Shown here: piece after piece, positions 1 through 64,000 of the stretch
How positions within the stretch are numbered: position 1 is the first letter of the stretch
How the letters are laid out: every line of letters begins with the position of its first letter
Source: Plasmodiophora brassicae
Taxonomy: Eukaryota
Direction: 5' to 3'
Assembly (NCBI GenBank): GCA_036867785.1
Contig: CP145417.1
Location: forward strand, 1,302,001 to 1,366,000
Length of the DNA stretch: 64,000 nucleotides
The notes under the pieces: generated by a model
Seen by the model: the letters and a program-made list of their open reading frames with translations, nothing else
The model's database searches: none
Told to the model about the DNA's origin: nothing
Made by a program: the position numbers and the translations under genes

Positions 1-75
1 CGGAAGAGACAGTTTCCAGGCTTAATACCGTTCCCTTTCAAAAACAACATACTGTCCATTAATATTCCCGTAATT

Positions 76-960
76 CTAGCGTTCCAACTTACCTGTGCAC
101 CAGCGAACCGAATGGAGAAGCTCACCCATTTTGACGACGAATGCGGTTCTGCCGGTGCGAGAATCTGGTCGATATTTGCCAGCAGGAACCGCCCACCCTG
201 TCGACCTGTCGAATGTCTTGCCGAGAGCTTCTTCAATCTGTTTGCATTGCATCAGTATCTCATCGTGTTCGGTCAATGCCACATCCACAAGCAACCTTCT
301 GGTCATGTAGAGAACGCTTATTAGACATCGGACCAGTCCTCGGGCTAATGATTGACCACAGTCGGGGCAGTGTGTTCAAAAGCAAACTGTGCATGGCACA
401 GAGGACAAATTGAGTGGCGTTTCCGAACGGATACACCAACCCAGTGGAGTACATGTCCAGTTCAAGCGCGGTTTGCTGATCTTCGGATACACCTTCTTTG
501 GAGGAACTGTCCCTCGCTTCCGGATTCGGACACCTTGCATCGCATGGACACGGCAATCGTTCCAGCGACCTTCCTGGCTTCGCCACGTCTTCTCGGTTTG
601 AGTATCGACGACGGCGCCGTGGCGGCAAAAACAGCGTCGATCGATCGATGGAGAGCCTTGTCCACTTTGCAGCTGTCCAGTCGGTCTAACGAAGCGTCTG
701 GGTTTAATTTTGGGCCAGTGTTTGTTTGTGCAAGGAGATCACAATGCGTTGTGTGTCAAGTGCACCTGATGAGCTGCCAGCGAAGAACCTGAAACCTGGA
801 TGCCCATTGTTGAGCCCGATCCGTTTCGGTCTCCGGAACGCCCGAGCCGAATACCCTTCCAACAAAAATGTGGGCCTAAACGTCCACTGAGCCTATTCGC
901 GCACCAGTCACGAGAGCAGCCATGGTCGGCCATTGGGGCATTGGGCAAACGCTAGGTAGC
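76..960 (-). other. Possible intron-containing hypothetical gene fragment running off the left edge
   Basis: Protein-like stretches in ORFs 462-665 and 76-306 (RLLVDVALTEHDEILMQCKQIEEALGK) with GT/AG sites between; no recognisable domain. Confidence 0.25.
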
Positions 961-1030
961 AGCTCTGTCAGTTGCTCAATTGCTGCTGTAGGGTATGCCA
1001 GGCACCCGATCGCGCGGGAGTCACATCGTT

Positions 1031-1790
1031 ATGTCAGACGACGAACCCCCTTCCTCCTCAAGCGAGCGAACGGTCTCACCAGTGTCTACGACCAGGAGGC
1101 GTCGAGTTGACGGCGAAGAAGGGCGCCGCCGCATCGACATCAAAGAAGCGCGTCGTCTCAAAGAAGACCGGTGCCGTGGCGTTGAAGACGGAGAAGGGCG
1201 CCGCCGCATCGGCAGCAACGAAGCGCACTGCATCGAGCAAGGAGGGCGTCGCTTCGGTCCCGAAGGAACCAAGCGGCCAAATCGACTCGATTGTCGAAAG
1301 TGACTCCGATGACGAGCAACGTGAGCAAGAAACCGATGTTTTACGGTGGCCTGGTGCTTGATGTCCTGTTTTGATGCTTTTTAACAAGGAGTGGCATAGG
1401 TTACTCTCGACAGGGCATCCTAATCATCTAGGAGTTCGCAAGGACAATACGTCTTATACCCAGTACCAACGCGCGTGTCCAACGCCTGAACTCCCACCTG
1501 CCCTACAGGCGTACCTGCCCACGACCTGGCACCGGGCACGTGAAAATCAACAAAGAAAGATTTCGTGGAGAAGACGAAAGAGCTGTTTCATGGGTACGTT
1601 GCAGCGTCTTCACGCCAATGTCACTCTGATGTCAGACATGTTGTGTATCTGATGCAGGCCATATAGTACGAATCAGGCTCTGCAGGCTGGTTCTGACAAA
1701 TCGAGGAGTGGCGCAATTTAACAAGGCGTCCTGAACTTCTTCCGCAGTCAGGGAATCGCCAACAGTGACGCCGTGAGACGAAGCGGAGTA
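1031..1790 (+). pseudogene. Degenerate Lys/Ala/Ser-rich coding remnant
   Basis: ATG at 1031; K/A-rich frame KKGAAASTSKKR...EKGAAASAATKR with an internal 75-bp-period duplication (1106/1181); frame breaks and stops downstream. Confidence 0.25.
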
Positions 1791-1857
1791 AGTGCATGCA
1801 CTGACGGTCAACGACGTGTGCTTAATGTGGTATTAAACCTGCACTGGCGTCAGATCG

Positions 1858-1970
1858 GATGCATCCGCCTGCATCACCACCTGCATCCGCCTGCATCACC
1901 ACCTGCATCCGCCTGCATCACCACCTGCATCCGCCTGCATCACCAGCTGCATCCGTTGCATGCATCCGTG
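1858..1970. repeat. 22-bp minisatellite (GCATCCGCCTGCATCACCACCT) x4 plus partial
   Basis: Units start at 1861, 1883, 1905, 1927; partial at 1949. Confidence 0.92.
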
Positions 1971-2105
1971 CATTAATGTGGACGTGGGCTAGCTGTAATT
2001 TATGGATCAAAATCAGATTGCGAGTGCTAGGTGCCAGCGGTGTTTCGAAACGTCGTCATAGCGCGTTCCAACATCTCCTCTCCTTCCAGGCCTGGATGGC
2101 CGTCT

Positions 2106-2421
2106 GGGATTTCTTTCATCCGGGCCCAAAGACGCTCCAAGAACCGGAATTTGGGCCCGTCCCCCGTGATCATCCCGGTTGGCGCTTTTGTAAAAGCGAT
2201 GCTTTGTCCCTGGTTCCTTGCCACTGAGGCCAGCGGCAGCCTTGGCGTTGGCCTGCAATGATTAAAAACTTTCTCGCCAACGCCAAGGCTGCCGCTGGCC
2301 TCAGTGGCAAGGAACCAGGGACAAAGCATCGATTTAAAAAGGCGCCAACCGGCATGATCACGGGGGACGGGCCCAAATTCCGGTTCTTGGAGCGCTTATG
2401 GGCCCGAATGAAAGAAATTCC
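2106..2421. repeat. Long inverted repeat (fold-back), ~146-bp arms, 23-nt loop
   Basis: 2106-2252 is the near-perfect reverse complement of 2276-2421; the same peptides appear in + and - ORFs. Confidence 0.95.
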
Positions 2422-2490
2422 ACCGTCTGCATCGCCACCTGCATCCGTCTGCATCACCACCTGCATCATCCGTTTGAATGCATCCGTGCA
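2422..2490. repeat. Degenerate second patch of the 22-bp TGCATC minisatellite
   Basis: gtctgcatcgccacctgcatccgtctgcatcaccacctgcatc...tgcatccgtgca, with the same ending as 1960-1972. Confidence 0.8.
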
Positions 2491-2688
2491 ACGTGCCCTC
2501 GACCGGCAGCCGCCCGCGTTACGTACGCGCTATAGCAAACGAAGGCACCGAGTCGGTACCGCTGCGTGGTACGTATGATTGGTGGGCGTCAGCGGGCGGT
2601 AGACCGCCAGGTGTGGATAGTAGCAATTGGGCACAATGGGGACGCGACGGCAATGTGCGTTCCCGAGCGCTGAGCATTATTGAAATGG

Positions 2689-2940
2689 GGTGTAGAACTC
2701 AAAGGCGGTGTCCGCCTTCTTGATGTTGTTCTGGTACGCCTTCTCAAATCGGCGGGCAGGATCAGGTACCGGTTGTTGCGGACGGCGTGCAGGCCGGCGC
2801 CCACCTGGGCGTTCGACGCGATGCCGGCGGCGGTGATCTCCGGGCGCTGCACGTTAGTCCTCCAGGTCGGTCTCCTCGGACAAGTACTAGTCCTCACGGT
2901 TGTCACCTGGAAGGTGAGGCGTTTCTGCCGGCGGTGGGGG
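2689..2940 (-). pseudogene. RPT3: Frameshifted C-terminal fragment of 26S proteasome AAA-ATPase RPT3/PSMC4
   Basis: Joining frames gives RRQKRLTFQVTT..LSEETDLED*..QRPEITAAGIASNAQ..AGLHAVRNNRYLILPAD.EKAYQNNIKKADTAFEFYT, matching the RPT3 C-terminus (RRQKRL.F...LS.EVDLEDYV.RP.KIS...AG.HAVR.NRY.IL..DFEK.Y...KK....EFY). Confidence 0.85.
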
Positions 2941-3035
2941 CGTTGGTGCGCATCGCCGGATGACGATGCCGAGGGCATGAGCCATTTGGTCGAACGACCG
3001 CCTGTTTCGACGTCCTGGTCACTGCGTCTGCAGCC

Positions 3036-3130
3036 CCCGACTGCGGAGCTGCCGCGAAGGGCCTGCAGTTCCGACTGCGGACAGCCGCGAAGGAGCTGCC
3101 TGCCCGCTGCTGTTCCGACTGCGATCCTGC
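3036..3130. repeat. Short CCGACTGCG / GCCGCGAAGG repeat cluster (related clusters near 10820-10910 and 11145-11185)
   Basis: ccgactgcgg...gccgcgaagg motifs recur 2-3 times per cluster. Confidence 0.6.
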
Positions 3131-3630
3131 GGCTGCGCCTGCCGCGCTCACGGTCGCCCGTGACGGGAACTGGCAATCATTCTCGCGCGTGTCACGCGAG
3201 ATGCTCCCCCCTTGTGTCACCTGCTGGATGTATAGGCGCGCTCCACCGGCCCGACAGGACCGTCCAGGGGGCCCACCGTTGGCGTGGTGGGCAACACCGG
3301 CGCGAGCGCCCCGCACCAATGTGCACCACTGGCCACACGACAGGCAGCTGCGGCGCTGACCAGCATCGAGTACTGTTAAAGGCAAGCGAACGTGGGCGAC
3401 AACGACGTCAGCGTGCTCTCTATCGTAGGGAAGCGCAATTGGACGCAACGACAACACGACGGCCATATTTCGGCTGGGATCGGCGAGCCGTGCGTTCGGG
3501 CAGGCAGATGCGGGGTTCGATGTTGAACACTCCTGTGAGGGGGATATTGGCGATGTGTATTGGAACCATGTCATGGCAGAGCGCCGTCCCGGATCGTTGT
3601 GAGACGCAATGAAGGAGGTAATCGGCCACA

Positions 3631-4074
3631 TCAGTCAATCTCCGTTCCATGCGCCAGGAATCGCGCAGTGTGGCCAGTCATCAGGCCAGTCGCTCCGGAC
3701 AGAAGGGCAAGTAACGGCGATCCCGTCCTTCGCAAAACCTCATGGTACATAGCGTATGCAGCGGTATGCGTCACCGCCGAAGATGCCACGGTTGACCGCG
3801 AGGTTCTCAACGACGACGCGATTGAGGACGAGGTCCAAAGGTCGAGGCCGTATTTCGTTTGATAACCAACAGTTTTCAGTAGCAGGAACATTAGAATAGC
3901 TCGAGAGACCTGATCTGCGCCAGCGCCCGACAGCGCCACACCAGCCAGCATGCCCTTGGACAGGCGGCCGGCCACAGGTGAGATATCGGGCTGCGGCCGT
4001 GGGGCCGTTGTTCCGAAGACGCCACCCAGCACAGCGATGACCAGGACAACGCGCGCAATCATGGGCAATGACAT
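3631..4074 (-). CDS. Small putative secreted/membrane protein, paralogue 1 (147 aa)
   Basis: Signal-peptide-like N-terminus MSLPMIARVVLVIAVLGGVFG; clear paralogue at 10126-10647 with conserved reading frame. Confidence 0.6.
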   Translation of the reverse strand: MSLPMIARVVLVIAVLGGVFGTTAPRPQPDISPVAGRLSKGMLAGVALSGAGADQVSRAILMFLLLKTVGYQTKYGLDLWTSSSIASSLRTSRSTVASSAVTHTAAYAMYHEVLRRTGSPLLALLSGATGLMTGHTARFLAHGTEID

Positions 4075-4912
4075 GTGAGGACGGATCGCTCAGGTATCTG
4101 AATCGCGGCTGAGCGCCCGCGTTCGTGCTTCCAAGCTTGCCGCTGGACGTCCTGGCAGGATATAATTAGACCGAAGCGCCTGGTCGTCCGGTCACGAAAA
4201 CGCCGTGAGATATATCGGGACCAGGGGTGATAGGTTCCAGTGGCTTCGTGAAGTGCGTCAATGCGTTCGCAAATGTGCACAAGGCGCTGCATGCAGTTAC
4301 AGGTACTGAAAAGGTCAACGAAACGTCGTTTCTTGTCCATGTCAATGACGCGTCAATGTCAACGAAACGTTGTTGTCTTCAGAGCGTCATGATTGCGCTA
4401 ATATTGACCATCAGCAGGTGCGCGCGGCGGACTTGGGATCGTATCGTGGAAATGGAGATGATCGATGACGTCTTCGATGTCCACGGCGACGCCTATCTCG
4501 ACGACATCCAGGACCTTGGGTCAAGCAGTGGGAACCGCACTCCGTCCGTCGAGTCCTTGTCTGGCGTCGTCGACGACGTTTCGTTGCGTTCTCGGAGCTC
4601 ATCGGATAGTCTCGACGGCGATGACATCGGGCGTCCAAGCATGGACATCCACTGGACTGTTCCCGGCTCGCCGCGCATCGATTTCGACTTCACAGTTGGA
4701 TTGCCCGACGACTTCCAGAACTTGGGCGTGCACGATCGTCCGCCCGATTTCGATGTTCGGTTTCGGAATATCGATCGCACTTGCCGACTTTTTGAAGCAG
4801 CAACTGCCCTATCTGTTATCCCCTCTTAATACTGAAGCGTCAGATATTCCAGCGTTCGATTTATTCGACGAGTTCGCTCGTGGACGGCATACGATTTCGT
4901 CATTGTCGCGAT

Positions 4913-5036
4913 TCTTGAAACGCCAGACGTTCCACGTTAATGTTGCCAAAAGCGAACTTCTGCTTCGTGAGATTACTAATGACACAGAGAAGTTCGCTTT
5001 TGGCAACATTAACGTGGAACGTCTGGCGTTTCAAGA
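4913..5036. repeat. Perfect 49-bp inverted repeat, 26-nt loop
   Basis: 4913-4961 is the exact reverse complement of 4988-5036. Confidence 0.97.
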
Positions 5037-5039
5037 GTT

Positions 5040-6090
5040 CCGACACTACGCCAACTCCAAAGGCGTCGACGTCCCTCAATCCCATCGTCGTATGGGTGTC
5101 TGGCAACGTCGTCAAGCCCGAAAGCCCGTGTCGCCAATCGCACTGGAAGGTTCATAATGCCATGTTGTGGACCGGCGACTTCGCGGTCGCGTTTTGGTTT
5201 GCAATCACGTTCCGGTCGATCCGTGGCAGCCTCCGGTCTCCCCGTGCCAAGTTCTGGATGGCAGTGTTTCGTTATTTCGCCGCATCCTCGAAACTATTCG
5301 CCAAATCTTCCAGCCGCGAAACCTTTGGTCATGTGGCGCATCAGTACTTAGACGTTCTGTGTGAACTCGAGCACGTTATCCCGTGCAGACTTTCTACCAT
5401 CTCCGTACGTCATTGTTGTCGCGCCGAGATACTCAACTTGAACATTGACTTTACATTCAGTTTCATTCGCTGGTTCATATCCCGGAACTGGTTCGCCGCT
5501 GGGGCCCCATTAGATTCCATGTCTGGGCATTTGCACTGGAAAGGTGGATCCGGGACATGAAGGCGCATCTTCACCCACGAGAGAACAGACGTCGAACATC
5601 GCCAGCAACCTGCAAGTCTCGTCAGCAGCAACGTTCGCCAGAGCGGATTCCAACGACCAATACGCAGGCGATACTGGCGTACCACTTTTATCGTCAAAGA
5701 GAGAATCTCTCGAGTTCGGCGGTGAAATCATCTTCTGTTCCTTGTCGGGACCTTCTTCGTCTTTGGAGCTTGACCACCTTGAACGTTGTTGGTTACGTCA
5801 CCACCTTTACAATTCGGATGGCCGGTCGTGGGCGGGCATTGTCATTCTTGGAGGGGCGAGTACATGAAACGGGTTCAGCGTTTCGAGGCAGTGTTCCGCT
5901 GTAAGGTTGAAACATTCGCTTCCATGTTCCCCGAAGCTGGATTTATTAGGCAGTTACTGTCGCCGCCCCGAGGTCGTACAAGTTTCGTGCATCTGCCGGT
6001 AACGATGAAGTGTCAACCACGTTTCTTGATCGGTACAATACTCCGTTGGATGGTTTCTTTCTATTCTGGTCGGCTTATCGCATGCTAGTA
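5040..6090. other. Degenerate repeated element of unknown origin, reverse-orientation homologue of the tandem-array spacer
   Basis: Shared blocks with 33460-34160 on the opposite strand, e.g. TTTCATTCGCTGGTTCATATCC and GTATGGGTGTCYGGCAACGT; no intact ORF. Confidence 0.7.
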
Positions 6091-6385
6091 GGCAATTGTC
6101 TGTTCCGAGACGAAAGGTGTGACCACTACCGATCAACAAACGTGGTTGGCACTTCATCGTCACCGGGAGATACACGAAACCAAACTGATCTTGTACGACC
6201 TCGGGGCACCGACAGTAACTGTCGAATAGATCCAGCTTAGGGAACATTGCAGCGGCGGAACACTGCCTCGATCGAAACGCTGAACCAGTTTCATGTACTC
6301 GCCCCTCCAGGAATGATTGACAATGCACGACCACGACCGGCCATCCAAATTGTAGAGGTGGTGATGTAACCAACAACGTTCAAGG
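5777..6385. repeat. Diverged inverted duplication, ~259-bp arms, 91-nt spacer
   Basis: 5777-6035 vs reverse complement of 6127-6385; both strands translate LVTSPPLQFGWPVV...LPVTMKCQPR. Confidence 0.9.
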
Positions 6386-6841
6386 CGGCTGGCACGCGCG
6401 CGTACCAGCATTCGCAAGCGGCAGGAACCGAAACAAACATGTCACAACTGCTCTGTTTCGAGAGATTTTTCCACAACTCTGTAGAATGACTGGGAACCCC
6501 TCGAATGAGCATTTCGGATCTCGAACGGACACGACACTTGTATAAACAGGGCAACCAGTTCTCTCGTCCGGAGAATCTCTCGCCAAGCTGAGAGCGTTCT
6601 CCTTCAATCCGTTCGCCATGGACCCTCTTTTACGTGTTTGACACAGGTGTCCAAACGGGTGCTCAGCAACGGTCTGACTGAAGCGCCGCGCAGCTGATTC
6701 CAACAGAATATGCTTGCTTGAGGTTTAATGTACCTTTTAGTCTGTGCTCGTACCGCGGATCAAGGTTGGAACTTTCGTACGTGGATCCTAAGCTCATGCC
6801 CGGAATAGTTGCGGTCGCAATAGGTACGGTGCGGGACGACG

Positions 6842-7639
6842 ATGGGCGACGACGGTGCGTCGGACACGGTGCCGATTGCCGAATGGCAGATGGAGGCGCT
6901 GGGTGCGACGCCGTCGCCCTACCTGAAGGCGTACCGTGCGCGGTTCCTCGACCGTCGCGACCAGCAACGCAAAACCTGGGACCTGCTCCTCGCCCACGAT
7001 TCCGTCTCCATCATCGTGTCGAAGCGCTTGACGCGATCGAACGTCGGACAGCACAATCGGCTAACGGATTCCCGCAGGTATCATCGTGACCAGGACGCGC
7101 TGCTGCTGGTCAAGCAGTTCCGCCCGGCGGTGTACGCCAGTGGGTTGGCGCGGGCGAACGGCGCAGCGACCGCGTCGACGCTGCTGGAGTCGTTCACGTA
7201 CGAGCTGTGCGCCGGCCTCCTCGACAAACCGCACCTGAACGTTGCCGAGACGGCGCGCGAGGAGATCATCGAGGAGCTCGGGTTCGACGTCCGCGTCGAC
7301 GACATCGAACTCGTGACGACGTACCACAACTCGGTGGGCCTGCTCGGGACGGTCAGCACGCTGATGTACGCCGAGGTCAGGTCGACCCGTCTGCGTTCCC
7401 GCATCCGCTGCTGAAGAACGGGCGTGCCGCGTCTGAAGGTCACCGAGGCGATGCGCGTGGGACCCGGCGGCGGTATCGGCACGGAACAGATCGAGGTCGT
7501 ACCCATCCCCGTCGCCGACGCCCGCACCTGGATGCTGGACACGACCAGGTCCCGGTCGGCCGGCCTCCTGTTCTCGTTCCTCTGGTTCCTCAATGTCAAA
7601 CACCCGGCGATGCGCGGCCCTGGCGCCCACCGGACCTGA
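6842..7639 (+). CDS. NUDT14: Nudix hydrolase, NUDT14-like (UDP/ADP-sugar diphosphatase), 3 exons
   Basis: HDSVSIIVYHR...LLVKQFRPAVY, Nudix box ELCAGLLDK...AREEIIEELGF, C-terminal YAEVTEAMRVGPGGG..EQIEVV; introns 7018-7077 and 7376-7438. Confidence 0.9.
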
Positions 7640-8149
7640 ATACAGTACTGGCGCCACACTGTGCACCGTCGCGCACCTCGCCAGTGCAGCCCCGCGATTG
7701 CGCGACAGGAACAGGTGCGGCAGTCCCCACCGGGAAGCACCTACCAGTCGCGGTGGGTACGCAGCGCGCCACTGGGGGCTCCGGTGATCTCAGGCCCGAC
7801 CGAAAACGGCGCAGTCGACCGGTTGGGCCCCGGATTCATATTTCTGGACGCGATCTCTGCTTGCACCGGTTGGGCTCCCGGTTGGTGCGAATCTGCGCTC
7901 AAATGACATTCTATAGCGCGCACATGGCTGTCGTTACTACTATCGTCTGCTCGGCAATGCACTACGATTCGGTGCGGAGCGCGACCAGGGCACACGGAGT
8001 TGCAGGTGAAAGGACCGAAGGCCGGCCATTGGTTTACAGTTGGAAACGTGATGTGCGGGCGTCACTTCCACTTGAAATTGGGATCGTCGACGCGCGCCCA
8101 GACGTCCTGAAGCACATGGTGAGTCATCGGTACGCTCGTGGAACAATGC

Positions 8150-9775
8150 TCATACCGCATCAGAAGGCAGTGGAGTGCCGGTCTTGAAGTCAGGATCACG
8201 CGTACCGGTGCGATTCAGCAGCCACCTGTATTTGAACTTGAACTTTTTCGTGCGATACTGCACAAGGCCACACGGTTAGGCACAGCTGGGTATGCGCAGC
8301 AGATCATGCGGCACTAACCCAGAGGATTGCCAAGGAGATCAGCAGAGCGATGAGCAGCGCTCCGCAAACACCGAGCAGGACATACACGACTGTTCGGTCA
8401 AACTTTACTGGCAAAGCCGCGCGATTTGCCAAAGAATCAACGGAACGAATGGTGGTCGGCGGCGCCTTCGAACCTGTCGCCGACTGGATCACCTTCAAAG
8501 CCAATCCACCAGCGATGACGTTCGCCGCCGTCGACACGATTCCTATAGCGAATTACGTCACCATCATCAGTACGGGCTTGCTAATGAATTACGGGTTGCT
8601 GGACAGCAGACCTGGACGTCGCTGCGTAACCGAGAGAGGAACTACGGCAGGTTTGCCTGGCATGTTCTTGATCAGATAACTGGCCCCGAGTCCAAGTACG
8701 GCAGTTGCAGTAGAAGCTCTTGCAGCAGGACTCTTCAGCCAACCGGCCTAGGCGGAACAGAAATCACAAGGTAAGCACAGGCAGTTTCCAGCAGTCACGA
8801 CGGATTTGGACCTGGAGTTCACGTCTTGTTGCATTCAGCGCGGACCTGGTCTCGCACAGCTCTTGATAGCACCGTTTCAGATTTGCTGATGTCGTGTTCG
8901 CTAGCAGCGTTAAGTTCGCCAGTTCCAAATCGGCCGCTGCCGCGTAACGCTTGTGTTGCAGGCAAGCCGCTCGAGCATCTTGGAGCTCGCAGGATAGTGA
9001 TTGTATGGTAATGTCGTATTGCCTCTTCGTCTTCAGGCATATGTCGTTTTCTTCATCACGCTGCTGTTGCAGCCGGAGTATATCATCACGATACTTCTTC
9101 ATCGTCTTCTGATTTTCATCCCGAGTGGCCTCTAGACCTTTCATAACGGCACCGTTCTGTGCCAGCTGTTGACGCAGTCCTGCCTCAGCCGTCTGCAGTT
9201 TTTGCACGCGCGACTGCTCAAACTCAATAGTCCGTTGATGTTGTTGAGCGATGGAATGCCACGAATTCGCGTTCGTTCGAAGTTCGTCCATATCGGTGTT
9301 TGCCCGCGCCAGCCGGTCTGTGGCGTCCTCGAAGCGCTCTTTTATCTTGTTCACCTATGCCACGCTTCGTCAGCGGAATACGCCAGCATTGCGAAATTTG
9401 CCCTTCATACCACAAGCTTGGCAGACTCTCTAGACTCAGCCGCATTGTTTAACCTGTCCAACTCAATACGCATTGCCTGTGGACATGATCGTTAATTGTC
9501 CATTCCGGAAACATGGGTACAATACGGGTATTGGCGGCTACAATTACCTGATTCAGCTTAGTAGTGACCGTCGATATCACAAAATTGATATCGTATGAAG
9601 AAGCCTTTCCCAGAAGAAACCGATTCACTGCTATCACGCAGGGACTAAAGCCGTACCCGCATTCGGACAGCTCGATCTGTGGCGTGAAGCCGAAAGACCT
9701 ACTGAGCATCATTGATTTCACGGTAGCACTGAGACTCGCTGCCGCCATAATCGCAAGAACCGTCAACTTCGGCAT
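8150..9775 (-). CDS. Array family gene A (signal peptide, C-x6-C, long coiled coil, hydrophobic segments, TM)
   Basis: MPKLTVLAIMAAASLSATVKS...ECGYGFSPCVIAV; coiled-coil exon ~8810-9354; STAANVIAGGLALKVIQS; TM VVYVLLGVCGALLIALLISLAILW; last exon YRTKKFKFKY...DAV*. Confidence 0.75.
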
Positions 9776-10125
9776 TGTCTGATCTGACTAGAGACAACGA
9801 GAATGACGCGTCTGCCTCCCATCCGCATGCGGGATTCTGCAGGACTGCCGCAGCAGTTTGGGCCCATGTTTCTAAATCGGGACGGACCTACGCCACTAAT
9901 TCGTCGACAAATTCGGGAAGGTTTGGCAGTATCTGTTAACTGCGGTCCTCTCGAGGCGGGCTGCAGCAACCTGACGTCTACATGAACAAGACGCTCGTAT
10001 TGGCACGTCTGCAACGAACGGCGAGCGGGCCCGTCGTTCTGCCGCCTGACAATGAAACAGGCCTGACACGAAGATATAGCAGATGTGTATTGAAACCCCG
10101 TTAATGACAGAGCGCTCTACCCGGA

Positions 10126-10647
10126 TCATTGTGCGACGGAGTGCAGGAGATGATCGACCGGCGACACAGCTGGCCGTACGGCCGCAGAGCAAACGGACGG
10201 CGGCCGCCACGCGGTGAATCTGTCATGCGCCAGGAATCGCGCAGTGTGCCCTGCGATCAGGGCAGTCGCTCCGGACAGAATCGACAGCAACTGCGATCCC
10301 GTCTTACGCAGCGTCTCATGGTATATGACGTACGCAGCGGTGTGTGTCGCCGCCGACGATGCTTCGGTTGACCGCGAGGTGGTGATACACGATACCACTA
10401 GGGACGATACCCAACGGTTATCGGCATCCCGTTGGGGATGAAAGATTTTTCGCTGCAGGAACCTCAAGATAGTTCTAGTTTTCAAATCCGCGACAACGCC
10501 TGACAACGCCGCACCAGCCAGCATGGTCTTGGACAGACGGCCGGCCACAGGTGAGACACCGGGTTGCGTCCGGGGCGTCGTCTTTCCCAAGACGCCACCA
10601 ACCACAATGAGAATCAGGACGACGCGGGCAACCATGGGCAATGACAT
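10126..10647 (-). CDS. Small putative secreted/membrane protein, paralogue 2 (173 aa)
   Basis: MSLPMVARVVLILIVVGGVLG...THTAAYVIYHETLRKTGS; collinear with 3631-4074. Confidence 0.6.
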   Translation of the reverse strand: MSLPMVARVVLILIVVGGVLGKTTPRTQPGVSPVAGRLSKTMLAGAALSGVVADLKTRTILRFLQRKIFHPQRDADNRWVSSLVVSCITTSRSTEASSAATHTAAYVIYHETLRKTGSQLLSILSGATALIAGHTARFLAHDRFTAWRPPSVCSAAVRPAVSPVDHLLHSVAQ

Positions 10648-11244
10648 GTGAGGGTGGAACAGTGGGAGATCGGATGGCGGTCGACGACGGCCCGCGTTCG
10701 TGCGTCCAATGCCGGGGCCCTTGACGTCGTGCCCTGATTTAGACTGTCTGGCCACGAAAACTCCCACTCGGACTGCGACCCGGGGAAGAGCGCCTGGAAG
10801 GGACCTGCTCCCTCGCCACGGACTGCGGATTCGAGGTCGCGGCAGGGCCCCGACTGACTGCGAACTGCCGCGAAGGAGCTGCAAGTCCGACTGCGAGCTG
10901 CAGCGAAGGCACCAGCGCCAATTTAATGCCGTATCCGTAGTTACATTAAAGCTGTAATTAGGTAGCCTTCCACAGGAGTGAGACCGGGCTCCGTCTTTGG
11001 TTATGTGATGGCGCAGCCGCCCCCGCACCTGCGTCGGTAGACTCCTGGACATCGTTCGCACCCGTCGCCGGATCGCGATGCCGAGCGCATGATCTTGGAT
11101 GGGGGACCGCGCGCTTGTTTCAGCATTGCGTTGTCTGCCCGACAGAGAGCTGCCGCGAAGGGGCTGGTTCCGACTGCGATCCGCAGATGCGCAGACCGCA
11201 CCCGGAAACGTTGCCAACGAAACACGTACGGGACCATCGTCGTC

Positions 11245-11530
11245 GTCGACGACGACGGTGCGTCCGATGCAATTGCCGGATGGCAGACGGAGGCGCTGGA
11301 TGCGACGCCGACGCCGACGTCGAAGCTCCACCTGAAAGCGTACTGTGCGGCGCGGTTGCTTTAAATCTAGCCCGCGACTCCGTCTCCATCACCGTGTCGA
11401 AGGCTTGACGCAACCAAACGTCGCACACCGAGTGCGGTTAAAGGATACCCGGGACATGCTGCTGCTTGCCCAGCAGATGCGGCGGTACGGTGTTATGTAC
11501 GTCAGTGCATTGCGGAGCGCGAACCGCACA
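11245..11530 (+). pseudogene. Decayed copy of the NUDT14-like gene 5' part
   Basis: DDDGASDAIAGWQTEALDATP...LKAY vs GDDGASDTVPIAEWQMEALGATPSPYLKAY; stops, deletions, no Nudix box. Confidence 0.8.
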
Positions 11531-11862
11531 TCCATCGGACGTCGCCGGTGACGGACGTGGCCAGCGCAGGGGGTCTGGCATTGCGCCAGGCAGGTGTTCG
11601 AGTCCACGAGACTCGGCGATGTTTCTGTCCTCGATCGCGCGTCACACGCACAGCCCCAGATCCCGTTGCGTCGCAGGCTCGCGACAGGAACAGGTGCGGC
11701 AGTCCACCGGGAAGCACCTACCAGCCGCAGTGGGTGCGTAGCGCGCCACTGGGGGCGCCACCCTGATCGTGTCGTTGTTTTTGCGGAGTGTGCGGGGGCG
11801 ACGGCGGTGCGCGCACGTCGTTAACCCGACGACCGAACCATTCTTTGATTCGCTCCGGGGCC

Positions 11863-14800
11863 ATGGACAACTATCACGTCCTGGAGCCGATCGGCGAGGG
11901 GTCGTTCGGCAAGGTCTACAAGGCGCGGCACAAGGCGACCGGCCACCTGGTCGCCATGAAGTTCATCACGAAGCGCCGATCGCAGGAGGTCCTCCTGCGG
12001 CAGGTCGGTCGGTGATGCCCCCGCGTGCGCGCTGCCCCTCCCCTCAGGTTGGCCGCCGTTGCGACAGGAAATCGCCATCCTGCAGGACCTGAACCATCCC
12101 AACATCATCCTCCTGCTGGACTCGTTCGAGACCAACGCCGAGATCTGCCTGGTCACCGAGTTCGCCCAGGGCGAGCTGTTCCAGGTCCAGGCGGCGTTGC
12201 CGCCCTCCCCGTTCCGGGTTTCCAACACGCGTGCCCCGTTTGATAGGTCCTCGAGGACGACAAACGGCTGCCCGAGGCCATTATCCGTCGGATCGCGATC
12301 GAGCTCGTCGCCGCCCTGCACTACCTGCATTCGCATCGCGTCATCCATCGCGACATGAAACCGCAGGTCGGCGTGGCCGCTGCCCTTCGTGTGTGTGTGT
12401 GTGTGGGCATGCGCGTCCTGACCGACGCGCGCCTGCAGAACATCCTGATCGGGGCGGGCGGATCCGTCAAGCTCTGCGATTTCGGGTTCGCGCGGTCCCT
12501 GTCCACCCACTCGATCTGCATGACGTCCATCAAGGGGACGCCGCTCTACATGGTTCGGTCACGCGCCCACCGCCGTCACCTTTCGCTCGCACGTCGACTC
12601 ACGGTCGTTCGCCCCACCTGGCCAGGCACCTGAACTCGTGCAGGAGAAGCCGTACGATCATACGGGTGGGGGGCGTGCCCAACCCGCTCGATGCACACGT
12701 TGCGCTGACTCGCGTGCCGCTGCCGTAGTGGACCTGTGGTCGCTGGGCGTCATCCTGTACGAGCTGTTCGCCGGGCACCCGCCGTTCTACACGAAGAGCA
12801 TCTACACGCTGATCCACCGGATCGTGAAGGACCCGGTCGCGTACCCGGACGACATGTCGAAGCGGTTCCGCTCGTTCATCACCGGCCTGCTCCAGAAGGA
12901 GCCCAGGTCGGCCCAGCGCTGCCCACCCCGGCGTCGTTCGCGGGCTGACATCGCGTTCCGTTTAGCAAGCGTCTGTCCTGGCCCCAGCTGTTGCGACATC
13001 CGTTCATCCGAGAGACGGACGACGAGAGGAGGAGCAGGACCGAGCGCATATCGTCGCCGAGGTAGGGCGCCGTCCCCCATTCTTCATTGCCGCCTGCCCC
13101 TAACCCGGCCCAGGGACCGGTTGTGCAATTCGCAGTTCCGGTTCCAGACGTCGCTGGTCGTGGACAAGGAGAACGTTGGCGCGTCGCACGCGGACGACAA
13201 GACGCCGTCGAACAAGACGACGGGCGCCCAGACGCCGCTGGCGCTGACGAACAAGTCGGCCGGGTTCGGGAAGCTGGCCGGCGGCGGTCGCCAGCAGCAA
13301 CGGCAACAACCCTGGCCGTACGCCCTGGCGGTAACCGATCCGGCGTACGCTCGCACGCTTCGCAACGATGCCGGCTTCCAGGTCGACGTGACGGACGCGA
13401 TCCAGGTCGTCGTCGCTGCTGCACAGCGGCCTGTTTCGCTGGTTGACCTTGCCGATGTGCGCGTAGGTGGGGAGCACGGTGGCGAACGACGTCTGGGAAA
13501 CGCTTCTGGCCGTCGTCCGCGTCGGGCCGACGTCGCGCCCCGGCGACCGCGCCTTCCTGGTGCACGTCACGCCGCTGATCCTGCAGCAGCTGAGCGTCGG
13601 CAGCGACCGGGCGACCCTGCTGCAGTGTGTCGACGCCGTCTGCGGCCAGTGCTTCGTCGAGGAGGCCGCCGACGACTCGGCGCTGGCGTCCGCCCCGGAC
13701 GACGTGTTCGCCGCCGTCTCGGTGCACTTCCTGCCGCTGGTCCCGTCCATGCTGCAGGGCCCTGCAGACTGTATCCCGATCGTGCTCGCCATCGTCTGGA
13801 AGTGCGTTCGGCAATTCGCGTCCAACCCGTTCTGCGGTGGGAAAACGTTCGTGGACGCCGTCTGCGACCCGAGGTTCGTTTGCCGGCCGGGGGAATGCAT
13901 CGAGCCGTCTGACGTGTCGCGATAGTGTCCCCGTGATCAAGGCGTTGATATCGGCACTGTCGGTGTCGTCGTCGACGAACACGGCGCTGTGCATTCTGTC
14001 GGACCTGGTCGCTCCGGCGACGGGCCTGACGCTGGCGTTCCCGCTCGGCGGCGAACAAACGAACGCGGTCCAAGTCGAGCAGGTGACGACGACGCCGGAG
14101 AAGGAACCCGGCCGGTCCTCGTCCCGTCACCTGGTCGCCATTCCGTGCTGGCAATCGGCCGTAGGTGACGCGCGCGCTTCGCCGTCTGGAACTCGTCGTC
14201 CCCTGAGCCGATCTCGTCGTTCAAAGGTTGTGTCGCACGTCGCCGACGTCGTGTGCGAAACCCAGTCCATGGCGCTGCTGTGCACCCTGCTGCTGGAATC
14301 GCATCGACCTGAGATTCTCGTTCCGATCCTGCGGATCCTGCGACGGGTAACCGATCGTGGTTTGCTCTTCGGTCACACGCTCTGACATTGCGCTCTGGGG
14401 CGCCAGGTCTGTCGTCACTCATCCGCCTGCCGGACGGATCTGCTGTCCCACGTACGTGGCGCAAAGGTGCATGACTCTGACCCTGCCGTAGTGACTCTTG
14501 CCCTCGTGTACAGGCACCAGCAGTGGAGCGGCTCGTTGCGCTGGCCAGTATGGCCGGGTCGTCGTCGTCGAATCTACAGCCGGCCGCCCTTGCACTATTA
14601 GGTTGCCGCGACCAACGGACCCGGTTGCCGTGACGAAAGCTGAATCTTCTCTGGCAGTGTTAACGGACGCTGGCGTCGCGTTGAGGCACATGTCGCTGTC
14701 GGACTGCCGGGCGTGCATCGTCAGCGGGTGCCCCATGGTGAACGTCGCAGGCGGCGTCGCGCTTGCGTCGATCTCCACGGTACGTTCGCTAGGGTGCTCG

Positions 14801-16974
14801 GCAATGCAGCGCCGAGCTGATCGGCGCCGGCAGGAGCTGTCGCTGACGCACGTGATGGGCGACGATCGGGTCCTGCATGCGCTCGTGGCCATGGCGGACA
14901 GTCAGCGCCGCAAGTCGTGCACCGAGAGCACGGACCCGATGGTCGCCGTCGAGCCGAACGCCTGGGAGCTCGCCAACAACGACCTCCAGGGCACCTGCTA
15001 CGGGCCGCTCGGTACCGCGTCGTTGTGCAACCTGTTGCATGCTTATCGATTGCGTTGTGCAGACGTTGCCTACTTCGACGCCTACGTGGCGCTGCTGAGG
15101 CAGTGCGCCTGCAATGACGACGATGCATCATCGTCATCGTTCCTGGATGCCGTACACGCCTGCGGCCTATGGCAACGCCTGGGTGACGGGCTCCACCTCC
15201 AGCACGTGTGGAACTGGTTGTCGTCATCGGGCGTCCGCCTCCTCCTGGACCTGTTCTACACCGTGCTGGCGAGGTGCCGCTCGCCGAACCTGTCCAGGTT
15301 CATGATCGAGGTCGGCGGATCCGCGCGCGCTGCTGACGTCGTCGGGTGCTGACCGCTCGTTGTACAGTCGGTGTTCTCCGGTGCCATTTGCCTGCTGCAC
15401 GAGTTCCGATTGAACAAGCTGTCGTGCTGGCCGGAGGAGCTCGGCGGTGGACCTCGACAGGTACGCGCCTGGCGCTCGCGCTGCCCCGTTGCCGTTGACG
15501 AACCCGACCTTCAGGTCGCGCTGCTCGTCGACGACGTCGTGCGCCTGCTGAGTCTGCCGTTGGCCATGTCGGACCTGGATTCAGTGACGCTGGCGAAAGT
15601 GCAGAAAGCCATGTAGGGGCCGGCTCCGCGTCCACGTGACCGTGCCAGCTGAATCGGGCGGGCGCAGGTACAATCAGCACGCCGTCCAGCACCTGATCAA
15701 TGCGATCGTTCACGCGGGGCCGTTCGCGGACGGCGGTGACGGAGGCCCGACCGCGATCGTCGGCCTCCTGACCCGGCTGGTCTGCTCGTCAAAGCATTTC
15801 GCCCGGCAGTTTGTCGACTACAACGGCCTGCACATGTTCAGCGTCCAGCGCTTCTTCTTCGACAGTGTCATGCCGTCGGACGCGTTCCTCGGCGACGTAA
15901 GCGGTGGCCGTCCTGCGTCGGCGTGGCGCCGTCTGACGTTCGGGCAGGTCCTCACGCTTCTCACGCAGCTGGCAAGGACCGACCAGTCCAACTATCAACA
16001 CATTCACCAGTCGAACGTGTACGACGCGCTGAACACGTTCCTGACCCATGAGCAAGCCGAGATTCGCGCCAAGGTACGTGTGTGAGCGCTGCGGTTTGGC
16101 GGTGCCGGGCGCTGACGGACGGTCCCAGGCCTGCAACCTGATCGGGAACCTGTGCCGCCACTCGCCCTTCTTCTACCGGCACCTGCGCGATAACAATGTC
16201 CTGTCTGCGCTCATGGACCGCTGCCGTGATCGGGACGCACATGTAGGGCTCGAGGGGGGCGACCGACGCCGCCGCCGTCGCTCGCCCGCGTGCTGACACC
16301 ACCACCGCCCATCAGGTCCAGAAGTACGCCGCGTTCGCCATCGGCAACGCCGTGTACCACAACGATGACCTGTGCGCGTCGCTCTCCCCTTGTATACCGG
16401 ACCTGGTCGCGGCCCTGTCTGTTCCTGGCATCACCGTCGGTTGTCGATCCATCGGGCGTGCCGCCCCTGGCGTTGCTGACGTGCGCGACCTTCAGGTACC
16501 CGGTAACGGCGTTGACCGCCGCATCGCTATCAACGCGGCCGGGGCGCTAGGCAACCTGGTCCGGTTCTCCGACAAGGTCGTCCCCGACCTGCTGGCCGCC
16601 ATGTGCATTGAGACCCTGCTGAACTGCATCGGTATGCTGCTGGCGGTACTGGGCAGGGCAGACGCGACGAGCAGTGGGCTGACGAGGCCGGCGTTAGGGA
16701 ACGCCAGCGCGGACGCCGTTGTTCGACGGACGTGCATGTACTCGCTGGCGAACATGTGCACGTTCGACGCGTGCAGGCAGCGCCTGCAAAGGTTCCAGTA
16801 CAGCAAGGTCGGTCTGCAGCGGGTGTGGGCGACGCCGCGCGTTGCTGACGGGGCGGGCGGTCGCGTGCACAGATCCTGGTCGGCGTGGTCGCGCAGCTGA
16901 ACGACTCGGACGAGGCGCTCAAGTTCGCGCGGCGCATCGTGCACAAGATGAACCCGAACGGCAACTGGATCTAG
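11863..16974 (+). CDS. STK36: Fused/STK36 (TIO-like) Ser/Thr kinase with C-terminal ARM/HEAT repeats, multi-exon
   Basis: [76 protein letters not shown]-terminal [29 protein letters not shown]. Confidence 0.92.
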
Positions 16975-17135
16975 GGCGCGTACGCGCGCTGTCATTGTTC
17001 CAGCGTGGCAAACGGCGGCGTCTGCCCGGGGAGACCATCGTTCAGGCGGCTGGTGTGTGCGGGGCCGACCCGCCGACTAATTAAACGTGTGTGCGCCTGC
17101 TTGTATTCGCATGCGTTCGGGTGCGGGCCCCGTGC

Positions 17136-17775
17136 CTAGGTCGACGCGTCGTTGTCGCCGGCGCTGGATGGGTCCGCATCGGCGTCGTGCAGGTGCCGCA
17201 CGGTCACTTCCTGCAACTTCTGGACGGGCATCTCCGGCGAGCGCTCCGCCTTCACCTGTGCCAGCAGCAAACAAACCGCGTTTGGACGCCGACAGCGACG
17301 ACGCGTGCCCTGCTTACGATCGCCTCGGAATCCGACGCCAGGTACTCGTCCCAGTCCGCATCACCCTGCGCCCGCTTGATCGTGTCGCCTGCGCGGGGCC
17401 CCATTCAGCAGACGTGCGTCCCACATGCGCACTGTTCGCCGGCGTACGCTTCACATGCTGGCCGATGACCTCGGGGTCGTTGTCGCACACGTGGCTGTAC
17501 TGCCCCATGGGGCGCCGCGCGTAACGCCAGGCCCCCGCAGCTGCCCCGCCGACCGTTCGCCGCTGCATGCAGCTCGTCCACCTGCGCGGGCCGCAAAAAC
17601 GGAATGACGCGCAGCGTCGGGTCGGGTCGGGTCGCCGACGCGCCTCCTCCAACCAGAGCCAGAGCTGCACGCGATGCCGTTGGCGCAAAACAACAACGCA
17701 CACGCAGGGAGGGGGCCCTCAGATATCGCGCGCGGCCTGAATATTTATGAGGTGGGCACCTTGACGATGTACCAT
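17136..17775 (-). CDS. Small protein with probable mitochondrial presequence, 5 exons
   Basis: Spliced by eye: MVHRQALALVGGGAWTSCMQRR...HVCDNDPEVI...DWDEYLASDSEAIVKAERSPEMPVQKLQEVTV; the DNDPE / W.E.LASDSEA.VKA.R pattern recalls an uncharacterised fungal family. Confidence 0.65.
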
Positions 17776-17874
17776 CGGGCAGGGAGGGGGACGGGACGGG
17801 GTGATCTTCGCGCGGGCAACAGCGCGCGTCGACTCGGTGGCCACGTCGACGTTGGGCGATCGATGCGGAGCGGG

Positions 17875-19338
17875 TCACCAGTCCGGTGCGGGGATGATGT
17901 CCAAACGCTTCCTGCGGCACTGAACGGCGGTTAGATTGCGGCGCGCCCGCGCGTGCACCTCCTGGGGGCGCGCGAACCTTAAGGACGAACAGCGAGATCG
18001 CGAACGCCCCGGTCAACGTGACGCCGAACCCGGCGAGCAGGTATATGATCGTGGGTTCAGGTGACGGCGGGCTCGGCGGCGTTGTCACGTGCGACGACGC
18101 ATCGATCATCGGGCGGATGGGCGACAGCGACCGCAGCGCTCTCCGATCGACGGCCGACTGGAGGAACTTGACCGCCAACCCGGCAGCGATTGCACTGGAC
18201 ACCGATGCCGCAATCCCTGCGGGGGGAACCACAACGTCGTCAGCACCGGCATCGTCCAACAACGTACAGGTTTGCGAACCGGAGCGAACCGCGGAGCGCC
18301 CGACCGGTTGACGTTGCGCTGGGGTCCACTTGACGAGATGACCGGCGGCAATTAGTCCAAGACCGAACATGGACGAACCCCAGACAGGTCCGGCACCGGC
18401 TACCCCGCCGTCCTGCGACGCAGGGGTTAGCTTGCGTTGGGGTGTTGTGGACGTCAACCCGTACACGTACCTGTTGGCCAAGTCGTCGCTTTGCCTCTGT
18501 AAACTCGAGTTCCGTGTTTGCGAGTTCAGTTCTGGCGTTGTTCCAGAGTGACGTCACGTTCGCCACTTCTGCTGCCCGTTCCCGAGCGAGTTGTTCGAAC
18601 TTTACGGCCGATCGCATCATGGCATTCTTGCCCTTTGTACATATTTCCAGTTCCTTGCGCATCCTTGCATTGTTTTGTCGGCACGCCTTCAACAACACGA
18701 GAGTGTGTTCCACGTCATCACCCTTCTCTAATGCATCAATGAAGGCATCCTTATCTGCCAGTGCTTTCCTGTATGCCTCTTCATTCAACCTATTGCTCTC
18801 ATGTAGCGACTCCACCTCCGCTCGTAGCCGGCGCTGATCGCTGGAAACCGATTCGCTGCAGACCAGTTCGCCTACATCGTTCACGATACGATTTCGTATC
18901 AGATCCCGCTGCAGCATCTGTGAGCACAACCGGGCGTGGGTGACGTCCTGAACGGGCCTTACCAGAGGTTCGTTGGGGGCCGCGTATCGTCGATAGCTAC
19001 CTTTGCCATCGGGGATTGGCATCACAGCTTTTTCTACTGTACGTTCGATGCGGTGCAACTCGCCAGCGATCGACTGTGGGGTGCACACGCGTAAGATGGG
19101 CATATACAATAAGGAGCCAGACGATGATAACTACCTTCTTCAGCTGATCCAGTATGAATCCATGACGGCCTTCCGGCACCACGACCGTGGCAATGATGGC
19201 CGCGATCGTCGCCGTGCAATTATCGAGCGACTCAGCGCAAGCCTCCTCGATCGCCGATTCGTCGCTGCCTCCCCATGATTGTACAGCTGGCACAAGGAGC
19301 GCTGACACGATAACCCCAGCCGTTGCCATCGTCCACAT
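17875..19338 (-). CDS. Array family gene B
   Basis: MWTMATAGVIVSALLVPAVQSW...ACAESLDNCTATI...VVPEGRHGFILDQLKK; coiled coil; GIAASVSSAIAAGLAVKFLQS; TM IIYLLAGFGVTLTGAFAISLFVLK; tail CRRKRLDIIPAPDW*. Confidence 0.8.
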
Positions 19339-19609
19339 CGCTGCTGGCCGACGACGACGTTGATGGTAATCAGCTGGCGCTCCACGGTCAGCTCTGGCCC
19401 GACCGAAAACAGCGCAGTCGGCAGATTGGGCCCCGAAATCCTATTTCAGGACGCGCCCCTGCTTGCATCGGTTGGTGTGAATCTGCGCTGATCTTCCAGT
19501 GCGCGCAAACGGTTGACGTGTTTCTTAGTTTGGAAACGTGATGTGCGGACGTCGCTTCCCCAGACGGCGAGTCATCGGTACGTACGCAAAGGTCATATAG
19601 ATGACGAAC

Positions 19610-19800
19610 AAGGTGCCTTCCGCATCGTAAGGCAGGTGAGTGCCAGACTTGAAGTCAGAATCACGCGTACCGGTGCGCTTCAGCAGTCACCTGTCCTTGA
19701 GTACAGCACAAGACACACTTTAGGCACAACTGGGCGTGCGCAGTAGATCATGTGGCCCAAACCCAGAGGGCCTTCAAGGCCGATCATCCACCAGCGATGA
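19610..19800 (-). pseudogene. Relic of the last intron and exon of a gene-A-like copy
   Basis: Aligns with 8150-8345 (cttgaagtcag.atcacgcgtaccggtgcg.ttcagcag...aacccagagg). Confidence 0.75.
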
Positions 19801-20001
19801 TGTTCGCATCGCGCAGGTCGGTTAGACGACGTCCCAGGCAGAGCCATGGCATCACGACTATTCACGAAGATGTAAAACAACAACTAAATGCTACGAATTG
19901 ACGGTGACTTAATTCAGCCGTCGTCACGTACGTGCTCATGGAGCCAACCAAGTTCATGGAAGTGTTTGGAATGCAATGTCGCTTCGGTGCATCGACGAAT
20001 G

Positions 20002-21317
20002 TCACCACATGATGTAATTGGAGTCCCTCGTCGATAACGCTCTTTTCAAACGTCGCTATACGAGACAGGGCCGCGAGTCAAGACACGAATAGTGTTTGGG
20101 ACCGGTTGCCAACCTTGAGGCGAGCCATCGAAACGACCAGGCCGGTAAGCAGGACGGCGAACGTGCCAGCGAGGACGTAAGCGATGATGCAGTTCGTCGA
20201 TGAACGAACGAGGGCAAAGTTCGGTGCATCGGCCGGACGACCCGACGACATTGATTGAGACGCCGCCAAGGCGGATGCCGATTGGAACGCCTTCAATGCC
20301 ACACCTCCAGCGATGGCACCCGATACGGACGACGCAATCCCTGGCGCGATCACAACGTCATCAGCACATGGAACTGTGCAACTAGGCTAAAGAAACAAAC
20401 CGAAGCCACGCTTGGGCTGAAGAACGGGAACGCCTTTAGCCGGCGTTATCGTGGGCTTGCTGACAAGAGCGATACCGTATCCAAGAGCGAATAGGGCAGC
20501 ACCAGCGACGAGTACTTGACCGCGCCACCGGATCTGCCAGTACGAACCAAACGATCAGACGACTTGCATATTGGACTTACCAGATCCCTATTGAACCGTG
20601 CCAGTTGCGTCAGGTTGCATGCCAATACTGCCACTGTGTTTCCCTCCATGACCAATGTTGGGGTGCTGGCCGTGCAAAGTTATCTGACCCAGCCGTTCTT
20701 TCAGCGTTGGTTTCCGTGAGGGTCGCGCAGGTGCCTAGAAGTACTTACACGATTCAGCTCTGCCGATTTGGCATCCAGTAACGCCTGCGTTGCATTGAGG
20801 CGATCCTCTAGATCCGCTTTGAAGACGGCGTCGACGCCTTTGCACGTCAGGTCGTCTGAAGCGTCCACCAAGCGCCGTCGTATGATGGCCAGCTGTATAC
20901 ATTTTCCTTCGTCAGCACGACGCTTTAATTTGGCGATATGGAAACCCATACCAGCTCTCTATTGCGACTGATTTTCGCAACAGGTAATTTCTTGATAGCT
21001 CCTTTGAAAATACATGTTCTCTCGCCATCGATTGCCTGTGAAGGTGGATTTGATCAGCAATGATCCGTAGCGGAGGCGCCACGATCCGGGAAGACACCAA
21101 CCCGCTTAAGCTCGCCCAATATGAATTCGTGCTGGCCTGTAGGTACCACTACAAGCTCAAGGATGTTGGCAATTGCGCTCATGCACCTATGGAGGGAAAC
21201 GTTGCATGACGTGGTGATAGCTGTCACGTGGGTGTCACTCCACGATATCGTTAATGATTTCGCGCTCGTAACCAGGAGCGCCGTCGCTATGAAGGTGACT
21301 GTCAGCAACTTGGTCAT
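20002..21317 (-). CDS. Array family gene C
   Basis: MTKLLTVTFIATALLVTSAKS...SCNVSLHRCMSAI...VVPTGQHEFILGELKR; GIASSVSGAIAGGVALKAFQS; TM IIAYVLAGTFAVLLTGLVVSM; tail RRLKRAL...W*. Confidence 0.75.
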
Positions 21318-22180
21318 CGCCGCTGGACGCAGACAATGAGACTGATGGCTGATCAGGTGGTCGTCCGCCGATTCGCTTGCGGGGTTCGAGCTGACGTCCC
21401 CCCACAGGCCAACTGGATAATAGGGCCCGTATTTCTAATTCCGGGATCGCACTGCTCAGAATTGGCAAACCCGCGCATCTGACGTTGCAGCGGGAGCAAC
21501 CGGCGTCAGCCACTGGCTGGACTTGGGGACACCACAAGTCCACCACGAAACGATGCGCGAACGGGCGCCAGGTTGGGTTGGGAGTGTTAGTCCTGGTTGG
21601 TGACTCGCGACGGTTGATTGTAACGCTGTCGAAGCGTCCCGGAACGTTAATTTGCAGCTTTCTGACGGAAATATCGAGCGAGGCCTTGAGAGCACACAGC
21701 CTCCTCGGTGTCGATTATTGCTCGGAGAACGCAGCAGCTCGGTTTCCCACTTCTTCGGTTTGTCAAGGGCGATATACCTTCCGACGATGACATCGCCGAT
21801 ACCGGATGCGAGGCGCTTCCCCCCAGCAAACAGTCGTCTTCAGTTTCGCAAGTGGAAACGTTGGTGTCTGTCTTCCCCGTCCTGGATGATGCATTAGCTG
21901 AACGTATCTATTCATGCAGGAACGAAAGCCACCACCATTGACGACAATGGGCACGTCTAGGCTGAACCCGTTGCAGACAGTGTGCATCCGCGAGAGCGAC
22001 CGCCTGAGGTCTTCAAGTTCCACACACGATCAACCGAAATAATGTTTGGCCAGAGCGGACGACCACGTGCACTGACGAAACTGAACGGTTCGAAAGAACA
22101 GTAAGTGGTGGAGGTTCATTGTTCGCGCTCGTTAGTGACACGACGTACACGAGGCCAGTAGACGACAGACGTGATCGATA

Positions 22181-23835
22181 TCAGTTCACCATCAGACGGC
22201 GCTGAACAGGGTGGCTTCATGTCAACAATATATTGGTAGCGAATCGTTTGAGAGCATCACCAACCTTGAAATAAACAAAAGTGAAGACCAGAACGACAGC
22301 CAGGGCGGAGCAAACGCCTGCCAAGGTGTAGATGACCACCGTGCGGCCAGGCGATGAAGACACGGGGGTCGCAGTTGGGGGACTGATCTGGCCAACTTTC
22401 GGGGACGGTTTCGAGGTCGTCTTGGAAGCTGTCGCCGACTGGACAACCTTCAATGCGACACCTCCAGCAATGGCAATCGACACAGCAGTCGTCGACACTG
22501 CCCCTGAGCGCATCATAGCATCAATACAGGATTGTCAGGAGAACATGGGCGCGACAAACCTGAGAAGAGCCTCGGCTGAGCAACAGGTGCAATTTCCCCC
22601 GCCTTGGGCTTGGCGAAATGACTGACAACGTGTCCGACCGCTGAGGCGGCCGTCCCTACCAGCAGACCAGCGCCGAGCATCTGAGAGGAACACGTCATCT
22701 CATTCATTGAGGATGTTGACGACTCCAGCAGATATCAATCTCACCTGTTTGCCACGCTTCTTCACCGCCGCCTGCGAACTGTTTCTCGTGTCGGCAAGCA
22801 ACGATTTCGTGCGTGCCAGTTCTCGTTGGCACATTTCAAGGCTGGAAGACGTCCGATTAACCACCAGCTGCATTTCCTTTACCTGTGCGCCCAACTTCAA
22901 TGCATTCCGCTCATGCAGTTGGATCTTGAGTAACGCCTGATCTTTCAATAGACGATCGTCTTCCTCGAACGACGACAGATCCGTTTGTTGGTTTACACAT
23001 GCGTTCGCCAATGACGGCTCTTGATGCAGCGCATTCAGCTCAGAGGTCAGGCAGGTCTGCGCCTCTTGTCCAGCTGTTAGTTCTGGAAGGCCAACCGCGG
23101 TCGCATTGACGTCTTCAGCGTCTTGGTTGCCACGAGCGGAAGTCGTAGCATTGTTCCCAGGAGGAGAATTCTGTTGACAGAGTATGTGACCGTTCAGAGC
23201 ATACTGGTAACAACGCTGATTAGGGCCCCGTAACTGACAGGAATGTTAGAAGAGCTGAATGCTTCCTTAAGGACGTCGACGACCTGCCCTTGTAAGACCT
23301 TCCGCTGTCGTCCCGGTTATTATCGTTCGCAGTGAGGAAAAATGTCTTACCAGATCCTCGTTATAGGCCACCCATTCACGAGCCCTTCGGCTTGACCACT
23401 CCCAATACAGCTGTCTGGTGGTCCACAATGTCTCCAGGGATTTCACAACCTGTAAGGAATTGCGATCAATGACAAGACTCCATCACGTTCATCCTCGACG
23501 CCGAACGTTTGTCAATTCGGTGAAGTCTCTCATCAACACTTGTGGGCCCACGTCGATGCTAGTCAGTGCCTGGAACGACACGTTAGTCAGCGAACGCTAC
23601 GACGCTGCAGCGGCATGGAGACCAATACCTTTTTCAGCTCATCCATGAAGAGCTGGTATTGGTCTTCAGGAACGATCGTCGATTTCATGGCGGACATGAT
23701 CGCGCTCATGCACTTCTCGAGGGACTTGGGACACTCCGTTTTGATCGTGTCCCCGTCGCTCTCAGCCCATGGTCTGGCGTTGGCTGAAAGGACGAGCGCA
23801 AACATTACGCAGCCAATCGTGGTCGTGCTCCACAT
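22181..23835 (-). CDS. Array family gene D
   Basis: MWSTTTIGCVMFALVLSANARPW...ECPKSLEKCMSAI; VNRTSSSLEMCQREL; LGAGLLVGTAASAVG; IAIAGGVALKVVQS; TM; short tail RRLMVN*. Confidence 0.78.
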
Positions 23836-24340
23836 CCTCGATCGGTGTGTAGTCCGAACACAACGAGAATCGACAGCGCTGGATCGATCAGTCTGTCCGA
23901 GCGGACCGCAGCGTGCAGTCGGCTAAATCGGGCCGATACCCATTTCGGGGCACCACCCGGCACGAGCACGTTACCATTCCAGGTTCCTCCTACCTACCTA
24001 TGTATGTAGGCATGCCCCATAGTCCTAACAGGGCGCATACGTTCATGCCCCCACAGGGTTCATGAGTCGTGCCACATCACGGTGACCCAGTCGCAGTCAT
24101 TGCTGCCCTCCAATGTATTCTCATGATCCAGAAACACCATCAGCCATTGTCAATCGACATCCAATAACTGACAGCTGATAATAATCTGAGGGACCATATC
24201 AAAAGTCTCTCAGGTAAACGAACTGATTATCGGCTAACAACGGGCCCGCTTGCCATCGTACACAAAGACATCAACCTCGTCTCAACTTCATTGCAAGAAC
24301 ATCACGGTTCTGGCGCCGGGTCAATACTCGGTCGACGTCC

Positions 24341-25953
24341 TCAGGAATGGCCGCATCGCACACAGTCGGCATAGCTCATCAATATCTGCATCTCTTTCAG
24401 TCGGCGCTGGAAAGAACCCGACGTTAGCAAGACAATGTCAAGAGATATGTGGGAGCAGTTCGCCAACCTTGAAATGAGCGACAGAGACAACCAGGACGAT
24501 GAGAAGGGTGGCGCAGACGCCAGCCAGGATGCAAATGCCGATGGTACGGACGTCGATCGGCGAACAATCGGGCGTTGCATGTGGAGAACCGGTCCGGTGG
24601 GCAAACGAGCCAGACGGCTTCGACGCCTTCGTTACGGTCGCCGCCTGGAACGCCTTCATCGCGAAACCCCCAGCGACAGCACCCGATAATGCCGACACGA
24701 TCCCTGGAACAGCAGGTATATCAGGAAGCAAATGCACAATGGAATATAAGGCACAAACCGGCGCTTCGCTGTTGAGCAGCCTGTAGAACGGGAGCGTGCC
24801 CTCCTGTCGTGGGCTTGACGAGGCGACTGACGCCGTAAACAACAGTTGATGCGGTAGCCGCCCCTGTAGCCAGACCAACTCCCAGCATCTGTTTGTACAT
24901 GTGTGTCAGAGACGTCGAGCCATGCATCATAGACTGGCGGTCCACTCGACCTGTTTGCCATATTTGTTGAGAGCAGCGAGAGAGCTGATCTTAGCATTGT
25001 CAAGCGTCGTGGTAAGGTTAACGAGTTTTTGTTGGCACAACTCTAGTCTTGACGTGGTTCGATTCAATTCCAACCGCATTTGATCTGCCTCTGCGTCCAT
25101 CGCGCGACGATCATACAATTGGGCAATGCGCAATGTCTCACCTAAGTGGGACTCGCTCTCCTCAGAGGATGCCTCCACCAAATCGCGTCGAGCATTCCCA
25201 TTGCTCAAGTCAGCTCTCGCCACCTGGGACGTATCGCAATCCCTGTGAAGGCTATCCTCCTTCGTCGCCTTGCCTCCTGCTTGAGATTTCACTATTCTGT
25301 GCTCAGTGGTCCGTAGGATTTCTTGGCCGTCAACACCTGATTGCGAGTATGAACATCCTGGCGCCCTGTTCAACGCAGATCCTTACTGTGCCGCTGCTCA
25401 TTCGAAGTGTCGGGTTGGCGAGGTTTCCGTATCTTGGAATAACTGTCCGCTGAGTCCTGGCGGAATTCAACATACACCACGTCCGACAGATCGTCTGCAG
25501 TGACGTGCGCGAAACGCTGTTGTATGGCTTGCAGCTGGAGTGCTTCGTCAGCCTAATTACGTGGTGGCAGCACAAAACTCTACCGTACCAGAACTCGGTT
25601 GGAACGAACACCGGCTTCATCGTAGAATCGCATTGTAGCGATGGCACGCTCGAACTGGGCCATCTCGAGACTAAGCACCTGAGAAATCGACATTGTCAAT
25701 CCAATAACAGCCGAGACCACGAACATGCTGGTTTCCCTACAAGACTCAGCTGATCCAATATGAAATCGTACTTGTCCTCAGGTACGATTGCCATCTCAAG
25801 AATGGCCGCGATTACAGGAATGCACTGATCGAGCGACACCGCACAACCGGTCCTGATATTTGCCTCGTAGTCCGCTTTCCACGACGTCCCCGATTTGACG
25901 GTGATCAGCAGCACTGCCGGTATAATCGCAGCGATTACCAGCTTCGACGTCAT
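24341..25953 (-). CDS. Array family gene E
   Basis: MTSKLVIAAIIPAVLLITVKS...GCAVSLDQCIPVI; LNRTTSRLELCQQKL; LGVGLATGAATAS; GIVSALSGAVAGGFAMKAFQA; TM; tail RRLKEMQILMSYADCVRCGHS*. Confidence 0.78.
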
Positions 25954-26863
25954 GGTGACTGGCGATTAATCAGGTGTCGAGCGGCAGCCTCGCTTGCGGG
26001 ATTCGACCCGGCCTCCATTTCTAATTCGGGGCGCAGGAGGGCAGCACCGGATTTGAACTTGCAATCCGAACTGCCGTGAAGAGGAGCCGGCATCAACTGC
26101 TAAGCGCTGTGCAGCTGTCCATAAGGGAGTCGAACGCCAGGTGCTGACGACTTGGCTCTCGACTACCGGCGGGCAGAGGAGGTCGACGCGGTCAAGCACC
26201 GATTGCGTATGATTGTCATCCCGGCGTCAGGCGGCGCTGAACGGCAGGCGTTCGATGACATCAGTCCAGGTCGCGGCTCCCCGCTGCCAATTAGGTAGGG
26301 CGAGGCGGGGTCAGCGCCGCGCCGACATGCTATTCAGCAGCGGCTGCGTCCTGGCAGAATGCCGATATTCATTGCATAACGTCCGCTCCACACAGGTCCC
26401 CGATTGATCTTGTTCGAGGCCACGATTCGCGACGGTCGAGCTTGACACCAGCAATATTGCACAACTGCTGGAACCCCTATTTCACAGACTACTACTGTCA
26501 TCGAGCTTCTGGCCGAGCTCCCACTGCCTCCCCAGACATCGACAGCAGAGGTGCTTGCACACTTAAGTCGTACGCTCTCGTATGACCCGGGTATAGTACT
26601 GCAAAGTATCGCTCGCCTCGAGGCGTTCCTTTCGAAAAACAACATTACGACTGTCCAGAACTGGCGGTTGCCGTTAGGGTCATGGAGCTTTACTGTTGAC
26701 CAGACCAAGCCGGCACTTCCACGATCAGTTGGTTTCGCTCTCCAAATTGGCGGGATTGGTTACCAACACGTTGAGACCATCGCAATGCGTATGTGAGATG
26801 CTCCAGGACGACAGTCATGCGAATTAATGAATTGCTCATGGACGACGATGCGTCATCGCCGCC

Positions 26864-27072
26864 ATCGCGATCATCGCGATAATCCTCGTGGCAGTCAGCT
26901 AGAACGTAAACTACGCCGGTCCTGATGTGGTTGATGTGAATCACTGTGGTTGGGACCGCGAATGTCAACTTACACACAGCCTGTTACTTTAAGGCCTGTG
27001 ATTCACATCAGCCACATCAGGACCGGCGTAGTTCTAGCTGACTGCTACGAGGATTATCGCGACGATCGCGAT
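26864..27072. repeat. Inverted repeat, ~75-80-bp arms, 53-nt loop
   Basis: 26864-26944 vs reverse complement of 26998-27072, with one 6-nt indel and few mismatches. Confidence 0.9.
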
Positions 27073-27339
27073 CTGACTGAACGCATTGTGTATCGGAAGT
27101 ATGAAACCCCGATGTCGGCCAAAGTGTCATCGATCCGTGCAAGCAGGCAAATGCACCATTCGTCAATCACGAACGCCTCATTGACTGGGACAACGAATCC
27201 AGACAGCATGCGCTCGCTGAGTAGGAATGAAAACCCAGCAGCCGTCGGCAGGATACGCAACTCTTACCGCCGTTCATTGGATTATTTGAAATGAAATTAA
27301 ACAGGCACTGGTCTGACAGGTCCACTGCCAGGCGTGGCC

Positions 27340-28346
27340 TCAAATGCGATGAAACTGGATGCAGTTGGCACACCTCACTGATGTCACCTGCGAATTCTTC
27401 AAACGGCGCTGGACAGAGAGCACTGACGTCAGCGGCACGAGCCAGTACTCTACAGAGCAAACGGTGTTTGTTGACCTTGAAACGGAGGTGCGAGACAACC
27501 ATAACGATGATCAGGGTGGCACAGACGCCAGCCAAGACATAGGTGGCGACGGAACTGTCACGCGCTGGACGAACGAGCGCATCGGGTGGAGAACCCGCCT
27601 GATGCATTACAGCCGGCGACGACCTCGACGCCTTCAAGGCGGTGACCGACTGGAACGCCTTCAATGCACCACCGCCAGCGATGGCGGTCGATACGGTCGA
27701 CACGATTCCTGTGGGTGAACAGGAGAGCACTCAGTAGAGGACATCCAATTGATAAAACGTCTCTGGCGCAGACCCGAGCGGCGCCTCGGTTGACCAGAAA
27801 CGAACGCGCTCTTCCCCGTCATGGGCGCTGTGCGATAGCCCACACCGTATCCGATAACAGAAGCAGCCGCCGCTACAAGCAGACCAGCGCCCAGCATCTA
27901 TAAGATTGCATGCGTCTACTGTCAATAACATATTGGCTCAAGCACCCGGGCGGGAGTCTGGTTTCGACCTGGTTGCCACGCCTGCTGACAAAGGCCTGGG
28001 AGCCTTTGTCGGCACCGTCCAGCCGGGATTGCAAGCTGGTCAGGTCTCGCTGGCACGCCTGCAGGCTTGACGCGGTCCGGTTCATATCCAGCAGCAGTTG
28101 CTTGACCTGTTCGCCCAAGCCCAACGCGGGTTGCCCGAGCAGATGTGCCTTGCGCAGGTATCGGCCTTTAACAACCATTGTCTTCTTCATCCCGTCCACG
28201 ATCGCACCCGAGCATTTGCGCAGGGTCCTGGCGCACTCTGCAATGATCTTCCGTTCAACATTGCTCCCTGACCACCTATTGGCGTTCGCCGAAAGGACGA
28301 TTGCGGGTAGCAATAGGCAGACAGCCGCGGCAGACTTCCATGTCAT
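27340..28346 (-). CDS. Array family gene F (internally deleted, in frame)
   Basis: MTWKSAAAVCLLLPAIVLSANANRW...ECARTLRKCSGAI fused directly to coiled coil LGEQVKQLLLDMNRTASSLQACQRDL; tail RRLKNSQVTSVRCANCIQFHRI*. Confidence 0.78.
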
Positions 28347-28871
28347 CGCTGGACCCAGACGTAGTCCGAATGGCCCGGCCCTCGTGGTCTGTCTGGTCCG
28401 CGCGCGCCGACCTGTCACGCACCCACGCCGTCATTCTAATTCGGGCATCACCCCCGCCTGCGCATGCAGAACGTCAAACATGGCTAACGACTTTGCCGGA
28501 CGGGTCTGTCCGTTTCGCCATCGGCTTCTCCAGTAGACCCTGCAAAGGGCCGGTCTTCTCCTGCCGAACCCCGTTTCCACTGAACTGGGCCGTTTGATCA
28601 TGATGCCGACGTGTCCGCGATCGCAGCAAGCGACTGCACCATAGACGACGCGACGTTACATGCCGACACCAGGTAACCAGCAGTCACCACGTCTCAACAC
28701 GCCGGCCGTCGCCTGTTTAATTGCCACTGGGATCACTACGAGGACAGACTTCGCGCGCTGCGCTGAACAGGAACGCAAATGCCGTCGGCAGTATACGCAA
28801 CGCATCCGACGATATTCACTCGATGATTTGAAACGAGACACGCACCGGTCTGAGAGGGCCGCGAATTGTCC

Positions 28872-30980
28872 TCAAATGTGGTGACATTCGATGCAATCCG
28901 CGTAATTGACTGATATCAGCTGCAATTGCCTCAGGCGGCGCTAAACAGAGCACGTTCGTCAGCGACACGGGGCAGTGCTATACACGGAGCAAACGGCGTC
29001 TGTCGACCTTGAAGCGAACGAGCAAGACGACCGTAAGGATGATCAGGGTGGCAGAAACACTGGCCAGGATGTAGACGGTCGAGCTGTTGCGCGCTGGACG
29101 ATCGGCCGCCGAATGCATTACGGCCGACGTCGACGATTTGGACGCCTCCAAGGCGGCGACCGATTGGAACGCCTTCAGTGCAATGCCTCCGGCGATGGCG
29201 GTCGATACCGTCGAGACGATCCCTGGGTGAACAGAAGTACACTCAGCACATGACATCCGGTCCAACAAATTGAAACATCGCTTGCACAGACGGGAGGGGC
29301 GTTTCGGTTGACCTGCAGAAACGGGGGCGTCTTTCCCGGGGGCGGCGCGAAAGCCAACACCATACCCAATTATAATTGACGCCAACAGGCCGGCGCCCAG
29401 CACCTTGGAACGAACACGGCTACTGTCACTCATGGCGAAGGCCGCCGGATGGGCACGGCCGCTTTCGACCTGATAGACGCGCCTGCTGACGTCAGCGGTA
29501 TGGGAGTCGTTCATCGCATCGCCAATTTGGGTGTGCATGCTGGTCAGGCCTTGCTGGCACGCCTGCAGGCTTGAGCGATTCCGGTGCTCACCTAGTAGCA
29601 ACGTCTGGACCTGTCCGTCCAAGGCCAACGCGGGTTTCTCGAACGCTTGGGCCTTGCGAGTCGCCTCGTTCAACACACGTCCTCTATCAACGCCCCAGGG
29701 TGCCTGTCGCACAACGAGTAGGGCATCGGTGTCGCCGATCGCAATATTGCCCTTCGTCTGGTCATCCTGGGCCTTGGTTGTCTGACCGATCGCTGCCGGA
29801 TCCACTCCAGACGCAAGCGGGGTGGGCGGGTCCATTGGCTGACTTGCCAGGGCCAACGTCGTCTCCTCGCGAACCGAATTCACACACGATATCGGGTCTT
29901 CATCAGGCGCGCCGTGCTCGGTGCCACTCCCCCCTTCAGGAACTTCGTGAACATCCTCTTCCGACAATTGGGCGTCAACTGGTGGGTTGCTGCCGCCGGG
30001 CTGGTGGCAAAGGGCCGAGCGGTTAGTTGACAATACTGGAACAGCATTGGCGCTTGAATGGGCCAATGGCGCCTCCTGATCATGGACCATGTTCAGATCC
30101 GAAATCGGGTCTTCCAGTGCCCCCTGCTTGCTGTCATCCTGCCCGTCAGGAACATCAATATGGACGTCCTCGTCTTCCGACAATGTGCCGCCAAATTCCG
30201 GCATACTCACGCCGCGAGCTAACTGAAGACCAGCGTCAGCCTTTGTGGTATCGTTCACACCAAGGTTTCGGCTAGCGGACATCGACACGACGTGCCTGAT
30301 GCCACCAAACTAATGACACAGGGCACACCGGTTACTTATCAGCCAATCGGGGAACAGCATAGGAGCTTGTTTCGTGACTGACAGCAGTGGTACTAGCGCC
30401 AGGGTTGAGAATTTCGCCAACGGCGTTGACGATGTTCTCACGTATGTGGATACGCTGTACTGGTCGGTTAGATCTGTAAGTAATTTAGATGCAGGATACC
30501 TTACCAGTTTCTTGTTAACGTTCCTTCCTGCAAAGAATTTCCGAGCGGAAGTCGAGCCGGTCCAGAACGGCTTCAGACACGCGGCGAGCTGCACAAAATG
30601 ATGGTTAGAGCAAACCCTTCATGCGAATCACCTCATAGGAAGTACTTTGGCCAAGGTGTTGATGTCATTAACAACGGTTTCTCGGTGCAGGAACTTAGTG
30701 AGCGCCTGGACATATATGAATTACCACCGTGTCATTCCAGTGTCACGCATTCACGCTCGCTCCCTTTCACCTGATTCATTTGCTTGACGATAAACGGGTA
30801 TCGGCCTTCAGGGACCACCGTGTTCTGCGTTTCGTCCACGATCGCCTCCGTGCATTTACGAAGGGACTCGGCGCACCCGGAAATGATTCTCCATTCATGG
30901 CTCCCTGGCCACCGGTTGGCGTTCGCTGAAAGGACTAGAGCTGACACCAGGCAGACAACCGCCGCCATCTTCCACGCCAT
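28872..30980 (-). CDS. Array family gene G
   Basis: MAWKMAAVVCLVSALVLSANANRW...GCAESLRKCTEAI; long acidic linker; SSLQACQQGL; VLGAGLLASIIIGYGVG; tail RRLRQLQLISVNYADCIECHHI*. Confidence 0.8.
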
Positions 30981-31240
30981 CGCTGCACCCGAACGCGTAT
31001 AGCCAGAATGGCCGGGCCTCGCGCGTCTGTCTGGGTACGAGCGCTGACCTGTCGCGCACTCTCTCGCGCAGTCAGCGTCAGCCGCGCGCAATTCTAATTC
31101 TGGCATCACCCCCCGCCTCGGCGGGTGGCCTGCTGCCGGCAGGATACGCAACGCCAATCGACAGTATTCATTTGGATGGTTTGAAACGAAACACGCACTG
31201 GCCAGCTGACAGGGACGTCTGCGCTGCCATGCACATAGCC

Positions 31241-33144
31241 TTAAACGTGGTGGCATTGGACGCAGTCGGCGTACTTCATTGATGCCAGCTGCAGATCCTT
31301 CAGACGGCGCTGCACAGAGGACGTTGTCAGCGACACGAGGCAGCACCACACAAAGCCGGCCGACCTTGAAACGAACGAGCGAGACGACCATAATGATGAT
31401 CAGGGTGACACAGACGCCGGCCAGGACGTACGCGACGATCGAGCTGTCACGTGCTGGACGAACGCGCGCATCGGGTGGAGAACCCACCGGGTGGGTTACA
31501 GCCGACGTCGACGATCTGGACGCCTTCACGGCCGCGACCGACTGGAACGCCTTCAATGCGACGCCCCCGGCGATGGCGGTCGATACGGTCGACACGATCC
31601 CTGGGTGGACACGGAAGTTCAATCAGTACACGACATCCGGTCGACAATTAACGTCGCCGGCGCTGACCGGATCGGCGCTCCGGTTGGCCAGAAACGGGCA
31701 CGTCTTTCCCGGGAATGGGAGCGGCGCGATACCCGACACCGTATCCGATCACTGAAGTGGCAGCCGCTGCCAGCAGACCAGCGCCCAGCACCTAAACAAC
31801 GCAGGCGTGATCTACTGTCAGTCATGTTGACGCGAGCACCCGGGCCGGACACGTCCGGTTCCGACCTGATTGCCACGCCTGCTGACAGCGGCCCGGGAGT
31901 CGTTGCTCGCACGGTCCAGCCGGGATTGCATGTCGGCCAGGTCTCGCTGGCACGCCTGCAGGCTTGCGTTGGTCCCGTGCATATCCAGCAGCAATCTCTT
32001 GACCTGCTCGTCCAAGTCCAGCGCGCGTTGCTCGTGCAGTTGGGCCTTGCGTATCGTCTCGTCCAAGAGACGTCCGTTATCGACGCCCCGGCTGGGCGCC
32101 TGTGCCACATCGCTGCCGCGAGCCGCGTTGTCCTTCGTCTGGCGATACTCCAGTTGGTCACCCTGGACTTGGGTGGCCAGCTGGCCGGTCGCTTCGGAAC
32201 CCGACACGAACGCGGTAAGCGGATCCGCCTGCTGGTTTGCCAACGAACGGGCCAATGTCGTCTCCCGATCGTGAACCGTTGTCAAACCCGGTTCAATCGG
32301 GTTTTCCGGCGCCCAGTGCTCGTCGGCATCCCACTCTTCACGAGCGTTGTGGAAACCCACGTCTATCTCGTCATCCTCCGATATACCGACGCGAGTCGCG
32401 TCCGCCTTTGTGGTATCCTTTACACCAACTCGGCTGGACGACGCGGGGCCGGCGTGCCTGACGTCGACAGGCTGGCGGCACAGAACACAACGGTTAGCAG
32501 ACAATCCGGGAACACCAACGGTGCTCGTTTCGTGTCTGACATTAGTGGTTGCTCCAGGGTTGAGAATCTCACCAACGGCGTTGACGATGTTCTCCTTGAG
32601 GTGTGTAAGCTGTACTGATCGGTCAGACCCGCGAACCTCCGGAACCAGAACAACGTACCAGCCCTTCGTTTTCGACAATTGATTTCCGTGAGGAGCGCCG
32701 GTTACGTAAGGCGGTCCACAACGGCTCCAGGAACTCTGCGACCTGCACCAGTCGACAATCAGGAGAAACGCTTCATTAGAGCCACCTGCTACGACGAACA
32801 TGTTTCAGCGTGTTGATGTCTTTGACGACGTCCTCTCGGTCCACGAATGCAGTGACGGCCTGCATAAACCATCGACGTCATTCAAACGTCGCGGATTGAC
32901 GGTCGCTTCAATGCCAGGGGGTGTCGCTCACCTGTTTCAACTGGTTCGTGATAAAACCGTACTGCTCTTCAGGAACCAGCGTGCTCTTCATTGCGGCCAC
33001 AATCGCGTCCGTGCATTCAAGGAGGGACTTGGCGCACTCGTAACGGATATCCTCATCGTCGTTCTCTGACCACGGATGGGCGTTCGCCGAAAGGCATAGC
33101 GCTGATAGCAATATGCAGACAGCCGCGGCCACCATCCACGACAT
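31241..33144 (-). CDS. Array family gene H1 (short exon-3 type)
   Basis: MSWMVAAAVCILLSALCLSANAHPW...ECAKSLLECTDAI; canonical GT-AG introns give an open frame to RFK|RRLKDLQLASMKYADCVQCHHV*. Confidence 0.85.
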
Positions 33145-33252
33145 CGCTGGCGGAAACGTTCTCAGGACGACCGGGCCTCGTTCGCGTGTGGAGCTCAGTC
33201 GCACGCCCTCAGGGGCCGTCAGGCAGCATCAGGCTATATCAGGAGCGCATAA

Positions 33253-33264
33253 TTCTAATTCGGG
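33253..33264 (-). promoter_or_regulatory. Conserved upstream motif CCCGAATTAGAA (representative copy)
   Basis: Same or variant motif ~65-115 bp upstream of the ATG of each family gene. Confidence 0.6.
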
Positions 33265-33324
33265 CATCACCGCGCTGCGGCCAGAAATGACTTACCTGAG
33301 CAGACTCTGCCGGACGGCTTTGCC

Positions 33325-34785
33325 ACAGACGTTGAGGTAACGTGGCGCAGATCGACGGCGAAGCGATCGCGGAATGTGGAGGTGCATCTCTTCGAAATCG
33401 GCAACGAACCTGTTGTCGTCGCCGTTGTCCGCCTTGTATGAGTGGTCGCACGGTTCGCCTAAGAAAGAACACCATTGCCTATGCCCATGTGGTAAGCCGA
33501 ACAGAACAGATAGAAACCATCCCAGAGATTATTGTACCGATTACGAGCCGTGGTCCGATTTGCATCTGACCCGAACTCGTGTATGACGTTGGAGCGCTGA
33601 CAGCACGGCCACGACTGGCCATCATGCTTGTAGGGGCGGCGATGCAACTAGCAACGTTCAGGTCAAAGACGACAAAGTTCCCAACAAGGAACAGGAGATG
33701 ATTCCAGCGACGAACTCGAGAGAATTTGCCTGTGGCAATACGTCGAGTTCATATGCGACTTCATCTCACGGGCAGGATATGAACCAGCGAATGAAACGGA
33801 TCGCATTGTCAAATGTTCTAGTCAAGCATGCGCGCGCGACTGACGTACAGATATCGTAACGCGCCGGCTCGGGATAACGTCAGGCAAAGCGTCTTCCAAG
33901 AACCGACGCGCGTCACGATCAAACGTTCGTGGCTCAAAGCTTTCGAAATTGTCTTGAACAGGTGGAGACGTAGTACTGGAAGACTGTGATCCAGAATACA
34001 GCGCGGGCAGAAGCGAAACCGCCATTAATGAAGCGGAACGCAATTGCGAACGAAGGCGCGACGGCGAGGTCACTGGTCCACACCATGGCACAATGGACCT
34101 TCCATTCGAGATGGGTACTCCGGCTTGTCAACGTTGCCGGACACCCATACAACCAGCGCCGAGTTCATTGCCTAACGCTGATTACCCCGAGCCCGTTTCA
34201 CATCCAGGGGCCGACCATAATAATTTCCATTAGGAGTCGTTATTGGCCGGCGCCCGAATTCCATTTCATCTGATTGAGGTATCAGAGGGAACCCACATTA
34301 CCAGTCTTGGAAACGAGTTACCTGGACACTTGCCTTCGAGGTCAAACGATTGTTATAGGGACGCCCTGGTGGTAGTGGCCTCGTAGGAAATCAGCACCAA
34401 ATGTCATCTGGATTGTCAGCGACTTTGATGGTTCCTGGGAGACGTCCAGATAAACCAGTACAAAGGACCCCAGCGAAGGGTCCTCTCGTGTAGGTGCACC
34501 AAGCATCTAATCAAATGATGAGCGTTAGAGAAAACGATTATGCTGCGGGCAGGACACACCGATAGTGTGAATAGGGATGGTGGCACGATTGACTCCAGAC
34601 GTGCCAGCGAATCGCGATCTTGCCAACAAGTAAATTCCACGCCTGTCTCTTGGAACGATTTCGCAAGCAACGTCGATTCCGCATGCAGAAATTCGAAGGC
34701 TGCCTTCCAGAAGACCACTGCGGGGGAGTTTGGACCAGATTTAAACACGGGAGACAATACAGAGCTAGACTGGTGAAACCGATGC
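33325..34785. other. Degenerate ~1.45-kb spacer element, repeated in every unit and truncated in the last
   Basis: Homologous to 5040-6090; absent from the otherwise alignable F-G intergenic region near 28510. Confidence 0.55.
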
Positions 34786-34996
34786 CTTTCACCATGGCCA
34801 AACCAAGGGGCCGGTTTTCGGCTTGACCGCCATCATCAGCCGCGCGCAATTCTAATTCTGGCATCACCCCTCGCCTCGGCGGGTGGCCTGCTGCCGGCAG
34901 GATAAGCAACGCCAATCGACAGTATTCATTCGGATAGTTTGAAACGAAACACGCACTGGCCAGCTGACATGGACGTCTGCGCTGCCATGCATAGCC

Positions 34997-36983
34997 TTAA
35001 ACGTGGTGGCATTGGACGCAGTCGGCGTACTTCATTGATGCCAGCTGCAGATCCTTCAGACGGCGCTGCACAGACGACGTTGTCAGCGACACGAGGCAGC
35101 ACCACACAGAGCCGGTCGACCTTGAAACGAACGAGCGAGACGACCATAATGATGATCAGGGTGACACAGACGCCGGCCAGGACGTACGCGACGATCGAGC
35201 TGTCACGCGCTGGACGAACGCGCGCATCGGGTGGAGAACCCACCGGGTGGGTTACAGCCGACGTCGACGATCTGGACGCCTTCACGGCCGCGACCGACTG
35301 GAACGCCTTCAATGCGACGCCCCCGGCGATGGCGGTCGATACGGTCGACACGATCCCTGGGTGGACACGGATGTTCAATCAGTACACGACATCCGGTCGA
35401 CAATTAACGTCGCCGGCGCTGACCGGATCGGCGCTCCGGTTGGCCAGAAACGGGCACGTCTTTCCCGGGAATGGGAGCGGCGCGATACCCGACACCGTAT
35501 CCGATCACTGAAGTGGCAGCCGCTGCCAGCAGACCAGCGCCCAGCACCTAAACAAAGCAGGCGTGATCTACTGTCAGTCATGTTGACGCGAGCACCCGGG
35601 CCGGACACGTCCGGTTCCGACCTGATTGCCACGCCTGCTGACAGCGGCCCGGGAGTCGTTGCTCGCACGGTCCAGCCGGGATTGCATGTCGGCCAGGTCT
35701 CGCTGGCACGCCTGCAGGCTTGCGTTGGTCCCGTGCATATCCAGCAGCAATCTCTTGACCTGCTCGTCCAAGTCCAGCGCGCGTTGCTCGTGCAGTTGGG
35801 CCTTGCGTATCGTCTCGTCCAAGAGACGTCCGTTATCGACGCCCCGGCTGGGCGCCTGTGCCACATCGCTGCCGCGAGCCGCGTTGTCCTTCGTCTGGCG
35901 ATACTCCAGTTGGTCACCCTGGACTTGGGTGGCCAGCTGGCCGGTCGCTTCGGAACCCGACACGAACGCGGTAAGCGGATCCGCCTGCTGGTTTGCCAAC
36001 GAACGGGCCAATGTCGTCTCCCGATCGTGAACCGTTGTCAAACCCGGTTCAATCGGGTTTTCCGGCGCCCAGTGCTCGTCGGCATCCCACTCTTCACGAG
36101 CGTTGTGGAAACCCACGTCTATCTCGTCATCCTCCGATATACCGACGCGAGTCGCGTCCGCCTTTGTGGTATCCTTTACACCAACTCGGCTGGACGACGC
36201 GGGGCCGGCGTGCCTGACGTCGACAGGCTGGCGGCACAGAACACAACGGTTAGCAGACAATCCGGGAACACCAACGGTGCTCGTTTCGTGTCTGACATTA
36301 GTGGTTGCTCCAGGGTTGAGAATCTCACCAACGGCGTTGACGATGTTCTCCTTGAGGTGCGTAAGCTGTCCTGATCGGTCAGACCCGCGAACCTCCAGAA
36401 CCAGAACAACGTACCAGGCCTTCGTTTGTGTCCATTGGATTCGGTCCACATATAGATGCGACGGGCCGGAACAGCTCGAAAGGTAAGAGGGACTGGGCCA
36501 GGGTGAAATACGAGTCTGTCCAGGCGTTCCGGATCGGATCGGAAGATGAGGCGGTCCACAACGGCTCCAGGCACTCTGCGACCTGCACCAGTCGACAATC
36601 AGGAGAAACGCTTCACTAGAGCCACCTGCTACGACGAACATGTTTCAGCGTGTTGATGTCTTTGACGACTTCCTTTCGGTCCACGAATGAGGTGACGGCC
36701 TGCATAAACCATCGGCGTCATTCAAACGTCGCGGATTGACGCTCGCTTCAATGCCAGGGGCGCCGATCACCTGCTTCAACTGGTTCGTGATGAAACCGTA
36801 CTGCTCTTCAGGAACCAGCTTGGTCTTCATTGCGGCCACAATCGCGTCCGTGCATTCAAGGAGGGACTTGGCGCACTCGTAACGGATATCCTCATCGTCG
36901 TTCTCTGACCACGGATGGGCGTTCGCCGAAAGGCATAGCGCTGATAGCAATATGCAGACAGCCGCGGCCACCATCCACGACAT
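34997..36983 (-). CDS. Array family gene H2 (long exon-3 type)
   Basis: As H1 but exon 3 is VAECLEPLWTASSSDPIRNAWTDSYFTLAQSLLPFELFRPVASICGPNPMDTNEGL (+28 aa). Confidence 0.85.
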
Positions 36984-38812
36984 CGCTGGCGGAAACGTTC
37001 TCAGGACGACCGGGCCTCGTTCGCTTGTGGAGCTCAGCCGCACGCCCTCAAGGGCCGTCAGGCAGCATCAGGCTATATCAGGAGCGCATAATTCTAATTC
37101 GGGCATCCCCGCGCTGCGGCCAGAAATGACTTAGCAGACTCTGCCGGACGGCTTTGCCACAGACGTCGAAGTAACGTGGCGCAGAACGACGGCGAGGCGA
37201 TCGCGGAATGTGGAGGTGCATCTCCCCGAAATCGGCAACGAACCTGTTGTCGTCGTCGTTGTCCGCCTTGTATGAGTGGTCGCACGGCCATTGCCTATGA
37301 CCAATGTGGTAAGCCGAACAGAACAGATAGAAACCACTCCGAGAGACTATTGTACCGATTACGAACCGGTCCGATTTTCATCTGACGCGAACTCGTGTAT
37401 GACGTTGGAGCGCTGACAACACGGCCACGACTGGCCGTCATGCTTGTAGGGGCGGCGATGCAACCAGCAACGTTCAGGTCAAAGACGACAAAGTTCCCAA
37501 CAAGGAACAGGAGATGATTCCAGCGACGAACTCGAGAGAATTTGCCTGTGGCAATACGTCGAGTTCATATGCGACTTCATCTCACGGGCAGGATATGAAC
37601 CAGCGAATGAAACGGATCGCATTGTCAAATGTTCTAGTCAAGCATGCGCGCGCGACTGACGTACAGATATCGTAACGCGCCGGCTCGGGATAACGTCAGG
37701 CAAAGCGTCTTCCAAGAACCGACGCGCGTCACGATCAAACGTTCGTGGCTCAAAGCTTTCGAAATTGTCTTGAACAGGTGGAGACGTAGTACTGGAAGAC
37801 TGTGATCCAGAATACAGCGCGGGCAGAAGCGAAACCGCCATTAATGAAGCGGAACGCAATTGCGAACGAAGGCGCGACGGCGAGGTCACTGGTCCACACC
37901 ATGGCACAATGGACCTTCCATTCGAGATGGGTACTCCGGCTTGTCAACGTTGCCGGACACCCATACAACCAGCGCCGAGTTCATTGCCTAACGCTGATTA
38001 CCCCGAGCCCGTTTCACATCCAGGGGCCGACCATAATAATTTCCATTAGGAGTCGTTATTGGCCGGCGCCCGAATTCCATTTCATCTGATTGAGGTATCA
38101 GAGGGAACCCACATTACCAGTCTTGGAAACGAGTTACCTGGACACTTGCCTTCGAGGTCAAACGATTGTTATAGGGACGCCCTGGTGGTAGTGGCCTCGT
38201 AGGAAATCAGCACCAAATGTCATCTGGATTGTCAGCGACTTTGATGGTTCCTGGGAGACGTCCAGATAAACCAGTACAAAGGACCCCAGCGAAGGGTCCT
38301 CTCGTGTAGGTGCACCAAGCATCTAATCAAATGATGAGCGTTAGAGAAAACGATTATGCTGCGGGCAGGACACACCGATAGTGTGAATAGGGATGGTGGC
38401 ACGATTGACTCCAGACGTGCCAGCGAATCGCGATCTTGCCAACAAGTAAATTCCACGCCTGTCTCTTGGAACGATTTCGCAAGCAACGTCGATTCCGCAT
38501 GCAGAAATTCGAAGGCTGCCTTCCAGAAGACCACTGCGGGGGAGTTTGGACCAGATTTAAACACGGGAGACAATACAGAGCTAGACTGGTGAAACCGATG
38601 CCTTTCACCATGGCCAAACCAAGGGGCCGGTTTTCGGCTTGACCGCCATCATCAGCCGCGCGCAATTCTAATTCTGGCATCACCCCTCGCCTCGGCGGGT
38701 GGCCTGCTGCCGGCAGGATAAGCAACGCCAATCGACAGTATTCATTCGGATAGTTTGAAACGAAACACGCACTGGCCAGCTGACATGGACGTCTGCGCTG
38801 CCATGCATAGCC

Positions 38813-40719
38813 TTAAACGTGGTGGCATTGGACGCAGTCGGCGTACTTCATTGATGCCAGCTGCAGATCCTTCAGACGGCGCTGCACAGACGACGTTGTC
38901 AGCGACACGAGGCAGCACCACACAGAGCCGGTCGACCTTGAAACGAACGAGCGAGACGACCATAATGATGATCAGGGTGACACAGACGCCGGCCAGGACG
39001 TACGCGACGATCGAGCTGTCACGCGCTGGACGAACGCGCGCATCGGGTGGAGAACCCACCGGGTGGGTTACAGCCGACGTCGACGATCTGGACGCCTTCA
39101 CGGCCGCGACCGACTGGAACGCCTTCAATGCGACGCCCCCGGCGATGGCGGTCGATACGGTCGACACGATCCCTGGGTGGACACGGATGTTCAATCAGTA
39201 CACGACATCCGGTCGACAATTAACGTCGCCGGCGCTGACCGGATCGGCGCTCCGGTTGGCCAGAAACGGGCACGTCTTTCCCGGGAATGGGAGCGGCGCG
39301 ATACCCGACACCGTATCCGATCACTGAAGTGGCAGCCGCTGCCAGCAGACCAGCGCCCAGCACCTAAACAACGCAGGCGTGATCTACTGTCAGTCATGTT
39401 GACGCGAGCACCCGGGCCGGACACGTCCGGTTCCGACCTGATTGCCACGCGTGCTGACAGCGGCCCGGGAGTCGTTGCTCGCACGGTCCAGCCGGGATTG
39501 CATGTCGGCCAGGTCTCGCTGGCACGCCTGCAGGCTTGCGTTGGTCCCGTGCATATCCAGCAGCAATCTCTTGACCTGCTCGTCCAAGTCCAGCGCGCGT
39601 TGCTCGTGCAGTTGGGCCTTGCGTATCGTCTCGTCCAAGAGACGTCCGTTATCGACGCCCCGGCTGGGCGCCTGTGCCACATCGCTGCCGCGAGCCGCGT
39701 TGTCCTTCGTCTGGCGATACTCCAGTTGGTCACCCTGGACTTGGGTGGCCAGCTGGCCGGTCGTTTCGGAACCCGACACGAACGCGGTAAGCGGATCCGC
39801 CTGCTGGTTTGCCAACGAACGGGCCAATGTCGTCTCCCGATCGTGAACCGTTGTCAAACCCGGTTCGATCGGGTTTTCCGGCGCCCTGTGCTCGTCGGCA
39901 TCCCACTCTTCACGAGCGTCGTCGAACAGCTCGTCCATCTCGTCCTCCTCCGATATACCGACTTCGAGAGCCGCGTCCGCCTTTGTGGTATCCTTTACAC
40001 CAACTCGGCTGGACGACACCGGGACCGCGTGCCTGACGTCGACAGGCTGGAGGCACAGGACACAACGGTTAGCAGGCAATCCGGGAACACTAACAGTGCT
40101 CGTTTCGTGACTGACATTAGTGGTTGCTCCAGGGTTGAGAATCTCACCAACGGCGTTGACGATGTTCTCCTTGAGGTGTGTAAGCTGTACTGATCGGTCA
40201 GACCCGCGAACCTCCGGAACCAGAACAACGTACCAGCCCTTCGTTTTCGACAATTGATTTCCGTGAGGAGCGCCGGTTACGTAAGGCGGTCCACAACGGC
40301 TCCAGGAACTCTGCGACCTGCACCAGTCGACAATCAGGAGAAACGCTTCATTAGAGCCACCTGCTACGACGAACATGTTTCAGCGTGTTGATGTCTTTGA
40401 CGACGTCCTCTCGGTCCACGAATGCAGTGACGGCCTGCATAAACCATCGACGTCATTCAAACGTCGCGGATTGACGGTCGCTTCAATGCCAGGGGGTGTC
40501 GCTCACCTGTTTCAACTGGTTCGTGATAAAACCGTACTGCTCTTCAGGAACCAGCGTGCTCTTCATTGCGGCCACAATCGCGTCCGTGCATTCAAGGAGG
40601 GACTTGGCGCACTCGTAACGGATATCCTCATCGTCGTTCTCTGACCACGGATGGGCGTTCGCCGAAAGGCATAGCGCTGATAGCAATATGCAGACAGCCG
40701 CGGCCACCATCCACGACAT
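38813..40719 (-). CDS. Array family gene H3 (short exon 3, divergent linker patch)
   Basis: As H1 but ADAALEVGISEEDEMDELFDDAREE replaces ADATRVGISEDDEIDVGFHNAREE. Confidence 0.85.
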
Positions 40720-42571
40720 CGCTGGCGGAAACGTTCTCAGGACGACCGGGCCTCGTTCGCGTGTGGAGCTCAGTCGCACGCCCTCAGGGGCCGTCAGGCA
40801 GCATCAGGCTATATCAGGAGCGCATAATTCTAATTCGGGCATCACCGCGCTGCGGCCAGAAATGACTTACCTGAGCAGACTCTGCCGGACGGCTTTGCCA
40901 CAGACGTTGAGGTAACGTGGCGCAGATCGACGGCGAAGCGATCGCGGAATGTGGAGGTGCATCTCTTCGAAATCGGCAACGAACCTGTTGTCGTCGCCGT
41001 TGTCCGCCTTGTATGAGTGGTCGCACGGTTCGCCTAAGAAAGAACACCATTGCCTATGCCCATGTGGTAAGCCGAACAGAACAGATAGAAACCATCCCAG
41101 AGATTATTGTACCGATTACGAGCCGTGGTCCGATTTGCATCTGACCCGAACTCGTGTATGACGTTGGAGCGCTGACAGCACGGCCACGACTGGCCATCAT
41201 GCTTGTAGGGGCGGCGATGCAACTAGCAACGTTCAGGTCAAAGACGACAAAGTTCCCAACAAGGAACAGGAGATGATTCCAGCGACGAACTCGAGAGAAT
41301 TTGCCTGTGGCAATACGTCGAGTTCATATGCGACTTCATCTCACGGGCAGGATATGAACCAGCGAATGAAACGGATCGCATTGTCAAATGTTCTAGTCAA
41401 GCATGCGCGCGCGACTGACGTACAGATATCGTAACGCGCCGGCTCGGGATAACGTCAGGCAAAGCGTCTTCCAAGAACCGACGCGCGTCACGATCAAACG
41501 TTCGTGGCTCAAAGCTTTCGAAATTGTCTTGAACAGGTGGAGACGTAGTACTGGAAGACTGTGATCCAGAATACAGCGCGGGCAGAAGCGAAACCGCCAT
41601 TAATGAAGCGGAACGCAATTGCGAACGAAGGCGCGACGGCGAGGTCACTGGTCCACACCATGGCACAATGGACCTTCCATTCGAGATGGGTACTCCGGCT
41701 TGTCAACGTTGCCGGACACCCATACAACCAGCGCCGAGTTCATTGCCTAACGCTGATTACCCCGAGCCCGTTTCACATCCAGGGGCCGACCATAATAATT
41801 TCCATTAGGAGTCGTTATTGGCCGGCGCCCGAATTCCATTTCATCTGATTGAGGTATCAGAGGGAACCCACATTACCAGTCTTGGAAACGAGTTACCTGG
41901 ACACTTGCCTTCGAGGTCAAACGATTGTTATAGGGACGCCCTGGTGGTAGTGGCCTCGTAGGAAATCAGCACCAAATGTCATCTGGATTGTCAGCGACTT
42001 TGATGGTTCCTGGGAGACGTCCAGATAAACCAGTACAAAGGACCCCAGCGAAGGGTCCTCTCGTGTAGGTGCACCAAGCATCTAATCAAATGATGAGCGT
42101 TAGAGAAAACGATTATGCTGCGGGCAGGACACACCGATAGTGTGAATAGGGATGGTGGCACGATTGACTCCAGACGTGCCAGCGAATCGCGATCTTGCCA
42201 ACAAGTAAATTCCACGCCTGTCTCTTGGAACGATTTCGCAAGCAACGTCGATTCCGCATGCAGAAATTCGAAGGCTGCCTTCCAGAAGACCACTGCGGGG
42301 GAGTTTGGACCAGATTTAAACACGGGAGACAATACAGAGCTAGACTGGTGAAACCGATGCCTTTCACCATGGCCAAACCAAGGGGCCGGTTTTCGGCTTG
42401 ACCGCCATCATCAGCCGCGCGCAATTCTAATTCTGGCATCACCCCTCGCCTCGGCGGGTGGCCTGCTGCCGGCAGGATAAGCAACGCCAATCGACAGTAT
42501 TCATTCGGATAGTTTGAAACGAAACACGCACTGGCCAGCTGACATGGACGTCTGCGCTGCCATGCATAGCC

Positions 42572-44475
42572 TTAAACGTGGTGGCATTGGACGCAGTCGG
42601 CGTACTTCATTGATGCCAGCTGCAGATCCTTCAGACGGCGCTGCACAGACGACGTTGTCAGCGACACGAGGCAGCACCACACAGAGCCGGTCGACCTTGA
42701 AACGAACGAGCGAGACGACCATAATGATGATCAGGGTGACACAGACGCCGGCCAGGACGTACGCGACGATCGAGCTGTCACGCGCTGGACGAACGCGCGC
42801 ATCGGGTGGAGAACCCACCGGGTGGGTTACAGCCGACGTCGACGATCTGGACGCCTTCACGGCCGCGACCGACTGGAACGCCTTCAATGCGACGCCCCCG
42901 GCGATGGCGGTCGATACGGTCGACACGATCCCTGGGTGGACACGGATGTTCAATCAGTACACGACATCCGGTCGACAATTAACGTCGCCGGCGCTGACCG
43001 GATCGGCGCTCCGGTTGGCCAGAAACGGGCACGTCTTTCCCGGGAATGGGAGCGGCGCGATACCCGACACCGTATCCGATCACTGAAGTGGCAGCCGCTG
43101 CCAGCAGACCAGCGCCCAGCACCTAAACAAAGCAGGCGTGATCTACTGTCAGTCATGTTGACGCGAGCACCCGGGCCGGACACGTCCGGTTCCGACCTGA
43201 TTGCCACGCCTGCTGACAGCGGCCCGGGAGTCGTTGCTCGCACGGTCCAGCCGGGATTGCATGTCGGCCAGGTCTCGCTGGCACGCCTGCAGGCTTGCGT
43301 TGGTCCCGTGCATATCCAGCAGCAATCTCTTGACCTGCTCGTCCAAGTCCAGCGCGCGTTGCTCGTGCAGTTGGGCCTTGCGTATCGTCTCGTCCAAGAG
43401 ACGTCCGTTATCGACGCCCCGGCTGGGCGCCTGTGCCACATCGCTGCCGCGAGCCGCGTTGTCCTTCGTCTGGCGATACTCCAGTTGGTCACCCTGGACT
43501 TGGGTGGCCAGCTGGCCGGTCGCTTCGGAACCCGACACGAACGCGGTAAGCGGATCCGCCTGCTGGTTTGCCAACGAACGGGCCAATGTCGTCTCCCGAT
43601 CGTGAACCGTTGTCAAACCCGGTTCAATCGGGTTTTCCGGCGCCCAGTGCTCGTCGGCATCCCACTCTTCACGAGCGTTGTGGAAACCCACGTCTATCTC
43701 GTCATCCTCCGATATACCGACGCGAGTCGCGTCCGCCTTTGTGGTATCCTTTACACCAACTCGGCTGGACGACGCGGGGCCGGCGTGCCTGACGTCGACA
43801 GGCTGGCGGCACAGAACACAACGGTTAGCAGACAATCCGGGAACACCAACGGTGCTCGTTTCGTGTCTGACATTAGTGGTTGCTCCAGGGTTGAGAATCT
43901 CACCAACGGCGTTGACGATGTTCTCCTTGAGGTGTGTAAGCTGTACTGATCGGTCAGACCCGCGAACCTCCGGAACCAGAACAACGTACCAGCCCTTCGT
44001 TTTCGACAATTGATTTCCGTGAGGAGCGCCGGTTACGTAAGGCGGTCCACAACGGCTCCAGGAACTCTGCGACCTGCACCAGTCGACAATCAGGAGAAAC
44101 GCTTCATTAGAGCCACCTGCTACGACGAACATGTTTCAGCGTGTTGATGTCTTTGACGACGTCCTCTCGGTCCACGAATGCAGTGACGGCCTGCATAAAC
44201 CATCGACGTCATTCAAACGTCGCGGATTGACGGTCGCTTCAATGCCAGGGGGTGTCGCTCACCTGTTTCAACTGGTTCGTGATAAAACCGTACTGCTCTT
44301 CAGGAACCAGCGTGCTCTTCATTGCGGCCACAATCGCGTCCGTGCATTCAAGGAGGGACTTGGCGCACTCGTAACGGATATCCTCATCGTCGTTCTCTGA
44401 CCACGGATGGGCGTTCGCCGAAAGGCATAGCGCTGATAGCAATATGCAGACAGCCGCGGCCACCATCCACGACAT
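42572..44475 (-). CDS. Array family gene H4 (short exon-3 type)
   Basis: ORF translations match H1. Confidence 0.85.
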
Positions 44476-46327
44476 CGCTGGCGGAAACGTTCTCAGGACG
44501 ACCGGGCCTCGTTCGCGTGTGGAGCTCAGTCGCACGCCCTCAGGGGCCGTCAGGCAGCATCAGGCTATATCAGGAGCGCATAATTCTAATTCGGGCATCA
44601 CCGCGCTGCGGCCAGAAATGACTTACCTGAGCAGACTCTGCCGGACGGCTTTGCCACAGACGTTGAGGTAACGTGGCGCAGATCGACGGCGAAGCGATCG
44701 CGGAATGTGGAGGTGCATCTCTTCGAAATCGGCAACGAACCTGTTGTCGTCGCCGTTGTCCGCCTTGTATGAGTGGTCGCACGGTTCGCCTAAGAAAGAA
44801 CACCATTGCCTATGCCCATGTGGTAAGCCGAACAGAACAGATAGAAACCATCCCAGAGATTATTGTACCGATTACGAGCCGTGGTCCGATTTGCATCTGA
44901 CCCGAACTCGTGTATGACGTTGGAGCGCTGACAGCACGGCCACGACTGGCCATCATGCTTGTAGGGGCGGCGATGCAACTAGCAACGTTCAGGTCAAAGA
45001 CGACAAAGTTCCCAACAAGGAACAGGAGATGATTCCAGCGACGAACTCGAGAGAATTTGCCTGTGGCAATACGTCGAGTTCATATGCGACTTCATCTCAC
45101 GGGCAGGATATGAACCAGCGAATGAAACGGATCGCATTGTCAAATGTTCTAGTCAAGCATGCGCGCGCGACTGACGTACAGATATCGTAACGCGCCGGCT
45201 CGGGATAACGTCAGGCAAAGCGTCTTCCAAGAACCGACGCGCGTCACGATCAAACGTTCGTGGCTCAAAGCTTTCGAAATTGTCTTGAACAGGTGGAGAC
45301 GTAGTACTGGAAGACTGTGATCCAGAATACAGCGCGGGCAGAAGCGAAACCGCCATTAATGAAGCGGAACGCAATTGCGAACGAAGGCGCGACGGCGAGG
45401 TCACTGGTCCACACCATGGCACAATGGACCTTCCATTCGAGATGGGTACTCCGGCTTGTCAACGTTGCCGGACACCCATACAACCAGCGCCGAGTTCATT
45501 GCCTAACGCTGATTACCCCGAGCCCGTTTCACATCCAGGGGCCGACCATAATAATTTCCATTAGGAGTCGTTATTGGCCGGCGCCCGAATTCCATTTCAT
45601 CTGATTGAGGTATCAGAGGGAACCCACATTACCAGTCTTGGAAACGAGTTACCTGGACACTTGCCTTCGAGGTCAAACGATTGTTATAGGGACGCCCTGG
45701 TGGTAGTGGCCTCGTAGGAAATCAGCACCAAATGTCATCTGGATTGTCAGCGACTTTGATGGTTCCTGGGAGACGTCCAGATAAACCAGTACAAAGGACC
45801 CCAGCGAAGGGTCCTCTCGTGTAGGTGCACCAAGCATCTAATCAAATGATGAGCGTTAGAGAAAACGATTATGCTGCGGGCAGGACACACCGATAGTGTG
45901 AATAGGGATGGTGGCACGATTGACTCCAGACGTGCCAGCGAATCGCGATCTTGCCAACAAGTAAATTCCACGCCTGTCTCTTGGAACGATTTCGCAAGCA
46001 ACGTCGATTCCGCATGCAGAAATTCGAAGGCTGCCTTCCAGAAGACCACTGCGGGGGAGTTTGGACCAGATTTAAACACGGGAGACAATACAGAGCTAGA
46101 CTGGTGAAACCGATGCCTTTCACCATGGCCAAACCAAGGGGCCGGTTTTCGGCTTGACCGCCATCATCAGCCGCGCGCAATTCTAATTCTGGCATCACCC
46201 CTCGCCTCGGCGGGTGGCCTGCTGCCGGCAGGATAAGCAACGCCAATCGACAGTATTCATTCGGATAGTTTGAAACGAAACACGCACTGGCCAGCTGACA
46301 TGGACGTCTGCGCTGCCATGCATAGCC

Positions 46328-48314
46328 TTAAACGTGGTGGCATTGGACGCAGTCGGCGTACTTCATTGATGCCAGCTGCAGATCCTTCAGACGGCGCTGC
46401 ACAGACGACGTTGTCAGCGACACGAGGCAGCACCACACAGAGCCGGTCGACCTTGAAACGAACGAGCGAGACGACCATAATGATGATCAGGGTGACACAG
46501 ACGCCGGCCAGGACGTACGCGACGATCGAGCTGTCACGCGCTGGACGAACGCGCGCATCGGGTGGAGAACCCACCGGGTGGGTTACAGCCGACGTCGACG
46601 ATCTGGACGCCTTCACGGCCGCGACCGACTGGAACGCCTTCAATGCGACGCCCCCGGCGATGGCGGTCGATACGGTCGACACGATCCCTGGGTGGACACG
46701 GATGTTCAATCAGTACACGACATCCGGTCGACAATTAACGTCGCCGGCGCTGACCGGATCGGCGCTCCGGTTGGCCAGAAACGGGCACGTCTTTCCCGGG
46801 AATGGGAGCGGCGCGATACCCGACACCGTATCCGATCACTGAAGTGGCAGCCGCTGCCAGCAGACCAGCGCCCAGCACCTAAACAAAGCAGGCGTGATCT
46901 ACTGTCAGTCATGTTGACGCGAGCACCCGGGCCGGACACGTCCGGTTCCGACCTGATTGCCACGCCTGCTGACAGCGGCCCGGGAGTCGTTGCTCGCACG
47001 GTCCAGCCGGGATTGCATGTCGGCCAGGTCTCGCTGGCACGCCTGCAGGCTTGCGTTGGTCCCGTGCATATCCAGCAGCAATCTCTTGACCTGCTCGTCC
47101 AAGTCCAGCGCGCGTTGCTCGTGCAGTTGGGCCTTGCGTATCGTCTCGTCCAAGAGACGTCCGTTATCGACGCCCCGGCTGGGCGCCTGTGCCACATCGC
47201 TGCCGCGAGCCGCGTTGTCCTTCGTCTGGCGATACTCCAGTTGGTCACCCTGGACTTGGGTGGCCAGCTGGCCGGTCGCTTCGGAACCCGACACGAACGC
47301 GGTAAGCGGATCCGCCTGCTGGTTTGCCAACGAACGGGCCAATGTCGTCTCCCGATCGTGAACCGTTGTCAAACCCGGTTCAATCGGGTTTTCCGGCGCC
47401 CAGTGCTCGTCGGCATCCCACTCTTCACGAGCGTTGTGGAAACCCACGTCTATCTCGTCATCCTCCGATATACCGACGCGAGTCGCGTCCGCCTTTGTGG
47501 TATCCTTTACACCAACTCGGCTGGACGACGCGGGGCCGGCGTGCCTGACGTCGACAGGCTGGCGGCACAGAACACAACGGTTAGCAGACAATCCGGGAAC
47601 ACCAACGGTGCTCGTTTCGTGTCTGACATTAGTGGTTGCTCCAGGGTTGAGAATCTCACCAACGGCGTTGACGATGTTCTCCTTGAGGTGCGTAAGCTGT
47701 CCTGATCGGTCAGACCCGCGAACCTCCAGAACCAGAACAACGTACCAGGCCTTCGTTTGTGTCCATTGGATTCGGTCCACATATAGATGCGACGGGCCGG
47801 AACAGCTCGAAAGGTAAGAGGGACTGGGCCAGGGTGAAATACGAGTCTGTCCAGGCGTTCCGGATCGGATCGGAAGATGAGGCGGTCCACAACGGCTCCA
47901 GGCACTCTGCGACCTGCACCAGTCGACAATCAGGAGAAACGCTTCACTAGAGCCACCTGCTACGACGAACATGTTTCAGCGTGTTGATGTCTTTGACGAC
48001 TTCCTTTCGGTCCACGAATGAGGTGACGGCCTGCATAAACCATCGGCGTCATTCAAACGTCGCGGATTGACGCTCGCTTCAATGCCAGGGGCGCCGATCA
48101 CCTGCTTCAACTGGTTCGTGATGAAACCGTACTGCTCTTCAGGAACCAGCTTGGTCTTCATTGCGGCCACAATCGCGTCCGTGCATTCAAGGAGGGACTT
48201 GGCGCACTCGTAACGGATATCCTCATCGTCGTTCTCTGACCACGGATGGGCGTTCGCCGAAAGGCATAGCGCTGATAGCAATATGCAGACAGCCGCGGCC
48301 ACCATCCACGACAT
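46328..48314 (-). CDS. Array family gene H5 (long exon-3 type)
   Basis: ORF translations match H2. Confidence 0.85.
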
Positions 48315-49979
48315 CGCTGGCGGAAACGTTCTCAGGACGACCGGGCCTCGTTCGCTTGTGGAGCTCAGCCGCACGCCCTCAAGGGCCGTCAGGCAGCATC
48401 AGGCTATATCAGGAGCGCATAATTCTAATTCGGGCATCCCCGCGCTGCGGCCAGAAATGACTTAGCAGACTCTGCCGGACGGCTTTGCCACAGACGTCGA
48501 AGTAACGTGGCGCAGAACGACGGCGAGGCGATCGCGGAATGTGGAGGTGCATCTCCCCGAAATCGGCAACGAACCTGTTGTCGTCGTCGTTGTCCGCCTT
48601 GTATGAGTGGTCGCACGGCCATTGCCTATGACCAATGTGGTAAGCCGAACAGAACAGATAGAAACCACTCCGAGAGACTATTGTACCGATTACGAACCGG
48701 TCCGAATTTCATCTGACGCGAACTCGTGTATGACGTTGGAGCGCTGACAACACGGCCACGACTGGCCGTCATGCTTGTAGGGGCGGCGATGCAACCAGCA
48801 ACGTTCAGGTCAAAGACGACACAGTTCCCAACAAGGAACAGGAGATGATTCCACCGACGACCTCGAAAGAATCTGTCTGTGGCAATACGTCGAGTTCAGA
48901 TGCGACTTCATCTCACGGACGGGATATGAACCAGCGAATGAAACGGATCGCATTGTCAAATGTTCTTGTCAAGCATGCGCGCGCGACTGACGTACAGATA
49001 TCGTAACGCGCCGGCTCGGGATAACGTCAGGCAAAGCGTCTTCTAAGAACCGACGCGCGTCACGATCAAACGTTCGCGGCTCAAAGCTTTCGAAATTTGT
49101 CTTGAACAGGTGGAGACGTACGCCTACGTACAGAGCTTTAACATCGAAACGACTGCAAGCAAGCGCGGCTAGCTACCTGGGTGCTGTTAAACGAGGACCC
49201 GTCGCCAAAGAAGTCCAGCGGCGAAGGCGCATCGCGTGCACCCCTTCGTGGTCGTAACTGGTCCGGTGCCTGAAATTGAAAACGTTCCGCGAAGAAGCTC
49301 AGATCCAAACAGATACGGTTAGATGGCCGGGCGTATCACTTTGGATCTGAGCGGTTGTCGTCGGGCACCGGACCAGTTACGTACACGATGTGCCTTAGCA
49401 CGTTGAAACCGTTGTTTGGGTCGCTGGAACGTCTTTGGCAAACGATCCAGCATTCGACCCAGCTACCGGGCCTCCCTATTAGCGACGCGCGGAGAAGGGG
49501 CGCCGTCGCGTTCGTCTCCAGAACGACGACGACGACCGCTGATTGGCACCGGAGAGCACGCGGACCCCCACCCGTTGCGCAGGCGACCAGGTCGGGAAGA
49601 ATAAGGCCGCCCTCTATAGGTAGGCCCCACAGCCGAAAAGGCCTCCATGAAGCCCATTTGATTCCCCGACCATGGCGGCTACTTTGTGAAGCGCGTTGAC
49701 CCGGAACATCGAACGCAAACGTGACGCACAATACCTGCCACCATGGCTCGAACGAAGACACGGGCCAATTGAGATGCGCATCGACCTAATTGGTTGCAGG
49801 ACGCCAGAATGGCATCGCAGGGCTCGCGTCAGATTTCGACGCCAGCCGTTGATCGGCCGCCTGTGCGTTATTAGACCTGTCATTGTCGTACGGTCGGGAT
49901 CGATCCCGTATAGATCGAGGTTGCACACGGCACGTAATAGGACGACCCCTCGGCGGCCGTCGGGTGTGTGTAGGTCGCC

Positions 49980-51693
49980 ATGCCGGACGATGACGCGATC
50001 CGCTCCAGGATCCAGTCGCACCTGGACGAGGCTGACTCGCATCGCGCCAAGGTATCGTGATCGCCAGGCGTTGTCGGGGTCGCGCGACTCACCCCGGTCG
50101 TGAGCAGGGACGAAGCGGGAAGGAGGTCGCCTGCCTGGAAGCGGCGCTGACCTTGCAGCGCGAAGCGTTCGGCCCGGATGACCCGGAGACGGTTCGCGCG
50201 TCGCACACGCTCGCCGGGCGGTACAACGCGTTCGGCCTGCGCCTGATCATGAAGGGGCCCGAGTACCAGGGCATCGCCGAGAACATCTTCCGCAAGGCCC
50301 TGGCCCTGACCCGCCTCGCCAGAGACGGCCCCGTCGACACGAAACGCGCGGCACTTCGGGCGACCACGTTCAGCAACCTCAGCTGTCTATACCGGCGGTC
50401 CGTCCTGCGTCGTCGTCATCGTCGTCCTCGTCTGGCGCGCTGACGGCGCACGTAGGTCTGGGGACCAGCGCCTGGCCCTACGAGCCATCTCGTCGGCGCT
50501 GAAGATTGAGAAGCGGGCGGCGGCCGGCGGCGGGCGCTTGTCGCCCGTGCCGGGCACGCTGCTGAACATGAGCGCGGTCCTGTCCGAGATGGGCCGGCAC
50601 CGATCGGCGATCCACTACGCGCAGCTGGCGCTGGACCGCCTGACGGATCAGCTGGCGAGGCTGCCGCCCCACCTGGACCCGATGCCCGCCTACGTCCTCA
50701 CGGCCATCGCCTACCACAACGTCGCCGTCGAGCAGGAGCACCTGCAGCGCCCCGACATTGCCCACACGTCGTACGCGCGCGCCCACGAGTTCGCCTCGCT
50801 GTACCTGGCCCCGGGCCACGAGATCACGAACGCGATCGCGTTGAAGTTCGACGCGCTCGGCTCCGACCTGAAGCTCAGGGAGCCGCCGCGCGCGATCTCG
50901 CTCGACGCCATGGCCAGCATGGCCAGCGAGAACCGCCAGGTCCTGTTCAACATGACCGTCACGACCGACCTCCCACACAGTACGTCGTCGTCGTCGTTGT
51001 TGCCGGGTCGGTCCGGGCGCTGACTGGCGCCTGACGTGTATGCAGAGAGGATACGGCCGCCGACGTCCACGTCGAAACGGAGAGGGCCACCATCGGCGCC
51101 GGTCAGGAAACATCCCGTGGCGAAGGCGAAACCGTCGATGCTGCCGCGGGTGCCGGCGCGCGCGTCCGCCGCACCGGTACCGTTGTTGGCCTGGACAACG
51201 TTCGCGCGGGCGTCAACCGCTGACCGGAGGGCGCGTGTTGCACAGACGACGTCGGCGATGGTGTCGCACAGCCACCGGTTGGCGACGCGCACGTCGATGG
51301 ACGTGATCCGGTCCCTGTTCGCGGCCCCTGAAGAGGCGCCGTCGACGGCGCGCCCGTACAAGGTGCCCGGGCAGGCCGGCAGGGCCCTGCGCCGGTACGC
51401 AGCGCCACCGACGCCGTCGTCGCTGTCGCCTAACGTCGTCGTTCTGCAGGGTGCTGGTCGACGTGGCCCTCGAGGAGGACAACGGGTACTGGAGCGACGG
51501 GCCGACGATATCGCAGCACGGGTCGGCGACGCCCCGGTTCCAGATGCGGGCGCTGCCCTGGACGCCGCAACCGCACGTCCGCGGCCTGAAAGCGGTCGCC
51601 ATGGCGCCCGGGTCGCCGCCGGCGCCCCGCTACACTGCGACCGGCCGCCGACCCGCCACCACCACCACCAGGGCCAGCCGCGCCACTCATTAG
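49980..51693 (+). CDS. Tetratricopeptide-repeat protein, multi-exon
   Basis: TPR-like helices ATTFSNLSCLYRR..ALRAISSALKIE, TLLNMSAVLSEMGRHRSAIHYAQLAL, AIAYHNVAVEQEHL. Confidence 0.8.
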
Positions 51694-52195
51694 CACACTC
51701 TAATGCCTAACACGAACGTGCGTATGTAAGTTGTCTTGGAGACAGATAGGGCCCGGCAACGTCGTTCCTATTTCGGGAAGCGCGGGGGGAGGCCGCGCGC
51801 GATCGGACTGCGGTGGCGTCGCGTTTTGCGGACGCGCGATATTGTTGCTGTTTTGTTGGTGCGGAGGGCCGAGAGCGACGTTTTTGGGGCACCGGACGGA
51901 TTTAGGATTGGTTCGGGTTCCGGGGGTCGTCGCTGCTGGAATTAGGTGGTCGTCCCGCCATGCATCGGATTTAGATTGCGAGAGGTCGACGCGTCGCTCG
52001 CACACGAGGTCGTCGTCGTCGGCGTTCCGCACAGCGGTGATCGGCGGCCGACCGGGGCGCGAGGCAGATATGCAGGATCCGAGGGGCGCGCGCCCCATCG
52101 CGCTATCGTTGCACGGTACGCGGCAGGCGTTCGCCCGCGTCCCTCCGCCCTGTCGACGCGCGCACCCGGCCGAACGACGGCAGCCCGGCGGTGGC

Positions 52196-54954
<2,759 letters not shown>

Positions 54955-54991
54955 GTAAACACGCCCTGTGTGTATGTATACATGTAAACCG

Positions 54992-55212
54992 GCGGACGGC
55001 GCCGTCCCCGACGCCGCACGAGGCGGCGACATTGTCCCGGCCCGTCACGGACAATCGCGGGTGCAGTCCCGCAGTCGGACGGCGCGGTCCCGCCACGGGC
55101 AATCCCGGGTGCAGTTCCCGCAGTCGGACGGCGCGGTTCCCGACGCCAGACGAGGCGGCGACATTGTTCTGACCCGTCACGGACAATCCCGGGTGCAGTC
55201 CCGCAGTCGGCC
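54992..55212. repeat. Local tandem duplication containing GGTGCAGT(T)CCCGCAGTCGG x3
   Basis: cgaggcggcgacattgt...cccgtcacggacaatc.cgggtgcagtcccgcagtcgg occurs twice, with a partial copy between. Confidence 0.8.
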
Positions 55213-55294
55213 GGCACTGACGCAGCCACGGAGCGCTGTGTCCCAGGGGTCGTCGCCTGGATCGCGCAGGCGTACCCCGTCCGTGCCGGTCGTC

Positions 55295-57176
55295 ATGGCG
55301 TCCGACCTGGCCGAGGTCGTGCTCGAGGCGCAACGACGCTGGTTGCCGCAGGACGACGTCGTCCAGGTGCGCCCCAGGTGGAACACCTGGGTCCAGAAGC
55401 CATCCGGCGGCGGCGGCCGGGCGCTGCGCCCCGATCGCCTGCTCGTGCGCCGGGCGAGCCTCGTCGTCGACGTCGACACCGATGACGACGATGACGACGA
55501 CGACGACGACGGCGACCTGGTGAACGGTGGCCCACCGGGTGCGACGTCGGAGGCGGCGCCCTCCATCGACTTGCTGGACGACGACAGGTCCGTTTTCGTT
55601 CGATCCACAGCGTCGCGCCGACCAGGTGACCGGGACGTCCCGTCAGGTCGGCGTCGGCGGCGCTGTGGAGCGTGTTCACGCGCGCCCATCACGACAAGAC
55701 GACGATCGACCTGGTGGAGTGGTCCCGGTTCCACGTCCGCCTGCTCAAGGTGATGACGCCCGACTTTGACGTCGACGACGCCAGGCAGGACATGCCCAGC
55801 GAGGACGCACGCGTGAGTCTAACGCGAACTCGTCGACGGGTGCAACGTGTGAACCGGGTTCCGCTAGGCGCTGGAGACGGTGATCGACCGGGATCGGTTC
55901 CACTGGCTGCTGATGCGCCTCGTGGGCGTCTGCCTCGGGGCGACGTCGCCGGCGCCCGCGCAGCACCACGCGTTCCTCGAGGCGCTGCTCGGGCTGATCA
56001 CGACGCTGTCGCCGTCGGGGTTCGATTCGTCGCAGGCCACGCGACGCTGGTGCCCGTTGCACCAGATCCGGGCCGGCGCCCTACACGTTCGCCTGGACCA
56101 GATCCGATGCACAGCAGCGACGATGGCGGATGTACCCGCCCACCCGCCCCATGTCGCGTCGCCGTTAATTGCCATCAAGGTCGGCCTGTTTCCCCATTGG
56201 GTAACGACCACCCGTTAATCAGAGACGCGCTGCTTCGTAGCCGAAACGGTTGCCGGATGACGGAGCGTCGTCGCGTGCGACCGCATGGGACCCGCTCACG
56301 ACGTCGTGCCCTGACGCGCAGGAAGGGTACCGCATGACGTCGGCGTCGTCGTCGTCGTCGCGGGCGTTCTCGAACCAGCTGGACCGGCTGCTGCGGAAGA
56401 AACAGGAGCAGACGTCGTCGCCGTCGGCGGCCCAGGCTGATCGTAAACCTGCACGACAAGTGGTCGTTATTCCCGGGCTCGGCGGGGGCGACGACGTCGT
56501 CGCCGGCGCCCCGGCTCAGGACCGACCACCAGCTTGCGACAGCGCCCGTACACCAGAAGCAGCACCCGAGGAACCAGCGGCGCCAGCGGGTACACCCGCG
56601 ATGATCAGGCGAGCCCCGCCCGCGACGACGACGATCCCACCGGGTCGGCCACGTCGGACGCCGGCACGGTCGTCGACCGGAGCGGGCGATGACGCCAACC
56701 CGCTGCGCGTGATCTGTTCGAGGCCGTTCCTGCCGATGGAGGCCCCGGTGGTGGTGCCGTCGTCCCCGGTACCGACTGTTGTTCGTGCACAGCACCCAGT
56801 CGTCATCTCCAGGAAGGCCCCCTTCGACGACGACGCCGCGTCCGGTTCCAGGGGTCGACTGCCGCGATTCTCGTCGGGGACCACCGGTCGCGTCACGCGA
56901 CGTGGATCGGTGAAGGCGGCCGCCGACGCCCCGGAATGGGTCCGACGCATCAAGGTCGCAGGGCAGCCGGCCGGGTCCTGCCCGTCATGGCAGGCGACCG
57001 TTGGCATTGCCAGGGCGCGAGCCGGACGGCTAGCCAGCGAGCGCGCGCTGAGGATCATGGAACACGTCGCGGCAAAGCCCGACCCGTCGACGACGACGAC
57101 GACGAGGCCGGCTCCGTTGCACGCCCTGCTCAGCGAGTTGCCGTTCCAGGCCCGATCGGCGGCCCTGGCCGAATAG
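55295..57176 (+). CDS. Hypothetical protein (poly-Asp tract, helical middle, Pro/Ala-rich C-terminus)
   Basis: ATG at 55295, GT-AG introns, coding-like codon bias to TAG at 57176; no domain recognised. Confidence 0.6.
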
Positions 57177-57258
57177 TTCCGAATACAAACAAGGCGTGAC
57201 GTCACGCGTGCGATCTTGCTTCCGGGTGCGCCGCCGATCTTGCCGGGGCAGACCCCAC

Positions 57259-57573
57259 ATGAACTGGGAGGACGACATCAACGGATCGCGGCTGCCGTCG
57301 CTCGTGGAAGCGGCCGCGCTCTTGGCGGACGGCACGAGAGGGCGGGGGAGGAGCGCGCCCGAGGGGAAGCGCTTCCAGTGCGAGTTCTGCCAGCAGGCGT
57401 TCACGCGCCGCTCGAACCTGGACCGGCACCAGCTGGTGCACACGAAGGAGAAGAACTTTGCGTGCCCGGCCTGCGGCACGCTCTTCAGCCTGGCCGCCAA
57501 CGTCAAGCGCCACATGAAACTGAAGCACGGCGTCGACGTCGACCATCGCGATATTGTCGACGACGTCCTGTAA
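57259..57573 (+). CDS. Small two-finger C2H2 zinc-finger protein
   Basis: FQCEFCQQAFTRRSNLDRHQLVH-TKEKN-FACPACGTLFSLAANVKRHMKLKH. Confidence 0.9.
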   Translation: MNWEDDINGSRLPSLVEAAALLADGTRGRGRSAPEGKRFQCEFCQQAFTRRSNLDRHQLVHTKEKNFACPACGTLFSLAANVKRHMKLKHGVDVDHRDIVDDVL

Positions 57574-57722
57574 ACAATTACCACAGCGGACAGAGCCCGC
57601 AGACTGCCTACCGGAGACGTTCGACGGAGCCATATCGCTGGTCAGTCCGTCTAGACTCGGAAACGGACCGTATCGTGTTTAAGAATGTGGGCGAGGTCGG
57701 GTAGATGCAGGAAGCACTGTGC

Positions 57723-58387
57723 TCATAGTCGTAGCATATCGTCGGGCAGTACGGGGCCGTCGTGATAGGCTCGGGAGGCGGCCAGGCCGTCCTCGAGGTA
57801 GTCGGCCATGGATTCCGCGCCGTTCCGGAACGGTGCGAACGGGACGGTCCCGGCCGCACCGAAGAAGAAGGGCGCGGGCTGTGGCACAGCGGCGTGCGGC
57901 TCGAAGAAGTTCATCAGGACAGGGACCTCGACGACGTCGTCCCTCGGGGGACCTGCACATCGTGATGATGGTTCCGATGTGGAAGGCGGTTGAGGTTTCA
58001 CATCGGCGGTCAGTGGTGCAGCCTGCTGTTGTTGCTGCTGCTTCTGTCCCTGCTGCTGATGTTGCAGATTCGCTGCAGGGATGGGAGACATGGCGCCCGG
58101 GAGGAGCACCTCGATGTTCTTGTCCCGCAGCGACTCCAGCAGGTCGTCCACGTCGTCGCTGGTGTACTTGCAGATGCCCTCGGCGTCGGACGCGATCACA
58201 ACGCCGACCCGGCATCCGCACAGGACCGCCAGTTCCTCGGCCTTCTTCACCAGGCCCATGCGGCGCTTCCGGAACGTGTTCCTCCTGCGTTTCGGATCCT
58301 CGATCTGCTCGATGAGGATCTTTCGCCGCCTGCGACAGTGTTAGATCGACGGTATGCGGACACGCGAACGCCGACGACGAACCCCAT
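57723..58387 (-). CDS. MADS-box transcription factor 1
   Basis: 5-nt first coding exon ATGGG, then RRKILIEQIEDPKRRRNTFRKRRMGLVKKAEELAVLCGCRVGVVI; Gln-rich C-terminus. Confidence 0.9.
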
Positions 58388-59493
58388 CGGTGCAGGTCGA
58401 CGCCCGGATGAACGTCGATGTCGCGCCGGCGATCCAGGTTGGCAACTGATCGGAGATGGGATGAACAGACTCCTGGCCGATCTCCGTCGAAACCGCGGGC
58501 CAGGTGTATTTTTAGAACCGCGCCCCGCGCGCGCACAGTGGAACCGGCGTTGTGCTCGGAGGCAGCCCCTATTCCCGGAATAGAACCGCGAGCCGCGGGC
58601 ATCATGCGGCCCATGGGCCCAGGGCGGAATAACGATGGCTGCCTGCGCTCCAGCGTCCGGGTTCCTGGGACGCACGAGGCGACGCTCGAAATGTTGGGCG
58701 TATACACGGCGTCACAGCACGTTGCGCATTGTTGCCATGCTGCGTGAACCTGCCGGCCGGCCGGGCATCACAGCAACCATCGCAGGAGAGGCCCACACCC
58801 GGAACTGGCCAAGGGGGTGTACGTGGGATGTCAAGACGTCCTGTTCTGGGCGGTGCTTGATCGATTGAGGGCACGCCCATCGATCGAGTCGTGACGCGTC
58901 CCCCGAATCCAGTGTTGATGGTAGAATCTGATGCTTTCGTTCAGTGTGGGGAGGTGGCGCAAACACCCGTTAAACCCGCTCGCATGGCACTAGGCAAATT
59001 CGGTCGTTAAATTTGGGTACGTCTGTCAGTGGATGTCGATTTCAGTCGCCTGATCGAGACAGCTTGCACTCTGCACAGCACCCGGCCACAGAAGCCACAG
59101 CGTCGGCTTCTTCTTTCGGTAGTGGGTTTGCGTCCGCTGGCGCCTGTCGGCCACGGTTGAAATTTAAGGATCGACCTGACATTCACTGGCACATCTTCCG
59201 CGGGGTCCTTCGGGATATACTGGCCCCCCGTTAACGATGTCCTGGTGGACGTATTGCGTGGAGCGATGGATCGCGCTTATGAAGGAGCAGTTGACAGTCG
59301 CGGTACCGGAACAAGAATATCGACAGGCAGCTTGGCGCTGATCTGGTGACCCCGAGATGGACGGCCGAGTCGTGTCGGTGCGTCGCGTCTGGGTCAGGTG
59401 GAACGCCCACGTTTTGCTGCCGCACGCGCAGTGGCGCGCGCGCGAGCAGCCCCGGACTTGCGTCGAGCGTCGATCGGCGCGCACAGGTCGGGC

Positions 59494-61534
59494 ATGACCG
59501 ACGATGGCGACCGCACCACCGACAGCGAATACCTGCCCAGCGCTGAGCGCAGGCGCCGCCGTCGGCGATCCGCGCTGCCACAGCCGGGACCGGGGGCCTG
59601 CGCCGACGACCCCATGATCATCGACGACGACGACGACGGCGTCGTCGTTGTCGCCGACGCCCCGCCCAACGACCGTGCGTGCCGTTTGCAGCCGCCCAGG
59701 CGTCTACCCCCGATCTGATTTGCGTCCGCTGAGCTTAGGGCAGCCGGACCTGGACCTGAGCGACCCGACCCGCGTCCGCTGGACGGTGCGCCGGGCCATC
59801 TTCGGCAAGCGGCTCCTGCTGGACGACAAGGCCGAGATCGTCGACCTGACGTTCACGAAGGACGCCATCCGGATCGGGACGCCCGGCAAGTCGCCCGCCG
59901 AACGCCGCATCGAGCTGTCGAGCCGGCCGCGACCCCTGGCCGACTTTGCCGTCAACACGTGCCACTCGCCCTTCTTCATCGGTACGCGGCTGTCTCTCTC
60001 TCTCGTCCCTCCTCCATCGCTGACCCGCGTTGACGCGCAGCGATCCGCCCGCGGCAGATCGTCGAGGGGCTCAGCACGGCGGAGCGCATCCCCGAGGAGC
60101 GCTACATCATCCTGTTCTTCGACGCACGCGACGAGGCCCGCGCCGACGACCTCGTCGCCCGCCTGCTCGACCTCTGCCCGACGATCGCCCCGGCCCTGAC
60201 CCGCCTCGCCGTCGTCGACCTGCTCCGGTACGACGGGGTGGTGGCCACTCGACCCGTCGTGCGTCGCTGAGCGCGCGTGTGCCCCCGCTCCCGCAGGTTC
60301 GACGCGATCCATCCGAGGCCGGCCCCGGTGCGGAAGCGCACGAGAAGCGCGGCGCGGGCGGCGGAACGGCCACCGGCGACGAAGACGCGACGGCCGGCGT
60401 TCCTCGAGTACCCGTTGCGCGCCCGGCAGCGCATGGCGCTGCACGAGGACGACCTGGGCGCGCTGGACCCCGGCGCGTACATCAACGACTCGATCGTCGA
60501 CTTCTACCTGGCGTACCTGGGCGAGACGCGCCCCGACCCGCGCGTCCACTTCTTCAGCTCGTTCTTCTACCGGCGGTACGTGTCGGCGGCGACGGCCGGC
60601 GGCCGGGGCGTCGACCACGCCGCCGCCTACCAGGCCGTGCGCAAGTGGTCCCGCCACGTCGACCTGTTCGACAAGGACTACCTGGTGATGCCCGTCTGCG
60701 AGAACGTGCACTGGACCTGCGTCATCGCCTGTCACCCGGGCCGGGCGGGCGACGACGTCGACGACGACCCGGCGGCGGCGACGACGACCCAGCGCCGCCT
60801 GCCCTGCCTGCTCCTGTTCGACTCGCTCGGGTCGCACCATGGCCCGAAGCTGTTCCGCATGCTCAGGAACTTCCTGGCGGCCGCCTGGAAGGACGCGCAG
60901 GCGTCGCAGGTAACCATCACGTCCGTCGCCGGCTCGCCTCTGGACTGACGCGTGCGCCGCACAGGACGTGGCCGAGGTGCGGTCGTTCACGACGACGACC
61001 ATGCCGGGCGTCGTCGTGCAGGTGCCGCAGCAGGCGAACGGTAGGCAAAGAAGGGCGGCGAACAGCGTTTGCGCTTGCGCTGACCGTGCGGGTTCAGACT
61101 GCGACTGCGGCCTGTTCCTGCTGGAGTACGTCGAGAGGTTCCTGGAGCGCCCGTTCGAGGACCTGTCGCGGCCGGCGGTCGCCAACCATCGCGACTGGTT
61201 CGACGCCGCCGCCGTCGGTGACAACAAGCGCGACGAGCTTCGCGCCCTGCTGCTGTCGCTGTCCGAGCAGTGGCTGGCCGTGAAGGCGGAATCGCAGGCG
61301 GCGCAGGACGACGACGACGACGCCGGCGACGTGGGACGCGAGAGCGACGCGGCGAACGGGCACGTCGACCCCGTCAAGCAGGCGGCGTTGCTGGACCTGC
61401 AGAGGAGGTACCCTGTGGACGACGACGACGACGACGACGGCAACGGCAACGCTGGCGCTGCTGTCGGCGTGGCAGACGACGACGACGATGTCGTCCTGGC
61501 ACCGCCGCCGTGTACATCAATAATATTACAGTGA
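59494..61534 (+). CDS. SUMO protease, peptidase C48 (Ulp2/SENP6-7 type), multi-exon
   Basis: YINDSIVDFY, HFFSSFFY, VRKWSRHVDLFDKDY, catalytic HW, FDSL, VPQQAN|DCDCGLFLLEYVERF. Confidence 0.92.
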
Positions 61535-61643
61535 ATGTACGCTGCGCGCCGTCTGACGTGCGCCTAGGGTTGATCTGTTGTTCGTGTATAACGACAACCC
61601 GCTCGCTACTTGTTCTTGTCGGACTCGGCACCTGGGGCAACCG

Positions 61644-61934
61644 TCAGCACACCACATATGCATCCGCCAACGATTCGATTTTACGCAACTCGTCTTCTCC
61701 TCCTCTTCCCGGGCGCGCTTGGCCGCCTTCTTCCCTGTCGCGAGGGCAAACGAGCGTGTTAGCAAACGGCACCCGGGAACGCGTACGGCGCGGATCGGTA
61801 CGTTTCTCGTAGGTCTCGAAGACGAGGGCGACCAGCGCCAGGACGACGTACAGGAAGACGACGAACACGAGCGACACGACGGTTGGATGGTCCTCCATGA
61901 ACGCGTAGACGGCCTGCGTTACCCGGTCGCGCAT
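61644..61934 (-). CDS. Small single-pass membrane protein (3' end and splicing uncertain)
   Basis: MRDRVTQAVYAFMEDHPT-VVSLVFVVFLYVVLALVALVF-ETYEK; likely intron with CTAAC branch site. Confidence 0.5.
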   Translation of the reverse strand: MRDRVTQAVYAFMEDHPTVVSLVFVVFLYVVLALVALVFETYEKRTDPRRTRSRVPFANTLVCPRDREEGGQARPGRGGEDELRKIESLADAYVVC

Positions 61935-62334
61935 CGTCGCTCGCCCACTCGTCGAGGCTCTGCGTCCGTGTGGGTCCGCGACTGCTGCGGCGCGCAGTCG
62001 CGGACCTTGTCTACCGGTGTAGTTTACCCTGTCGGGCGCCCAACTGCAGCGTGGCAGACGAACTGCAGCGGATGACGGTGCAGTTCGTCCAAGTGCGTGC
62101 GGCGTGCGCCGGTCGGCACGCCCCCGCCGGGCACGTTTATCAGTCGTGTGCTCATGTCCGGACAGGGGGCATGGCCCTCTGCGCGGAATGTGGGCGGAAC
62201 GTTCCGGCGGGTCAGCGTGGCGCAGTTTTCGTCACTGCCCAACCCGAGTGCCTGCACCGTCGCTTGTGAATATTGGCGAGGGCGAACGCTTCGGGCGACC
62301 TAACCGTAACCGGCTGCTGCATACGCCGTCGTCC

Positions 62335-62856
62335 ATGGGGTAGCCAATATTATCGTCCCGCGAACAGCGCGCCGTGGTCGCTGACCGCTGTGGTGTGCGC
62401 AGGCGCCGGAAGATTGCGATCGAGAAGATCGAGGAGGCGAAACGACGGCGCAGCACGTTCAAGAAGCGTCGCGTCGGCCTGCTGAAGAAGGCGGAAGAGC
62501 TGGCCGTCCTGTGCGGGTGCAAGGTCGCCATCACGATTGAGTCCGACGATGGCGTCAGCCAGTACTGCAGTGACGACGTTAGCGCGATCATGCGCGCGTA
62601 CTACCACGACCTCGGCAGCGTCGGGAACGCGCCCGGCCTCCACGCCATCGTCCTGTCGAACGACGACACCCCTTCATCGTCCATGGGGGGTTCGCACACG
62701 GACACCACCCCTGAGGACGCGTGCCGGGCACCCAGTGCGGTCGGGCACCACCCGGACGTCGGTGTCGTTAACGACAGCTCGTACGATCTCCTGCAGCAGA
62801 CGCAGGTCATGCTGCCGTCCGGGTTCGCCGACACGTCACAGCTCTATCCCGGGTAG
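62335..62856 (+). CDS. MADS-box transcription factor 2
   Basis: Exon ATGGG 62335-62339, intron 62340-62402, RRKIAIEKIEEAKRRRSTFKKRRVGLLKKAEELAVLCGCKVAI. Confidence 0.9.
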
Positions 62857-62926
62857 GGCGCGACGTTAACAATAAAATATCGGGCGTTCGTCTATTTACA
62901 CAGAAGGCAGGGGGCGGGAGGCGGAG

Positions 62927-63553
62927 TCACAGCAGTGCTTCAGCGGCATCGTAGTCGAGCCCGGCGAAGAAGTCGAGCGACGGCCGCGTGCACGCGGGGG
63001 GCAGGTCGAAGGCGGTGGACGTCAGGTAGTGCGCGTCGAGGTCGGTCAGGCTCATCATGCCGGACGCGAACGGCGACGGGTCGTCGGGGCTGGCGGGCGC
63101 GCTCGACAGGACCGGCGACAGGGACCAGTCGAGCAGCGCGCCGTGCTTGAACGCATGGTCGGCAAAGTCTTCCGGCCTGACGAGCGCAGGCAGCGTGCCG
63201 AGGTTGACCAGGTCGGCGGCACTGAAGCTGGCCGCCGTGCTGACCGGGGACCCGTTCTCGACGACCCCGCTGCCGCTGCTATCGTTAACCTTCGACGTCG
63301 CCGTCGCCGTCGTCGTCGTCCTTGCCACCCCGGACGTGATCTGGCGGTACTTGCGAAAGATCGAGTTGATGTCGTCGCTGGCGAACCGCTCGCAGGGCTT
63401 GACGCGGTCGTTGATGACGACGACGACCTGGCTGCCGGACAGGCGCGCCAGCTCGGCCGCCTTCTTCACCAGCCCGACACTGCGCTTCCGCAGCGTCGAC
63501 ATGCGCCGCTTGCTGTCCTCGATACGCTCGATCGGGATCGACCGCCTGCCCAT
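62927..63553 (-). CDS. MADS-box transcription factor 3 (divergent, intronless)
   Basis: MGRRSIPIERIEDSKRRMSTLRKRSVGLVKKAAELARLSGSQVVVVI...FASDDINSIFRKY. Confidence 0.85.
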   Translation of the reverse strand: MGRRSIPIERIEDSKRRMSTLRKRSVGLVKKAAELARLSGSQVVVVINDRVKPCERFASDDINSIFRKYRQITSGVARTTTTATATSKVNDSSGSGVVENGSPVSTAASFSAADLVNLGTLPALVRPEDFADHAFKHGALLDWSLSPVLSSAPASPDDPSPFASGMMSLTDLDAHYLTSTAFDLPPACTRPSLDFFAGLDYDAAEALL

Positions 63554-64000
63554 GGTCGACGACGATGATGGCCACGATGATGCCGTGGAACGGAATGCGC
63601 TCTGAGGCTGCACCGTCGGGTCGAGCGACGGCCGAGTGCGACGACGACGCCGGAATTACTCCACCACGGGGGGCCTGACCCGAAATAGCACCGCGCGCGC
63701 GGGCCACGGTTTACGTTACGGAACGTGCGCGATCCGAGCCACGCTTTTAGGCACGTCCCGCGACGAATTTAGAACGCGCCCGGCGAGGGCATCCCGCCGT
63801 CCTTGCGAGGCGCGCCCAAGAGCGTGGGCCGCCGGCAACCCTGAGAGCCGCGGCCGATCCCGCTGACCAGCGCGCCAGCACGTACCGTCGGCCGACCATA
63901 TACAAGCTGGTGGTCACATAATAAGGCCCTCGTTTTTACTGACCGTCGTTTTCATTTGGGTCATGATCGGCGCAACAAGGCAAACAGGAGCCTGCAGAAG

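Follow-up and report, generated by a model that had tools for sequence, protein, structure and literature searches.

Twelve intact paralogues of an orphan family of probable secretory-pathway membrane glycoproteins in Plasmodiophora brassicae

Introduction

A 64,000-nucleotide stretch of the Plasmodiophora brassicae genome (the window) carries a series of related genes on one strand, and we asked what kind of protein they encode and whether it faces the host or serves the parasite's own life cycle. A sequence-only reading had placed twelve paralogues there and taken them for an unassigned, diversifying family of surface or secreted proteins, possibly at the host interface.

Results

Gene array and gene models

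Twelve intact paralogues of one family (A-G and H1-H5) lie between 8150 and 48314 of the window, all on one strand (minus), one shared strand having been described at first. Eleven N-domains were recovered by tblastn with the H1 exon-1 peptide as query (E = 3e-5 to 7e-46), starting at 19335, 21287, 23832, 25881, 28346, 30980, 33144, 36983, 40719, 44475 and 48314; the twelfth copy, gene A (9775-8150), lies outside these matches and was found by reading frames. The six-frame translation contains the strict word AIAGG nine times, each time within the array and on the minus strand. Every one of the 12 gene models is an open reading frame with GT..AG introns only, and four of the proteins (B, F, H1 and H2) match public proteins letter for letter. 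RNA evidence came from contigs of three public runs (X1, X3 and X5), whose nature as transcripts is judged from removed introns alone, with the DNA-like run X15 as contrast. The genes are as follows.

Gene A: 8150..9775, minus strand, 433 aa, 6 exons; intact open reading frame, GT..AG introns of 59-71 nt
Gene B: 17875..19338, minus strand, 389 aa, 6 exons; identical to P0017
Gene C: 20002..21317, minus strand, 306 aa, 7 exons; intact open reading frame, introns of 47-105 nt
Gene D: 22181..23835, minus strand, 413 aa, 8 exons; 6 of 7 introns are RNA joints in X1, X3 or X5
Gene E: 24341..25953, minus strand, 422 aa, 7 exons; intact open reading frame
Gene F: 27340..28346, minus strand, 267 aa, 4 exons; identical to P0013
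Gene G: 28872..30980, minus strand, 553 aa, or 575 aa with the in-frame 66-nt intron 5 (29404-29469) retained
Gene H1: 31241..33144, minus strand, 486 aa, 8 exons; 7 of 7 introns are joints in X1, X3 and X5, spliced protein identical to P0010
Gene H2: 34997..36983, minus strand, 514 aa; exon 3 longer by 84 nt, identical to P0011
Gene H3: 38813..40719, minus strand, 487 aa; gene model
Gene H4: 42572..44475, minus strand, 486 aa; protein identical to H1
Gene H5: 46328..48314, minus strand, 514 aa; protein identical to H2

The array keeps one strand throughout but is not a single block, since A is set off from B by ~8 kb of unrelated genes, among them a protein-kinase ORF on the plus strand and a spliced minus-strand transcript; ordinary genes occupy the flanks. 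Two conserved introns had been described. Each gene in fact has 3-7 introns (46-105 nt; 4-8 exons): one precedes LG.GL, another the AIAGG segment, and the N-domain exon and the variable exon are separated by up to three small exons. Exon 1 of gene F reads from the N-domain straight into the coiled coil; this in-frame internal deletion accounts for the loss of both the VP....FI..QL motif and the first phase-0 intron. Pairwise protein identity runs from 22% (A-B) to 100% (H1 and H4, H2 and H5), a range from barely alignable to identical as had been stated, and members are 267 to 553 aa long.

Gene A is the most divergent member and has a long coiled coil; the public model of another strain (P0030, 439 aa) is the same from exon 2 on and has its first exon distant upstream. 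The variable region is almost absent from gene C, for which public protein searches, including a profile search, returned no matching protein. An orthologue of gene D is present in another strain (P0012, 395 aa). Gene E would be 428 aa if the other possible acceptor of intron 2 were used. Public proteins of gene G are P0008 (575 aa) and P0009 (571 aa).

Orphan status

The family was confirmed as unassigned. Pfam hmmscan of P0010, P0011 and P0009 gave no family, housekeeping or other, at the cut-off. Two word-indexed protein searches returned matches from P. brassicae only, and when a profile was run against 1.84 billion representatives, 13 matches reached E ≤ 0.001. Twelve of these are fragments or versions of A, B, D, E, F, G and H; the thirteenth, a marginal match, is the sole one beyond P. 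brassicae. In the same collection the neighbouring PTEN-like ORF, used as a control, retrieved 1341 proteins from many eukaryotes at E ≤ 1e-20. The family is thus an orphan in the sense that it was not found outside P. brassicae in the libraries searched, from which Spongospora and Polymyxa proteomes may be absent. None of the papers in the literature searched names its locus tags.

Transcription and upstream elements

Transcription of the array, on which the sequence-only reading depended, was found as spliced transcripts. Fifteen splice joints were listed (7 in H1, 6 in D and 2 in a neighbouring gene); all have CT..AC ends on the plus strand, occur across runs from three studies and show zero depth in X15. 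An X1 contig piece (18470-18908) fits two exon borders of gene B, and gene C is covered only by a low-depth X1 contig at its 5' end. The X3 and X5 contigs shown for gene E are unspliced across 24931-25999, so the 5' half of this model is without RNA support. Intron 5 of gene G appears to be kept in transcripts, because X1, X3 and X5 contigs run unbroken over 29291-30309. Several members give contigs in the same run, which gives no indication of one-at-a-time expression. Between runs, the contig depths summed for D and for E are strongly unequal, although depth cannot rank genes.

Most members share an upstream motif, and the H units share a spacer element.

Shared motif CGAATTAGAA, upstream of H1: 33253..33262, minus strand
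Further CGAATTAGAA sites (motif search): 9870, 21433, 26019, 28434, 31092, 37092, 40828, 44584 and 48423, minus strand
Further CGAATTAGAA sites (motif search): 34850, 38666, 42425 and 46181, minus strand
Repeated element in every H intergenic spacer: 33441..34153, no strand assigned

With at most one mismatch the motif has 14 matches, none of them on the plus strand or outside the array (shuffle control: mean 1.65, 0 of 100 shuffles reach 14). It stands 66-116 nt upstream of the ATG in A, C, E, F, G and H1-H5 and is absent from B and D. An inverted, diverged copy of the spacer element lies at 5087-6127 (blastn, three pieces, 67-75% identity). Summed X15 contig depth is 1200 in the bin 32847-33507 versus ~80 elsewhere.

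Array history and selection

Serial tandem duplication has built the array, and its youngest copies have undergone recombination or gene conversion. The paralogue tree is nested along the array, and the five H units are near-identical mosaics in which kilobases of identity are interrupted by short divergent patches. The differences between H1 and H2 are limited to exons 2-3 and the upstream flank. Between H3 and H4, 27 of the 28 differing alignment columns fall within ~32079-32576 (H1 coordinates), an acidic variable patch; the 15 columns at which the H1 and H4 units differ are confined to the first 750, at the 3' end (10, 3 and 2 per successive 250-column bin), and the H2 and H5 units do not differ through the gene. 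Of the birth-and-death pattern proposed earlier, birth is borne out by the nested tree, the H mosaics and the F deletion, but death is not, as no family member in the window is a pseudogene.

"Diversifying" in the sense of positive selection was not supported. Overall, pairwise dN/dS is 0.46-0.57; values of ~1 are confined to the coiled coil (1.09-1.23, F/G/H pairs) and the H1/H3 patch (1.05), and the hydrophobic part with its linker gives 0.22-0.31 (F/G/H pairs). The C-terminal hydrophobic part is thus the most constrained and the ectodomain is changing fast. With overall dN/dS below 1, the change may reflect relaxed constraint instead of host-driven selection.

The overall ratios are high for coding genes, and this, together with the spread of protein lengths, the absence of C from public protein sets and the unspliced E contigs, could be read as a mostly non-functional array of recent duplicates and decaying copies with purposeless transcription. 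We consider this very improbable: all 12 copies keep open frames across 3-7 introns, the hydrophobic part is constrained as given above, motifs are invariant between members only 22-35% identical, and spliced transcripts occur in three studies.

Protein architecture

Shared features were counted over the 10 distinct proteins. Their order is a signal-like N-terminus, a Cys-x6-Cys helical N-domain, a variable stretch (0-213 aa, often acidic), a coiled coil, hydrophobic segments, a TM helix and a basic tail. Mean Kyte-Doolittle values are 1.3-2.2 for the N-terminal 19-mer (10/10) and 2.0-3.0 for the C-terminal TM, and small residues precede the putative cut (SANA|H/N/R). The signal peptide claimed earlier accordingly stays putative, judged from simple hydrophobicity and small residues. 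The N-domain motif was recovered in part: the C-x6-C pair is present in 10/10, but F is without VP....FI..QL and A without the W and VP.

The coiled coil carries the expected sequon cluster in 9/10 proteins and a Cys in 8/10. In H1 the heptad register is unbroken over ~60 residues, with core a/d residues A, L, V, L, M, T, L, C, L, M, L, A; most paralogues have T in the polar layer, and G has N. The conserved Cys occupies a core d position, which suggests a probably parallel, disulfide-stabilised oligomer. The H1 heptad is followed by VSRRGNQ and then by VLGAGLLAAAATSVIGYGV (Kyte-Doolittle 1.74). Two Gly/Ala-rich hydrophobic segments separate the coiled coil from the strong TM helix; in the second, A, G, A, K and Q of AIAGG.A.K..Q are invariant (exon-7 alignment, 8 paralogues). 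Positive charges flank the weaker hydrophobic segments of H1 on both sides, which fits more than one number of membrane spans.

Structure prediction and a Foldseek search had been suggested earlier. AlphaFold gave a helix at 274-359 with pLDDT ~90 that continues into the hydrophobic segment, but the two fold models are of low quality (mean pLDDT 56.9 and 43.0), the H1 model shows no long helix in residues 360-436 (pLDDT <50), and the top Foldseek row has E = 1.5.

The public SNARE label

In one public source H1 carries the name "t-SNARE coiled-coil homology domain-containing protein". Like Qa-SNAREs (syntaxins), the proteins combine a helical N-domain, a linker, a heptad motif of ~53-60 residues, a short basic linker and a hydrophobic helix. 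The heptad motif with its basic linker and membrane helix is one of four SNARE hallmarks compared; the label fails on the other three. No SNARE or Syntaxin Pfam match was found at E ≤ 10 (hmmscan of P0010, P0011 and P0009, in which HMMER filters drop most matches above ~0.1). The Q or R of a SNARE zero layer was never found in the heptad core, whose polar layer is T or N. Instead of a tail anchor with a cytosolic N-terminus, the proteins have, by heuristic assessment, a hydrophobic N-terminus (10/10) and a sequon in the coil (9/10).

That these are ordinary endogenous syntaxins of the parasite, as the public name and a coiled coil followed by a hydrophobic helix might suggest, was rejected as barely credible. 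Besides the signal-like segment, the conserved sequon and the lack of a Pfam match, ~120 more residues with two further hydrophobic segments follow the first one, and the 1.84 billion-protein profile search gave no homologue in other eukaryotes, whereas SNAREs are universal in eukaryotes.

The same features allow a different proposal, a parasite-surface mimic of membrane-fusion machinery. A syntaxin-like layout (helical N-domain, ~16-layer heptad motif, short basic linker, membrane helix) would be turned inside out by the secretory route in a type I topology, so as to face the plant cytosol, with the fusion-peptide-like Gly/Ala segment beside it as part of the same reading. At the plasmodial membrane, such a mimic would capture host endomembrane vesicles and organelles or bring about their fusion, feeding the uptake of host material, and variable paralogues would match different host partners. 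SNARE mimicry reportedly has a bacterial precedent, e.g. chlamydial IncA. The public name, the unbroken heptad core, a conserved T/N polar layer set 36 residues ahead of the hydrophobic helix with a basic linker between, and the extension of the AlphaFold helix into the hydrophobic segment point this way, as does the gathering of host endomembranes at plasmodia described in PMC13738674. We nevertheless judge the proposal, including its fusion-peptide component, distinctly improbable: Pfam and the core without a Q/R zero layer speak against it, the top Foldseek row, although a SNARE-complex chain, has a probability of 0.08 at its E of 1.5, and structural alignment retrieved generic coiled coils (Z ≤ 7), placing a SNARE chain only 34th among 50 tied rows.

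The hydrophobic segments and viral fusion proteins

The best profile match among solved structures, which is not significant, was pneumovirus F, at the end of F2, the cleavage site and the fusion peptide. Among the matches listed, 31 of 57 distinct sequences are versions of pneumovirus F (E = 0.0086-0.43, profile positions 90-171), with a best whole-sequence E of 0.0086 and single-stretch E of 0.03-0.12. Foldseek and structural alignment, run on poor models, gave no fold match to a class I viral fusion glycoprotein. Most paralogues have RR, KR or KK 4-6 residues before the end of exon 5 (SRRGNQ, KKRGKQ, AKRRLGQQ, ATRRELQ); a furin-type polybasic site before the hydrophobic peptide was not found, the sites being dibasic only and absent in E.

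One reading of this stretch is that cleavage at the dibasic motif, which precedes the first hydrophobic segment, would free the ectodomain as a soluble effector, the hydrophobic C-terminal part staying in the membrane. The position of the motif and its weak alignment with a viral polybasic cleavage site and fusion peptide favour it. With no furin-type R-x-K/R-R adjoining the hydrophobic segment, and with only NKYGKQ in E and STRGNQ in H3, we hold it to be improbable.

A stronger rival, though still rather unlikely, assigns the proteins to the parasite's own life cycle, in zoospore or plasmodium recognition or fusion, or in the building of sporangia or resting spores, their fast change coming from cell-cell or mating-type-like recognition. 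The sequence features suit any surface protein, and the weak matches to the class I fusion-peptide region (E = 0.009-0.1) concern a Gly/Ala-rich peptide placed after a basic motif and a heptad helix. Fusion of secondary zoospores in the life cycle is suggested in PMC4471660, and the unequal depths of D and E between runs could reflect stage, although depth cannot rank genes. Against this, the fusion-protein match is not significant and no heptad repeat follows the hydrophobic peptide.

Discussion

These genes very probably encode a real family of secretory membrane proteins. We tentatively favour the reading that they are P. brassicae-specific orphan glycoproteins of the secretory pathway whose likeliest role is contact, adhesion or recognition at the parasite surface. 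A cleaved signal peptide would send the N-terminus to the ER lumen; the predicted ectodomain would comprise the Cys-x6-Cys helical N-domain, the variable acidic linker and the N-glycosylated heptad coiled coil. The strong C-terminal helix would be the anchor, leaving the basic, often CxxC-bearing tail on the parasite's cytosolic side, and the Gly/Ala-rich segments may be extra membrane spans or membrane-embedded helices beside the anchor.

PMC13738674 describes the secondary plasmodium inside the plant cell, with host organelles gathering at the plasmodial surface. Since the plasmodium lies inside the plant cell, a plasma-membrane protein of this topology would expose its ectodomain to host material, and variable paralogues and copy number would serve contact, adhesion or recognition there. 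A plasma-membrane, host-facing location is about an even prospect at best, and a specific contact or recognition role is less probable than that; a host-interface role for this orphan family is plausible.

How does the family compare with known systems? Aligned on the helix 274-360, the BST-2/tetherin ectodomain gave Z = 6.9 and rmsd 3.2 over 87 residues, but the best 50 rows are tied (Z = 6.6-7.0) and all are generic single helices, so the match says nothing about family or function. Tetherin is an extracellular, glycosylated coiled coil with inter-chain Cys links, and the predicted coiled coil here would resemble it in being long, parallel, glycosylated and Cys-linked. With pneumovirus F the family shares the order of a helix with sequons, a basic motif and a Gly/Ala-rich hydrophobic peptide. 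Unlike class I viral fusion glycoproteins, it has no heptad repeat after that peptide and is encoded by cellular genes with introns, and until shown otherwise we regard the likeness as convergence in composition.

The closest parallel in layout is with the RIFIN and STEVOR proteins of Plasmodium, tandemly arrayed, lineage-specific families of variant membrane proteins in intracellular parasites. These have a signal sequence, a Cys-bearing semi-conserved N-part, a variable stretch, a TM helix and a short conserved basic tail, and the order of parts is the same here. In both, paralogues are clustered and vary from near-identical to barely alignable, their differences form mosaics suggestive of recombination, and the family is confined to one lineage. 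The RIFIN-like comparison made earlier therefore stands for layout but not for sequence or gene structure: hmmscan of P0010, P0011 and P0009 gave no RIFIN/STEVOR Pfam match, and the genes have 4-8 exons instead of two. To our knowledge, no export motif is known in P. brassicae. Unlike RIFIN/STEVOR, which number in the hundreds, the family has 8 distinct types at one locus here, and it adds a heptad coiled coil and two extra Gly/Ala-rich hydrophobic segments. It is a new family of a familiar kind.

Twelve spliced genes of one family lie on the minus strand

The H1 exon-1 peptide, used as a tblastn query, recovered 11 N-domains (E 3e-5 to 7e-46), and the twelfth copy, A, was recognised by its reading frames. 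The sequence-only reading had proposed 12 same-strand paralogues, A–G and H1–H5, and open frames were found for 12/12. The AIAGG motif occurs nine times, always inside the array and on the minus strand, and the long plus-strand frames across the array are the antisense of family genes.

Contigs of four public runs were placed on positions 15000–34800. None of the runs listed is recorded as RNA; splicing is nevertheless visible in the placed contigs. GT..AG-bounded gaps on the minus strand are present in contigs of three runs from three studies (X1, X3 and X5), and contigs of the fourth, DNA-like run (X15) are continuous. Among the 15 joints listed (36 further joints exist), seven are introns of H1, six of D and two of a neighbouring gene; H1 and D thus have spliced transcripts, and the family is transcribed. 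The H1 protein obtained from the contig joints (486 aa) is identical to the public protein P0010, and a purpose-written protein-to-DNA spliced aligner reproduced the H1 model exactly. The remaining copies were modelled with that aligner and manual splice-site reading.

Gene models of the array (P0011, P0013 and P0017 are public P. brassicae proteins)
A, minus strand, 433 aa, predicted splice sites
B, minus strand, 389 aa, identical to P0017
C, minus strand, 306 aa, predicted splice sites
D, minus strand, 413 aa, six introns among the contig joints listed
E, minus strand, 422 aa, predicted splice sites in the 5' half
F, minus strand, 267 aa, identical to P0013
G, minus strand, 553 aa, or 575 aa if intron 5 is retained
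H1 and H4 (identical), minus strand, 486 aa
H2 and H5 (identical), minus strand, 514 aa, identical to P0011
H3, minus strand, 487 aa

All introns of the 12 models are GT..AG introns of 46–105 nt, three to seven per gene, which agrees with the intron length of 60 bp given for the species in its 2015 genome paper (PMC4471660). The two introns noticed earlier, which follow the N-domain exon and precede the tail exon, both in phase 0, are real and conserved; they are not all of the introns. In F, an in-frame deletion took out what lies between N-domain and coiled coil.

Several loci depart from simple models. Intron 5 of G (29404–29469) is 66 nt long, in frame and free of stops; it is kept in contigs of three runs in which the homologous H1 intron is spliced out, and it may be an intron becoming coding sequence. 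Over E (24931–25999), the X3 and X5 contigs shown are unspliced and break at 24931/24936 into letters absent from the window. The locus may be structured differently in the sampled strains, or splicing of E may be inefficient. Summed contig depth in X1 was high over D and zero over E (22181–25953), and in X3 and X5 it was low over D and present over E; these depths are unsuited to ranking genes, and they hint that the paralogues D and E are used differently between samples. The public model of A from another strain (P0030; 9548–10700) places the first exon ~0.9 kb upstream and lacks the family-type signal peptide and C-x6-C; it may fuse two genes, because its first intron would be very long for P. 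brassicae. Two loose ends of contigs, at 30992 and 33224, were considered as upstream exons or a spliced leader and rejected, the sequence being absent from the window and no AG preceding them.

Upstream of the genes, CGAATTAGAA (at most 1 mismatch) has 14 matches, all on the minus strand and all in the array, against 1.65 expected; 0/100 shuffles reached 14. It lies 66–116 nt before the ATG in A, C, E, F, G and H1–H5, and was not found at B and D with at most 1 mismatch. Its retention in members as distant as A and H suggests a putative shared promoter element.

Conserved protein architecture

A signal-like N-terminus (by a heuristic) and the C-x6-C of the N-domain are present in 10/10 distinct proteins. 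AlphaFold modelled the N-domain of H1 as four helices (pLDDT 55–69). It is followed by a variable stretch of 0–213 aa, which in D, G and H carries a net charge of –9 to –24, and by a heptad helix (residues 274–359 of the H1 model, pLDDT about 90) with the core residues A, L, V, L, M, T, L, C, L, M, L, A. A conserved Cys (8/10 distinct proteins) stands at a heptad d position, and a disulfide-linked dimer is predicted; a coiled-coil sequon occupies the same position in 9/10. A mostly dibasic motif after the coiled coil leads to a first hydrophobic segment, rich in Gly/Ala and scoring up to 2.15 on the Kyte-Doolittle scale, a short P.K..PV loop and a second segment, I.S..S.AIAGG.A.K..QS, whose A, G, A, K and Q do not vary among 8/8 paralogues. 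A Ser/Pro-rich linker, a strong TM helix (Kyte-Doolittle 2.0–3.0) and a tail beginning K-RRLK complete the protein; in E, G and H the tail terminates with C-x2-C. Both AlphaFold models were poor overall, that of the short member F having a mean pLDDT of 43.

The family has no recognised relatives in the collections searched

No Pfam family reached the cut-off, and the sub-threshold rows all fell on the TM region, so the family stays unassigned. Two word-indexed protein searches returned P. brassicae proteins only (5 and 10 rows). A family profile was compared with 1.84 billion representative proteins (E ≤ 0.001) and matched 13. Twelve of these correspond to A, B, D, E, F, G and H, as versions or ORF fragments, or to an F-like variant; the other, an 875-aa repeat protein (E 7.6e-4), was taken as a chance match. 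As a coverage control, the neighbouring PTEN-like ORF gave 1341 proteins at E ≤ 1e-20 from many eukaryote sources in the word-indexed collection; it missed its own P. brassicae protein and serves as a check of library coverage only. The ESM Atlas yielded no usable match, and a PDB sequence search with H1 gave a single chance match (E 2.4). With the poor H1 model as query, nothing scored E ≤ 0.001 in Foldseek, and the hits among 48,161 chains compared by VIA-align were generic coiled coils only (Z ≤ 7). The public identifiers of the family are PBRA_008365 and PBRA_008369–008372, and SPQ98484, 98487, 98489 and 98492–98494; its locus tags were absent from the main texts searched, and no paper found there names the family. 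PbALE, a published surface-associated effector, is PBRA_005440, a separate gene.

The protein searches gave P0023 alone as a member beyond this locus. This 96-aa F-like ORF of another public assembly lacks seven coiled-coil residues, LQACQRD (one heptad, the conserved Cys included), and so represents a further divergent allele or copy elsewhere.

Rapid change within the array and between strains

Pairwise identity ranges from 22% to 100%, which bears out the range from barely alignable to identical noted earlier. Nesting in the tree runs along the chromosome, from A through B/C/E and D to (F,G) and H, with F/G/H clade support of 99/98. The five 3.76-kb H units (gene plus spacer) are mosaics of unit types in the order a, b, a', a, b. 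H2 and H5 have 0 differences through the gene; the 15 differing columns between the H1 and H4 units all lie at the array edge; the 167 between H2 and H4 are confined to exons 2–4 and the upstream flank; and 27/28 between H3 and H4 fall in a ~500-bp patch of the acidic region. Pairs drawn from F, G, H and D gave an overall dN/dS (Nei-Gojobori) of 0.46–0.57; for F/G/H pairs the value was 1.09–1.23 within the coiled coil, and it was 0.22–0.31 in the hydrophobic part and 1.05 in the H1/H3 patch (14.5 non-synonymous versus 4.5 synonymous changes). Judged from these alignments, change is fast, partly unconstrained and accompanied by recombination. The ratios do not demonstrate diversification in the sense of positive selection.

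The PBRA_/SPQ-tagged public record set, from another strain (contigs of 130,636 and 1,287,707 bases), yielded one H1-type and one H2-type protein, compared with five H genes in the window; copy number may be strain-dependent, or that assembly may be a collapsed one. One contig of the DNA-like run X15 extends from the region upstream of H1 into the following H unit, and the tandem layout is therefore not confined to this assembly. Amino-acid differences between strains range from 2/267 (F) to 24/514 (H2), with indels of 18 and 24 aa, and are concentrated in exon 3 and the acidic patch.

G+C varies from 53 to 69% across the window and is 53–60% in the array (8000–49000) versus 62–69% for the surrounding ordinary genes.

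Other features of the window
12.5–13.9 kb, protein kinase ORF
33441–34153 and the equivalent position of every H unit, spacer repeat
50.3 kb, TPR gene
52.6–54.6 kb, PH and PTEN-like phosphatase
57 kb, C2H2 finger
57726–58340, minus strand, MADS-box (SRF-type) ORF
60.3 kb, Ulp1 protease
62344–62853, plus strand, MADS-box (SRF-type) ORF
62930–63655, minus strand, MADS-box (SRF-type) ORF

The MADS-box ORFs carry SRF-type DNA-binding domains (E 1e-10 to 7e-17), and the presence of three within 6 kb suggests a small MADS-box gene cluster. A diverged inverted copy of the H-spacer repeat (67–75% identity) lies outside the array at 5087–6127. Summed DNA-contig depth in the bin 32847–33507 is about 15x the local level, so part of the spacer element may be a multi-copy repeat, and loose ends of RNA contigs at 33775 and 34104 suggest that one copy of the element is transcribed.

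A candidate family for the host–parasite interface

As a disease of Brassica crops, clubroot is of major importance. To our knowledge, almost nothing is known of the proteins of the plasmodial membrane, whose surface touches host organelles. By their sequence features, the family members are most likely secretory membrane glycoproteins that display their ectodomain, a presumed helical head with a variable linker and a stalk of coiled coil, on a membrane of the parasite. Secondary plasmodia are described inside plant cells, with ER-derived membranes and organelles of the host collecting at the plasmodial surface and being engulfed (PMC13738674). The plasmodial surface, as described there, meets host membranes, and with a plasma-membrane location the family would be one of host contact. 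Its features would also suit recognition or fusion between parasite cells; if true, recognition between parasite cells would give access to an obscure part of the life cycle. A seemingly species-restricted, expressed and fast-changing membrane family with apparent strain differences provides concrete candidates for the host–parasite interface. The 2015 genome paper defined the secretome by a signal peptide without a TM helix (PMC4471660), a definition under which the family would drop out of that screen.

Two known systems invite comparison. The profile matches viral class I fusion proteins weakly at the cleavage-site/fusion-peptide region, and at E 0.009–0.1 the resemblance is too weak for membership. 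The public t-SNARE label fails as well: the family gives no match to the profile, has no Q/R layer and is predicted not to be tail-anchored; what it has in common with t-SNAREs is a heptad-linker-helix geometry.
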